Positions 1-64,000 of a DNA stretch of 64,000 nt are shown piece by piece. The DNA lies in NCBI GenBank assembly GCA_001600695.1, contig BCKQ01000009.1, positions 1-64,000 of the forward strand, in the 5' to 3' direction. The stretch is from Ascoidea asiatica JCM 7603 (lineage: Eukaryota > Fungi > Ascomycota). Below the pieces are notes generated by a model. It saw only the letters and a list, made by a program, of their open reading frames with translations. It did not search any database and was not told the origin of the DNA. Numbering within the stretch: position 1 is the first letter of the stretch; every line of letters begins with the position of its first letter. The position numbers and the translations under genes were made by a program.

Positions 1-95
1 CATCCAACATCAACTGTCATCCAACATCAACTGTCATCCAACATCAACTGTCATCCAACATCAACTGTCATCCAACACCAACTGTCATCCAACAT
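1..95. repeat. 17-bp tandem repeat (CATCCAACATCAACTGT)x~5.6, candidate telomeric array
   Basis: Four exact units at 1-68, one variant unit (CATCCAACACCAACTGT) at 69-85 and a partial unit at 86-95. The array runs off the window start with the C/A-rich strand 5'-terminal, as expected at a left chromosome end. The repeat itself is certain; the telomere interpretation is inference. Confidence 0.85.
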
Positions 96-1359
96 ATATA
101 AGGAATAAAAAGGTTAAATCAAGGAACAGCTCTATGTAATATATATTGATAAGTTATTTATTATTTAGGATGAATAGATATTATTATATTTCTTAATATT
201 CAAATTCAATCCAATAGTATAGTAAACCACAAACTTTTTAGTAAAATACAAATTTTAAAATGTCTAATTTAGAGGAGGGTAATTATCAATAATATGTAAG
301 TTTGTATCCTCGATTGGAAATGGGTATTATTAATTTACGAGACTCCCCAAGTTTTGAAACGGATTTGGTTTGTGACCCGAAATCCTTCTAACCCGAAACA
401 GGAATGGCTGAGGGAAATGTGTGCGCCCGTTGTACCCCAAAATAAAATCTCGGAAAATATTAAAAATTTAAATTCCGTTTCAAGAGGGACAAATAAAATA
501 TTGCCGTGAGATAATTATTGGTAAATTTTCGAACATTTTGGGGTGCTATTTAGTTTTTCTGCCAGTATAGCGCTTCACCAAAAACAACAACACAATTCTG
601 AATTAAAAAAAAGTCTTCAAGCAATTAAAATATTTCGAGGTAAAAACTGTTAAAGATAATGTATTGCTTTACCAACAAAAAAATAAAAAAAAATATAAAA
701 AAACTTAGCAAATTCATAATGCATAGGAATATAAAAAATAAAAGATGGAAGCCTTTCAAAGAAACAAAAAATATAATAAAATGGAAAAAATTGTAAAGTT
801 TTCTTAATACAATACTATCAATATCAAATTATTGGACGAATTATAAGTTAAATAAGTATAATTAACTAAAATCTGAATACAGAAAATTGATGAATGAATT
901 ATTCTATTTAATTCAATGATTTTAAAAAAAAAATTATTTAAATAAGTAAAATGATAGAATTATTTTCATGATCTTTATATTCATCAAATTTAATACGAGA
1001 TAAATTTCAGGTAGCATCTGGTATGTTATTTTCAACGGTAGCGTGAAACAAATGACAATTAAGAAAAGAATCTGAAATTGTTTCAAGCAAATTATCTTTA
1101 TTCTTGTTTTTTATGGATTTTTAGTCCTAGTATTCTTAGCAGTAGTAGGATAGGTATTATCTGCGTGAGACAAAGAACTATTTGGCTTTAAAGAAAAAAA
1201 TTAAAGGCTTTTACATTACAACTGGCTAGCTGATTAGCACGAAAGTTGTTTTTGGGAAAGGTTTTTTTTTATTAGAATTTGAAACTTCTTTCACTTTTAA
1301 AAGTATTTGTATTTTATTATCAAAATTTTAGTTAATGATAAAATGTAAAAAAGGAGAAT

Positions 1360-1643
1360 CATTATTTTGATTCTTATCTACAATACATTTTTACTTTTTA
1401 AATTGCCAGAATATAGGTCGTTAAAGATTTTTTTTCGAGATTATCTCATGTTATTAGATCGTTTTCAATTTTTATTGGGAGTTTTATTTTAAAAAAAACT
1501 TTATTAAATCAGAAGATGCAGACCTTACAACAAGATTAAAAGAAAATGAATATCGTAAAGGAGAATATTTTGCAGAATTAAACTCAGGAAATAAGAAAAA
1601 GGAATTGAGATTTAATACAATACCAGCTGTGTTTTTTGGTTAA
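1360..1643 (+). pseudogene. Decayed 3' fragment of an AGP2-like amino-acid permease (paralog of 40227-41903)
   Basis: 1500-1643 reads FIKSEDADLTTRLKENEYRKGEYFAELNSGNKKKELRFNTIPAVFFG*, against the intact permease C-terminus FIKPEDADLTTGLEEIEKHEAEYFAELKSENKKKVSRFNRILDMLFG*. Upstream frameshifted pieces (IFTF, LP, VVKDF, DYLML, IFIG) also match. Confidence 0.85.
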
Positions 1644-2331
1644 TATATATTTCTAACCTTTTTCTCTTTCACCTTTTAACAGTTTAATTTTTTTTGCTTT
1701 TTCTCTTTTTTACTTTTTCTGCAAAAAGTTTGATTCATATATTTTTGAGTATTTACATCTAATTTTATATTTTATATTTTATATCTATCGTTAATATTTA
1801 TATTAAAACATATAATTAGGATAAATTTTCGTTTTCTCAATAATTAATTTGTATCATCTGTAACTGAAGTCGTAGTACATTTTTTTTTTATATCGATACT
1901 CTCTAAACAAAGATGGTCTCGATCCCAGGACCATCATTCTGGAATCTCTTTTACAGAAAAGTAACTGCCGCTTGCACATCCACACCCATTGGTTTATCAT
2001 TTTGAATGTGGCAAACAATTGTGGCAAGAGCCCGCGTTACTACAATAAAAATAGTCACCTGCCTCGAGCGAGTTTAGCAAGAACGGCAATAACAACTGAA
2101 TCTGAGAATTAAACCTCAAATTCAGGCTTTTTTCCAGTCTTTAGCCAGTCTTTTCCAGGTCGAAATAGAAATAAAGAGGAGTGGAAAGCATCCAGCTACA
2201 ACCCTCAAGAGACAATCAGACAATCAGAAAAACAGACAATCTAATCACACAGACACCAGATAAACAAACACAGACCAGACACAAACCAGACCAGACACAA
2301 ACCAGACCATTGCAAACTGCCACTCCCAACA

Positions 2332-5300
2332 ATGACCACCTCCAACTCACTTTCAGATAAAAGTGCTCTTTCAACTCGGCTAGTCCGACCACAGCAGCAG
2401 CAGCAGCAGCAACATCATCCTCAACAAATACAGCAAGTACAACATCAGTCTTCAACTGTTCCTCATAGTCAAGCTGCGACCAGTGCCAATTCATTGTCTA
2501 GATCCAATGATACCTCCAAGATATCTGCAAATACAGTGAATAGATCTCAAAATAGTAATCAAACCACCATTAACAATAGCAATAATAATATAAACAACCA
2601 TAATGTTAATGATAATAAAAATCCCAATCCTGCTAGAAACTTATTGAATAATAGTACTTTTATTGATAGTATTGCAAAAAATTTAACTGGTAATAAACTA
2701 TCTGATGATAATTATTTAAGATTATTAAAAGAACAATTATTACAAAGTGATTTAAAATTTTCTTTAAATGATATTAATTTCTTAAATCAACAAATTATTA
2801 AAAGTTTTCAAAGAAATATTAAATTCAATAATAATACTAATAATATCAATAATATCAATCATATGCAACCCATAAAACAAAAACCAATAAATAAACCAGT
2901 AAATAAACCAAGTCAAAAACAAATTCAAAAACCTATTCATAAACCTATTCATAAACCTAATTTAATTCAAAAACCTTTACCTTCAATTCCATATCCTATA
3001 TCTCCTGATGAAATTCATACTTTATTATTAGAATATCAAAATCTATATACTATTATTCAAAAAAATATTCATCCAAATTCTCAAAATTCTTTAAAACTAA
3101 AAGCGTATGAAAACTTGTTCTTAAATTTATCAAATAATCATTTATATTATATTTATATTCAAAAATTTTTAAACAATTTATATTCAAATAGTATAGATAA
3201 TAATAATACTCAAAATAATAGTATTGATATAAATTTATTAAAATCTCAAATAATTTCTTTTCAATTATTATCTTATGATTTAGATTTACCTTTCAGTTTA
3301 ATTAATTCTTTAAATAATAATAATAATAAAACTAATAATAACATAAAGAACAATAATTATGATAATAGTGAAAAAATTGATTTAAATAAAGTAGTCTTAA
3401 ATCATGATATTTTATCTGATTTTGAAAAACGTGCTTATATAATCTCTAATATAAATAATGAAAATTCTATTCAAAATTTAAAGAATTTGAATAGTTTGAA
3501 TAACTTAAATTCAAAATACTCTGAGTTAAAAATCAACAATAAAATTAACGAAAGGATTTCTGAATTAGAAAATCTTCCTTCAAATTTATCTACTTTGAAT
3601 TTCAATGATTTATTGATCTCTAATTTATCAAATAATAAAAATTCTTTAAAGAAAATTGATGATCTAAAGAAAAAAGCTTTAATTGAATTAAAATCTTTGA
3701 AATTATTATCAAAACAAAAATCTATCAAAAATAAATTATTATCAATTATAGCTACAAATGAAAAATTAATTCCTTACCCACAAGATAGTGTATATACATT
3801 GAAAAGTAAATTCAATTTAACTCTATCAAATTCAATTTACAGAGAAAGATTTTTAAAAGTAAAAATTCCAGCTCCTCAAACCGCACGATTTGCTGAACAA
3901 TTAGAAGAAAAACAAAGGAAAGAAAAACAACAACTTGAATATTCTTTAAGATTAAGAAAAATAAGTAAAACTTTAGTTAATATTGATGGAATTTTAATTA
4001 AAAGATCAAAAAAAGAGCCAAAAAGATTATCAATGATTAAAACTTTCAATCAATTTCATTCTCAAACTGAAAAAGATGAATCAAGAAAAACCGAAAAAAA
4101 TGCCAGAGAAAGATTAAAAGCTTTAAAAGCAAATGATGAAGAAGCTTATTTAAAATTATTAAATCAAACAAAAGATACAAGAATTACCCATTTATTAAAA
4201 CAAACAAATTCTTTTTTAGATACTTTAGCTCAAGCTGTTAAAGTTCAACAAAATGAATCAAAAATAAAACATGATACTATTTCTGAATCTATATCTGATC
4301 ATGAATTAGAACAAGAGATGAATGAAGTTAAAGAAAATGATAATGATGAAGATAAAGGTGAGAATGAATATTATAAAGTTGCTCATAAAGTTAAAGAAAA
4401 AGTTACTAAACAGCCAACTATGCTTATTGGTGGAACTTTAAAAGAATATCAAGTTAAAGGTTTAGAATGGATGGTTTCTTTGTTTAATAATCATCTTAAT
4501 GGTATTTTAGCAGATGAAATGGGTCTTGGTAAAACAATTCAATCAATTTCATTAATTGCTTATCTAATTGAATCAAAAAAACAACCAGGGCCTTATTTAG
4601 TTTTAGTTCCTTTATCAACTATAACTAATTGGACTTTAGAATTCGAGAAATGGGCTCCAAATATCAAAAAAATTGTTTATAAAGGTACTCCACCACAAAG
4701 AAAATTATTACAACATCAAATTAGAATGGGTAATTTTCAAGTTTTATTGACTACTTATGAATACGTTATTAAAGATAAAGCATTGTTATCAAAATTTGAT
4801 TGGGTTCATATGATTATAGATGAAGGTCATAGAATGAAGAATGCTCAATCAAAATTATCTTTCACTTTAACTCATTACTATAAAACTAGAAATAGACTTA
4901 TTTTAACAGGAACTCCTTTACAAAATAATTTACCGGAATTATGGGCTCTTTTAAATTTCGTTTTGCCTAAAATCTTCAATTCTGTTAAAACCTTTGATGA
5001 ATGGTTCAATACTCCTTTTGCTAATACAGGCTCCCAAGATAAAATGGAATTAACTGAAGAAGAAACTTTATTAGTTATAAGAAGATTACATAAAGTTCTT
5101 AGACCCTTTTTATTGAGAAGATTAAAAAAAGATGTTGAAAAGGACTTACCCGATAAAGTTGAAAAAGTTGTTAAGTGTAAATTATCCGCTTTACAGGAAA
5201 GTTTGTATCAGCAAATATTGAAATATAATGCATTAGTTATTGGTGATGATTCTAAAGGAAATCATAAAGCTGGAATTAAGGGACTCAATAATAAAGTTAT

Positions 5301-6972
5301 GCAATTGAGAAAAATTTGTAATCATCCATTTGTTTTTGAAGAAGTTGAAAACGTTGTTAATCCAGCTCGTGTTAATAATAATATGCTTTGGAGAACAGCT
5401 GGAAAATTTGAATTATTGGATAGACTTTTACCTAAGTTAAAAGCAAGTAATCATAAGGTTTTGATATTTTTTCAAATGACTCAAGTTATGGATATTATGG
5501 AAGATTATCTTAGATTAAAAGATTTAAGTTACCTCCGATTAGATGGATCTACCAAAGCTGATGATAGGCAAGTTATGTTAAAATCATTTAACAGACCAGA
5601 CTCAGGATATTTTGCATTTTTACTTTCCACAAGAGCTGGTGGATTAGGTTTAAATCTTCAAAGTGCAGACACTGTTATTATTTTTGATACCGATTGGAAT
5701 CCGCATCAAGATTTACAGGCTCAAGATAGAGCCCATAGAATTGGTCAAAAAAATGAGGTAAGAATTTTAAGATTAATTACTACGGGCTCGGTGGAGGAGG
5801 CAATCTTAAAGCGTGCACATCAAAAATTGGATATAGATGGAAAAGTTATCCAAGCTGGAAAATTTGATAATAAATCTACGGCTGAAGAACAGGAAGCATA
5901 TTTGAGGCGTCTATTAGAAAGTGAAGAGATGAAGAAAAATGGTGAATTCGAAGAGGATGAGGATCTAGATGATGATGAGTTAAATGAAGTTTTAGCAAGA
6001 AGTGAAGAGGAAAAGGTCTTGTTCAATCAAATGGATATAGAGAGGATTACTTCGGCAAAGATAGAGGCTAGAGAGAATAATGATGGTGTGATAATACCTA
6101 GATTAATGGTAAAGGAAGAACTACCTTTAGTATTGACTGAGAAATATGTCTCGATTCAATTGAAGCCAAAAAAAGAAGTCATTGGAAGAATTAGACAAAG
6201 AAAAGATGTTATTTATGATGACGGTTTAACCGAAGCTCAATTTCTAGCTGCTATTGATGATGACGAGGGTGAGCCTTTGGAAGAGGTAGTCAAAAAGAAG
6301 CAAGAATCACTAGAGAAACGAAGAAACAAAAGAATTCATAGACTTGAAGAACTGAATAAAGAAGTCGAAGAAGCGAATAATATGGAGCACGATGGTGATT
6401 TTGAAATTGATGCTCAAGTTAAAAAGGTCGAACCTGAAAGTCCGATTATGAAGGAACTATTTCAAAATGGAAAGAAAAGGGCTAGAAGGTCTACACGAAA
6501 TAGTACGCCGCCTTCTATTGACGGAAACATTGTTAACTCTCAGGAGTCAGACTCAAATATACTTACAAGAAAAGGAAGAAAGCGAAGAAGAGTGTCTAAA
6601 AAGGGCATTCCCGTAGTAAAAGAAGAAGATTCAATTGTTAATGTTAATATAAAAGCACTGGCCCTTCTAAAAGAGATCAAGAGGCTTACATCGAAAGTTG
6701 ATAACCATCAAAGAGCAGAATTATTTCTTGAGCTACCTTCGAAAGACTTATATCCTGATTATTACACCATTATCAAGAAGCCAATAAGCATCAAAGAGCT
6801 CGAGGAAAACATTGATAATCGCTTATATTCTACTTTTGAGGATTTTATAGAAGATTTGAAGCTAATGCTATTGAATGCTAAAACCTATAATGAACCTGAT
6901 TCCTTGGTATTTGAAGATGCTGAAATGATGGAGGAGTTTGCTGATAAAAAGATTTTAGAAATAGGTAACTAA
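2332..6972 (+). CDS. STH1: RSC chromatin-remodelling ATPase (SNF2 family: HSA, helicase, SnAC, bromodomain)
   Basis: Motifs LADEMGLGKT, DEGH, TGTPLQN and QAQDRAHRIGQ, plus a C-terminal bromodomain (YPDYY..IKKP). LSTITNWTLEFEKWAP fits Sth1 better than Snf2. Long Q/N-rich N-terminus. Confidence 0.9.
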   Translation: MTTSNSLSDKSALSTRLVRPQQQQQQQHHPQQIQQVQHQSSTVPHSQAATSANSLSRSNDTSKISANTVNRSQNSNQTTINNSNNNINNHNVNDNKNPNPARNLLNNSTFIDSIAKNLTGNKLSDDNYLRLLKEQLLQSDLKFSLNDINFLNQQIIKSFQRNIKFNNNTNNINNINHMQPIKQKPINKPVNKPSQKQIQKPIHKPIHKPNLIQKPLPSIPYPISPDEIHTLLLEYQNLYTIIQKNIHPNSQNSLKLKAYENLFLNLSNNHLYYIYIQKFLNNLYSNSIDNNNTQNNSIDINLLKSQIISFQLLSYDLDLPFSLINSLNNNNNKTNNNIKNNNYDNSEKIDLNKVVLNHDILSDFEKRAYIISNINNENSIQNLKNLNSLNNLNSKYSELKINNKINERISELENLPSNLSTLNFNDLLISNLSNNKNSLKKIDDLKKKALIELKSLKLLSKQKSIKNKLLSIIATNEKLIPYPQDSVYTLKSKFNLTLSNSIYRERFLKVKIPAPQTARFAEQLEEKQRKEKQQLEYSLRLRKISKTLVNIDGILIKRSKKEPKRLSMIKTFNQFHSQTEKDESRKTEKNARERLKALKANDEEAYLKLLNQTKDTRITHLLKQTNSFLDTLAQAVKVQQNESKIKHDTISESISDHELEQEMNEVKENDNDEDKGENEYYKVAHKVKEKVTKQPTMLIGGTLKEYQVKGLEWMVSLFNNHLNGILADEMGLGKTIQSISLIAYLIESKKQPGPYLVLVPLSTITNWTLEFEKWAPNIKKIVYKGTPPQRKLLQHQIRMGNFQVLLTTYEYVIKDKALLSKFDWVHMIIDEGHRMKNAQSKLSFTLTHYYKTRNRLILTGTPLQNNLPELWALLNFVLPKIFNSVKTFDEWFNTPFANTGSQDKMELTEEETLLVIRRLHKVLRPFLLRRLKKDVEKDLPDKVEKVVKCKLSALQESLYQQILKYNALVIGDDSKGNHKAGIKGLNNKVMQLRKICNHPFVFEEVENVVNPARVNNNMLWRTAGKFELLDRLLPKLKASNHKVLIFFQMTQVMDIMEDYLRLKDLSYLRLDGSTKADDRQVMLKSFNRPDSGYFAFLLSTRAGGLGLNLQSADTVIIFDTDWNPHQDLQAQDRAHRIGQKNEVRILRLITTGSVEEAILKRAHQKLDIDGKVIQAGKFDNKSTAEEQEAYLRRLLESEEMKKNGEFEEDEDLDDDELNEVLARSEEEKVLFNQMDIERITSAKIEARENNDGVIIPRLMVKEELPLVLTEKYVSIQLKPKKEVIGRIRQRKDVIYDDGLTEAQFLAAIDDDEGEPLEEVVKKKQESLEKRRNKRIHRLEELNKEVEEANNMEHDGDFEIDAQVKKVEPESPIMKELFQNGKKRARRSTRNSTPPSIDGNIVNSQESDSNILTRKGRKRRRVSKKGIPVVKEEDSIVNVNIKALALLKEIKRLTSKVDNHQRAELFLELPSKDLYPDYYTIIKKPISIKELEENIDNRLYSTFEDFIEDLKLMLLNAKTYNEPDSLVFEDAEMMEEFADKKILEIGN

Positions 6973-7202
6973 AGATGAGAATCAAAATAGTTTTGCATTA
7001 TTCTTAAGTATTTTTATGATGTACAATAATATGTATGATAGATAGTATGGGGTAAATGAAAATATATATTTATAAAGACTACTTACTGTATACAAACTAA
7101 TTTCTACTTTAAAACTTCTAAGTATTTGGTTTCTAACTATTTTACTTATGCTGGTGTTTTTTTTATAAAAATTTCAATAATAAAAAAAAATAAAAAATAA
7201 AT

Positions 7203-9407
7203 TTATAAAACATTGTCATTTCTCTTTTCTTCTTTCAATTTTAACAATTTAGGAATAACATCTTCTAAAGAAATCATTTCATTTTTTGATTGTAGATCTT
7301 GAATGTCACGATTTCTAATATTGACTGCATTTGCTTCTTGTTCTTGTTCACCAACAATGAAAATGAAATTATACTTTAACATTTGACCACTTCTTATTTT
7401 TTTCTGTAAAGTGTTACCAGATAAATCAACATCAGCCCAATAGTTAAGGTCTATTTTCAATTTTTGTTGAACTTTTTGAGCATAATCAAAATATTTTACT
7501 CCAACAGGAACAACTAAAATTTGTCTTGGAGATAACCAAAAAGGCCATTTTCCTGCAAAATGTTCAGTTAAAACAGCAGTCATTCTTTCAATAGAACCAT
7601 ATATTGCTCTATGAATCATTACTGGTCTTGCCATTTTTCCAGAACCATCATCTCTATATTCTAAACCAAATCTATTAGGTAATTGAAAATCTAATTGAAT
7701 TGTTGCACATTGATGCCATCTTCTTAAGGCGTCAGAAATCATAATATCAATTTTTGGACCATAAAAAGCTCCATCACCTTCATTAATTTCCCAATTACCA
7801 CCCCAAGCATTTAAACTTTTAGCTAATTTAGCTTCAGCGTTATTCCAAGTTTCAATTTCACCAACATATTTTTCAGGTCTTGTTGATAATTCCATTTTAA
7901 ATTCAAAACCAAAAATCCCATAAATATATTGAAGAAAATCGAAAATATTTGAAATTTCACTACCAATTTGATCTTCAGTACAAAATATATGAGCATCATC
8001 TTGTTGAAATCTTCTAACTCTTGTTAAACCGGATAGAGCACCGGAAAATTCATTTCTATGAATTACACCAAAATCTGCAACTCTCCAAGGTAATTCACGA
8101 TAAGATCTTTCTCTTGATTTAAACATAAGACAATGACCAGGACAATTCATTGGCTTTAAACCAAAATGTTCTTTTTCAACATCGAAAGTAAACATATTTT
8201 CTTTATAATTACCCCAATGACCAGAAATTTCCCATAATTTTGAATTAAACATATTTGGAGTAATAACTTCTTCATAACCTCTTTTAATATATTGAGATCT
8301 TAATAATTGAAGTAAAGTATTATAAATTCTAGTACCATGAGGTAACCAAAAACATGAACCTGGGGACATTTCATTAAACATAAATAATTCTTGTTCTTTA
8401 CCAATTTTTCTATGATCTCGTGAAGCAGCTTCAGCTAAAAATTTTAAATGAGAATCCATTAATTTTTTATCAGGAAATGAAATACCATAAATACGTTGTA
8501 AAGAATCATTATTTGAATCACCAAGAAAATAACAAGAAGAATTTTTTAATAACTTGAAAGCTTTAATTTTACCAGTATGAGGGATATGAGGACCTATACA
8601 TAAATCAATTAATGGACCACATCTATAAACAGTTGTTGAAGAGCCATCAGGAACTTTAGTTTGAACTAAATAAGTTTTATATTTTGAATAACTAAACATT
8701 TTTAATAAATTTTCTTTTGATATTACTAATCTTTCAAATTTTTGTTTTTGTTTAATAACATTTTTAGCAAATGATTCTAAGACGGGAAAATCAGATTGAG
8801 AAACTGCATTTTTTTCATTATTATTTAAAGAAAATTCATAAAAAAAACCATCTTTAGTTGGAGGACCTAAACAAATTAAAGCACCAAGATTACATTCACA
8901 AGATTCACCAAGTACATGAGCAGAAGAATGCCAGAATACTTTTTTACCTTCATCAGAATCAAAATCATAAAAACTTAAACTACAAGAAAATTCAAAAGGT
9001 CTTTCTAAATCCCATAATTGACCATTAACTTTTGAAATACATTGTCTTTCAGAAAAAGATTTTCCAATTGATTTAGCAATATCCATAGGAGTTGATTCCC
9101 AAGAAATAGCATCTTTTATTGTACCATCTTTTAAAGTAATTTGAATATTTTCATGATTTTTTGAAGAAACTTCATCATCATATTCTTTTTTTAACTGATC
9201 AAATAATTGAATTCTTGAATCAATAAATTCAGGTTGTGGATCAATAAATAAATTATTTCTTTGATTATTATTGGATTTAGATTTGGATTTGGATTTTGTA
9301 TTTGTATTTGTTTTTTTTTCAGTGATATTTAAATTATCAAGTTTTTCATTGAGTTTTTCTTCAATTTTTTGGTCAATTGGTTGATCGACTGGACAATCTG
9401 AACACAT
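7203..9407 (-). CDS. THS1: Cytosolic threonyl-tRNA synthetase
   Basis: TGS domain, editing motifs WHSSAH and [40 protein letters not shown] and anticodon-binding domain. Confidence 0.97.
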
Positions 9408-9791
9408 TTTTCAGATGATTGAATATATATATATACTTTATATACTTATATAATTATATATTGGATATATTGTATAGATAAAAAGAGTTGGAAGTTTAAT
9501 AGTAATGAGTAATTAAAGATTGTTAATTGATAAATTATGGTTGAATTGGAGTGGAAATTGTGGAATAAGATTGTTAATAAATAAAAAAATTGAAAATATT
9601 TAAATTTATTGAAGTGAATAAATTAAAAATAATTGAGTTGATTGAGATAACGTAGTTTGTTACGTATCAATTGACCACCACTTGATAAAATTTTGGGGAA
9701 AGGCGCCCCAGAAACGCCACTGAGAGTCCCTTCAGTGATATTTTTTCTAGTGTAAACTTAGACTCACCAGAATTGAGCGTGGCGAAGTTAA

Positions 9792-9798
9792 TGAGTCA
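9792..9798. promoter_or_regulatory. Gcn4/AP-1 element TGAGTCA upstream of THS1
   Basis: Perfect TGA(C/G)TCA about 385 bp upstream of the THS1 ATG, inside a GC-rich island. Aminoacyl-tRNA synthetases are typical Gcn4 targets. Confidence 0.5.
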
Positions 9799-10435
9799 CC
9801 ATGTAAAAATATCAAGATAAAAGAAAGTCCGTAAGTTTGGCGACTTTAATGCACATGAACTAAATTTTAGTTTCAGTCATCTGACAAGCGAGAACGGACA
9901 ATTTGTTGCAATATGTAGGACAGTGAACTTCAACGACACTTACCACCTGGATAAGTGAAAAATGGCAAAGCTGTTGCGCGAATGTTTTGAATGTTGCTTT
10001 TCGTGTTGTTTTGCTGTTTATTTTTTTTCGTGTTGGTTTGGCAGTTGTTTCTTTCTTGTCTCTGCCTCTGACGCCGGCGCCTGAGAGAGTCGCGCCCTGA
10101 CTTGAACACGTGCCTTAGCCTGAGGAAAAGAGACGACTTCCTCCTCGTTTGTCGATTTTCGTTGCATCCTCAGTTCTTTTGAGATTTTTTTCTGTTCTTT
10201 TTTTATTATTTTCTGATTTCTTCTGTTCTTCTGCAACCAACGCTTTTCAAACAAATCCACAGAATCCTCTAAAAGCTTATCAAAACAATCTCAACTGCAA
10301 CTGCCTTCCCAAAGCCTTATCTCATTGGTTATTATTCTTTGTTATTGCTTATTTATTATTCATTAATTCTTTAATACTTTTTTCACTTATTTTCTTATTT
10401 TCTCATCTCATAGTAATTTCCTGTTTATCTCTAAA

Positions 10436-11335
10436 ATGAATTCCAATACTCAAATTCTTAGTCAAAATAGCTCCCCTATGATTCATAATAATCTAAATAA
10501 TAATTTAAATAATAATGTCAATAACAATATCAATATCAATAATAACTTAAATAATGCTCCAAATCTTTCAAATAATTCAATCACCTCGAATCCAGAAATT
10601 ATCAGAAATTTAGATTTACAAAAACAAAGAGTTAAATTTTTACTAGAAATCAATACTTTATTAATCTATCAATCTCAAATTATTTTAGTTCAAAAATCAA
10701 AATTACAGTCTCAATTACAATCTCAATCTCAACCACAACCACAACCACAGTCTCAATTACAATTACAGAATAAAAATCTAGATGACTTATTGCAACATTT
10801 TCTTAAAAGAATTCATTCAAATCTTCAATGTATCAATGAATTATCAGAATTCTTGAAATCTATATTATCAAACTCTACTAATAATATTAATAATATCAAT
10901 AATATAATTAATAATTTCAAAAAATTGAATATATTTCCTTCAATTTTATTACCTCCTCCTTATGCAAGTAATGATTTGAATCAAAGATATTTAATTTTAC
11001 AAAAATTGTTCCCTGAAGCTTTACAACTTTTGAAAAGGCATGCTTTATCTTATCAAAAACAAATTCAACAACAGCAACAACAACAACAAAATTCAATCAA
11101 ATCTCCAATAGTTAAAAATCAATCCATGAATCAATCTATGAATCAAACAATAACCTCAAGTAATAATAATGATAACAATAATAATAATAATTTATTAAAT
11201 AGAGCTGCTCAATTAAGAATGTTCAATATTCAACAACAACAACAGCGACAGAATAATCAATATCAAAATTCAAATCAAAATAATTTAAACGCTAATAGAA
11301 ATTTGAACGCCAAAAATAATTTAAACTCCAATTAA
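10436..11335 (+). CDS. SNF11: SWI/SNF subunit Snf11 (SS18/SSXT-like) with N/Q-rich extensions
   Basis: LLEINTLL...FLKRIHSNLQCI...ILLPPP...YLILQKLF resembles Snf11 (LLHINSIL...FLKRVHANLQCI). It is adjacent to IPT1, as in S. cerevisiae. Confidence 0.8.
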   Translation: MNSNTQILSQNSSPMIHNNLNNNLNNNVNNNININNNLNNAPNLSNNSITSNPEIIRNLDLQKQRVKFLLEINTLLIYQSQIILVQKSKLQSQLQSQSQPQPQPQSQLQLQNKNLDDLLQHFLKRIHSNLQCINELSEFLKSILSNSTNNINNINNIINNFKKLNIFPSILLPPPYASNDLNQRYLILQKLFPEALQLLKRHALSYQKQIQQQQQQQQNSIKSPIVKNQSMNQSMNQTITSSNNNDNNNNNNLLNRAAQLRMFNIQQQQQRQNNQYQNSNQNNLNANRNLNAKNNLNSN

Positions 11336-11775
11336 ACTACTTTTTTTATTTAATATTTTTTTTTCTATATTCCTTCTATATTAATTTTACATATTGTACA
11401 ATATACATGAACAAAAAAAGTGAGTTTGTGAATTGTATTTGATACATTTTACATTTATTTCTATAATGTACTTATTTGTTTTTTATTCTTTTTAGCTAAA
11501 CTAAGTTATATTATAATAAAATGAAGACAACTTTTCAAAAAGGACAAATGTCAAAATATAAAACATAAAAGAAAAATGATAGTAGATGAATAAAAACTTA
11601 AATAAACAATGAAAATGAAAAACGAATTTGAAAAATGAATTTGAAAAATCAAACAAAAACATGATATTGAAATGAATTTTTTGTTTTTTATCAATAAATG
11701 ACAAAGATGAAATGATTTTATTACTTATATAATAAAAAGAGAAAATTAATATTAAATTTTGATTTTTAACTATTT

Positions 11776-13305
11776 TTAACTATTTTTTGTGAAATATGGA
11801 TCAAAAAAGTTTTGAATTTTTGTATTTTTAAAAACTCTCATTCCCATTGTACTTGATTTTTTGAAATTATTTGATGTTAATCTATTTTCTTTGAATTCTT
11901 TTTCTTTCTTAGTTAAAAATGGTTTCATTAATAAAAATGATATAAATGCATAAAATAATCCAAATATTAAATCTGCTCTAAAATGATGATCTAAATAAAT
12001 AGTTGCCCACCATTGAATAATAACAAAACATAACGCAAGAATTTTAATTAAATACCAATTTGAATAATATGATAAAAATAGAAAAACTTGAACAGCCATT
12101 GCAGAATGTAAAGATGGAAATGCTCCAAATACAATAGGAGATTTATGAAAACCTTTTGAAGTTATATGAGTGCCCATAGCAAGATCAACTCTTGTTAAAC
12201 CTGCAGCATATCCTGGCATATCATAATTTGGAATCACATCTAAACCATTTAAATGAATAAACCATGGAGGAGCATTTGGAAAAATTAAATGGGTAAAAAC
12301 TCCAGAAATATTTTGTATACCTAAAGAGCATGAAAAAAATTTTAAAGCACCAGGAGTTTGAAACACATAAAGATAGACAGCAGTTAATATTGGTATCATA
12401 CAATGAAATATTACATAAAATATCCAAGCTAGTATATCTTTCGAAGAAGTTATAAATTCTGGTTGAGCAAAATGATGATCAATATTTAACAAAGGCCAGG
12501 ATAAAGCTAATAATAATGGAGGTAATATTGATGAATAACCAGGTGGAGTATTAATTGAAGATACTAATTTTTTTCTAGTTGCAAGATTCGCATCAATATT
12601 TATGTTATTATTAATGTTATTATTACTATTATTTATGTTATCAATATCATTGAATGAAAGATCAAAAGATGAACCTGGACTAGTAGGTATTTCAGATTGC
12701 TTTATAGAAGATTGATTAATTGAAAAATTGACTGAAGTTGTTGAAGAATTTATATCATTAGTTGGAGAACTTGAAGATCTATCAGATAAATCTAATGACT
12801 GTAATTCGTGATCAGGTTCATCTATTATGAAGTTGCTAGGATCATTTGATTCATTCAGCTCATTCAGAGCATTTAAATCAGCTTGATTAATTTGATGATT
12901 TGGAGTTGGAGATATAATATTATTATTATTAGTCTCTTGAGATTCTAATCTGATGAAATCTGCATCAAAATTTTTATCAATTGATTTGATTTGAAAAAAA
13001 TGAATATATAAAAAATAAGATAAAATGATAAATGAAAAAGCAAATAAAAACCCTAAAATATTTAGATTATAAATTATTAAATCTAAGTTATAAACTAATT
13101 TAACATGAATTGTTGGTCTCCAATCATTAGGTATCCAACCTGCATGTTTAAATATAAATAACCAGGTAAAAACTGGTAAAAAATTTATAAAAAAATTTAT
13201 TGGTAAAGTAAATACAGATCTTTCATTTATACCACCTTTATATATTCTTATTAATAAATTTAGAAGTAATGGAAATGGTTTTTGAATTAATTTTAACTGC
13301 AACAT
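11776..13305 (-). CDS. IPT1: Inositol phosphotransferase (M(IP)2C synthase; AUR1/IPT1 PAP2 family)
   Basis: FPNAPPW, GYAAGLTRVD, FGAFPSLH and YLDHHFR motifs, multiple TM segments and an IPT1-type N-terminus. Confidence 0.88.
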   Translation of the reverse strand: MLQLKLIQKPFPLLLNLLIRIYKGGINERSVFTLPINFFINFLPVFTWLFIFKHAGWIPNDWRPTIHVKLVYNLDLIIYNLNILGFLFAFSFIILSYFLYIHFFQIKSIDKNFDADFIRLESQETNNNNIISPTPNHQINQADLNALNELNESNDPSNFIIDEPDHELQSLDLSDRSSSSPTNDINSSTTSVNFSINQSSIKQSEIPTSPGSSFDLSFNDIDNINNSNNNINNNINIDANLATRKKLVSSINTPPGYSSILPPLLLALSWPLLNIDHHFAQPEFITSSKDILAWIFYVIFHCMIPILTAVYLYVFQTPGALKFFSCSLGIQNISGVFTHLIFPNAPPWFIHLNGLDVIPNYDMPGYAAGLTRVDLAMGTHITSKGFHKSPIVFGAFPSLHSAMAVQVFLFLSYYSNWYLIKILALCFVIIQWWATIYLDHHFRADLIFGLFYAFISFLLMKPFLTKKEKEFKENRLTSNNFKKSSTMGMRVFKNTKIQNFFDPYFTKNS

Positions 13306-14575
13306 TTTTTTTGAATATCTTATTTATATAAAGGTTTTTTAATTTAAAAAAAAAAGAAAAAAAAATAAAAGGAAGATCCTTAAGCTCGGATAAATTAATG
13401 AGAGAAAGTGAGAAATGTTATATGATTAAAGCCCTTTGAGTAATATATCAGTCTTTTTAACACTTTAATAATATTTTGTAATATTCTTTTTTATAATATG
13501 ATATGATATGATATGATATGATATTTTATAAGGATATTTACTAAGTTTTCATTGATAGTTTTCAAATATATATATATAAATATAGTAGTTGTTCAATTAT
13601 GATGTAGAAAAGGGATTCTCTAGTAATGATTGATATAAATAAATGAGAGAATCATGAATATAATAGCAAATTCAACTCAAAAATACAAAACAGTATATTA
13701 ATGGGAAATATGCTGTTTAAAAAACAGAAATGAATATAATTAATAAAGTAAAATAAAATAAAATAAAATAGAATAAAATAAAATAAAATAAACCAGAATG
13801 AAAACAATAAATGAATAAATAAGAAAAAAAAAACAAAAGAAATTATAGAAAAAACGAAGAAATATGAAATATGAAATAGGCACATAAATAGACTTTTAAA
13901 TAAAATAAAATAAAACAAAATCAAAAATGATAAATGGTTTTTCTACTGCGGTAATGAAACTAACAGCACCGAGAAGAACACGGACAAAAAACAAACAAAC
14001 AAGAAACAGAAAAGTTAACAGGGAATTTGGTCAACAGCCCCGGCAGCACTTGCGCAAGGAGACGTGGGATTCGTGGGTAGTGCATTACTAAGTAGCGCAG
14101 CACAGAATAGTGTAGGCATCAGCCTTAAATACAGCTGCTCTCTCATGAACACAATTTCCCAATAGAGCAAGTTTACACGAGACACGGCTGGCAAACGACG
14201 GAACTACAACGGATATGAGTTGTTGACTTTACCAATCAGCCATACGGCGTGGCTGTGATATTGCAAACTTGCCTTTCCGGCTCTATTTTTACCCGTAGCC
14301 GAAAATAAAATCACGTGTAAATAAAAGTGCTCTGTGCATGTAAGTCCAAGCCCGTACTTTGGCTCCTGCACGCTACAGTTTGTGAGTGAAGTATTAGCGT
14401 TAACCGGAGAATTTAATTAAACCCATAAAGATCCGCAATGCTGGTTCTAAAATATCATGGGTAAAATTTTATAGAGCTATTTTTCACTACTGTTAGATCA
14501 CAGAAGATAAAGTTAATAGTAAATAAATTATTTTGAAAAAAGAATAGTAAGAGAGCTTTATTTTTGTATTGAATT

Positions 14576-17032
14576 ATGCAAATAATGGATACTCCAGTAA
14601 CTATAAGAGATCAGATAAATGCCAATGCTCTGAATTTATCTGATTTGTGTTTAAAGGAATCAAATTCCACTAAGGAAAATATTCTCAGAGAAGATCCAGC
14701 TAACAATATAAAGGAAACATCAATTGAAGAATCTATTGAGAAATTAGTTGAAGATAAATCAACTGAAAAAAAACAAGGTGAAAAAACGTTGATCAAAGAT
14801 GATCAAACTTTTGCTGATAAATTTTTAATTGCAATCGAACAAGAAAAGAGTGCAGATATTGGTCTTACAACTTTATTACTACAAACTCAATCTATAACTT
14901 CGTTAGTTAAAAGAGGTTTAGCTATATCTAATCTTAAAATAGATAATATTAGAACAAGTTTAAATGAAAGAATAATTTTAGATTTAATTAATGATTCTGC
15001 GACTAATTCTGATGATAAAATTACTTCTAATTTTGGAAATACGAATAATAATAAAAATTCAAATAATTTCAAAGTTGGTGATATAATTAAATTAGAAAAA
15101 ATTCCTTCAACTATAATCTCAAGAAATACAAAAAAAAAATCTAAAACTCATTTAAGTAAAAAAGATACAATAAGAGATGATAGAAAACATGAAAATCCTG
15201 AAGTTAATAATCAAAATATTTCACTAAATGCTTTAATAATTAAAGTTAAATTCAATGTAATATCAATTTCAATTGATAAAGATCATAATCAAATTCATAA
15301 TCAAACTAAATCAAAAACTTCTTCAAATTTATCAATTGATGAAATTTTGTTGAAATTAATGAATGAAAGATTATGGATTGTCAAAATTTCAAATTCAGTA
15401 ACTTATAATAGAATTAATTATAATTTAAATCAGTTAAAATTTTTAAAAGATAAATCAATTTTAATTCAATTATTATTAGGTGAATCCAAATTTATACCTC
15501 CTTCAAAAATTTCGTTATCTAATAATCTTGAAAATTTGAAATTTTTAAATACAAATTTAAATCAATCTCAAAAAAATGCAATAAATTTTTCTTTAATGTC
15601 AAATTTATCAATAATTCATGGTCCTCCCGGAACTGGAAAAACTTTTACTTTAATTGAAATAATTTATCAATTATATTTAAAAAATAAAAAAATTTTAATT
15701 TGCGGTCCTTCAAATATTTCTGTTGATACAATTTTAGAAAGATTAATCAATTTGAAAAAAATTCCTAATGACAAAATTTTAAGAATTGGCCATCCAGCAA
15801 GATTATTAAATTCTATACAAAACTATTCTTTAGATTATGTTTCAAAATATTCTAATCCAGGTCAAATTATAAAAGATATTTATAATGAAATTGATCAGAA
15901 TTTCAAAAAAATTAAAAAATCAAAATCTTATTCTGATAGAAGAAAATTATATGCAAATATAAAACTTTTAAGGTCCGATTTAAGATTAAGAGAGAGAAAA
16001 GTTTTAAATGAATTAATTTCAAATTCAAATATTGTAGTATCTACCTTACATGGTGCTGGCTCAAAAGAATTAATGAATCTATATTCAAAAGATTCAAATC
16101 AGTTCTTAACCCAAAATTTGTTTGATACACTAATTATTGATGAAGTTTCTCAAGCTTTAGAACCTCAATGTTGGATTCCAATTATTTCTCATAAAAATTC
16201 TTTAAAAAAATTAATAATTGCCGGGGATAATAAACAATTACCTCCAACAATTAAACAAGTAAAACAAAATGAATATAAAAAACTTTTAGAAACAACTTTG
16301 TTCGACAGATTAATAAAAATTCATAATCCAAGTGAGTTGAAATACCTATTGAATGTACAATATAGAATGAACAATCAAATAATGGAGTTTAGTTCTAGTT
16401 TTTTTTATCACAATAAACTTATTGCTAGTGATTCGGTTAAAACCCATTTGGTTTGTGATTTATCGAATGTTGAAAGTAATGATGACACTTCAGTCCCATT
16501 TATTTGGTATGACACTCAAGGAGGAGATTTTCCTGAGGCTGTAGAAATAGATGAAGAGCATGATTTGAAAAAAAATACAAAAGATCAAAAAGTTGAGTCC
16601 ATTTTTTCTTCGAAGTTTAATGAAAGTGAAGTTTCACTTGTTTATCAACATCTTAAACTATTAATTAATTCAAATGTATCCCAAGAAGCAATAGGTATTA
16701 TATCACCTTATAATGCTCAAGTTTCAATGTTAAAATCCAAGATACTTGATGAATTTGAAAAAGTTGAAATTTCAACTGTAGATGGATTTCAAGGTAGAGA
16801 AAAGGAGATAATTATCCTTTCCTTGGTTAGAAGTAATGAAAAAGGGATTGTTGGATTTCTTCAAGATGAACGAAGATTAAATGTTGCTATGACTAGAGCC
16901 AGAAGACAACTCTGTGTTATTGGTGATATTGAAACTTTGACATTAAGCAAAAACAAATTTCTCAAAGCATGGGGTCAGTGGGCTGAATCTAATGTAGAAA
17001 TAAGATATCCAGATATATCTGAATTTCTTTAA
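14576..17032 (+). CDS. HCS1: SF1 Upf1-like helicase (Hcs1/IGHMBP2)
   Basis: HGPPGTGKT, LRIGHPAR, IIDEVSQALE, GDNKQLPP, QYRMN, TVDGFQGREK and RRLNVAMTRAR. Neighbours ATP7 and PUT3, as in S. cerevisiae. Confidence 0.9.
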   Translation: MQIMDTPVTIRDQINANALNLSDLCLKESNSTKENILREDPANNIKETSIEESIEKLVEDKSTEKKQGEKTLIKDDQTFADKFLIAIEQEKSADIGLTTLLLQTQSITSLVKRGLAISNLKIDNIRTSLNERIILDLINDSATNSDDKITSNFGNTNNNKNSNNFKVGDIIKLEKIPSTIISRNTKKKSKTHLSKKDTIRDDRKHENPEVNNQNISLNALIIKVKFNVISISIDKDHNQIHNQTKSKTSSNLSIDEILLKLMNERLWIVKISNSVTYNRINYNLNQLKFLKDKSILIQLLLGESKFIPPSKISLSNNLENLKFLNTNLNQSQKNAINFSLMSNLSIIHGPPGTGKTFTLIEIIYQLYLKNKKILICGPSNISVDTILERLINLKKIPNDKILRIGHPARLLNSIQNYSLDYVSKYSNPGQIIKDIYNEIDQNFKKIKKSKSYSDRRKLYANIKLLRSDLRLRERKVLNELISNSNIVVSTLHGAGSKELMNLYSKDSNQFLTQNLFDTLIIDEVSQALEPQCWIPIISHKNSLKKLIIAGDNKQLPPTIKQVKQNEYKKLLETTLFDRLIKIHNPSELKYLLNVQYRMNNQIMEFSSSFFYHNKLIASDSVKTHLVCDLSNVESNDDTSVPFIWYDTQGGDFPEAVEIDEEHDLKKNTKDQKVESIFSSKFNESEVSLVYQHLKLLINSNVSQEAIGIISPYNAQVSMLKSKILDEFEKVEISTVDGFQGREKEIIILSLVRSNEKGIVGFLQDERRLNVAMTRARRQLCVIGDIETLTLSKNKFLKAWGQWAESNVEIRYPDISEFL

Positions 17033-17259
17033 AGTATAATTGATAATTGAGGAATATATAATATAAAGTCTAAAGTTGTAGAGAAAAATAAAAAGAGCCT
17101 ATCAAAAAAGGGAAAAAAAAATAGTATGGGTATGGACGATAGAACATGTTGCAAATGATAGCCACAAAAAATATAAACAAATTGAGATAAAGATAAATTA
17201 GGGTAACTGTAAGTCGTGCTTCAAATAAAAACGATATCTAACCATGGAATTTTTATATT

Positions 17260-20200
17260 TTAACCCATGAATTTATTGAATTCTTCGCTGAAATCACCCA
17301 ACCACATTGCTTCATCTGTTATTTCGTTCCATAAAGCACTCTCACTTTCACTGGCCTCGCAATTTTTTAATAGAAGTTTCAAAGAATCTGCAGAAACTAA
17401 CGGTGGCTTCAAAAATGCATCAAGCCGATTTGTAGAAGAATTGGAATTAGAGCTTGTATTCGAACTCCTTCTTTTGAGTTCACCATTATTTTGTATACCA
17501 GTGGAGTTCGACAACCTTCTTTTATTATTTCTTGGATCATAGTTATGGTTCATCTGAAAATTTTCAGGACCATATGGCCCTATGAAATCATTTTCGTGGT
17601 TTCCATCTTCAATTTCGTTGTTATAAGTACCAGCAAATGAAGTCATATTTTGATTAGAATAATTAACATCAGTATTATGACTGGAGTTATTATGACTAGA
17701 ATTATTCTGACTCGAAAGGTTTTGACTATGCAAAACATTCATTTCAACGCCACTTTGAAGATATTGATTATAATGATTATTTTGGGTATTATGAAAGACA
17801 TTAATATCTTGTGCTATCATTGGAGTGGTAGATCTCATTGAGGATAGATTGGTGTTTTTGTATAATCTGTTATCGTTAGCACCGAGAGAATAATTAGAAT
17901 GATCCAAAGGAAGAGAACTTCTATGGGCAGCATTCTCTGGAAGAGAATAGAGTTTATTTTCACTTCTTGTATGTAAATTCTGAGAAGTTTGTTCACTTAC
18001 TTTAGATTTTTTTGGGGTTGAAAATGATTCTTCTGAGAAATAATTTAACATCTCTGCTCCATCATCATGTTTTGTTATTAAGTCATGCATTACTCCATTG
18101 AAATCTAAAACTTTTAATAATTTCAATAACTGACAACGTCTCAAATTTGCAGGATGATTTCCCAAATTTCTCATTTTTGTAAAAATTGTTAAGGCATGAT
18201 CTAAATGTTCATATGTTGCTTTATGAACTCCAAATGCTGCATTGAATAAGATTAAAGTTGCAGAACTAGTAAATAAATACTCTCTATCCATATAACCAAA
18301 TAATGCAATCATATTTTCGGGCATTAGTGACCATAATGATCGAATAGTATTAATGGAAGCCTGGAATGAAGTATTCAATAGATTCAAAATAGGTTTTGAG
18401 AAATTAGAAAGATCAATATAAACATTTTTATTTTTGTTTTTTTTCAATTGGTTATTTGTAAAGTGAAACAACAACGGTCGTACAGCCAAATTAATACCTT
18501 GAAAATATTCTGTGAATAAATTTACAATAAGTCTTGAAATTTTTAGAATTGGTTCAGATTTTGAAAAATCAGGCTTTAAAAAAGCTGGTAAATTTTTTTC
18601 CCACGTTAATAGATCTTCAATCACGTCCAAAAGAATTGGTAAAATATTATTTGTTGGAGGCTTTTGATATAAAGTAGATAAAATTCTTGCATTAATTTTT
18701 GTTATTAATACACAATTTTTGATATATTCTGCTTCAGGAAAAATATAATGTTCACATTCAGGGGGTGGATTAGACATATTAAAATCATTTGGTAATTCAG
18801 TTGAAATAGATTCATCAGTTAAAGACAATGGTAAACCAGCTTTTGAACTTAACATTCTTTCAAACATATAAACTGTCCACCATAATCTTCTTCTATGTTC
18901 TAATTCAAATCTTGTCAAAGTATTTTTTTCAGCATCGACATGCATTCCTAAAATTAAAGCAGATCTTAGAGCTAAACCAAAATAAAAATATGAAGCGACA
19001 GAACAATCGGCTACTTGAAGGTAAAAAGCATATAAAAGCATTACTTCTACACCACCTTCTTTTGCGCAATTATCAATATTTGTAGATTCAAATAAGCCCG
19101 AGAATAATTTTGTAGCTTGTATGAAAAATCCAGAACCTGGTAATTTGGGGCTTGAAGATTTATTACCATTATTATCATTGATTGTTCCAAGATACATTTC
19201 ACCAATTGAAAATATTAATAAAATTTTGCAAAACCAAATAGTTTCAATAATTGGATTTGATTCATTATTAAGGTCAAAGATATTTTTTGTTTGATTTTGA
19301 TTTTGACTTTGGTTTGGAGAATTATTACTATTATTATAGGTTCTTCTTAAATTTTCTTTAACTAGACCCTCATTAAAAAAATAGAAGCAACCATCATTAT
19401 AAGTTATAAAAGTATCAACTAATAACATTGCATAAGAATATGAAGGTAAAGTGAAATTAACTGATATTCCAGGTCGTGAATCAGATTTTCCTATTAATAT
19501 TTTATAAGCATTACCTTCTCTTTCAAGCACTGTTTCAGTAAAATTTTGATTATTTAAACTTGGATCATTGTTTAAAGTACTATGATTTTGGTTTTGATTT
19601 CCATTTTCATCATCATTGATATTATTAGTATTATTATTAATTGATTTTGAATTCTGAGCTAATAATAATTGCAGATTCGTTGTTGTAGTTTTTAATTGAT
19701 CATCATTCAAAGAATTTAAAAAAGTTTTTGGTATTAAATTTTGAATTTCCAAACCAAATAAAGTCATTGAACTAGAGCCTACATAAAATTTTTCACCAGT
19801 TCTTGTTAAAATTAATCTTTTTTGAGTATCTACAAACGGGGGTATTATTTCATTATCATTGTGACTATTGTTATTATTGTTATTATTAATATTATTAATA
19901 TTATTGTTATTATTGTTATTAGTATTGTTATTACTGGCATTATTGTTATTGGTGGTATTATTGTTAATGCTATTATGGGTGTGTAAATTGTTTTGTTGTA
20001 TATCTATATTTTGTAAATTATTTTTAGAAATATTATTTGAATTATTATAATTATTTAAATTATTTGAATGAGGAGATATCTTAACTTTAGCAGAGTTATT
20101 AATTGAGAAATGATTTAAATTATTCATTTTATTAATATTTTCAGTTTTTAAATTATTTCTTAACGAAGCATTTTCTTTTTTTAAATTTGAAATATCATCA

Positions 20201-20763
20201 TGTAATTTTTGTAAATATTTTATTGAAATTATGATTTTTTTATCAGCTTCAATATATTCACATTGAGAATTGGTTGATAAACATTTTGAACAAGGATCAC
20301 CACCAGGGCATTTAATATGACGACGTCTACATCTTGCACAAGCCATTGAAGATCTTTTTTTTTGTTTTGATGGATGAATTTGATGATTTTCCATTTGACT
20401 TTCAATTTGATTATTAATTTGATCTTTAATTTGATTATCAATTTTATTATTGATTTTATTGATAATTTTATTGTTTGTATTGTTATTTTTTATTATTGGT
20501 TTTGGAACTATTGAAAATAATTGATTATTTTTTGATTTTTTAGGCTGTTGAATATAAAGAGAAATATCTCCAGGTAAATTTTTCATATCATTATTATTAT
20601 CATTGATTTTTATATCATTTTCTTCTTTATTCTCAATATTTTCATTACTGATATGAGTTTGATTAGTATTATTTTCATTTGTATTATTATTAGAAGCAGT
20701 GAAACTGGTAGAATTATCGAAACTTGAGTTGTTGAGAACCTGAATATTTTGCAGACTGGCCAT
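17260..20763 (-). CDS. PUT3: Zn(II)2Cys6 transcription factor for proline utilisation
   Basis: RSSMACARCRRRHIKCPGGDPCSKC...CEY...KKIIISIKYLQKL matches the Put3 zinc cluster and linker. Fungal TF middle domain present (EHRRRLWWTVY). Confidence 0.9.
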   Translation of the reverse strand: MASLQNIQVLNNSSFDNSTSFTASNNNTNENNTNQTHISNENIENKEENDIKINDNNNDMKNLPGDISLYIQQPKKSKNNQLFSIVPKPIIKNNNTNNKIINKINNKIDNQIKDQINNQIESQMENHQIHPSKQKKRSSMACARCRRRHIKCPGGDPCSKCLSTNSQCEYIEADKKIIISIKYLQKLHDDISNLKKENASLRNNLKTENINKMNNLNHFSINNSAKVKISPHSNNLNNYNNSNNISKNNLQNIDIQQNNLHTHNSINNNTTNNNNASNNNTNNNNNNNINNINNNNNNNSHNDNEIIPPFVDTQKRLILTRTGEKFYVGSSSMTLFGLEIQNLIPKTFLNSLNDDQLKTTTTNLQLLLAQNSKSINNNTNNINDDENGNQNQNHSTLNNDPSLNNQNFTETVLEREGNAYKILIGKSDSRPGISVNFTLPSYSYAMLLVDTFITYNDGCFYFFNEGLVKENLRRTYNNSNNSPNQSQNQNQTKNIFDLNNESNPIIETIWFCKILLIFSIGEMYLGTINDNNGNKSSSPKLPGSGFFIQATKLFSGLFESTNIDNCAKEGGVEVMLLYAFYLQVADCSVASYFYFGLALRSALILGMHVDAEKNTLTRFELEHRRRLWWTVYMFERMLSSKAGLPLSLTDESISTELPNDFNMSNPPPECEHYIFPEAEYIKNCVLITKINARILSTLYQKPPTNNILPILLDVIEDLLTWEKNLPAFLKPDFSKSEPILKISRLIVNLFTEYFQGINLAVRPLLFHFTNNQLKKNKNKNVYIDLSNFSKPILNLLNTSFQASINTIRSLWSLMPENMIALFGYMDREYLFTSSATLILFNAAFGVHKATYEHLDHALTIFTKMRNLGNHPANLRRCQLLKLLKVLDFNGVMHDLITKHDDGAEMLNYFSEESFSTPKKSKVSEQTSQNLHTRSENKLYSLPENAAHRSSLPLDHSNYSLGANDNRLYKNTNLSSMRSTTPMIAQDINVFHNTQNNHYNQYLQSGVEMNVLHSQNLSSQNNSSHNNSSHNTDVNYSNQNMTSFAGTYNNEIEDGNHENDFIGPYGPENFQMNHNYDPRNNKRRLSNSTGIQNNGELKRRSSNTSSNSNSSTNRLDAFLKPPLVSADSLKLLLKNCEASESESALWNEITDEAMWLGDFSEEFNKFMG

Positions 20764-21560
20764 TATTTGGAACCATTCAAAGCGATTAGATTACAATTAA
20801 TGAAAACAACTGAAGCCAAATGTGAGAATAAAAACTTTGCTCTCAATTTGAATATTTTGAATATTTTGAATAGAAAAATATAAAGAATAGACAATAGACA
20901 ATAGACAAAAAAGTATAAAACTCAAGATGCTGAGTAATATTCACTCATATTTACATCTATTACTACTTATCAGATTGTAGTTTATACTTATTTAACTTTT
21001 ACCCGTTTCCAGATCGCGATCTGATCAGATAAATCTCTGCGATAGGGCCGGAACTGAGATAGTCACAACTGTAAAGACAAGGTGCACAGCGATGCATGCA
21101 CACATTTAGATACGTTGAAAATAATTACCAAGTAGGTGGATTGGACTATTATAAAGGGTGCTACCAGTAGAGTGGATGATAAAAAAAAACCCACCTACAT
21201 GTTACCCGGTGTTCTTTTCTGACCACTCAGATCTCTTAATTTTCTTTTTTTCCGTGCTCGAGAGGTCTCTCTAAACCAGTGTATGGCATTATTACTATTA
21301 CTAGCAGCTGGGGCAGGGTAAGATATAGCTTAAGTAGTGTTCCTCAATCCACTAGCTCTGCTCTGGTTAATAAAGCTCTATTCACGGTATGGGGGGGTTG
21401 GACTAATGCAGAAATCAAGTGGTAATATATTAATATGTTCAATAATCTTGTATCTAAGATTATTTATTGATTTATAACAGTCAAATCGTTTTTCTGATAT
21501 TTGATAAACACATTATTTATCCCCATTTCTGCATATTTAATCAAACAATATTTATTCATT

Positions 21561-22205
21561 ATGTCTCTTGTATGTATAATATGGTCTTTGTCTTTAGTCG
21601 TTTCTTCTAACTGTCTTTCATTAATCATTTAAAGACTAATGTATTCTTAACAATATATTCTAACTTTTTTTTTAATTTTGATTATCAATTTAAAGAAATC
21701 TGCTGTCAAATTAGATTGGGCAAAAGTCATCTCATCTTTAGGTCTTAAAGGTCAATCTGCTGCTTCTTTACAGGCTTTTAAAAAGAGAAATGATGAAGCC
21801 AAAAGACAAGTTTTTGAATTATCTCAACAAGATAAACCAATTGATTTTTCTCATTATAAGAAAATTTTAAAAAATCAATCAGTTGTAAGTGAAATTGAAA
21901 ATACTATTAATAATTTCACTCCCGTTACTTATGATGTTTCAAATCAATTGAATATAATCGATCAATTTGAAAAAAAAGCAGTTGAAAATGCAAATGAAAC
22001 TGAATCTTTAGTACTTAAAGAATTAGCCGATTTACAACAAACTTTAGATAATATCAAATCTGCAAGACCTTTCGATCAATTAACTGTTGATGATGTAGTA
22101 AATGCTAAACCTGATGTTGATGAAAAAGTCAAAGAAATGGTTAAAAAAGGTAGATGGGATGTTCCTGGTTATAAAGAAAAATTCGGTGATCTTGTTATCA
22201 TGTAA
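21561..22205 (+). CDS. ATP7: Mitochondrial ATP synthase subunit d; two exons join(21561..21569,21696..22205)
   Basis: Exon 1 ATG TCT CTT is followed by GTATGT at 21570. Splicing to 21696 gives MSLKSAVKLDWAKVISSL, matching Atp7 (MSLAKSAANKLDWAKVISSL). The C-terminus is WDVPGYKEKFGDL. Confidence 0.93.
21570..21695 (+). other. Spliceosomal intron of ATP7 (126 nt, GTATGT...TTCTAAC...AAG)
   Basis: 5'ss GTATGT, branch-like TTCTAAC at 21658-21664, poly-T tract. The first AG downstream is AAG (21693-21695) and it restores frame. Confidence 0.85.
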
Positions 22206-22528
22206 TCAAATTTCAACAAAATTATCAAATTATCAGTTCCTAGTATTTTAATACTATTATTGGTTCATATTTTTTCTATTTTTTTTTGTATCAAATAATT
22301 TAAATAGCTAGCCATAAATTCAAGTAAATTCAAATAAAATAAATAAATTAAGCCAAATTAAATTCAATTAACTAAATAGATAAATAAAAATAAATATTCT
22401 TTTAATTTTAATAATTTTGTCTTTATTACTAATATATTACTCTTGATATACTAGTTTAAATACTACAATGATTTATATTTTTATATCACTATTTACAAAT
22501 TTTGATTTATATCATATATTTAATATTT

Positions 22529-23337
22529 TCAAAGAAAAGAATTACCTATTGACTGTTCTTTAACATACTTTTTGACTAAATTTTTTTTAATATTTTTCTT
22601 TAAATTTTTTGAATCTTTACCAAATGATGAAATTATTTTATTAGCTTTTGCTTCATCTGCAAGAATTTCATTAACCATAATTTCACTTTGAACTTTGAAT
22701 ATCTTTTCTTTTAAAGTATCGTTTTCAAGTTTAAAGATTGATGTAGATGGTGGCCATGATTCTATTTCATATTTCTTTTTTATTGAATCAAGTTTTTTAA
22801 TTTCTTCATCATTTAAATCTGATTTATTCGAACCAATTTTTTCATTAATAAAACTTATATCACTTATAAAATTTGAGTTATTCTTTAAATCATTCTCATA
22901 TTGATAACGTTTTGATAAAAAATTTTTAGCTTTAATATTTTCTTCTTCAAATACTTCTTTTTTAGCTATTCTTTGATATTCCTCAAACTGTTGACCCATA
23001 TTTGATTTTATTTCTGCAATTGCAAATGCTTTATGTTTTGATATTGGACGACAATTCTCAATACGAACAAAATCTCCTTCTTTACAAACATCACCTTCAT
23101 CATGAACAAGAAAATCTTTTCTTCTAATCATTTCCTTAAAAAATAATAAAAAAAAAAAAAAAAGTGTAAAACTCTATTATTAGTAAATTGAAATCATTAT
23201 TTAATATTCTGATTTATGAAATAATAACTTACTTTATTGATTTTTCTATTATAAATTTTTTGTTGAACTCTAACCTTGACAGTTTTACTCATTTTCCCTT
23301 GGGAAATCACTAATCCCAAAAAATTTTGACGGGCCAT
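22529..23337 (-). CDS. MRPS17: Mitochondrial ribosomal protein uS17m; two exons complement(join(22529..23134,23233..23337))
   Basis: Exon 1 (35 codons, missed by the ORF track) [35 protein letters not shown] joins [26 protein letters not shown], giving a complete S17 domain. Confidence 0.93.
23135..23232 (-). other. Spliceosomal intron of MRPS17 (98 nt, GTAAGT...TACTAAT...AAG)
   Basis: 5'ss GTAAGT at 23232, TACTAAT at 23185-23179, long poly-T, 3'ss TTTAAG. The phase-0 join is colinear with the ortholog. Confidence 0.87.
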
Positions 23338-23853
23338 ATTTGAAAGGATTGATATATTGTTAACAGTTATTATTGTTATATATTTATTATGTCAAAGGTG
23401 CTTTTACAGATTAATTTATATTTTCTTACCAGTATATTATAATGTCATTACATTATACAATATAAAGAATGAATTCTATTACTACTATACTACCGAAAAA
23501 AAAAATTAACCAACGTTACTTTACCCGCACATTAGCTTTAACAACGCTTCAACACTTCAACGCTTACAACCTGGATCGGCGAAAAATCACGAGGCTATTT
23601 TACACCAGAATTGTCAAGAGCACGGTTCGACTCATCCAAACATACTATTATCCAAAAATACTATTATTTTACATTTTATACAATCACTAATAATCTTAGG
23701 ACCTGTAAGCAAAAATATTAATTTTGCAATAAAAGATTTAATCAAAAAATATCATATTTGTCTATAAATGAAAAAATCAAAAATGAATTTGATTGAATGG
23801 AATTGAATTGATTTGATTTGAGCCAACAACTTAAGATAGAAACTTAGATTACC

Positions 23854-24738
23854 TTAAGTCAAACTATGGCCTTGACCATTGAAACGATCTACTTTAGGGG
23901 TTGGAGGCTCAGACATTGGTAATATACCTCCTTGAGCATTAGTATTTACTGTTGTAATATTAAATCTCTCTGTGGGTGGTTTAGCTGAAAGAATCATTGC
24001 GGAATAAGGCTCACTTCTACTAGATCTAATGTCAACTTCTTTATAATATTTTAAGCCAAATGGGATCTTTTGAATTAAACCACCAAGTTTCGATTCTATC
24101 CATGGAACTACTTTATGAGTTGGTGGATCTATCAATATATTTAATTTTCCAAAACTTAATAAATAACCTGCAATAATTCCAAAAAAATGACCCATGAATG
24201 AAGAACCTGGAACAAAAATTGAAATTAAAATTAAAGGAATGATTGGTGTTGCAATTGTTGGGAAAGAAAAATTTGAATTAATTTTGAAAGATGGAAATGA
24301 TAAACTTTCTTTATGAGCAAAAAAACTTGAAAATGAAAAACACCAGGCACTTGCACCTATAACATTTGTTTTGGGATAAAATAAGATTCCAACAATACAA
24401 AAAGGAAGCGCAGTTGCAACTGCTAATATATTTAATACAATTCCAGTATAAACGGTTCCATTTTTTTGTTCAAATCTAGCCAAAGGTGCAAATAAAGCAG
24501 CAATATTTAAAACTAAATGAAAAATCGATAAATGTCCCAATGGATATAATGAAATCTTATTCAAATCTAATTGAAAAGGGGCCCAAGGATTTAAAGCAAT
24601 AGCTTCATTGATATTTGTAACAAAATGAAGAAGATATATAATTATTAAGAACACACATAATCCTGTCGTCAAAGCAGGAGCATTGTTTATATATTTCTTT
24701 ATTAAGGGTGAAAGGGTAGCATTGGAAAAGTTAGCCAT
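23854..24738 (-). CDS. RBD2: Rhomboid protease Rbd2
   Basis: YPLGHLSIFHLVLN, catalytic GAS (IGASAW) and GH (SSFMGHFFG), multi-TM, C-terminal FNGQGHSL (SHP-box-like). Confidence 0.88.
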   Translation of the reverse strand: MANFSNATLSPLIKKYINNAPALTTGLCVFLIIIYLLHFVTNINEAIALNPWAPFQLDLNKISLYPLGHLSIFHLVLNIAALFAPLARFEQKNGTVYTGIVLNILAVATALPFCIVGILFYPKTNVIGASAWCFSFSSFFAHKESLSFPSFKINSNFSFPTIATPIIPLILISIFVPGSSFMGHFFGIIAGYLLSFGKLNILIDPPTHKVVPWIESKLGGLIQKIPFGLKYYKEVDIRSSRSEPYSAMILSAKPPTERFNITTVNTNAQGGILPMSEPPTPKVDRFNGQGHSLT

Positions 24739-25211
24739 TGTTTTGTGAATTCCTTTGAGAAAGATTAGGTGGGCTTATTAATATAATCTGTACTGTATCA
24801 ATATTACTGTTAATATCAGTATCAATTTATTTCATACTTTATCACTAGGCTCAATTAGATTATTAGAATAATACAGATGAATATCCAATTTTCTCACAGG
24901 AACATTTAATAAAGGTCAGAGAAATCTTAACCGTTTAACACCTATTCATTTCTTTCGCGTCCGTGTTCACGTTACCCTAGTCTTATGCTCTACATAAACC
25001 ATAAGCAGAGCCCTGATGTAATAGGTCCAAGTTTTCCTTAGTAAAAGCCCTAAGGTACCGGGCAATTTTTACCTTTTTTATAATTTTTAGATATTTTTTA
25101 TCTAATTTTTTGATTTAAGAGTATTTATTGAATTAATTTCATTCAAAATATATAGAAAATTAATTTACACTTCAAAACTGTATAGAATAAAGACTAAAAC
25201 GATTTGATTAT

Positions 25212-26624
<1,413 letters not shown>

Positions 26625-27317
26625 TTACTGCTGAATTGTATTTTGAATTATTGTATGACTAATGTCTTTTTTATTTTAGTATTTTAATAGCTTTGCTTGT
26701 TTCTTGTTATAGTCCTTTCTACTAACATTAATATTTTCACTTTGTATTAAATTTATTTTTCGCCCGTAGATTGAAGCATTACTCCAAAGTTATCAAATTT
26801 GTTGAAGTCAGGGTAAGGAATTTGTACTTTGAAAATGAATGTTGGATGCTAAGATTGTACAGTATTTTTTATTTTATTTTTCTCTGATTTCATAAACTCC
26901 AACAGCCGAGGCTTTTGAAGCTCTTGCTTTTAAGCTAGATGGTGCTGAACAATAAAACTTATAGTTAATAAGAATAGTGGAAATAATATATTATATAATA
27001 ATAAACGAATAGAAGTAGAACTATAAAATCATAGAATTGTAGAATTTTAAAATTGTAGAATTGTAAACCATTTAAAGTCAAAGATAGACTACAAAAGCTT
27101 ATAAAAATTGAAGTGAAAAAAAGAAAATGAAAATAGAAATATAAGGAAAATGGTAATGATGATAAAAATTATAATAAAAAAGATGATAAAAAATATAAGA
27201 AAAAAAAGATAATAAAAGTGAAATTGAAAGAGTATAAAAATGAGAATAAGAATAAGAATAAGAATAAGAATTTGTGAAAATGGAAACAAAATAAAAAGGA
27301 AAGGAAAAGGCATAAAT

Positions 27318-28658
27318 TCACTTTTTTGTTGGATCTTGTCTTTCAAGTACTTCTTTTGCGGAACCTAATAATCTTTTAAAACCATTTTTACTTAATGTTG
27401 CAACAGTCACAGCAGTTTTAGCAGTTATAGTTGCAGCTCTTGGTTTATTATTTAGTAAAGCAGATTCACCAAAATAATCACCTTTTTTTAAAGTAGTTAT
27501 TATACCAGCATCCTTTTTTATAACATCAGCTTCACCAGATTCAATGAAATAAAAATTTTCACCAGTATCACCTTCATTAACAATATTTTGACCAGGATTA
27601 TATGACTCAGTTTTTAGAGCATCAGCTAGTTTATTTCTTTCATAAGGGGATAAAATGGATAAAAGAGGAACATCTTTTAAAAAATCTTCATACATAAGTC
27701 TCTTTTTAGTGGTACGATCTAATAAAATTCTTCTGAAAGTAATTCTATCTAAAGCCCATAATATACAATCAGAAATAGCCAAAACAGTAGCAGCTCTTGG
27801 AGAATTGTACATTAAAGCTAATTCACCAAAAGACCCCCCAGGACCAGAAGTACCAACTTTAATATTATCTACATAAAATTCTACATTACCCTTTTCAACA
27901 ATATAGAAAAAATCACCATGATTACCTTGTTTAATAATTTCTGTATTTTTGTTAAATTTTTTTTCTTTCAAAGCATGAATCAAAGTATTTAAAGAATCTT
28001 TATCTAAGTTTGAAAATAAGAAATTTTTAGTAACAGCAGTATTTAATCTTTTTAATTGATCATTTGTTAAAGAAGTGTTAATTGGAGGCTTCCAAGAATC
28101 ATTTTTGAAGGTATTTGGATTTAAAGTTTCGGCGCTTACAGAAGTTCTTCTTGCTAAATTATATTGTAATGGGATTTTTGATAAAGCCATTGCAGCAAAA
28201 CCAGAACCACTTGACTTAGAATTATTACTATTTTCATCCTTGATATGATTACTGTCGTTGATATTATCATTATTGTGGAAGGAATGAATGGTGGTAGTTG
28301 ACTCAGGTATGGTATCAATTGGATTGATTGAAGAACTATTATGTATCATGGAAGTTGATAAAGGAGATTGTATAGAATGTGGATCATTATCCCCGAATGG
28401 AATTTTAAAAGAAGGACCATTATCATTACCTTTTGAGTTTGAAATTGAATTTGAAATTGAATTTGAAGTTATTGGATTTGCATTTGAAATTAAATTTAAA
28501 TTTGAGTTTTTACTTGAATATAAAATTTGTTCTCTTTGAATTTGTAATTTATTATTGAAATAATTTGCACAGAATTGAATAATATCATTTGGCTGATTTT
28601 TGATTATTTCTTTATTTAAGATCTTTAATTCTTCAGTATAATTTTTTGGGAGAGACAT
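27318..28658 (-). CDS. BCY1: cAMP-dependent protein kinase regulatory subunit
   Basis: N-terminal D/D domain, inhibitory site RRTSVSAE and two cNMP domains (FGELALMYNSPRAAT; FGESALLNNKPRAAT). Confidence 0.96.
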   Translation of the reverse strand: MSLPKNYTEELKILNKEIIKNQPNDIIQFCANYFNNKLQIQREQILYSSKNSNLNLISNANPITSNSISNSISNSKGNDNGPSFKIPFGDNDPHSIQSPLSTSMIHNSSSINPIDTIPESTTTIHSFHNNDNINDSNHIKDENSNNSKSSGSGFAAMALSKIPLQYNLARRTSVSAETLNPNTFKNDSWKPPINTSLTNDQLKRLNTAVTKNFLFSNLDKDSLNTLIHALKEKKFNKNTEIIKQGNHGDFFYIVEKGNVEFYVDNIKVGTSGPGGSFGELALMYNSPRAATVLAISDCILWALDRITFRRILLDRTTKKRLMYEDFLKDVPLLSILSPYERNKLADALKTESYNPGQNIVNEGDTGENFYFIESGEADVIKKDAGIITTLKKGDYFGESALLNNKPRAATITAKTAVTVATLSKNGFKRLLGSAKEVLERQDPTKK

Positions 28659-29756
28659 TTTGAATTAAAAAATATATGTAAGATTGATTGGGATAGAAAC
28701 GAAATGAATAAGATATAATAAATTAGATTCAGGCTGATAGATTAGAGTGGAGTATAATTGGATATAATTGAATTGAATTGAATTGAATCTAATTGAATTG
28801 AATCTAATTAAATTGAGCTGGATTAAATTGGTTGAATTGAATCGAATTAAATTCAAATAAGTTATTGCACCTAAGATTTATTTAATAATAAATTGAAAGA
28901 TAGTATCGAAAGAAGATTAGCTGAATTGCAAGAAAGTTTGTTAGCATCTGTTTGAAAGCTAAGTTACTGTAAAGTTATTTTACTACTGTACAGCTGGTAC
29001 AAGTGCCGCCAGAGTGCGATTTCAGACAATTGTAGGCACAAAAGATTCAACACCCAACGTCCGCCGGACACGGCACGCCACCGTCCTTAATCCACGGATG
29101 GTTTGTTCTTTTTTCAATAACGTTAACGTTACACTATTACGTTACCCGCGATAAGTTTTACTTTTGTACACGTGCCTAAAGGAGACCACTTTTACTTTTT
29201 CATTAAGTGTAAACCGGGTAGGTATACCGGAGTACACGGCGGAAACGGAAAATAGGGGACATTACCTCTAGTGAGCTTGATTTCCAAAATAGGGGTTTGG
29301 CCTGGAGGTCTGGACTCATCGCCTGGTTCATAATCTAAGATTATGGCAGTTTGCGGTACATAGCGCTATTATTGTTAATTTACTGGATAATAATGCCACA
29401 CCTATGGTAGTGTAACTTTAACTTGTTAATCTACAAGCCCTACAATAACGCTAACGTTGGTAGTAATGATTATTTTCCATAAGAGAGACTAATATCATAA
29501 TACCAAAACCTCTCTGTCTCATTCATTGCCAATTTGATTCAACCACCTTTCCATTTATTTCATTTACCAAAGAGATCAGTCCCAAAATAAGTTAAATAAG
29601 ATATAGTGATACATAAAGATATAACCTAATATATCTTACTTATTTTCATCTCATTTTTAAGTATCTTATGAATACCATTTGAACATATAGTTATTATAGA
29701 TATTGGAGAAAATATAAAAATTCAACTCAACTTTTTTTTATATTTCTTTTATCAGA

Positions 29757-32700
29757 ATGGCTTTAACTAAAAGAAGAAATAAAAATCAATCTGATGCCAG
29801 AAAAAAATTAATCAAAGCAAGTTATACTCCAAAAGCGAAATCAATTGGTATTTCTGATTTAACTTTGTTAACTGAGATTACTGATCAAGCAATCAATGAT
29901 ACTTTACAAAAAAGATTTGAAAATAATCAAATTTATACTTATATTGGGGATGTTTTAATAAGTATAAATCCTTTTAAAGATTTAGGTATTTATACTGATC
30001 AAATTATGGACACTTATAAAAATAAAAATAGATTAGAAGCTCCCCCTCATGTTTTTGCAATTGCTGAAAAAATGATTAATAATTTAAAAATTTATAATCA
30101 AAATAATTCCGTAATTATTTCCGGCGAAAGTGGTGCAGGTAAGACTGTTGCTGCAAAGAATATAACTGAATATATTTCAAAAATGTCTATAAATAATGTA
30201 AACTCAATTTCAAATTCAAATATAAAAGAAATCAATGATAAAATCTTATCTTTACAACCTTTATTAGAATCTTTTGGATGTGCGAAAACTTTAAGAAATG
30301 ATAATTCATCAAGGCATGGAAAATTCACTCAAATTAATTTTAATAATAATTTCAATCCAATTTCCGCAAATATTATCAATTATTTATTAGAAAAAGAGAG
30401 AGTAATAAGACAAATTAAAAACGAAAGAAATTATCATATATTTTATCAATTAACTAAAGGTGCTTCTGATAGTTATAAAAAAAACTTTGGCTTACAAGAT
30501 CCAGAATTTTATAATTATACAAAAAACTGTACTTCTGTAAACACGATTAATGATTTAAATGATTATAATCAAACTATTAAATCAATGAATATTATAGGTT
30601 TGAATCAATTTGAGCAAGATCAAATATTTAAATTATTATCATCAATTTTATGGATTGGTAATATATCATTTGTTGAAAATGATGAAAATAATGCAGTTAT
30701 TAATGATTCGTCTGTTACACAATTTATTGCGTATTTATTAAATGTAAATCATGAAGCCTTACAAAAATCCTTAATTGAAAGGACTGTTGAAACTAAACAT
30801 GGTATGCGCAGAGGGTCGATTTATCATGTCCCTTTGAATATTGTTCAAGCAACTGCCGTAAGAGATGCTTTAGCTAAAGGTATATACAATAACTTATTTG
30901 AATGGATTATTCAAAGAGCCAATATTTCTTTATCTTCTAATACAACTGAAAAGGTTAATAAATCGATTGGAATTTTAGATATTTATGGATTTGAAATTTT
31001 TGAAAATAATTCTTTTGAGCAATTATGTATAAACTATGTAAATGAAAAATTACAACAAATTTTTATTCAACTAACTCTAAAAGCAGAGCAAGATGAATAT
31101 GTTAAAGAAAAAATTAAATGGACTCCAATAAATTATTTTAATAATAAAATCGTGTGTGATTTAATTGAGAATAAAAGACCCCCAGGAATTTTTGCTGCTT
31201 TAAATGATGCATGTGCAACTGCTCATGCTGATTCCAGTGCAGCTGATCAATCATTTGCTCAAAGACTAAATATGGTTGCAGAAAACAATCACTTTATTTT
31301 AAGAAGCGGAAAGTTTATTATAAAACATTATGCTGGTGATGTAACTTATAATATTAATCAAATGACCGATAAAAATAAAGACCAAATGTTAAAAGATTTA
31401 ACTGATTTATTACAAAGTTCAACTGATCAATTTTTAGTAGATTTATTTCCAAGTGATGATTCAAATTCTGCCTCAAATTCAATCTCAAACTCAAAAAAGA
31501 AGCCCCCAACTGGTAGTGATAAAATCAAATCAAGTGCAAATGACTTAGCTTTAATGCTATCTAATTCAACACTATCTTATATTCGTACCATAAAACCAAA
31601 TCAAGAAAAACAACCGTTAGTTTATATTCCAAAAAATGTTCTTTTTCAAATCAAGTATCTTGGCTTGAAACAAAATATTTTAGTTAAAAGATCTGGTTTT
31701 GCGTTCAGAGCTACCTTTGAAGATTTTTCAAATCAATTTTTCCTTTTATCTAAAAAATGTTCTTATGCAGGCGAATATATTTGGAAAGGAGATGCTTCAT
31801 CTGCGTGTGTTCAGATTTTAGCGGATGCTGGTGTAAATAAAAGTGATTATCAATTAGGTATCACTAAAATTTTCATTAAAAAACCAGAAACTTTATTTGC
31901 TTTAGAAGACTTGAAAGAATCTTTCTGGGATAATATGGCAAAAAGAATTCAAAGAGCTGTAAAAAGATATTTAAAGAAAAAAATTGATGCTTGTATATTA
32001 ATTCAAAGAAAATGGAGGGAAAAAAAAAATGGAAACAAATTTGAACAATTACGTGATTATGGTAATACTTTATTAAATCACAGAAAACAAAGGCGATCAA
32101 TGTCTTTACTAGGTTCTCGTCAATTTCTTGGGGATTATTTAAATTCAAATATGGGCGGATTAGGTGCTTATATTTTAAAGCAAACCAATATTGCTGAGAA
32201 AATAATTTTTTCAATGAAAGGTGAAATTTTGTTAAGCAAATTTGGAAGGTCTGCAAAGAGATTACCAAGAGTAATCTTTTTAAGTACTAAATATTTATAT
32301 TTGATCAATATCGCTAACGACAATAATCAGATCTCTTATATTATTGATAGTCAAATTTCTACTTCAAATTTGAATCAGATAAATCTAAGCAATCTTCAAG
32401 ATGATTGGCTTGCTTTAATATTAAATTCAAATTCAGTACCTGATATCTTGTTAAACTGCATTTTCAAAACTGAGCTTATTACACATTTGAAAAAGCTTAA
32501 TAGTAATTTACAGATTAAAATTTCGGATTCCATTGATTACCACAAAAAACCAGGAAAATTGCATAAAGTCAAAACTGAAATTAATCCACAAGCCCCTAAA
32601 TACTCTGATTCATATAAGGGTGGGAAAATCTCAGTTCAGCAAGGTAATCCACCTTCTTCTCGTCAAAAGAACAGACCACAAAAAAAAGCTTCTGATTTGA

Positions 32701-33605
32701 TTGATGAATATAGAAGACAAATTAAGCAAAACTCCTCCATGAATACCTTTATAAAGCAATCTAGCAGTCAATTTTCACAGCCCACAGGCTCTAGGGGTAA
32801 TTACCCAACTTCATCAGTTTCGAAAATACCACCTGCTCCTCCTATAATTAGAAATAATCAAAACTCTGCAGTTTCCAAGATACCACCGGCTCCTCCTGTA
32901 ATTAGAAACAATCAAAATCAATTAAATCATGCCACACCACCACCACCCCCTTCGTTGAGAAATTACGAAAATAATTCTCCTTCAAATACTGCTTTTAACT
33001 CACCTTCAGTTAATCAAGGGAATGGAGCAAATTCATATTATAGCATACAAAACAATGGTGTTCCCAACACGGGCCACTCAATACCCAAAAAAAGTCCAAG
33101 ACCTAAACCTAAACCTGTTGCTCCTAGAAGACCTTCAAAACCTTTGAAACCGGTAAAGTCTAAACGTCCTGTAAGAAAAGTTGTACCACCTCCACCACCT
33201 CCTCCACCACCTGTTGTCGAAGTACCAAAATATGAAAAGTATCAGTCAAATTATCAATTTGTTTCTAACACTGAAAATGAGTTTCCATTATCGGTAAGTG
33301 AAATAATCTACATTAGCAAAAAAGAAGATAATGGTTGGTGGCTAGCAAAGTCTTTGGATGAGAAAAGAGAAGGATGGGTACCTGCTGCTTATCTATCCAA
33401 ATATTCGGAAAGTTTCCCACAAACTGCGAATGCTGTTTCCGTTGGAAATAATTCTAAGCCAGCTGATTCTCTCAGTAAACCAGTACAAGCTAGCAAACCT
33501 GTATCAAGTTCTCTTGAATTCGATTTAGAACAAGCCATCAAAAACAAAAGAAGAGATAGTTCCAGCAGCGAGGATCGAAATGATGATGATGATGAAGATT
33601 GGTGA
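29757..33605 (+). CDS. MYO5: Type I myosin (Myo3/Myo5): motor, IQ, TH1, Pro-rich, SH3, acidic tail
   Basis: GESGAGKT, NSSRHGK, DIYGFE, TEDS-site RRGS, SH3 (GWW...GWVPAAY) and C-terminal DDDDEDW. Confidence 0.92.
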   Translation: MALTKRRNKNQSDARKKLIKASYTPKAKSIGISDLTLLTEITDQAINDTLQKRFENNQIYTYIGDVLISINPFKDLGIYTDQIMDTYKNKNRLEAPPHVFAIAEKMINNLKIYNQNNSVIISGESGAGKTVAAKNITEYISKMSINNVNSISNSNIKEINDKILSLQPLLESFGCAKTLRNDNSSRHGKFTQINFNNNFNPISANIINYLLEKERVIRQIKNERNYHIFYQLTKGASDSYKKNFGLQDPEFYNYTKNCTSVNTINDLNDYNQTIKSMNIIGLNQFEQDQIFKLLSSILWIGNISFVENDENNAVINDSSVTQFIAYLLNVNHEALQKSLIERTVETKHGMRRGSIYHVPLNIVQATAVRDALAKGIYNNLFEWIIQRANISLSSNTTEKVNKSIGILDIYGFEIFENNSFEQLCINYVNEKLQQIFIQLTLKAEQDEYVKEKIKWTPINYFNNKIVCDLIENKRPPGIFAALNDACATAHADSSAADQSFAQRLNMVAENNHFILRSGKFIIKHYAGDVTYNINQMTDKNKDQMLKDLTDLLQSSTDQFLVDLFPSDDSNSASNSISNSKKKPPTGSDKIKSSANDLALMLSNSTLSYIRTIKPNQEKQPLVYIPKNVLFQIKYLGLKQNILVKRSGFAFRATFEDFSNQFFLLSKKCSYAGEYIWKGDASSACVQILADAGVNKSDYQLGITKIFIKKPETLFALEDLKESFWDNMAKRIQRAVKRYLKKKIDACILIQRKWREKKNGNKFEQLRDYGNTLLNHRKQRRSMSLLGSRQFLGDYLNSNMGGLGAYILKQTNIAEKIIFSMKGEILLSKFGRSAKRLPRVIFLSTKYLYLINIANDNNQISYIIDSQISTSNLNQINLSNLQDDWLALILNSNSVPDILLNCIFKTELITHLKKLNSNLQIKISDSIDYHKKPGKLHKVKTEINPQAPKYSDSYKGGKISVQQGNPPSSRQKNRPQKKASDLIDEYRRQIKQNSSMNTFIKQSSSQFSQPTGSRGNYPTSSVSKIPPAPPIIRNNQNSAVSKIPPAPPVIRNNQNQLNHATPPPPPSLRNYENNSPSNTAFNSPSVNQGNGANSYYSIQNNGVPNTGHSIPKKSPRPKPKPVAPRRPSKPLKPVKSKRPVRKVVPPPPPPPPPVVEVPKYEKYQSNYQFVSNTENEFPLSVSEIIYISKKEDNGWWLAKSLDEKREGWVPAAYLSKYSESFPQTANAVSVGNNSKPADSLSKPVQASKPVSSSLEFDLEQAIKNKRRDSSSSEDRNDDDDEDW
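32812..32919 (+). repeat. 54-bp in-frame tandem duplication in the myosin tail
   Basis: SVSKIPPAPPIIRNNQNS / AVSKIPPAPPVIRNNQNQ, with synonymous differences between the copies. Confidence 0.8.
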
Positions 33606-34033
33606 ATTGCCTAAAGTTTTGCTTAGTAAAGAGAATTGAAATTCGTATTTGTATGAATATGTAGATCATGTTGTTTCTACAATGACTACTGTTAAGTAAT
33701 ATTTTATAAAGAAGATTAGATATAATTTACTACTACCAAAAAACATAATTTTAGTATAATTTATCAACTAAATACCCATGCATTGCTCTTATTGTCCTTT
33801 AATTCCATTTAGCCATTTTCTCTCTGGGTTTAATTCAAGTCTTACCCAAACTGCTTGACCGCTGTATTGATGAAAATAAAATGTTTTTTAAATTATGTTC
33901 TTATATTTATTATATACTTTCTTAGAACTTCAAAACCAGAAAGAAAATAGATTTTGAAGGTTTAGAAATTAATCAAATAGATATTTATAAAATAACGATT
34001 CATTGAAGTAATAAATAAAAGTGTACTACTTTT

Positions 34034-37000
34034 TTAGCTCTCTTTATTAATGAGCTTTTTTCCTTTTGAAAGAAATCTGTTAGTAAATTTACTTGCTTTT
34101 CTGCCAGCTTTTCTAGTCGCATTACCACCATGTCCAGCAACTCCCTCGATCAATCTTTCTCCCCCTTTTCTTAGTCCTGGCAACTTAATACTGCCAATCT
34201 TGTCCGTAATCTCTTCAGAAATCATAGATGAAGCTGTTCTTCTATGTGTAGTTCTTCTCATAGGCGAGCCTTTATTCTTATTCAAATTCATATTATTCTT
34301 TAATTGCTCCTTGATGACATTGTCGTATATTTTTTGCATGTCTCTACTGTAAGCTGGAGTATAGCTATTTGCCGGATCCTTTAACATTATTTCTAACCAA
34401 CTTTGGATTCCTGTGTCATACTGAAACTCTTCTAATTTTGCTGTTTTTAGCTTTTTAATTTTAAGGTCTTCATCTTTGATACTCAATATGGCCTGAAAAT
34501 CATGTAAGGGTAATTTTCTTTTATCAAAATTAAATGTTATAGTATTTGATTTTAATTCCTCTAGCTTTACTTTGTTATCATTTTGAACTATCTTCTGTTC
34601 CTTTTTTTTGATTTCCAGCTGTTCTTTTTTTTCGTTTTCAAGTTCTTGAATATCTAAAGGACTTGATGGTAAATCTTTATTCGAATCAAAAGCGGTTTTA
34701 AATGAGGACTCACTCATGATTGTTGAACCCGTCCCGCCAACTTCACCAAAAATGTCATGGGTATTTACGGTTTTATTGTTTTCCACTAGCGATGTGTATG
34801 GATTGAAAATAGATTCTTTGATACTTTCTTCTGGCTTTTCAATTTTGATTTCAACCGCACTAGGAGGATTACTGATAAAATGAAGATTATTATTTTCACC
34901 ATTTATATTACTAGTATCAGTAGGATCATTGTTCATACTTTCGGTGAGTATATTATTGTTATTAACAGTCTTTTCAGAAAAAGTGGGTAAATTCGGTGAA
35001 TTGCCTAGTCTCCGTTCATCAATGAAAGCGGTGCTTGATTTTGGTTTTCGAGCGATAGTCCCATCAACAGGGATCCAAAACCCTCCAGGTTCGCCAACAG
35101 CCATATCCAGATCCAAATCTGAATCCGAATTTGAATTTAAATCTGGGCTAGCGTGTAAGTCGCTATCAAGATTTATCCCTATATCAGCATTAACTTGTTC
35201 CTTTTCAGATTTTCTTACAAAAGAATCACTTTTCAACGATCCTAAACCACTGATATTTTTATCTTCTTGGGCATATTCAGTCTTAAAGTCAGAAAAAGAA
35301 TCATCCTCTACATTATCTGAAGTATTGCTTAAAACTTTTCCAAAATAATTTTCAGTAGAATAATTCAGCTGTTCAATATTATTTTTGCTAATATCAGACA
35401 GATTATTGCCAATACCATTTTCAATATTTGGACCATGTAGATCTTTTTCAAAATTATCAATATTGATATAAACTTTGGATTTGGAATCTAAGTTTGAATT
35501 TAAATTGGAAGCAGAGTCGAGTTTGATTGAATCTTTCGAATCATTCTTTGAAAGTGCAAGATGCTTGGCACTTATAACATTAATTTTATTCTCATCCGAA
35601 ACTTTGAACGAAAGCTCTGATGAAGATGTAGAAAGTTTTCTCTCGATATTATCAAGAGGATTTGAAGCAATGGTTGTCTTATTATAATCAAAATTACCAG
35701 CGGAATTATCGAAAGAACTGTTGAGAGATTTCTTGTTTGAGTTATTCACAGAATTGTTATTGCTAACTCCCGAAAAAGAATTTAAGCTTCTACCTGGAGA
35801 TAATGGCTGAATAACAGTTTGATTTCTACTCACGTATAAATTGGATTTATTGTCATCACTGTTATAAAGGTTGTCATTACTATTATTAACCATATTAGCA
35901 TTTTCTTCTTCATTGATTTTTTGACTATTAGTTTCGCTTTCCTGTGAGGATAAATCACCATTTTTAACAATATGATCTAGATTATTAATCATATCAGCAT
36001 AGTTATCAAAAGCAGAATTTGAAGAAATCACTGAAATTGGTCTTTTTCCTTTAGAACTTATATTATTTTTATTTAACGGTTTTAAATCTTCAATGATATC
36101 GAGGTTATCACTTCCATAGTCATCACTAGGAAAACTATCATCGGAAATAGGTTTAAAAAATCCTTTCTTTTCGATATCATTGAATGTTTTATTCTGTATA
36201 TTTTCTTCGTCGGAAGAGCAAATATAAGCACTATTTCGAGAAAGTTCTTTTGTTAATGTATCTATAAGTTCCTGTTGAGAATTTGCATGCAAGTTAGCAG
36301 TATCATTATTACTATTGTTATCATTGAAAGAAAGTATACCATTATTTGAAGTAGTAGATTTGTTAGCGTTTCCAAGATTTATCAGAGAATGATTTGAGTT
36401 AAAAGAATTCGAAGAGGAAAAAGAAGTCTTGGAAAATTTGGAATGATTGGAATTTTTTGAGCCATCGGAATTATAATTGAGATTATCGTTTTTTTTAGTT
36501 TCATCACCAAGAACAAAGGAAAACGGTGCTTTGTTTAAATGAAAATCACCAGTTTGTACCAACTCTTCATTCGAGTTAATAACTACTTTCTTCTTCAAGT
36601 CAATGTTTGGTCTTGAAGGAGGAGGAAGAATAACACTTTTATCACCGTTAGCCTTAGTGGGGTTTATAGAATCTTTTGTATCTGATTCATTGAAATTGTT
36701 AGAGTAGTTTTTAATTTGAATATTATTTTCATCTTCTGTAAGATTATCAGTTTTGTTAACATTTATTTGACTATTATACTGTTGTTTGTATTCCATGGGT
36801 ATACTAGGTAAATTAGGAATTTGATTTTTTTTAAGATTCAATGGGCTATTGCAAGAAACAGAAGCATCAACGTGAGCTTGATTATGAGAAGAACCATGGT
36901 CATTTGCGTTATAAGAGGCATCAGACCCAGACCCAGAATCTGAATCTGAACTGTATTCTGATTCATCAGAATCATCATCTGAAGAATCACCCCATTCATC

Positions 37001-37069
37001 ATTTGTTCTACTTTGTTTCATCCATCTAGTAGATTTTCGTCTTTCAAACTTTTCCTTTTTTGATGACAT
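34034..37069 (-). CDS. FYV8: Fyv8-like low-complexity protein
   Basis: N-terminal ERRKSTRW...WGDSSDD and C-terminal DFQAIL...EEFQYDTGIQSWL resemble the conserved ends of Fyv8. The middle is S/N/D-rich. Confidence 0.65.
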   Translation of the reverse strand: MSSKKEKFERRKSTRWMKQSRTNDEWGDSSDDDSDESEYSSDSDSGSGSDASYNANDHGSSHNQAHVDASVSCNSPLNLKKNQIPNLPSIPMEYKQQYNSQINVNKTDNLTEDENNIQIKNYSNNFNESDTKDSINPTKANGDKSVILPPPSRPNIDLKKKVVINSNEELVQTGDFHLNKAPFSFVLGDETKKNDNLNYNSDGSKNSNHSKFSKTSFSSSNSFNSNHSLINLGNANKSTTSNNGILSFNDNNSNNDTANLHANSQQELIDTLTKELSRNSAYICSSDEENIQNKTFNDIEKKGFFKPISDDSFPSDDYGSDNLDIIEDLKPLNKNNISSKGKRPISVISSNSAFDNYADMINNLDHIVKNGDLSSQESETNSQKINEEENANMVNNSNDNLYNSDDNKSNLYVSRNQTVIQPLSPGRSLNSFSGVSNNNSVNNSNKKSLNSSFDNSAGNFDYNKTTIASNPLDNIERKLSTSSSELSFKVSDENKINVISAKHLALSKNDSKDSIKLDSASNLNSNLDSKSKVYINIDNFEKDLHGPNIENGIGNNLSDISKNNIEQLNYSTENYFGKVLSNTSDNVEDDSFSDFKTEYAQEDKNISGLGSLKSDSFVRKSEKEQVNADIGINLDSDLHASPDLNSNSDSDLDLDMAVGEPGGFWIPVDGTIARKPKSSTAFIDERRLGNSPNLPTFSEKTVNNNNILTESMNNDPTDTSNINGENNNLHFISNPPSAVEIKIEKPEESIKESIFNPYTSLVENNKTVNTHDIFGEVGGTGSTIMSESSFKTAFDSNKDLPSSPLDIQELENEKKEQLEIKKKEQKIVQNDNKVKLEELKSNTITFNFDKRKLPLHDFQAILSIKDEDLKIKKLKTAKLEEFQYDTGIQSWLEIMLKDPANSYTPAYSRDMQKIYDNVIKEQLKNNMNLNKNKGSPMRRTTHRRTASSMISEEITDKIGSIKLPGLRKGGERLIEGVAGHGGNATRKAGRKASKFTNRFLSKGKKLINKES

Positions 37070-37661
37070 TATTATAATACTGAATCTATAAAAAACTGAA
37101 AGTTCTATTAAGAGTAAAAAAATTATTCTGCTCTTGGTATCATATTAGTTTACAGCAAAGCTATAGCTTTCAGAGATTATTTTTAGTATTTGATGTTTTG
37201 TTTTTGAGATCAAGTTGGGAGGTGAAGCAGAGGGATCTTTGTAAATAATAAAGGTTACTTGCCCTTTTCCGCTCCGTGGCACCTTGGCAGTGGACCTTCT
37301 AAATTTGCCCTTTTTAATGGACACTTATGCCACCTTTGCCACATTTTTCTTTAAAGTTCTTTTATCCCAAGACCTATTTTTCTTGAGAATTCATTAAAAA
37401 ACTCAATTATTAAAGAAATAATTTCAACTGAAAAAGATTATGCTCAAACTGTAAGGAAATTTTAAATGAAAATAATAATATTGATATCAATTTATTAAGA
37501 GATTCTGAAGAATTAACTCATTACTGAGATATTGATGAAGTTGTATTATATCATAATTTCTAAAAGATATTCTCGATAATGTTTTTTATGATTTCTATCC
37601 CCAAAATATAAATAATAACTCAACTAATAACCAGAATAAACATAGATATTCAACTGATTCT

Positions 37662-39800
37662 TAAATAGTACTTTTATGTAAATCATGAATTCTTTCATTT
37701 TCTGAAACATCATTATTATGGACTATTTTGACCATTATTATCAGCTTCTATTTGGGTGATGAAAAAAAAAAATTTTATTTAATTTGGTAATATTAGATTC
37801 CAAGTATTCCAAGTTTTCCAAGTTTTGATCAAAATTTGTAGAAGTATTATTCAGAATACGATTTATCAATATTATTATCCTGAATGAAAGTATGCTGTTT
37901 ATTACTTTTAATCAAAGGAATTATCATCTGAAACTTTGATTAAATCAAACAAAAAGAGTTCAATAGAAATGATTTATTAATTAATAATTGTCTTATAATT
38001 TAAAAGTTTGACTCAAATATTTTTTTTGAATCAAATTTTGAGAATCAATATGTACTAAAAAGATCAAGTAAATTTCCAATTATAGCAGTTTCTACATATT
38101 GAAGGTTTCACACAAGTAGAAACTAAATTGTACTTAGATAGTATGTCATCAGTTACTACTTTAACTCTATGATTTAAAATATTCACATTTCAATTTTTAT
38201 CTGTAACAACATCATAAATACATCAATATTCTGTATGGCATTGAGTGTCCATTCCACAATCAGCAATAGAGCATGAACTACTTGCACCTCTACAAACACC
38301 CATATATTTTGGATCTGCAGTATCACCAATATGTCAAATATGTTCATATTTTTCTGCCAAACCTGGTGGCATTGATAAATGTAATCATTTTGTTGGTAAT
38401 AATTCACCAGGAGCTTCAAAGGCAACATTAGGAAGTCCATATGTTCTACCTAATAAAGAAGCAAACGAATCACCTAATCAATGTCCAGTTACCCCATATT
38501 GTATCTGGATTTGGATATAATTTAGTGACATTTGAAAATGTTTTTAAAGCTGCTGTATAATATCTATCTTCACGATATAATTTTTTTTCTGAACAAGATT
38601 GATCACAGCTAAAGGAGCATCTGAAATAATCTCATGCAATGCTCCATAAATAGCTTATTCTTGCACAGCAGCAGGTGAGTGATACTGTATATTATCATTC
38701 ATTTTATGGTTTGGGATAGTATCTGGTGAACCAAATATTGAATCTATAGAGTTTATAGCATTATCTGAATTAATTTGAATATCATTATTTTTCTGATTAT
38801 AAAAAGAATAGACCTGAAAACTTGTATCCTTTAAAGTAATTGCCATCGTAGAATTATTATCATCAACAAACACTTGACTTCTTAAACCATCATCCATCCA
38901 TCCAAAACCTTCATGATTATGAGTTTTATTATCATCATTCCAGCCAGGTTCAGAAATATTATACCAATAAAAAGTTTCATGAGGAAATTCAACATAAGCA
39001 TCTGCACACATTCGAGCTAATGTTAAATTTGTAGTTTTATCTGTTATATTTGAAACATTAATATGAATATCATTCCAGTTTAAATTCAATTGATTCTGTG
39101 TATTAATATCGGATAAATTTTGGTCATGAATTAAATCTAAATATTGAATAGGATTATAAGATAAATATTTAAAATTATTTGAATTATTTAGAACATTTTT
39201 TTCATTTTTTATAAAATCTTTTGAAATTAATTTTTTTATTTTATATTTATTGAAATTTTTTATTGGCAAAGTTATAGTCCAAGGAGAAAAATCTCGATAA
39301 AAAATCTGGCCAATGAAAAAGGACATTATCATTATTTTTATTTTTATTTTTATTTTTTTTTAATAAAATCATCAGTTAAATCTAATCTAAAGTGAAAAAA
39401 AACTATCTTTTTCTATACTATGATGAAAAACATTTCTAATTTTTAAGTAGTTAAAATTTATAAGATCCTTTTTTTTTAACTGGTAATATTAATATTCATT
39501 TCTTTTTCTAAATCTTTTTCTTCTTGATCAATACTATGTAGACTATCTAAAAAGGTAATGGAGGACCGTTAGTTATAATGGCCCATTTAAATAATAATTT
39601 AAAGATTTTAATATTGATTCAGATTTTTTTTCATAACAATTTGGTATGAATATTAAAAATGATAATGTAACTGTCAGAAATAGAATCAGAGAAATAAATG
39701 ATGTTTTTCTTCTCTTGAAAAGCTTTTATTGATTTGATTTGAAATTAGAATTATAGCTTGAGTCATCTTTTTTTTTTTAAAATAATTTTTGAATTATGGA
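37662..39800 (-). pseudogene. ATG15: ATG15 vacuolar lipase pseudogene (boundaries approximate)
   Basis: Across frames: TM-like SFISLILFLTVTLSFLIFIP, LARMCADAY, GFGWMDDGLR, CCARISYLWS, VTGH*LGDSFASLLGRTYGLPNVAFEAPGELLPTK*LHL, HI*HIGDTADPKYMGVCRGASSSCS, CIYDVV and CYNWKF. Several stops and frameshifts. Confidence 0.9.
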
Positions 39801-40226
39801 GAATAAAATATATTCGAGAATAAATTTATCTTCAATATAGTTTTTTGCATGCGTAACACGGTTGTCAACCATAATAAATTGCGCTTACAATATCACCTTA
39901 TTCATTATTGAGAAACAAAAATATCGAATTTGATATATTTATCAATTTCAGACTCCAATTCTACATTTTCCTTTTCTAATTAGCTACAAATGATAATAAA
40001 AATCAATTATCAAATGAAAATTTATATAATATATATATTATATATCAATTATAAAATGTGAAATATAAATAGAAAGGATAAACATAAAATATAAAATATG
40101 AACTATGAAATTTGAAATATATGAAAAAAAATAATGAAAGCTGGAATCTAAAATTTTGAAGAAAAAGTAAATATGTAAAAAATTAAACAGTTAAAAAGTG
40201 AAAGATAAAAAAGGTAAAAATATGTT

Positions 40227-41903
40227 TTAACCAAATAACATATCTAATATTCTATTAAATCTCGATACTTTTTTCTTATTTTCTGATTTTAATTCTGCAA
40301 AATATTCTGCTTCATGTTTTTCAATTTCTTCTAGTCCTGTTGTAAGATCTGCATCTTCTGGTTTAATAAATTTAGTTCTGAAAATCAATTTCCATCCAAT
40401 AAAAATTGCAATTGAAATAAATAACATAAGATAATCATATAAGAAATCTTTAACAACCCATCCTCCTGGTAAAAATGTTTGATATCCATAAACTATAACC
40501 ATTGAAAAAGTAAAAATCATACCAAAAATAGCTGTATATGGTTGGAAATATGAAAAATATGGTAATGTTTTACGATCAATACCTTGAGCTTTAGTTGCAC
40601 GATAAAATCCTAAATATGTTATACACATAAATGTATAATTTAAAACTTGTGCTCCACTGCATAAATCAACTAACCATGTAAAAACTGTTGATGCACTATC
40701 TCCTAATTGAAGTAATGATAATAACGAAAATAAAACTCCCATTCCAACACAATAAATTGGTACACCTTGTTTTGTACATTTACAAAAGATTTTTGGTGCA
40801 TATCCTTTTAATGCTAATCCATAAAGACATCTTGATGAACAATAAAGATATGAATTACCTGCTGAAAATGCAGATGTTAAACATAGTACATTAATAACAT
40901 GAGGTAAACCATTTATACCTAAATTTTCCATTGCAATAACATATGGAGAAACTGTTGCATTTCCACCAGATGTATTGTTAATTTTATCATTTAAATTAGT
41001 ATCATTTGCTGCAACTAAAATTCCAACACTTAAAGCTCCTCCAATATAAAAAATTATAAGACGATAAAAAAATGTTTTAAAAGCTCTTGGAATATTTTTT
41101 CTTGGATTAACAGTTTCACCAGCAATCATTGAAACATATTCACATCCAACAATTGTAAAAAGTGCTGTAAATATACCTCCCGCTAAGAATCCTTCAAATC
41201 TACCTAATGAACCTGTTGCAATATATTCTAAAAATGGTTCAGGTTTATTCCAATTCCTAAAACCAAATACATCATGTTTTGGATTTCCACCAACCATTGC
41301 AATAAATGTAAAAACTAATAAACCTGTTGCTAAAATTAATTTACCTAATGATAACCAAAATTCACTTTCACCATACCATCTAACTGCAAAAATATTCAAA
41401 ACAGCATAAATTACAATTTGTATGGCAAAAGTAATTGCAGGTGAATAATCATCTCTCCAAAAATGAATCATACCATTAACAGCAGTAATTTCGAAAGGAA
41501 TATAAATAGCTTCCATAATATAAAAATTATAACCAACAGCAGCTTCAAAAGCTGGATCAATAACTCTACCAGCCATTGAAATGAATGGAGAATCAACAGG
41601 TAAATATGAAACCATTTCTGCACATGAAGCTGTAACTAACATAAATACTCCACTCCAAACAAGAAATGAAAGAAATAAACCACCTGCTCCAGCTTTAATT
41701 AAACTAAAACCAAGATTAACAAATAATGCAGTTCCAATACTACCACCAATACTAATTAATTGAACATGTCTTGCTTCTAATCTTCTTTTTGTATGACTTG
41801 TTCTAATATCAATATCAATTACTTCCCCTTCAGAAGATGAAATAGCATCTTCATTATTATCTTTAACCCCAAGGGCATAAGCTTCTTTTGAAATTTCTGA
41901 CAT
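40227..41903 (-). CDS. AGP2: Yeast amino-acid transporter (YAT/APC) family permease, Agp2-like
   Basis: RHVQLISIGGSIGTALF, IPFEITAVN..IHFWRDDYS and YGESEFWL; about 12 TM segments. Orthology versus paralogy to AGP2 is uncertain. Confidence 0.78.
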   Translation of the reverse strand: MSEISKEAYALGVKDNNEDAISSSEGEVIDIDIRTSHTKRRLEARHVQLISIGGSIGTALFVNLGFSLIKAGAGGLFLSFLVWSGVFMLVTASCAEMVSYLPVDSPFISMAGRVIDPAFEAAVGYNFYIMEAIYIPFEITAVNGMIHFWRDDYSPAITFAIQIVIYAVLNIFAVRWYGESEFWLSLGKLILATGLLVFTFIAMVGGNPKHDVFGFRNWNKPEPFLEYIATGSLGRFEGFLAGGIFTALFTIVGCEYVSMIAGETVNPRKNIPRAFKTFFYRLIIFYIGGALSVGILVAANDTNLNDKINNTSGGNATVSPYVIAMENLGINGLPHVINVLCLTSAFSAGNSYLYCSSRCLYGLALKGYAPKIFCKCTKQGVPIYCVGMGVLFSLLSLLQLGDSASTVFTWLVDLCSGAQVLNYTFMCITYLGFYRATKAQGIDRKTLPYFSYFQPYTAIFGMIFTFSMVIVYGYQTFLPGGWVVKDFLYDYLMLFISIAIFIGWKLIFRTKFIKPEDADLTTGLEEIEKHEAEYFAELKSENKKKVSRFNRILDMLFG

Positions 41904-42762
41904 ATTTATTAAACTTATTTTCTTTTTTATTTATTGATAATATTAATAACAAATGATATAAATATGAATTATGTGAAAATAAAAGAATACTAAAGAAATA
42001 TGATATTAAAAAAATATAATAATAAAAATTAGGATATTAAAAACATATAGGAATTTAGAATCATTTTATATTCCCATGAATAATTATTCTAATCATTTAT
42101 CATTATTATTATTATCATTATTATTATCATTTGAATAAATTTTTATCAAAGGCATATCATACGTAATCTAATTTTTTGATTAAAAAATAAAGTAATTGAT
42201 AGTATTCGGGTATGTAAACTCAGATTGGCAAAGAATAGTAAATACAACAACGTTAATCAATCTGTATATCATTTAGTAGTAATACTGAAGTGTATATTAA
42301 AATAATTGTAATGTTGATAGTACATCCTCTTTTTCTACACAGAATATTTGTTTAACCTAAAATTCAATTTGAGTAGTTGCATCAAAGATAAACATTAAAA
42401 TGAGATGAAATTTATTGAATAGAAAATATTTGAAAAGAAATTGAAAAGAATTGAAATATTTTCAAATATCTTGATATATTTCAATGTATTTTTTCAATAT
42501 TTTTCATAAGGTTTCATATTTTCATATCTTCATTTGACATGTTACAGGATATGTTTTTACTGTTTTTATGTATGTTCGTTATATTGTTTTGTTTGCACGG
42601 GTATTTTCCATAGTAATATGAGCATAAATAGAATAAGCGTCGATAACAAAGTTTGTTTCAACGGTGCTGCGATAAGAATTTGACGTTCTTATCGGCTGCC
42701 AATCAGTGGAAATCTGTGCGCCAATCAACCGAGCTGGAGCAGTAAACACAAAAGAAACAACG

Positions 42763-42812
42763 TCTTCTTCTTCTTCTTCTTCTTCTTCTTCTTCCTCCTC
42801 CTCCTCCTCCTC
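42763..42812. repeat. (TCT)n(CCT)n microsatellite
   Basis: Direct reading of the trinucleotide run. Confidence 0.85.
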
Positions 42813-45084
42813 ACATTTATTCATACTCATATCCTCATCATCACCAACTTCTTTGTCTTTTTCTTCTTTAATCTCACTGGTCTTTCAAAGTAATCAGCCT
42901 AATGTCTAAGGAAAGTCTTAATAATTAGTTATTAATTCAGAATGTAATTTTCTATTCGGAATATTCAAAGACATTTTGAAAACATGAAATGTTTCTCACC
43001 GTTGAATTTGAAAATCTATTATCCAAGATTATTGATGATTCGTATTACTAGTAGAAATTTCGATAGTGGTAGAAATAAGGTAAATTACTTTAATTTTGAA
43101 ATCAAAATAAATTTTAATTATTTATCTATTAAATTATTCAGTTAATCGAATGAATTTAAAATTATTGTGCTAATTTATTACTGTACGGTAATTTAATAAT
43201 ACTTAAAAAATATTTAAGTAATACTTTGATAGTACTTTGAAGAAATCTGATAGGCAATCTAATTATTTAATTTGAAAGCTAAAATTAAACTCAAAATTGA
43301 GTAAAAAAAAAATGTCTTAAATGTTGAAAAAAGTGTACCCTTTTTTTTCAATCTAAAAATATGGACGGCTACATAGTTTATGAGAAAAAGAATGTAAGAT
43401 TAGTATACTTGATGCAATATGCTTCTATGAATTAATTCTATTTCTCCAGAATAAAAATAATAATCAAAATGAATCTACTAACGTATAAAAATTTGAGTTT
43501 ATCAAATTATCCGAATTGGTCTTAAATTCTTAAATTTCATTAAAAAAAATCTAAGACCCTTAATAGAATCTCATACTATTGACAGTTTATTGAATCATTT
43601 CTGTTTGTAAAATGAGTATTTTTGAAACAAAAACTGGAAGAAGGAAATGAAAAGTACAAAATCATCAATAGATCTTAAATTCTATCCATTTATTTAAAAT
43701 AATATTTCTTAGAGTAACCTCTAATCAAATGGCAATAGCTTCATACTACGATCCATAGAAAATCATTTTTTCGTGGAGTAAAATTCATAATTTAAATAAA
43801 ACATTATGCCTTGTGAGAATTAGATATAATTGATATAATAGCCAATCATACTGACTTTCATATTGATTATCAAACAGATTAATATTATCTATTCATAATT
43901 ACCATAATTTTGGAAAATTAGCAGTTGGTTCAAAGTCAATAGCTCTTTGTACTTTTTTTCAAAATAAAAATATTCTAAAATCTCAAAGCTACTCCTTGAT
44001 CAATAAAATAAACTAAAATATGCATAATTAAAAAAGTCAAGTGGTAGCTGTTAGCTTCCAATTGAAAGAAAGTGAATATCAAGAATGAGACTAGTTCAAT
44101 AGCTTGAAAGACAAAATAAAATAATATTCTAAATTCAAAGAAACCATAACAGGCAGTATTAAGAACCATAAACACCATTTACGATATCTTGAAATAACGT
44201 TAGCCTATGATTTTAGCTTGGGCTCACAGAAGTGGTTGATTTTCAACCCAAGCTTTTGGGTTCACAGCAACTTTGATAATTCTGCGTGGCTGTGAAACAA
44301 GGAATATTTTCCTTTTTCAGTAAACTGCTTGTTACCCGCTCCACTGCAGTCGATCCGATAAAGCACTTTTCCGAAAGCCCAACGGACCGCACGATTTGAG
44401 ATAAAAACTAATTACCCGGTGATTTGTTTTGAACTACATTTAATTCAATTGAATTGAATTTGTGTTCTTAAAAGTATTGAAATATTTCAGATACGTAAAT
44501 TGAAGTAAAACTCAGAAGAAATACCATTTGAATCAAAGTTATTCTTGATTACAAAATAATCTTTTCTTCAAATCAATTGTTCTTTTATGGAACCAGTGGT
44601 CCTCCATTTACAAATGGTATTTGACCATATGATCAAAGGCATTGAACAACATTTTCAATTACTTTTCTAATTTTGGTTATTTTTTTAACATTTTCAATAT
44701 TTTCAATATTTTTAGTTTTTTTTTAAAAACTTACTTGATGCATTACTAGGAGGTTATAACTATTTTACAAAATTTTAGTAACTGTTTATCTAGTCTTAAA
44801 TAAATTAGGTTTGAGTAGCGTTTTCTAAATATTTTCTTTCTCTTTTGAATATTATAGAACAATTTTCAAACTTTAAGCATAAATAATTAAAATTAAATTC
44901 AACCGTTATTCTATCACAATATTTTATAATATGAAATACTACATAGTATATCATCTTGAATTATTATTTTTTTCATATACGAGCATTAGTTTTTCATGTA
45001 TTGTAATCATAATAACCTACAGGATATATAGGTATATATATATATAAAGTATATATACAGTATATCTATCTATATCTGTTTATA

Positions 45085-46189
45085 TCAATTAGAGTCAGTA
45101 AATTCATATGAACCCATTGGAAAGAAACCACCGGAGCTTTAAAGAAAAATATGTTAGTATTATTAATTCAATTGAATTGAAGATTGATTTATTTTTTAAT
45201 GAATTTTTTAATGAATTTTGTAAAAAATATACATACTTTGAATGTCTTGAGAAATAATCAAAATCTATACTTATAGCATTTGCTAAAATTACAGCTTTTT
45301 CATCAAAAGATAAAGATTGATTTGAAATATTTGAATAATTATTATAATCATTATCAGGTAAATTATAAAAAGCAGAAGGATCCATTCTTAACATATAAAC
45401 TCCAGTATCAGTAAATAATTCTCTACCTAAACCTACCCAATTTCTATCTACAGAACCAATAATTTGATTTGATTCATTTTTAATTTGAAAATCAAAAGAT
45501 AAAAAAGGTGCATCAATTGCACCAAATTGTGTATAAAAATCTGAATTTGAATCTTTATTATCAGAAAGAAATAAATTATAACGTCTTCTCCAAAAATGAA
45601 AACTTTGAATAGTTTCACCAATAATTATATTATTATTTGGTAAAATTGCTTTAATATGAGAATTTATAAAAGAAAATGGTCTTTTAATTGTTAATAATAA
45701 ATTATTATTAATATCAAATATATCAACAATAAAAGGTCTATGAAGTCTAAAAATTTGTCTTTGAATTGTATTTATAATTCCTGGATCTCTTTCAGCAATT
45801 GAACCAATTAGACCACCAGAAGCATTTTGAATTATATAACGATTTGCTTGTTCAAAACCCAAGAAAATATTCATCATTTCCATATTTCTTGAAATTACAA
45901 GAGTTGGTTCTGCTAAAATTGAAGCTATACCATCATAATAATTTATAACACTATTAGAATTATTCTTATGATTATGATTATTATTTGAAATATTTTCAGA
46001 AGGATAAAATGATAAATTATCAATATTATTATGTTTTAATTGATCTTTATAAGGTTTTTTATAAAATTTTTTAGGGGTGGATTTATAATTCGGAAGAGGA
46101 GAATAAAATCTTTTTGAAAGTAAAGAAAAATTTATTTGTCTTTTTAAAAAAATCTTAAAGGAATTCGAATTATACATGAAGATAATCAA
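45085..46189 (-). CDS. AIM25: Mitochondrial scramblase-family protein; two exons complement(join(45085..45136,45237..46189)), start codon uncertain (likely the ATG at 46177)
   Basis: MEMMNIFLGFEQANRY, RLHRPF, WVGLGRELFTDTGVY and SIDFDYFSRHS. Splicing gives the C-terminus FSRHSNSGGFFPMGSYEFTDSN*, resembling the Aim25 GGF tail. Confidence 0.9.
45137..45236 (-). other. 3'-located spliceosomal intron of AIM25 (100 nt, GTATGT...TACTAAC...AAG)
   Basis: Canonical GTATGT (45236) and TACTAAC (45159-45153). The first AG after the branch point is AAG. Confidence 0.88.
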
Positions 46190-47347
46190 AAAAAAAAAAT
46201 ATGCAAATTGAAAAAACTGGTATATACGAATATACTGAATAATAATGGGAAATAGAAAATATTAAATCTTTTATTTGAAAAGAATTTGGTATATGAGAAT
46301 AAAAGGGTGTAACCTTAAAGGAATTAAACTTTAGATGAATTTGAAATAAAACCAGATCAGATAAACAGAAGTATCACAGGATAAAGAAAGTGAATAAATT
46401 GAATAGAGAGAATTGAATAAACTTGATTTATTTGGATCTATTCTCTAAAATGATGAAAAAAATACGTCTGTTGCGATAAGCTGATACCCTCAGTAGGGTG
46501 GTGGCACTGCAGCTCAGGTGTGCTTACATAATACCGGCAGTATGTGGCAAAGTAGATCCCACCAAAGTGGTCTCGATAGCAACAGAGCCAATCGGGAAAA
46601 AGGCAGAGCCAGGCACATGATGCGACACCTTCGAGCCCAGCGAGTCAGCTGACCGGCCCGTGAGGCGTGAAGCATCGAGAGAGTCTGTGAAATCGAGACG
46701 GTTGTCTGAGATCCAAAACGGTGCAAAAGACGACTACGGGAATAGCTGAGTTTGAGTCATTCCCCTTGGCAGTGAAACTATGATGGTGCTTACACTAAGC
46801 TCTGGCTTACTTAAGCTGTTTTGAATAAGTGTGGTACCCCTCTTATACATCAGTCTCCTTTATTTTTGATCACAAGACTTTGAGAACTATTCCAAGACTT
46901 TTCTGACTTTTCTGACTTTTCACAACTTTTCACAACTTTTCTCAGACATTCAACAAAAAATCGATAACCGAATTTTGTTCGTTGAAAAATCGAATAATTT
47001 GCAGATGAATGAAAATATTTAAAAATTCCTAGATTCAAATCTTAATTTTTCTATATTCTCTTCCAAATCACTTATCACTTCCATTTCAAGCTCTCTTTTT
47101 CCATAAGTAAAGTCAATAAGCATAATAATTTTAATAGTGAAAATAAATTCAATCACAATCACAATCATATTCATCATACTACTACAAAAAATACCACATT
47201 TACTTTAATTTCCAATTGGTTCAACATACTTTTAGTCATAAATTTTTTATATATTATTATATTATAATATATTAAATATTCAGTTTTCATTATATCTATA
47301 TATTCATATATATATATATATATATATATCTAGTATATATTAAGTAA

Positions 47348-48595
47348 ATGACAATAAATTTCAAAACTTATAATTCTTTATCTATATTCAAAAAATTCAA
47401 TTCATATTATTATAAATCAATTTTCTTAAAAATGTCTTCTCATGAAATTGCAACTCAAAGATTAGCTCAAATTGGTAATATTTTATCACCAAATAAAAAT
47501 TTTTCATCATCTTCAACATCTCCAATTAAACCTTTTAAAATTACTGTTATTGGTTCTGGTAATTGGGGTACTACAATTGCAAAAGTTTTAGCTGAAAATG
47601 CTGCTCTTAGACCACATTTATTTCAAAGAAAAGTTAATATGTGGGTTTATGAAGAAAAAATTAATGGAAAAAATTTAACAGAGATAATTAATAATGATAA
47701 TGAAAATGTTAAATATTTACCTGGTATAAAATTACCAAAAAATTTATTTGCAGAACCTGATATTGTAAAAGCTGTTAATGATGTTGATTTATTAGTTTTT
47801 AATATACCTCATCAATTTCTTGCAAGAATTTGTAAACAATTAAAAGGTAAAGTTCCAAAAAAAGCAAGAGCAATTTCTTGTTTAAAAGGTTTAGATGTAA
47901 CCCCAGATGGTTGTAATTTATTATCAACTTATATAACTCAAAATTTAGGTATATATTGTGGTGCATTATCTGGTGCAAATTTAGCTCCAGAAGTTGCAAA
48001 ACAAAAATGGTCTGAAACAACTGTTGCTTATGATTTACCACAAGATTTTAGAGGTCCTGGTAAAGATATTGATCAAATTGTTTTAAAACAAGCTTTTCAT
48101 AGACCTTATTTTCATGTTAGAGTTATAAATGATGTTGCTGGCGTTTCAATTGCTGGTGCTTTAAAAAATATTGTTGCTTTATCTGTTGGTTTTGTTGAAG
48201 GTTTAGGTTGGGGTGATAATGCTAAAGCTGCAATTATGAGAGTTGGTTTAATGGAAATTGTTAAATTTGGTAAAATATTTTTTCCTGATTCAAATCCAGA
48301 TACTTTTACAGTTGAATCTGCAGGTGTTGCAGATTTAATTACAACTTGTTCAGGTGGTAGAAATGTTAAAGTTGGTAGATATATGGCAAAAACTGGTAAA
48401 AGTGCTTTAGAAGTTGAAAAGGAATTATTAAATGGTCAATCTGCTCAAGGAATAATCACCGCTAAAGAAGTACATGAATTATTAAAAAATAAAAATAAAA
48501 CTTCAGAATTTCCTCTTTTTGAAGCTACTTATCAAATAGTTTATGGAACTGAATCAATGGAAAGTCTTCCTGAACTACTAGAACAACTTGAATAA
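47348..48595 (+). CDS. GPD1: NAD-dependent glycerol-3-phosphate dehydrogenase
   Basis: GSGNWGT, ENVKYLPG, GALKN and DLITTC..GRN. Second in-frame ATG at 47432. Confidence 0.95.
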   Translation: MTINFKTYNSLSIFKKFNSYYYKSIFLKMSSHEIATQRLAQIGNILSPNKNFSSSSTSPIKPFKITVIGSGNWGTTIAKVLAENAALRPHLFQRKVNMWVYEEKINGKNLTEIINNDNENVKYLPGIKLPKNLFAEPDIVKAVNDVDLLVFNIPHQFLARICKQLKGKVPKKARAISCLKGLDVTPDGCNLLSTYITQNLGIYCGALSGANLAPEVAKQKWSETTVAYDLPQDFRGPGKDIDQIVLKQAFHRPYFHVRVINDVAGVSIAGALKNIVALSVGFVEGLGWGDNAKAAIMRVGLMEIVKFGKIFFPDSNPDTFTVESAGVADLITTCSGGRNVKVGRYMAKTGKSALEVEKELLNGQSAQGIITAKEVHELLKNKNKTSEFPLFEATYQIVYGTESMESLPELLEQLE

Positions 48596-49253
48596 GTATA
48601 TTCAACCAACATAATCTCATTCTAAAATCAATTTTATCTTCTATACAGTATATAATCTTCATTCTTTAATATTCTTTTAATATTACTCTATTCTTTAATC
48701 ATTATTTAATTTTTATTTGTAAATCTCATATAATAACTTTGAGGTGGTCCCGTGTATCAGGTCTCATTTACTCACATGTTCCAGTACTAATTATTTTCCA
48801 CGCGTTATTCCTTGCTTGTTTACTTTTTTGTCTTTTGCTTCACTGCTTCACTGCTTCATCCAAATGATAATGCTCCTGCTAATCTTAATACTGCAATGTG
48901 ATTTCAGATTCTTGATTTCTTATTTCTGATTTCACAGTCCTCAAACTTGATTTTATTCAAATTCAGATATAAAAACAATTACTTCAATCACAATCACAAT
49001 CTCAGTAGTATTAATCATCCACTCTATACTTTCTTTTAAAAACAATCAATCAGGTTATCAAAAGTAATAACTTCATAACTGACTTCTAATTAATCTACTT
49101 TAATCATTCACTATTCACTTATGATTCTTTTTTTTATTCTATAACATCTCTATTTTTCAATATTAAATTCTCTTTAATCAATCTTTATGTCAAAATTAAA
49201 ATAAATATAGAATATATAATATATAATATATATCTTAGAGAGATTAATAAAAT

Positions 49254-51602
49254 ATGCAAAGTTTGAATTTACCTTCAAATTTTGATTTATCAGATGATTC
49301 AGATGATGATACTATTTATCAAAAACTTAGTAAATATGGTGTAGCGACTTTAAGAGCTTTAAAATCTGAAGAAGAAAATAAAATTCATAATGATAAAATT
49401 AATAAAATCGACAATAATAGTAGTAATGATAAGGATAATAATAGTCAGGATATTGAAAATAATCTGAGTAATAAAAATATTAAAGACATTGAAACTACTC
49501 CTACCAATCAATCCAATCAGTCTAATCAATCAAACCATTCCAATCAATTTCAATATGTGAATCAATCAAATTATTTAAATAGAAATAATCAATTCAATCA
49601 AAATAATTCAAGCACTCAAAATATCTCAAATACCCCAAATATTCCAATTACTTCAAGTATTTCAAATATTTCAAATAATCAAAGAAATCAAAATTCCATA
49701 GATCCAAAAATAATACATTTCAATCTTAATACTCAACCAACAATAAATTCAACTTTTCAAAGAAATCTGAATGATAATCAAGATTCTCAATTTAATCCAA
49801 ATAATGCAACTACAATTAATAGTAATAATATTATGGATTTTAATTCATATTCAAATGAAAATACAAAAGCAACTACTCTTACGGTAACTAAAAAAGAAAA
49901 GGATACTCAAAAATCACTAAATCAATCTCAGTCTCAATCACAATCACAATCCCAATCACTGTCACAGTCGCAATTCAAACCTAGTAATAGTGCAAATGGT
50001 TCAACTGATTCTTCAAGAAAAAATATATCTTCCTTCTCTTCTAAAAAAAATTTAGGTATTCCACAAAGAATTACTGATAATATTCAAAATCAATCTTTAC
50101 AAAGTTCTGAAAATGATGTGATAATGACTCCTGTAAATAATAAAGTTAAAAATATTGAGAATTTCACTAATATCGATGATCCTAATAATATCAATAATAT
50201 AAATAATATCAGTGATTTAAATAATATGAATAAGATAAACAGTATTGATAATATTGATAATATTGAAAATGAAATATATAATCAATCTGATAAATTCTTT
50301 CAAAAAAAAAATAGTGACATAAATTTAAATTTTAATTATAATAATTCAATGGAAAGGTTTGGCTCAAAATTTAATCATTCAAGAAAATCTTTAACAGGTA
50401 AATCAAATATTTTAAATTTAAATAATGATAGAACTCCAATGAATAAACAATCTAGAAGAATTAGTTTAAAAAGAATGGAAATTGTATCTCCTTCAGTTTT
50501 AACTTCTACTCCAAAAGATAAACCAAAAACAAGATCTTCTTATGAAAAACAACCAGAAATTTCTAATATAAATTTATCTCAAAAAAGATCCTCATCATAT
50601 TCTTTTAATGATACTTTAGAGGTAAATAATTCTCTTTATGAAATTTTAGGAAAACTTGGAAAAGGTGGATCTTCAGTTGTATATAAAGTAAAATCAAAAA
50701 ATAATAAAGTTTATGCAATTAAAAAAGTTTCTTTAGATACTGTTGATAAAGCAATTGTTAAAGGTTATAAAGGAGAAATCGGATTATTACTTAAATTAAG
50801 AAACTATGATAGAGTTGTAAAATTAGTTGATTATAATATAAGCTCATTCTTTCTTTTTTTAGTCATGGAATGTGGTGATATTGATTTAGCCAGTGTTTTA
50901 TCTCAACGATTAAAAGAACCTTTAGATGTTGAATTTGTTAGATTTCATACTAAAGAAATGTTAGAATGTGTTCAAGCTGTCCATTCAGCTGGTGTAGTTC
51001 ATTCGGATTTAAAACCTGCTAATTTTTTATTTGTAAAAGGAAAACTTAAATTAATTGATTTTGGAATTGCAAATGCAGTTCCAGATCATACAGTTAATAT
51101 TTATAGAGATAATCAAATTGGTACATTAAACTATATGGCACCAGAAACATTATTAGATGATAAAATTTCTTCTTCCACTCATAGTTCTACATGGAAGGTT
51201 GGAAAACCTTCAGATGTTTGGTCATGTGGATGCATTTTGTACCAAATGATATATGGAAAACCACCTTATGCTCATCTTGAAGGTACTAAAAGAATTCTTG
51301 CAATAATCAATCCAGAAGTTAAAGTATCATTTCCAGAAAAATCTACAGGTGATATATATGTTCCAAGATCTGCTATAGCGACAATGAAAGCTTGTTTTAA
51401 TAGAAATCCTAATGATCGATGGACTGCAGAACAAATTTTAAATGGTCCATTCCTTAAGCCTACAGTAATAACGAAAGAGTTTTTAAAATATTTACTAGAA
51501 AGTACAATTGAATATAGCGCAAAACATCCAGATCTTGGAAAACAAACAATTGATTTCTTAGTTGATGATGTTTGGGAAAAGCTTCCTGGTTTTCACTATT
51601 GA
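49254..51602 (+). CDS. MPS1: Mps1/TTK spindle checkpoint kinase
   Basis: GKGGSS.VY, VMECGDIDL, VHSDLKPANFL, IDFGIANA and RDNQIGT.NYMAPE. Adjacent to ARP2, as in S. cerevisiae. Confidence 0.93.
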   Translation: MQSLNLPSNFDLSDDSDDDTIYQKLSKYGVATLRALKSEEENKIHNDKINKIDNNSSNDKDNNSQDIENNLSNKNIKDIETTPTNQSNQSNQSNHSNQFQYVNQSNYLNRNNQFNQNNSSTQNISNTPNIPITSSISNISNNQRNQNSIDPKIIHFNLNTQPTINSTFQRNLNDNQDSQFNPNNATTINSNNIMDFNSYSNENTKATTLTVTKKEKDTQKSLNQSQSQSQSQSQSLSQSQFKPSNSANGSTDSSRKNISSFSSKKNLGIPQRITDNIQNQSLQSSENDVIMTPVNNKVKNIENFTNIDDPNNINNINNISDLNNMNKINSIDNIDNIENEIYNQSDKFFQKKNSDINLNFNYNNSMERFGSKFNHSRKSLTGKSNILNLNNDRTPMNKQSRRISLKRMEIVSPSVLTSTPKDKPKTRSSYEKQPEISNINLSQKRSSSYSFNDTLEVNNSLYEILGKLGKGGSSVVYKVKSKNNKVYAIKKVSLDTVDKAIVKGYKGEIGLLLKLRNYDRVVKLVDYNISSFFLFLVMECGDIDLASVLSQRLKEPLDVEFVRFHTKEMLECVQAVHSAGVVHSDLKPANFLFVKGKLKLIDFGIANAVPDHTVNIYRDNQIGTLNYMAPETLLDDKISSSTHSSTWKVGKPSDVWSCGCILYQMIYGKPPYAHLEGTKRILAIINPEVKVSFPEKSTGDIYVPRSAIATMKACFNRNPNDRWTAEQILNGPFLKPTVITKEFLKYLLESTIEYSAKHPDLGKQTIDFLVDDVWEKLPGFHY

Positions 51603-52063
51603 GTCTTTTAAATGAGCTTTTTTTTTTTTATTTTTTGGCATTTTTTTAAGTATAAAATGATTTTATCAATTATGTATATTAGTCTCTTCTTTATTTTATT
51701 TTTTTTTTTGAAATCTCATTTTTTTTTTGTGTAAATTTTGAAATTTTTTTATATTTTGTTATATGATTTTACATTTTTTTGGTTTTTTTTTACCTTTTAT
51801 CAAAAGTCTCTCGAATGAAAGGAGATTTTTTTTTTTGCATGAAAAACTAAAATATTTCAAAAATCTGCATTTCTTCCATTAAATAAACTTATTTATGTTC
51901 AATTATGATAATATAATAATTGTGTAGTGTATATATTTTTGATTTTTTTTTGACTTTTTTTTGTGTTAAAATTGAAATGGATTGGTTTTTTTTTATTGAA
52001 CAAAAGTGAAATACATTATTTATATGAATATATATAAATATATAATATGTTTTGATGGAATAA

Positions 52064-53260
52064 TTATCTTGGACCAAATTTAGATTGTAAAACTCTTGGA
52101 CCTTGCTCTTCCCATTCTTGTTTTGTTAACCACATATGATCTTTATCAGCCATTATATTTGCCAATACAGCACCCCCTATAAAAACCATATGTCTTCTTC
52201 TTGGAGGATCTTCAATTCTTACTTTAAATTTAGATAATCTATCTGGATCATTATTAAGTACTCTAGTATACCATAATTGTTTCAATTCTTTTTCTAGTCT
52301 TGAAGGTAAACCAGGATACATACTTGAACCACCAGATAATACAATTGATTTAAATAAAGTACTTCTTATATCAACATCACAAGATTGAATTGTATTAAAT
52401 AAAGCTTCACCCATTCCAGGTTGTTCAACATCTATTAAATTTGGTTGAAATAAACATTCAGGAGCTTCAAATCTTTCAGAACCAATTTTTATTATACGAC
52501 CATCAGGTAATTCATAATTTTCTACTAACACAGTTGTATCTTGAGCTAAATTAGTATCAAAATCTAAATCATAAGATATATAACACAATTTTTCTTTAAT
52601 TTGTCTAATTGTTTCAAAATCTGCAGTTCTATTAAAGGCATAACCTCTTCTTAATAATAAATTAATTAAATTTCTAGTTACATCTCTACCAGCAATATCA
52701 ATTCTTTTTGTTTGATGATTTAATACAACAGAATCATAAACAGGAACAATATGAGTTACTCCATCACCGGAATCTACAACAACCCCAGAAGATAAACCTT
52801 GAGCATATAAAGCTAAAACAGCTTGAATTGCAACATAAACACCACCAAATTGATAATTTTCAAGCATTATTTCACACATTTTTTCTCTATTTTTTAAAGG
52901 ATTCATTGGTGGTTCAGTTAAGAGTATTTTTTTACCAGTTGGATCAATTTTCATTTTTTCATAAAATGAATAATTCCATAAATATTGCATATCATCCCAA
53001 TTTTTAATTATACCATTTTCCATAGGATAGGAAATTTGTAATAATGATCTAATTTTTTGAGCTTCATTACCACACATTATATCTTTCAATTCAATATTTT
53101 TTAAATCATTTAATATTGAGGAAGAAATTGAACTTTCTTCAGCTCTAAGTATTGGTCTACCGACAATTGATGGAAAAGTATAATCAGGAAAATTAGTTCC
53201 ACCATAACCAATTTTAACAAAACCAGTTCCCTGATCAAGAACAATGGGCTGACCAGACAT
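52064..53260 (-). CDS. ARP2: Actin-related protein 2 (intronless here)
   Basis: [26 protein letters not shown] and [14 protein letters not shown]. Confidence 0.97.
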
Positions 53261-53695
53261 TTTTTTTAAAATTGAATATATATCTATGAATCAATGAAAG
53301 GAATTAATTGATAAGAAAATGGATTATAATCCACTACAGTACTAGTATTTCAAGAAGTATTGATGTCTATATTAGTATATCGAAATCAAAACACCTCATA
53401 CCGTCCTAAACAATAGTTCTTTCATTAATATGCTTGCCGTACGTAGTATTACTACACTATTATTATTATTATGGGACTGGAGTTCAATAATTTAATATGA
53501 CAAAGAACTCAATAATAATAACTATTGCAGTGATTGTAAAAGTGATACTTTTCCGTATTTATGAACTGAACCAAGAACAACCCCTAACAAGATCACATGA
53601 CACAAGAGACCCTTATAAATGGTCTTTGCTGTTTTATTACCCTGCTGTAATTGTAGAACCAAGTGGCTTATGGATGTGGCACTGAATAGTTTCTT

Positions 53696-53862
53696 GTGGC
53701 GACGTGTCATTTCTCAATTACATGGTTTATTTTTCCGCAATACTATCCTGTCCGCATGAAATGCTTCCATGGGTGTTCTTTGGATCTATTTTCAATACTT
53801 CGAATGCTTCGATGTCCTTCTATTCACGCCACATAAACCGCCACGTAACTTCCGCCACGCAA
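53696..53862. promoter_or_regulatory. KAR2 upstream cluster of UPR-like (Hac1/XBP1 ACGT-core) elements
   Basis: GACGTGTC at 53701. Three phased CGCCAC units (CGCCACAT, CGCCACGTA, CGCCACGC) at about 53827-53860; CACGTA is the reverse of UPRE-2 TACGTG. Confidence 0.5.
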
Positions 53863-54363
53863 GCAGATCTGGGAAGTGAACGTTGATCTTTCTTTCAACA
53901 GCTTCCAGCTCTTCTTCTGTTTGAGCTCAGTTCTTTTTCATTAAACTCCACCGTGTTAACTTAAGTTACCGCTGCAAAAATCACTGTATTTACCGCTATT
54001 ACACTTTTCGACTTCTAACACTTGTTCACCTCTTACGTATGTGTGTATTAAGTATCACATCTCAATTTATTTCACTCTGAAAAGACCATATAAGCGCTGT
54101 GATTTCTACCAGAACTTCATCTTCTTCACCTTCTTTTTCTTCTTCTTCTTTAACTTATTTTAATTCAATTATACAACTATTCTTATTCTTTATTCTTTTT
54201 TTTTTTAATTGAATTATTATTATATATTCATTATCAAATTTCTAATTTAATTTTTAAGATTTCACCATTTTAAGATTTAATATTTAATATTTGTTTATAA
54301 GAAAAAGAAAAAGTAAAAAAATCAACAAAAAAAAAAAAAAAAATCAAATTTTTTTTTTTAAAA

Positions 54364-56427
54364 ATGTTAAAACATAATTTTTTTAGTAGATCTTCGATAA
54401 TAATCTTATTATCATTAGTTTATGCATTTTTCTTAATTAATTTAATTCAATCACCTTCAATAGTTAATGCAGATGATGATAATTCAAATGATGTTCAAAA
54501 TTATGGATCCGTTATAGGTATTGATTTAGGTACAACTTATTCATGTGTTGGTGTAATGAAAAAAGGTAAAGTTGAAATTCTTGCCAATGATCAAGGTCAT
54601 AGAATTACTCCTTCATATGTTGCATTTACTGATGATGAAAGATTAATTGGTGATTCTGCCAAAAATCAAGCTTCTTCAAATCCAAATAATACAATTTTTT
54701 CAATTAAACGTTTTATTGGTTTAAAATCTAATGATAAAAGTGTTAAAAAGGATATAAAATCAGTACCTTATAAAGTTATTGATAAAGATGATAAACCAAC
54801 TGTTCAAGTTAAATATCAAAATGAATTAAAAGATTTTTCTGCTGAAGAAATTTCAAGTATGATTTTATCAAAAATGAAATCAATTGCAGAAGATTATTTA
54901 GGTGAAAAAGTAACACATGCTGTTGTAACAGTTCCAGCATATTTTAATGATGCTCAAAGACAAGCAACAAAAGATGCAGGTCAAATTGCAGGTTTAAATG
55001 TTTTAAGAATTGTTAATGAACCAACTGCCGCAGCTATTGCTTATGGATTAGATAAAACTGATGGTGAACGTCAAATTATTGTTTATGATTTAGGTGGAGG
55101 TACTTTTGATGTATCATTATTATCAATTGAAGGTGGTGTATTTGAAGTTTTAGCAACTGCAGGTGATACTCATTTAGGTGGTGAAGATTTTGATTTTAGA
55201 TTAGTTAAATATTTTGTTAAAATGTTTAAAAAGAAAAATAATATTGATTTAACAAATAATTCAAAAGCAATTGCAAAATTAAAGAGAGAAGCAGAAAATG
55301 CTAAAAGAACTTTATCATCTCAATTAAGTACAAAAATTTCAATAGAATCAATTTATGAAAATTTAGATTTTGAATATACTTTAACAAGAGCTAAATTTGA
55401 AGAAATTAATCTTGAAATGTTTAAAAAAACTTTAAAACCTGTTGATAAAGTACTTAAAGATGCAGGTGTTTCTAAAGATGAAATTGATGATATTGTTTTA
55501 GTTGGTGGTTCAACAAGAATTCCAAAAGTTCAAGAATTATTAGAAAAATATTTTAATAAAAAAGCTTCAAAAGGTATTAATCCAGATGAAGCTGTTGCAT
55601 ATGGAGCAGCAGTTCAAGCAGGTATTTTAAGTGGTCAAGGTGGTACTGAAGATATTGTTTTATTAGATGTTAATCCATTAACTCTTGGTATTGAAACAAC
55701 AGGTGGTGTAATGACTAAATTAATTAAAAGAAATACACCAATTCCAACTAAGAAATCTCAAATTTTTTCAACAGCCGCAGATAATCAACCAACAGTACTT
55801 ATTCAAGTTTATGAAGGTGAAAGAACAATGGCAAAAGATAATAATTTATTAGGTAAATTTGAATTAAATGGTATACCACCAGCACCAAGAGGTGTTCCAC
55901 AAATTGAAGTTACATTTAATTTAGATGCTAATGGAATTTTAAAAGTTTCAGCCACTGATAAAGGTACTGGAAAATCTGAATCTATAACAATTACAAATGA
56001 TAAAGGTAGATTATCAGATGAAGAAATTGAAAAAATGATTAAAGATGCAGAAACATTTGCAGAAGCTGATAAATTATTAAAAGAAAAAATTGAAACTAGA
56101 AATCAATTAGAAAATTATTGTACATCTTTAAGAAATCAAATTAATGATGATTCAGAAACTGGTTTAGGTAATAAATTAGAAGAAGATGATAAAGAAACAT
56201 TAAATGATGCAGTTAAAGATACTTTAGAATGGTTGGAAGAAAATTTTGAAACTGCAACTAAAGAAGAATTTGAAGAAGAAAAAGAAAAATTATCTAAGAT
56301 TGCTTATCCAATAACTTCTAAATTATATGGTGGATCACCAGGAGGTCCTCCACCACCATCAGGTTCAGATAATGAAGATGATGATGATGATGAAGAAGAT
56401 GATTTCTTTGATCATGATGAACTATGA
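54364..56427 (+). CDS. KAR2: ER Hsp70 BiP
   Basis: Signal peptide, GIDLGTTYS, Hsp70 motifs and C-terminal HDEL. Confidence 0.98.
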
Positions 56428-57219
56428 GCAAATTGTTTTTTTTCTTATTCTTGGTATAGTTTTGTTCTTTTTTATCGGTTGTATATGTATAAAAATTTTT
56501 GTTAAATAAATATAAAAATTTAAATAAAAATTAGAAATTTAAGTAAATTATAAAAGATTTCAAATAATTATAAATATTAATTATGTAATCGGTTTAAAGT
56601 CCTATTTACCAGAACAGTGGGTCAAGTTAGGGCTTTATCAAATTTTACCAACGATGCGGATCAAATGTTTTATATCAAACACGGAGACGAAGGCCCTCAA
56701 ATTGGTAAATAGTTGCGTGGAAAACAAATGGCAAAACAATTAAGATTATGATTGCTATTGGCGGTAGTGACTGCAAGCAGCGTGACGATAATAACCTCGC
56801 CGAAAGGTCTCTAGTTTGAGTTGTGGTTTGAAATAAGTGAAACTTTCATCAGTTTGTTTTGTAATCTGGTGTGAATAATTTCCAAGTTAAAAAAGGAATA
56901 ATTATGAAATGATAATAATTTTAGATTAGAAATCATGAAAGAAAAGTAAAAGAAAATGAAAAAAAAGAAAGAGATAGAAAAAAAAGGAAAAGAGAAAGAG
57001 AAAGAGAAAGAGAAAGAGAAAGAAAAAAGAATTTCTTTTCGGGTTTTAAAAAGAAAAATTTTTTTTTTTTGTTTTGAGGAAGAATATTACTAAACTAAAA
57101 ATATAAAAATTTATTCGAATTTGTTCGAGATTGTTCAAGATTGTTCGAAATTCTTTTGAAGATCCTTTTTGATGTTCTTTTTTTAAGATTGTTTACAGTG
57201 TTTTAGACCCAAAAATAAA

Positions 57220-57680
57220 GCAGGGTGAACATTCGTGACCGGGTAACGGCAGTTAGCACGGCGCATCCAAGGTCGGTTTGAAAATGAAGTAGTACCTCGG
57301 AATACTCTGAATACTTATTTTATGGTAATACCGTGCACATGATTATACCCGGATATCCTGTTGAAAGACATTGAACCGGCGACTAGAGCCAGAGATAAAC
57401 AAACCACGGGCCAGGAGCGCGCGGGTGTGCCTGGCAGTGCGCCTCCATGCGCGCCCGGTAAACAAAGAACGCCAACGTTGCCGGTCTCAGCCCCAGTCTC
57501 GGGGCTGGCAGCACCAAGTTCAGCGCCAAGTTCAGCAAGCTCACCGCAGATTCCAGCGATCTCACAACAACAAAAGCCTCCGGTTGGGATGGAAAACCAG
57601 CGTGAAGCCATTGCTGCTTCGATCCCTTGGTTTGCTTTGATAAGAAATGCGCTTGTCCAGATACGGTATAAATACTCCTG
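57220..57680 (+). promoter_or_regulatory. GC-rich promoter island with Reb1-type site (CCGGGTAA, 57239) and TATA box (TATAAATA, 57667)
   Basis: 57421-57480 is 39/60 G+C. The island lies about 220-670 bp upstream of the small GPI gene. Confidence 0.65.
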
Positions 57681-57891
57681 CACTTCCTTCTTTTTATTTT
57701 ATATTTTACTTCTCTTTTATTTTTTTTTTTTTTTTTTCTCTTTTTATTATCAATCATATTAATTACAATCTTATAGATATCATTCGCTATAAATCAATAA
57801 ATCAATAAATCAATCAAATAGAACTTCATAGTTATACTATTATTACTTATACATTTTTTAATTAAATTAAATTTCATAAATCATATTCAAA

Positions 57892-58059
57892 ATGCAATTC
57901 AAACAAGTTATCATTGCCGCTTTAGCCATTGCTTCAGTTCAAGCTGCTAACACTTCAAATGTTTCTAACACCACCACCTCTACTGATTCTGGTGCTTCAA
58001 ACTTACAACCTGGTTTAATAGCTGCTGCTGCTGTTGCCGGTGTTGCTTTCTTATTATAA
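57892..58059 (+). CDS. 55-aa GPI-anchored surface mini-protein (resembles S. cerevisiae YDR524C-B)
   Basis: MQFKQVIIAALAIASVQAANTSNVSNTTTSTDSGASNLQPGLIAAAAVAGVAFLL*: signal peptide, S/T/N core and hydrophobic GPI signal. AAAATG start context and codons typical of high expression (TTC, AAC, ACC, GCC). Confidence 0.9.
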   Translation: MQFKQVIIAALAIASVQAANTSNVSNTTTSTDSGASNLQPGLIAAAAVAGVAFLL

Positions 58060-58636
58060 GCAAATTAACCATTTAATATAAAATTTTCATTTTTTTATTT
58101 TATTTAGTCATAAAACTTTTTAATTTAATTTAATTAAATTTAATTTAAATTGTGTATCATTATGGTATTAATTTTAATTTTAATTGTTTATTAATTAATT
58201 ATTAATATAATTTGCTTATTCTTTTTTAATTTTTTATTTTCATCCTTTTTCTTTCTTAATTTCATATTTTGGGTTCCTTTTTTGCTTTTTATTTACCTTT
58301 TTAAACTTGTTAATTTCAAGGTTATTGAATAACATTTTAATAATTTGTCTATTCTAATCCTTTTATTTCTCACTAATACTTAATACAATTTTATAAATCT
58401 TAACTAATTTTATAAATTTAATTTCAAATATAAAATTTTGAACTTTCTTTAAATAATTATCTCTATTGTAGTAGTAGTCTTTCGAATTTGATTTTTATCT
58501 TCTAATATTAAAAGATAAGAGGTTTATGTAGGTTGTAATATGTTATTATTACGCTTCTTTGGAATTTTATTTAGTACTTATATTTTTTATTTTTTATTTA
58601 TTATTGATAACTATACATTTTTTCTAAATTAATTAA

Positions 58637-59688
58637 TTATTCTTCTTGTTCATCTAAAGTTTTAAATATAAAAGTTGGAGTATCTTTTGGAAAATCAATA
58701 CCTAATTCTAATAAAGTTTTAAAAGCTTTTGAAAAATCTTTAAATAATTTATTTTCATCTTTTGAATAAATTTGACAAATTTTTTTAAATTTTGGATCAA
58801 AAACAAAAGCCATATCACTTGGTAACATCATTAATGAATGAGTTTTTGAATCTTCAAATTGTGTATTACCATCCCAATTTTGTTTAATTTCCCATTTTTC
58901 ATTTAAAATTAATTCAAAAAATTGATTTGTTACAATATTTGGTGAAAATGTCCAAGGTCCAGTAAATTTTGTATTTTCTTTATGACAACTACCAATACCA
59001 TGTCCAACACCAATTAATGCAACCATTTCTTCATCATTAAATCCTAATCTATTAAATACATTTCTAACATGTTCAGCACCTTGTGTTGCATCTGGTAATC
59101 TACCATAAGGTGGTTGATTTGTTTTTAATAAATTTCTTCTACCTGCTCTCCATGGAATTTTTGGACCATTCATTTCTTGAATTGCAGTTACACCAGCTAA
59201 AGTATATAAATCACCATATGAAATCCAATTATAATTATTTTTAATATCTTCAAGAAATTCTCTTGCAATTTTTAAACCATTATTACCAGGATCATTTGCT
59301 TCATAATCATAAATCATTGTACCACCATATGAACCACCTTTACAACCAGAATTATCATTTTTATCAAAAGATCCTGATAAATGCCATGCTAATCTAACTA
59401 ATACAGGTGCAAAACCAATACCATTATCATAATCATCTTTATCTTGAATTTTTTTTGCAATTTCATTATAAATATTTTGATATTCATTAAAAGAAGATTT
59501 ATCAATATTTGAAGCAACAAAACCTTTAGTATTAATATTATTATTACTATCTAAATTTGAAGCAACTGTTGCACTTGTACCAAAACCAAATAAACTTTTT
59601 AAATAATTGTTATTATTGTTATTATTGTTATTATTGTTATTGTTATTATCTCCATTACTATTGGAATTGTTATTTGAATTACTGTTAC

Positions 59689-59721
<33 letters not shown>

Positions 59722-59929
59722 TGAATTTATAATTAATAGCAGAATAAGTTGTATAAGCAGTTAAACCTGCACCTGCTCCAGCACCGGCATAATAAAGAAA
59801 AGATTTATAACTTGATTTATAACTTGATTTATAACTTGATTTATAACTTGATTTATAACTTGATTTTGAAGATTGTTTAAAAATTGGAAAACTTTTTAAA
59901 AAAGTTTTATTAATTGAAATTGTAGCCAT
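58637..59929 (-). CDS. CCP1: Mitochondrial cytochrome c peroxidase
   Basis: Distal LVRLAWH, proximal His (GVGHGIG), GPW radical Trp and MLPSD. Bipartite presequence. Confidence 0.88.
59802..59865 (-). repeat. 12-bp coding repeat (KSSY)x5 in the CCP1 presequence
   Basis: (GATTTATAACTT)x5, exact, on the + strand. Confidence 0.9.
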
Positions 59930-60736
59930 TGTTTTAATTGAAAATAATAATTATTAATTAAATTTATAATAATAAGAATATATTATTATAAAAGTATACA
60001 AATAAAAATTTAATAAGAAAGAATAAGAATTGAAGAATAAAAAATATATTGAAATCAAAAAGAGGATATCTTAAACTATTTATAAACTCAAATGATTAAC
60101 TAATTATAATATTATATTACTTATATTATAACAATGATTTAAAATCAATTGATGTTTTTTTTTGATTCAATGCAAAATAAGTCAATAAGAATATAGTCAA
60201 TAAGAATATAGTCAATAGTAAATATAGTGAATAAGGAAAATAAAGATTATTAACGTTAGACAAATAAGGGGATAAACTGTAAACAAATTGCCTAATGATT
60301 ATTTGATTTTTATGTTTTAAATGGGTTCCATTGGATTAAAATAAGCTAAATGATTTAATTATGGTCTAGTTTACAATACTATTAATAATAATAATAATCA
60401 AATAATCAAATAATCAAATAACCTTTCTAAGGAATTGCTCTCTCATTATTTCATATTCTATTTCATGGTCCATTTCAATTACATGCTCTAACTCGAAAGC
60501 AAACACGCTTCCAATAGAATGCTCCTGGATTAATAAGCTGCTAGAAAGCAAAAAAGAAGCAAGAAGCAAGAAGCAAGAAACAAGAAAAGCAAGCAGCAAG
60601 CAAGCAATGAAGATTGTTTCTTCCTATCTCCAATCTCCCTTTAAGCTTGTTTCTCTCCAAACAGCTGCTCTTTTATATATTCGAACTGATGCTCACCTGC
60701 TCCTTTGCAGTGCTCTCCCAGCCAGCCATGTCTTTT

Positions 60737-60786
60737 CTTAGTCACTTCCCACCTTTTCCCAGCGCAGGCTCTGGAACATGACTAAG
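60737..60786. promoter_or_regulatory. Inverted pair of Yap1-type elements (TTAGTCA / TGACTAA) upstream of CCP1
   Basis: CTTAGTCA at 60737 and TGACTAAG at 60779, with CCAAT boxes nearby (60511, 60631, 60805 reverse). CCP1 is a known oxidative-stress and respiration-regulated gene. Confidence 0.45.
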
Positions 60787-60863
60787 CGGAAATGGGGCAC
60801 TCTGATTGGCTGAGATGCAGTTATATGAAATATATAGATTTCATCTGATCTGACAGAAGAACT

Positions 60864-60896
<33 letters not shown>

Positions 60897-61040
60897 GAAT
60901 AATCAAAGTGAGTTTATTTATTATATAATGAAAAATATCTGATTGGTGTTATCAGACTATTTTATAGGAAATGAAGGTTTATATACAGACAGATAAAAGA
61001 AACAATGTGAATTGGAATGAAGAAAAGAATATAAATCAAT

Positions 61041-62420
61041 TTAATGATCTAAAGTTCGAGTTTTGAAATTTTTAATATTAATAATTGGTTCATTACCATT
61101 AAATTCATCATGACTTGAAGTATTAATAATTATTGATTTATTCAAAAATAATTTATCATATGGAATTATTTCAATAACTGATTTAATTTCAATGTTTTTT
61201 TTATTATTAATATTATTATTAATATCATTAAATATTTCTTCAATTGGATCCATATCATCTTTTAAAATTGAATATATATATATTTTAACTTTTGCCCAAG
61301 TATTTTTTGTAGTTTTATCAATTAAAAAAGTTTCTAAAATTATTAAATTATCATTATCATTTATAAATTCAAGAAATTCTTCATTTGGTTGTAAATAATA
61401 ATTTACTTTTTTATTATAATTATTATTAATATTATCAAAATTATTAAAAATTAATTTATCTAATTTATGATTTGTTAAATTATCAAAATAATTTAAAGTT
61501 TTTTGAAATTTTAAAGAATTTAAATTTAAAAAATTTGAATTTAATTTATTAAATAATTCATTACCATTATATTTTTCAATTTTTAAAAATGGAAATAATT
61601 TTAATTCTTTATTTAAAGGAATATAATTATTTAATTGATAAATTGAAGATAATTTTAATAAATTATTTAATTTATTTGAAAATCTAATTTGAATATTTTT
61701 TTCATTATTTTCAATTGAATAAATTATTCTTAATAAAATTTGATTTAAAAAATTTTGATCATTTAAATTTAATAAAAAATTATTATTATTTTTGAAATTT
61801 AATGTGGAATTTAAAAAATAATTTGAAATTTTATTTAAAGATATAATTTTTTTAGTTTTTTTATAAAAATTTATTAAAATTATTGAAATTACTATTATTG
61901 GTATAATTAAAAATAATATTGGTAATGCAATAAATATAAAAAAATATCCAAATATGAAAACTCCAGATAATAATTTAATTGAATCTGGAATTGAATACCA
62001 TAATAATAATAAACTTTCTTTAAATTTTGAATTTAAATTACTTCTATTATTATAATGAAAGTTTCTTTTAATATTGAAATATTTATTACAATTTTTATTT
62101 GATTCTTGAATATAATTTCTTTTAAATGTTTTAATCTTTACATCATTTGAAAAAATAATAGAAAATGGTTTGTATTTTGAATTAAAATATGATTTTGAAT
62201 ATAATTTTGAATATAAATTTGAATATAAATTTGAATTAGAAATTGAATTGGAAATTGAATATGGTTTTGAATTAATAGTTTTTATTGAAAAACTTTTTAA
62301 TGGAATATAATATGAGGAAGATGAGGAGGATAAAGTTAATGGAAATAATTTATTTTTTGAAAATATTGGCTTTAAATTGCCTATTGAAAGATTTATTCTT
62401 AAAGCATTACTCCAAAACAT
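61041..62420 (-). CDS. Uncharacterised protein, probable mitochondrial membrane protein
   Basis: A 459-codon ORF in very AT-rich DNA is unlikely by chance. Basic/Ser-rich, acid-poor N-terminus and a hydrophobic stretch of about 35 aa. No family recognised. Confidence 0.7.
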   Translation of the reverse strand: MFWSNALRINLSIGNLKPIFSKNKLFPLTLSSSSSSYYIPLKSFSIKTINSKPYSISNSISNSNLYSNLYSKLYSKSYFNSKYKPFSIIFSNDVKIKTFKRNYIQESNKNCNKYFNIKRNFHYNNRSNLNSKFKESLLLLWYSIPDSIKLLSGVFIFGYFFIFIALPILFLIIPIIVISIILINFYKKTKKIISLNKISNYFLNSTLNFKNNNNFLLNLNDQNFLNQILLRIIYSIENNEKNIQIRFSNKLNNLLKLSSIYQLNNYIPLNKELKLFPFLKIEKYNGNELFNKLNSNFLNLNSLKFQKTLNYFDNLTNHKLDKLIFNNFDNINNNYNKKVNYYLQPNEEFLEFINDNDNLIILETFLIDKTTKNTWAKVKIYIYSILKDDMDPIEEIFNDINNNINNKKNIEIKSVIEIIPYDKLFLNKSIIINTSSHDEFNGNEPIINIKNFKTRTLDH

Positions 62421-62826
62421 ATTTCAATCTAAAGTCTATCTCTTTTAAATTCAAATTATATTTGATTAAATTCAATTCAATTCAATTTTTAATTCTTCTG
62501 GTTTTAATATTTCCAACTATTTCTTTAAATCTTTTGATCTGATTCAAATATTGAATATATCTTCATTGAAGCATTTTGCTTCCGGTTCAATCCGACTCGG
62601 GACTAGAGTTAGAAGTAATAAACTCGTGACCTCCACTGTAATGGCAAATCACACAATCCGGATTGGTAAGTCGACGGTCGGAAGTGGCAAACAAAGAAAG
62701 AGTGAAGAAAGAAAAGTCTACAAAAGAAGAAGGAAATTGAATTGAACTGAACTGCTTCTACTGCAAGAACAGGATTGAATGTAGAAGAAGTTACCAGATA
62801 CTACTGCTGCAAAGAGAAACAATAAT

Positions 62827-63597
62827 ATGAGTCTGGATAATGAACAGCCCAAATGTCCTGTGGATCATGCCACTAGAGATGCTTGGTTAAAAAACCAACA
62901 AAAAGAAGCACAGAAAGATAAAAAAAACATAGAGAAATCCCCCGTAGATCATAATAATGTTAATACTAAGACTTCAAAATCTTCTTGGTTTAGTTTTTGG
63001 GCAAGTGATTCATCATCACCTTCAGTCTCTATAAATAATAATAATGAAGCTTGTTCTTCAAATACTGTTAAAGATTTATTAAATAATGAAAATTTAAATA
63101 CTTCAAAATTACCTGATCAAAGACAGATATCTTCAATACCAAGAACAGGTACTGATTCAAATTGGGTTTACCCTTCTCAAAAACAATTTTTTGAATCAAT
63201 GAAAAGAAAAAAATGGGATCCAGAAGAAAAAGATATGAAATCAATAGTACCTATACATAATTTTGTTAATGAACAAGCATGGCATTTAATTCAATTATGG
63301 GAAAAAAATCAAGGTGGAGAAAATTGTGGTGGAATTAAATTAACAAGTTTTAAAGGTGATTCTAAAAAATTAACTCCAAGAGCAAGATGGAAAATGCTTA
63401 TGGGTTATCAAAAACCTTTTGATAGACATGATTGGACAATTAATAGATGTGGAACTGAAATTGAATATGTTATAGATTTTTATACTGGAAAACAATTACC
63501 AAATAGTGATTTACCAAGTTTTTTCTTAGATGTTAGACCAAAACTTAATACTTATGAAGGTGCAAAATTAAGATTATTAAAAATCCTTGGTTATTAA
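62827..63597 (+). CDS. CYT2: Cytochrome c1 heme lyase
   Basis: N-terminal KCPVD..TR.AWL (Cyt2 type), RQISSIPR, NWVYPS.KQF, IHN.VNE.AW, PFDRHDW and YVIDFY. Confidence 0.9.
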   Translation: MSLDNEQPKCPVDHATRDAWLKNQQKEAQKDKKNIEKSPVDHNNVNTKTSKSSWFSFWASDSSSPSVSINNNNEACSSNTVKDLLNNENLNTSKLPDQRQISSIPRTGTDSNWVYPSQKQFFESMKRKKWDPEEKDMKSIVPIHNFVNEQAWHLIQLWEKNQGGENCGGIKLTSFKGDSKKLTPRARWKMLMGYQKPFDRHDWTINRCGTEIEYVIDFYTGKQLPNSDLPSFFLDVRPKLNTYEGAKLRLLKILGY

Positions 63598-63920
63598 TTT
63601 AATCTTTTTATACAACTTTTATCTGTAAATATCATCAATGTAATAAATACTGTAAAGTTATAGTTATCAGTAACTTAACTTAGTTTACCAAATTTAAGCA
63701 TTTCAAGTTTTCAAACAAGCTAAAAATACACGTGAAAACCCCCGGTTAAACCTAATTAGGAACTTTGATTATTTTGAGTTTCGACTTTCGAAAAATATTG
63801 AAAAAAATTGGAAATTTGTAGAAATTTCAAAGATTTCAATGAAAAAAAAATGAATAAATCATTAAAAAAACAATTGACAAATACCAATTATCAAAAAAAA
63901 AATTATAGTACTTTCACAAA

Positions 63921-64000
63921 ATGTCTTTTCAAGAATATAAAGAGTTTGTCGAAGAAGGTGATCTAGTTTTAGTTTGGATTGGAAGAGATAATTATAAACC
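63921..64000 (+). CDS. GCD14: tRNA m1A58 methyltransferase catalytic subunit, 5' end (truncated by window)
   Basis: MSFQEYKEFVEEGDLVLVWIGRDNYK resembles Trm61/Gcd14 ([25 protein letters not shown]). Confidence 0.8.
   Translation, partial: MSFQEYKEFVEEGDLVLVWIGRDNYK

Follow-up and report, generated by a model that had tools for sequence, protein, structure and literature searches.

Gene structure of the window

The window, the whole 64-kb stretch of the Ascoidea asiatica contig that was analysed, carries three genes with a spliceosomal intron, ATP7, MRPS17 and AIM25, and each of the three introns ends in AAG. Their features, in positions of the window, are:

ATP7 exon 1: 21561..21569, + strand, ATG TCT CTT (MSL); the A. 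rubescens orthologue likewise has MSL ahead of an intron in this position
ATP7 intron, 126 nt: 21570..21695, + strand, donor GTATGT, branch site TTCTAAC at 21658-21664, acceptor TTTAAAG (AAG), the first AG, 32 nt past the branch A
ATP7 exon 2: 21696..22205, + strand, 169 codons plus stop, matching S. cerevisiae subunit d (E 6e-66)
MRPS17 exon 1: 23233..23337, - strand, 35 codons, residues 1-35 aligning to S. cerevisiae uS17m 1-35
MRPS17 intron, 98 nt: 23135..23232, - strand, donor GTAAGT, branch site TACTAAT at 23185-23179, acceptor TTTTAAG (AAG), 45 nt past the branch A
MRPS17 exon 2: 22529..23134, - strand, 201 codons plus stop, matching uS17m (E 9e-32), query residue 1 being chain residue 36
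AIM25 (phospholipid scramblase) exon 1: 45237..46177, - strand, the assumed start being the first ATG (46177) and the 3' end lying in phase 2 (..CAT TCA AA)
AIM25 3'-terminal intron, 100 nt: 45137..45236, - strand, donor GTATGT, branch site TACTAAC at 45159-45153, acceptor CTTTAAAG (AAG), the first AG, 17 nt past the branch A
AIM25 exon 2: 45085..45136, - strand, completing Asn, then SGGFFPMGSYEFTDSN, then a TGA stop

A preliminary description of this stretch had placed AAG acceptors at the ends of these introns and held that AAG is needed at each if the protein is to be colinear with its orthologue. Both statements stand: the intron coordinates and terminal motifs agree with the sequence, and when the exons were searched separately against homologues, with the junction codons translated apart, exon homology at every junction called for the AAG. 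Exon 2 of ATP7 matches yeast ATP synthase subunit d, the alignment starting near residue 5, and is 67% identical to A. rubescens; there is no ATG near its start and, because the first in-frame ATG lies 147 codons into the exon, an unspliced ATP7 would be without a usable start. The spliced product reads MSL followed by KSAVKLDW... and is 172 aa long, as is the A. rubescens protein (MSLKAAVKLDW...), and the next AG 3' of the acceptor belongs to a TAG whose last base is 21714 and would break the frame. Exon 1 of AIM25 is 52% identical to A. rubescens Aim25p across 98% of the query, and Pfam PF03803 is found on AIM25 homologues; the spliced C-terminus, ..SRHSNSGGFFPMGSYE.., fits the homologue pattern ..SRHSN[SR]GGL.SFGSYE, whereas the unspliced reading does not. 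Here the next AG is a CAG 61 nt further on, past the stop. In the MRPS17 intron a TAG and a GAG, 6 and 8 nt past the branch A, are skipped; no named Ascoideales protein was among the results of the MRPS17 homologue search.

By their sequence features the three are predicted U2-type introns in the budding-yeast style, each having a GTATGT-like donor, a TACTAAC-like branch site 10-60 nt ahead of the acceptor and a colinear frame restored by its removal. In all three the AAG is the first AG that lies 9 nt or further from the branch point, and none offers an in-frame YAG alternative, the nearest other AGs being no more than 8 nt from the branch A, as in MRPS17, or else 3' of the acceptor, where they would break the frame or come after the stop. 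The lengths, which had been remarked on as uniform, are confirmed at 126, 98 and 100 nt, and are simply typical of this genome, where the median is 98 nt (41 introns). Relaxed and consensus scans of the 64 kb found no further credible intron, and a search of the window against Rfam, at gathering thresholds, was negative. A candidate intron at position 296 was rejected; a stop precedes its donor and the region is subtelomeric and non-coding.

Orthologous introns in relatives

Gene order around ATP7 and AIM25 is conserved with Ascoidea rubescens DSM 1968, and the introns of the two genes there have the same position and phase, the same GTATGT donor and a similar length (82 and 90 nt). They differ at the 3' end; A. 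rubescens has TACTAAC and TAG in both, while the window has TTCTAAC and AAG in ATP7 and TACTAAC and AAG in AIM25. A second, Logan-assembled relative also has an AIM25 intron of the same position and phase, and this too ends in TAG. Since the orthologous introns of relatives use TAG, the AAG state of the ATP7 and AIM25 introns is not conserved, and the idea that AAG would be shared by sister species fails at these sites. One of the three clear introns of A. rubescens, in an LSM gene, ends in AAG.

Acceptor usage across the genome

The survey of acceptors covered 356 kb of genome sequence together with coordinate-only pattern searches. Outside the window, 39 introns are supported by reading frame or homology, and these end in TAG (18), CAG (10) or AAG (11), never in GAG; most were ascertained by GTAWGT plus TACTAAC, so that introns with weak signals are under-sampled. 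A further 39 candidates outside the window, taken on the consensus pattern alone, comprise 27 TAG, 5 CAG and 7 AAG, and about one fifth of them may be chance matches (55 matches against 12 in a control). Pooled, AAG accounts for 18 of 78 acceptors, about 23% (95% CI roughly 15-34%). An AAG share of only a few percent had been named beforehand as the result that would speak against the preliminary description; at 11/39 in the supported set and 18/78 overall the share lies above 5% (p about 4e-8 to 1e-7). We found no statistics on the -3 base in PMC10581693, PMC2483917, PMC13148404 or PMC1978503.

The stronger proposal, that the acceptor consensus has shifted to AAG, did not survive the survey, in which YAG is the majority class genome-wide, at about 72-82% of acceptors from the supported to the pattern-typed set. 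The view that the lineage prefers AAG, or has it as its consensus acceptor, can appeal to the three of three in the window, but TAG and CAG together end 28/39 supported introns and 32/39 pattern-typed candidates and the orthologous introns have TAG, and with the survey contradicting it in this way we regard it as scarcely credible. Three AAG acceptors out of three exceed what a base rate of 5% would yield. At the measured rate (0.23-0.29) the probability of drawing AAG three times out of three is 0.012-0.024, and as several hundred windows were scanned, the occurrence of one such window among them is unremarkable. Because AAG ends only about a quarter of introns genome-wide, and because relatives have TAG, the three of three is best read as a small-sample draw; it is reasonably likely that the window holds a chance cluster from an enriched minority class and does not reflect a new rule. 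The common YAG rule applies here too, if less strictly, and the departure is one of degree, inside the known HAG rule.

Homology at the junctions supports AAG introns in other genes as well. In UBC9, exon 2 begins at Ubc9 residue 14, following 12 codons plus the junction codon, and in PMI40 it begins at PMI residue 12. The beta-tubulin gene reads MREI / IHISAGQCGNQI / GAAFW across two introns, into which an automatically predicted 346-nt intron was resolved; their acceptors are TAG and then AAG. A proteasome alpha subunit gene likewise uses TAG and then AAG, around a 20-nt micro-exon; the GAG acceptor of its automatic model was rejected in favour of this micro-exon and an overlapping AAG.

Composition and context of the -3 position

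The tails between branch point and acceptor are 37% A and 53% U, in a genome of about 26% G+C. AAG is rarer than in non-coding background, where it makes up 49.7% of HAG (p about 2e-6), and in the pooled data it is also rarer than tail composition predicts (38%; p about 0.004). CAG occurs about 2.5-3.5 times as often as tail composition would predict. In the supported set taken by itself, A and U at -3 stand at 11:18, near the tail ratio of 0.37:0.53. GAG acceptors occur in none of 42 introns (39 outside and three in the window), with G at 2.6% of tail bases and about one expected anyway.

These figures bear on the possibility that the exon-ligation machinery has lost part of its pyrimidine check at -3, in the Prp8 alpha-finger near the equivalent of Gln1594 or in Prp18, Slu7 or Fyv6, so that AAG would serve about as well as UAG and its share would track A/U content. 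The AAG share is 4-6 times the figure of about 5% for non-YAG acceptors in eukaryotes (PMC8496845), near-neutrality of A and U in the supported set would imply changed recognition, and in S. cerevisiae the Prp8 Q1594A mutation lets AAG compete equally with CAG (PMC12707134). However, pooled AAG falls short of the tail expectation and CAG is strongly favoured, and close relatives have TAG at orthologous sites. Q1594 is moreover described as highly conserved, Ala being the only viable substitution and one that is temperature- and cold-sensitive (PMC12707134). The lack of GAG also counts against it, though weakly given how little G the tails contain, since Q1594A raises GAG use. On balance we consider a lost check unlikely.

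In the supported set the base before the AAG is also biased: 13 of the 14 AAG acceptors are AAAG, against a background of 48% (p 7e-4), and the motif TTTAAAG is seen repeatedly. This might indicate a distinct class of weaker or regulated introns, spliced inefficiently or under particular conditions and maintained by selection, with AAAG or TTTAAAG marking them; natural AAG introns of S. cerevisiae are indeed spliced less efficiently (PMC8496845), and an AIM25 transcript that kept its intron would encode a different C-terminus. But the AAAG context falls to 3/7 among the pattern-typed AAG candidates, and runs of A are expected from A-rich tails in any case. The genes concerned, tubulin, UBC9, PMI40, a proteasome subunit, ATP7 and MRPS17, are unrelated housekeeping genes, and the -3 base differs between relatives. 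A regulated class seems to us very unlikely.

Branch sites and the AG-free zone

Across the surveyed introns the distance from branch point to acceptor ranges from 11 to 62 nt, with a median of 23, and in 41/41 of them the stretch that starts 9 nt beyond the branch point and runs up to the chosen acceptor contains no AG at all. Both the distances and this complete AG-free zone resemble the scanning choice of 3' splice sites described for Saccharomycotina that have no U2AF1 (PMC8496845). Branch points had been described as relaxed, and the motifs TTCTAAC in ATP7 and TACTAAT in MRPS17 are confirmed; genome-wide, TACTAAC still dominates. Behind GTATGT at a spacing of 48-72 nt it gives 55 matches, compared with 12 in a reversed-pattern control, while the corresponding counts are 57 against 44 for VACTAAC and 35 against 43 for TACTAAT.

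Discussion

In proposing how AAG came to be so frequent, we favour ordinary first-AG selection combined with weak discrimination against A at -3 and A/T-rich tails, an account that we hold to be probable, if well short of assured. Acceptors would be chosen as in S. cerevisiae, with ligation to the first AG found at least some 9 nt 3' of the branch point. At -3, C or U would be favoured, A tolerated and G avoided, and A would be only weakly disfavoured, by no more than about two-fold against U. Since the tails are rich in A and U and the discrimination against A is weak, AAG, nearly always as AAAG, would have drifted in as the first AG in about a quarter of introns. We infer that the cause is mutation supply plus weak selection, acting with the machinery unchanged.

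What is known from S. cerevisiae is compatible with such weak selection. There, AAG and YAG are spliced equally well in synthetic contexts, and the rarity of AAG has been attributed to the use of cryptic 3' sites, which implies that selection against AAG itself is only weak (PMC8496845). The AAG sites of S. cerevisiae, a minor HAG class that includes Y' element intron 2 and the AAGCAG of ECM33, share with the introns described here a GUAUGU or GUAAGU donor, a UACUAAC-like branch site and a first AG with A at -3. They differ in that AAG reaches about 23-28% in this genome, nearly always as AAAG, against about 5% for non-YAG acceptors in eukaryotes (PMC8496845), the S. cerevisiae baseline in this comparison being a literature value. 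A budding yeast in which about 25% of introns end in AAG lends itself, as a natural experiment, to asking what keeps AAG rare in other genomes, weak selection against cryptic-site use or a hard check by Prp8.

The Prp8 Q1594A allele is similar in that it makes AAG competitive with CAG and so provides a concrete molecular route to altered second-step recognition (PMC12707134). It is nevertheless a laboratory mutant with temperature- and cold-sensitive defects that increases non-YAG use generally, GAG and variants at -2 included (PMC12707134), while the genome described here still prefers YAG and shows no GAG. One could go further and suppose that the spliceosome of this Ascoideales lineage barely separates A from U at -3, with AAAG a genuine third consensus acceptor that owes its origin to naturally evolved differences in the Prp8 alpha-finger region or in its partners Prp18, Slu7 and Fyv6; we think this quite unlikely. 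Were it true, the tolerance of A alongside U in this lineage would be a natural counterpart of the laboratory allele, and a difference in the Prp8 alpha-finger here would raise the interest of this yeast for splicing biology.

The AAG share also matters for annotation. Gene models for this genome, and probably for its relatives, must allow AAG acceptors; without them about a quarter of introns will be mis-modelled or read through, those of tubulin, UBC9, PMI40, ATP7 and the proteasome subunit among them. In the public gene call P0001, a relative's AIM25 intron is read straight through.

Three introns of the window and their junctions

Three genes of the window carry an intron that ends in AAG:

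21570-21695, forward strand: ATP7 intron, 126 nt, downstream of ATG TCT CTT; GTATGT ... TTCTAAC ... TTTAAAG
23232-23135, reverse strand: MRPS17 intron, 98 nt, preceded by 35 codons; GTAAGT ... TACTAAT ... TTTTAAG
45236-45137, reverse strand: AIM25 intron, 100 nt, followed by a 52-nt last exon; GTATGT ... TACTAAC ... CTTTAAAG

The preliminary description had placed the introns here and given each an AAG acceptor, and sequence and junction homology agree on both points. When each exon was searched on its own against homologues, the two MRPS17 exons aligned with S. cerevisiae uS17m, exon 1 over residues 1-35 and exon 2 from residue 36 on. The alignment of ATP7 exon 2 with subunit d of yeast ATP synthase starts near residue 5; the frame of this exon has no ATG near the exon start, the earliest lying 147 codons in, and therefore without the intron ATP7 would have no usable start. 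The spliced ATP7 product is 172 aa long, as is Atp7 of Ascoidea rubescens, and begins MSLKSAVKLDW against MSLKAAVKLDW. The C-terminus of spliced AIM25, SRHSNSGGFFPMGSYE..., matches the strongly conserved end of its homologues, SRHSN[SR]GGL.SFGSYE. A read-through version of AIM25 was rejected, its C-terminus being at odds with that ending.

In all three introns the AAG is the first AG to lie at least 9 nt beyond the branch adenosine; MRPS17 also has a TAG at 6 nt and a GAG at 8 nt, which are bypassed as too near. Relaxed and consensus scans found no further credible introns in the window, and the Pfam domain starts of its large ORFs gave no hint of missing 5' exons.

Acceptors across the genome

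The window belongs to a genome of 20.3 Mb in 71 contigs at about 26% G+C, where it forms the opening 64 kb of contig 9. Yeast intron signals are truly enriched in this genome: GTATGT with a TACTAAC 48-72 nt further on scores 55 hits, and the reversed control 12. Our survey was made on DNA, from 50 loci retrieved around such candidates; most introns entered it by way of consensus donor and branch signals. To be called, an intron had to follow an exon that either had an ATG or was open over a long stretch, and the first eligible AG had to lead in phase into a long frame downstream. Outside the window, 39 introns were supported in this way, many of them in recognisable conserved genes, and they end in TAG (18), AAG (11) and CAG (10), with no GAG. 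A further 39 GTATGT...TACTAAC candidates, about one fifth of which may be chance matches, were typed by coordinates alone in separate AAG, TAG and CAG pattern searches, the first of these trinucleotides being taken; 27 are TAG, seven AAG and five CAG. Among genes with checked junctions, UBC9 has 12 codons and a junction codon before an exon 2 that corresponds to Ubc9 from residue 14, while PMI40 exon 2 begins at residue 12. Two loci combine both acceptor types:

L003 4928-5276, reverse strand: beta-tubulin, two 5' introns around a 36-nt exon (MREI / IHISAGQCGNQI / GAAFW); acceptors TAG, then AAG
L013 4940-5240, reverse strand: proteasome alpha subunit, two introns around a 20-nt micro-exon; acceptors TAG, then AAG

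The pooled AAG share is 18/78, or about 23% (95% CI about 15-34%); the pooled statistics were calculated with 18/77, preceding correction of a beta-tubulin intron. This is far above the ~5% of non-YAG acceptors in eukaryotic introns (PMC8496845; p about 4e-8), the S. cerevisiae baseline being a literature value, and well beyond the few percent that would have refuted a shift. It is also far below the 49.7% that AAG makes up among AAG, TAG and CAG in non-coding DNA (p about 2e-6), and lower than the 38% expected (p 0.004) from the composition of the tail between branch point and acceptor (A 37%, T 53%, C 7%, G 3%). The proposal of a shifted consensus therefore holds as regards the elevation of AAG, but not as regards its dominance, TAG and CAG together having the larger share. 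As the consensus acceptor, AAG is contradicted by both sets (11/39 supported, 7/39 pattern-typed). At a base rate of 0.23-0.29, three AAG acceptors in three introns have a probability of 0.012-0.024, an occurrence to be expected across several hundred scanned windows.

Lengths and branch sites had been described as uniform and relaxed, respectively. The lengths stand, but are merely typical of the genome (median 98 nt; branch-to-AG median 23 nt, range 11-62). Branch sites are moderately relaxed, but TACTAAC dominates: behind GTATGT, VACTAAC shows a small excess (57 against 44 in the control) and TACTAAT none (35 against 43).

Selection of the acceptor

In S. cerevisiae the 3' splice site is picked at exon ligation, scanning running 5' to 3' from the branch point, and its AG forms non-canonical pairs with both the branch A and the G of the 5' splice site. 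The first-AG rule is strictly obeyed here, an AG of any kind being absent from 9 nt past the branch point to the acceptor in 41/41 introns. Measured against tail composition, C at position -3 is over-represented some 2.5-3.5-fold, U occurs at close to its expected frequency, and the deficit of A does not exceed about two-fold; the preference is therefore C, U > A >> G, the familiar order with A less disfavoured.

Prp8 Gln1594 contacts the -3 pyrimidine, and in Prp8 Q1594A an AAG competes equally with CAG (PMC12707134). In synthetic contexts S. cerevisiae splices AAG just as well as YAG, and the scarcity of AAG is ascribed to more cryptic-site use (PMC8496845); A at -3 is thus weakly selected against from the outset. 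A true relaxation of the Prp8-centred check at -3 is the main rival explanation; the A:U ratio at -3 in the supported set, which is near that of the tails, speaks for it, although we think it improbable. We rather favour, with some confidence, weak selection against A at -3 combined with A+U-rich tails as the cause of the raised AAG share. With tails of 90% A+U, a modest drop in selection efficiency would suffice to put AAG at a quarter of sites. The window introns add new cases to a known minor acceptor class that is unusually common in this genome.

AAG acceptors tentatively prefer the form AAAG, found in 13/14 supported cases against a 48% background (p 7e-4), with TTTAAAG recurrent; the share among pattern-typed AAG acceptors is weaker (3/7). 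In the 41 surveyed introns, most CAG acceptors have a T before them. AAAG/TTTAAAG and TCAG suggest that positions -4 and -3 are interdependent, with weaker support in the pattern-typed set.

Related species

The best named protein matches are from A. rubescens (Aim25 52%, Atp7 67% identity), which keeps the gene order around ATP7 and AIM25; the organism is accordingly an Ascoideales relative. The AAG endings do not extend to these introns in relatives, which end in TAG. The A. rubescens ATP7 intron is identical in position and phase (GTATGT ... TACTAAC ... GCATAG), its AIM25 intron reads GTATGT ... TACTAAC ... CTATTAG, and that of a second relative (Logan contig, 65% identical) ... TTACTAAC ... 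TTATAG; thus the -3 base of the two introns is not conserved. AAG occurs in A. rubescens too, in an LSM-gene intron ending GATAAAG, the three introns seen there being too few for a rate. The public AIM25 gene call P0001 (331-1383 of L052, a locus of a Logan-assembled relative) reads through the 3' intron (..SRHSKYVYELNPH..), an example of how such introns become mis-annotated.

Other features

1-100, forward strand: contig start, telomere-like 17-nt repeat, CATCCAACATCAACTGT, in roughly five and a half copies
10149-11335, forward strand: 96-codon TTG-start ORF overlapping by 4 nt a 299-codon ORF without Pfam match
37900-39332, reverse strand: ATG15-like lipase gene
44200-44440 (reverse strand), 42580-42910 and 57315-57760: G+C-rich islands

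The ATG15-like gene has 225 open codons, then two frameshifts and six in-frame TGA, one falling on the catalytic serine of GHSLG; neither TAA nor TAG is among its stops. A pseudogene is the probable reading, and the all-TGA pattern is odd given the AT-rich genome. The islands lie amid 25% G+C intergenic DNA, have overlapping ORFs on both strands and look like structured RNA genes; Rfam at gathering thresholds gave no match for them. A near-identical intron-like element (GTAAGTAGCTTACCATATGGTT ... TTACTAAC) recurs at seven or more sites (in the searched genome, G000, at C1:981215, C1:1030124, C3:800276, C3:1516307, C3:1648337, C6:311814 and C6:627369; loci L028 and L029). In L028 and L029 it leads into no long frame, and it is probably an intron within a repeated gene or retroelement. 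A single gene, split or frameshifted, may underlie the ORF pair at 10149-11335.
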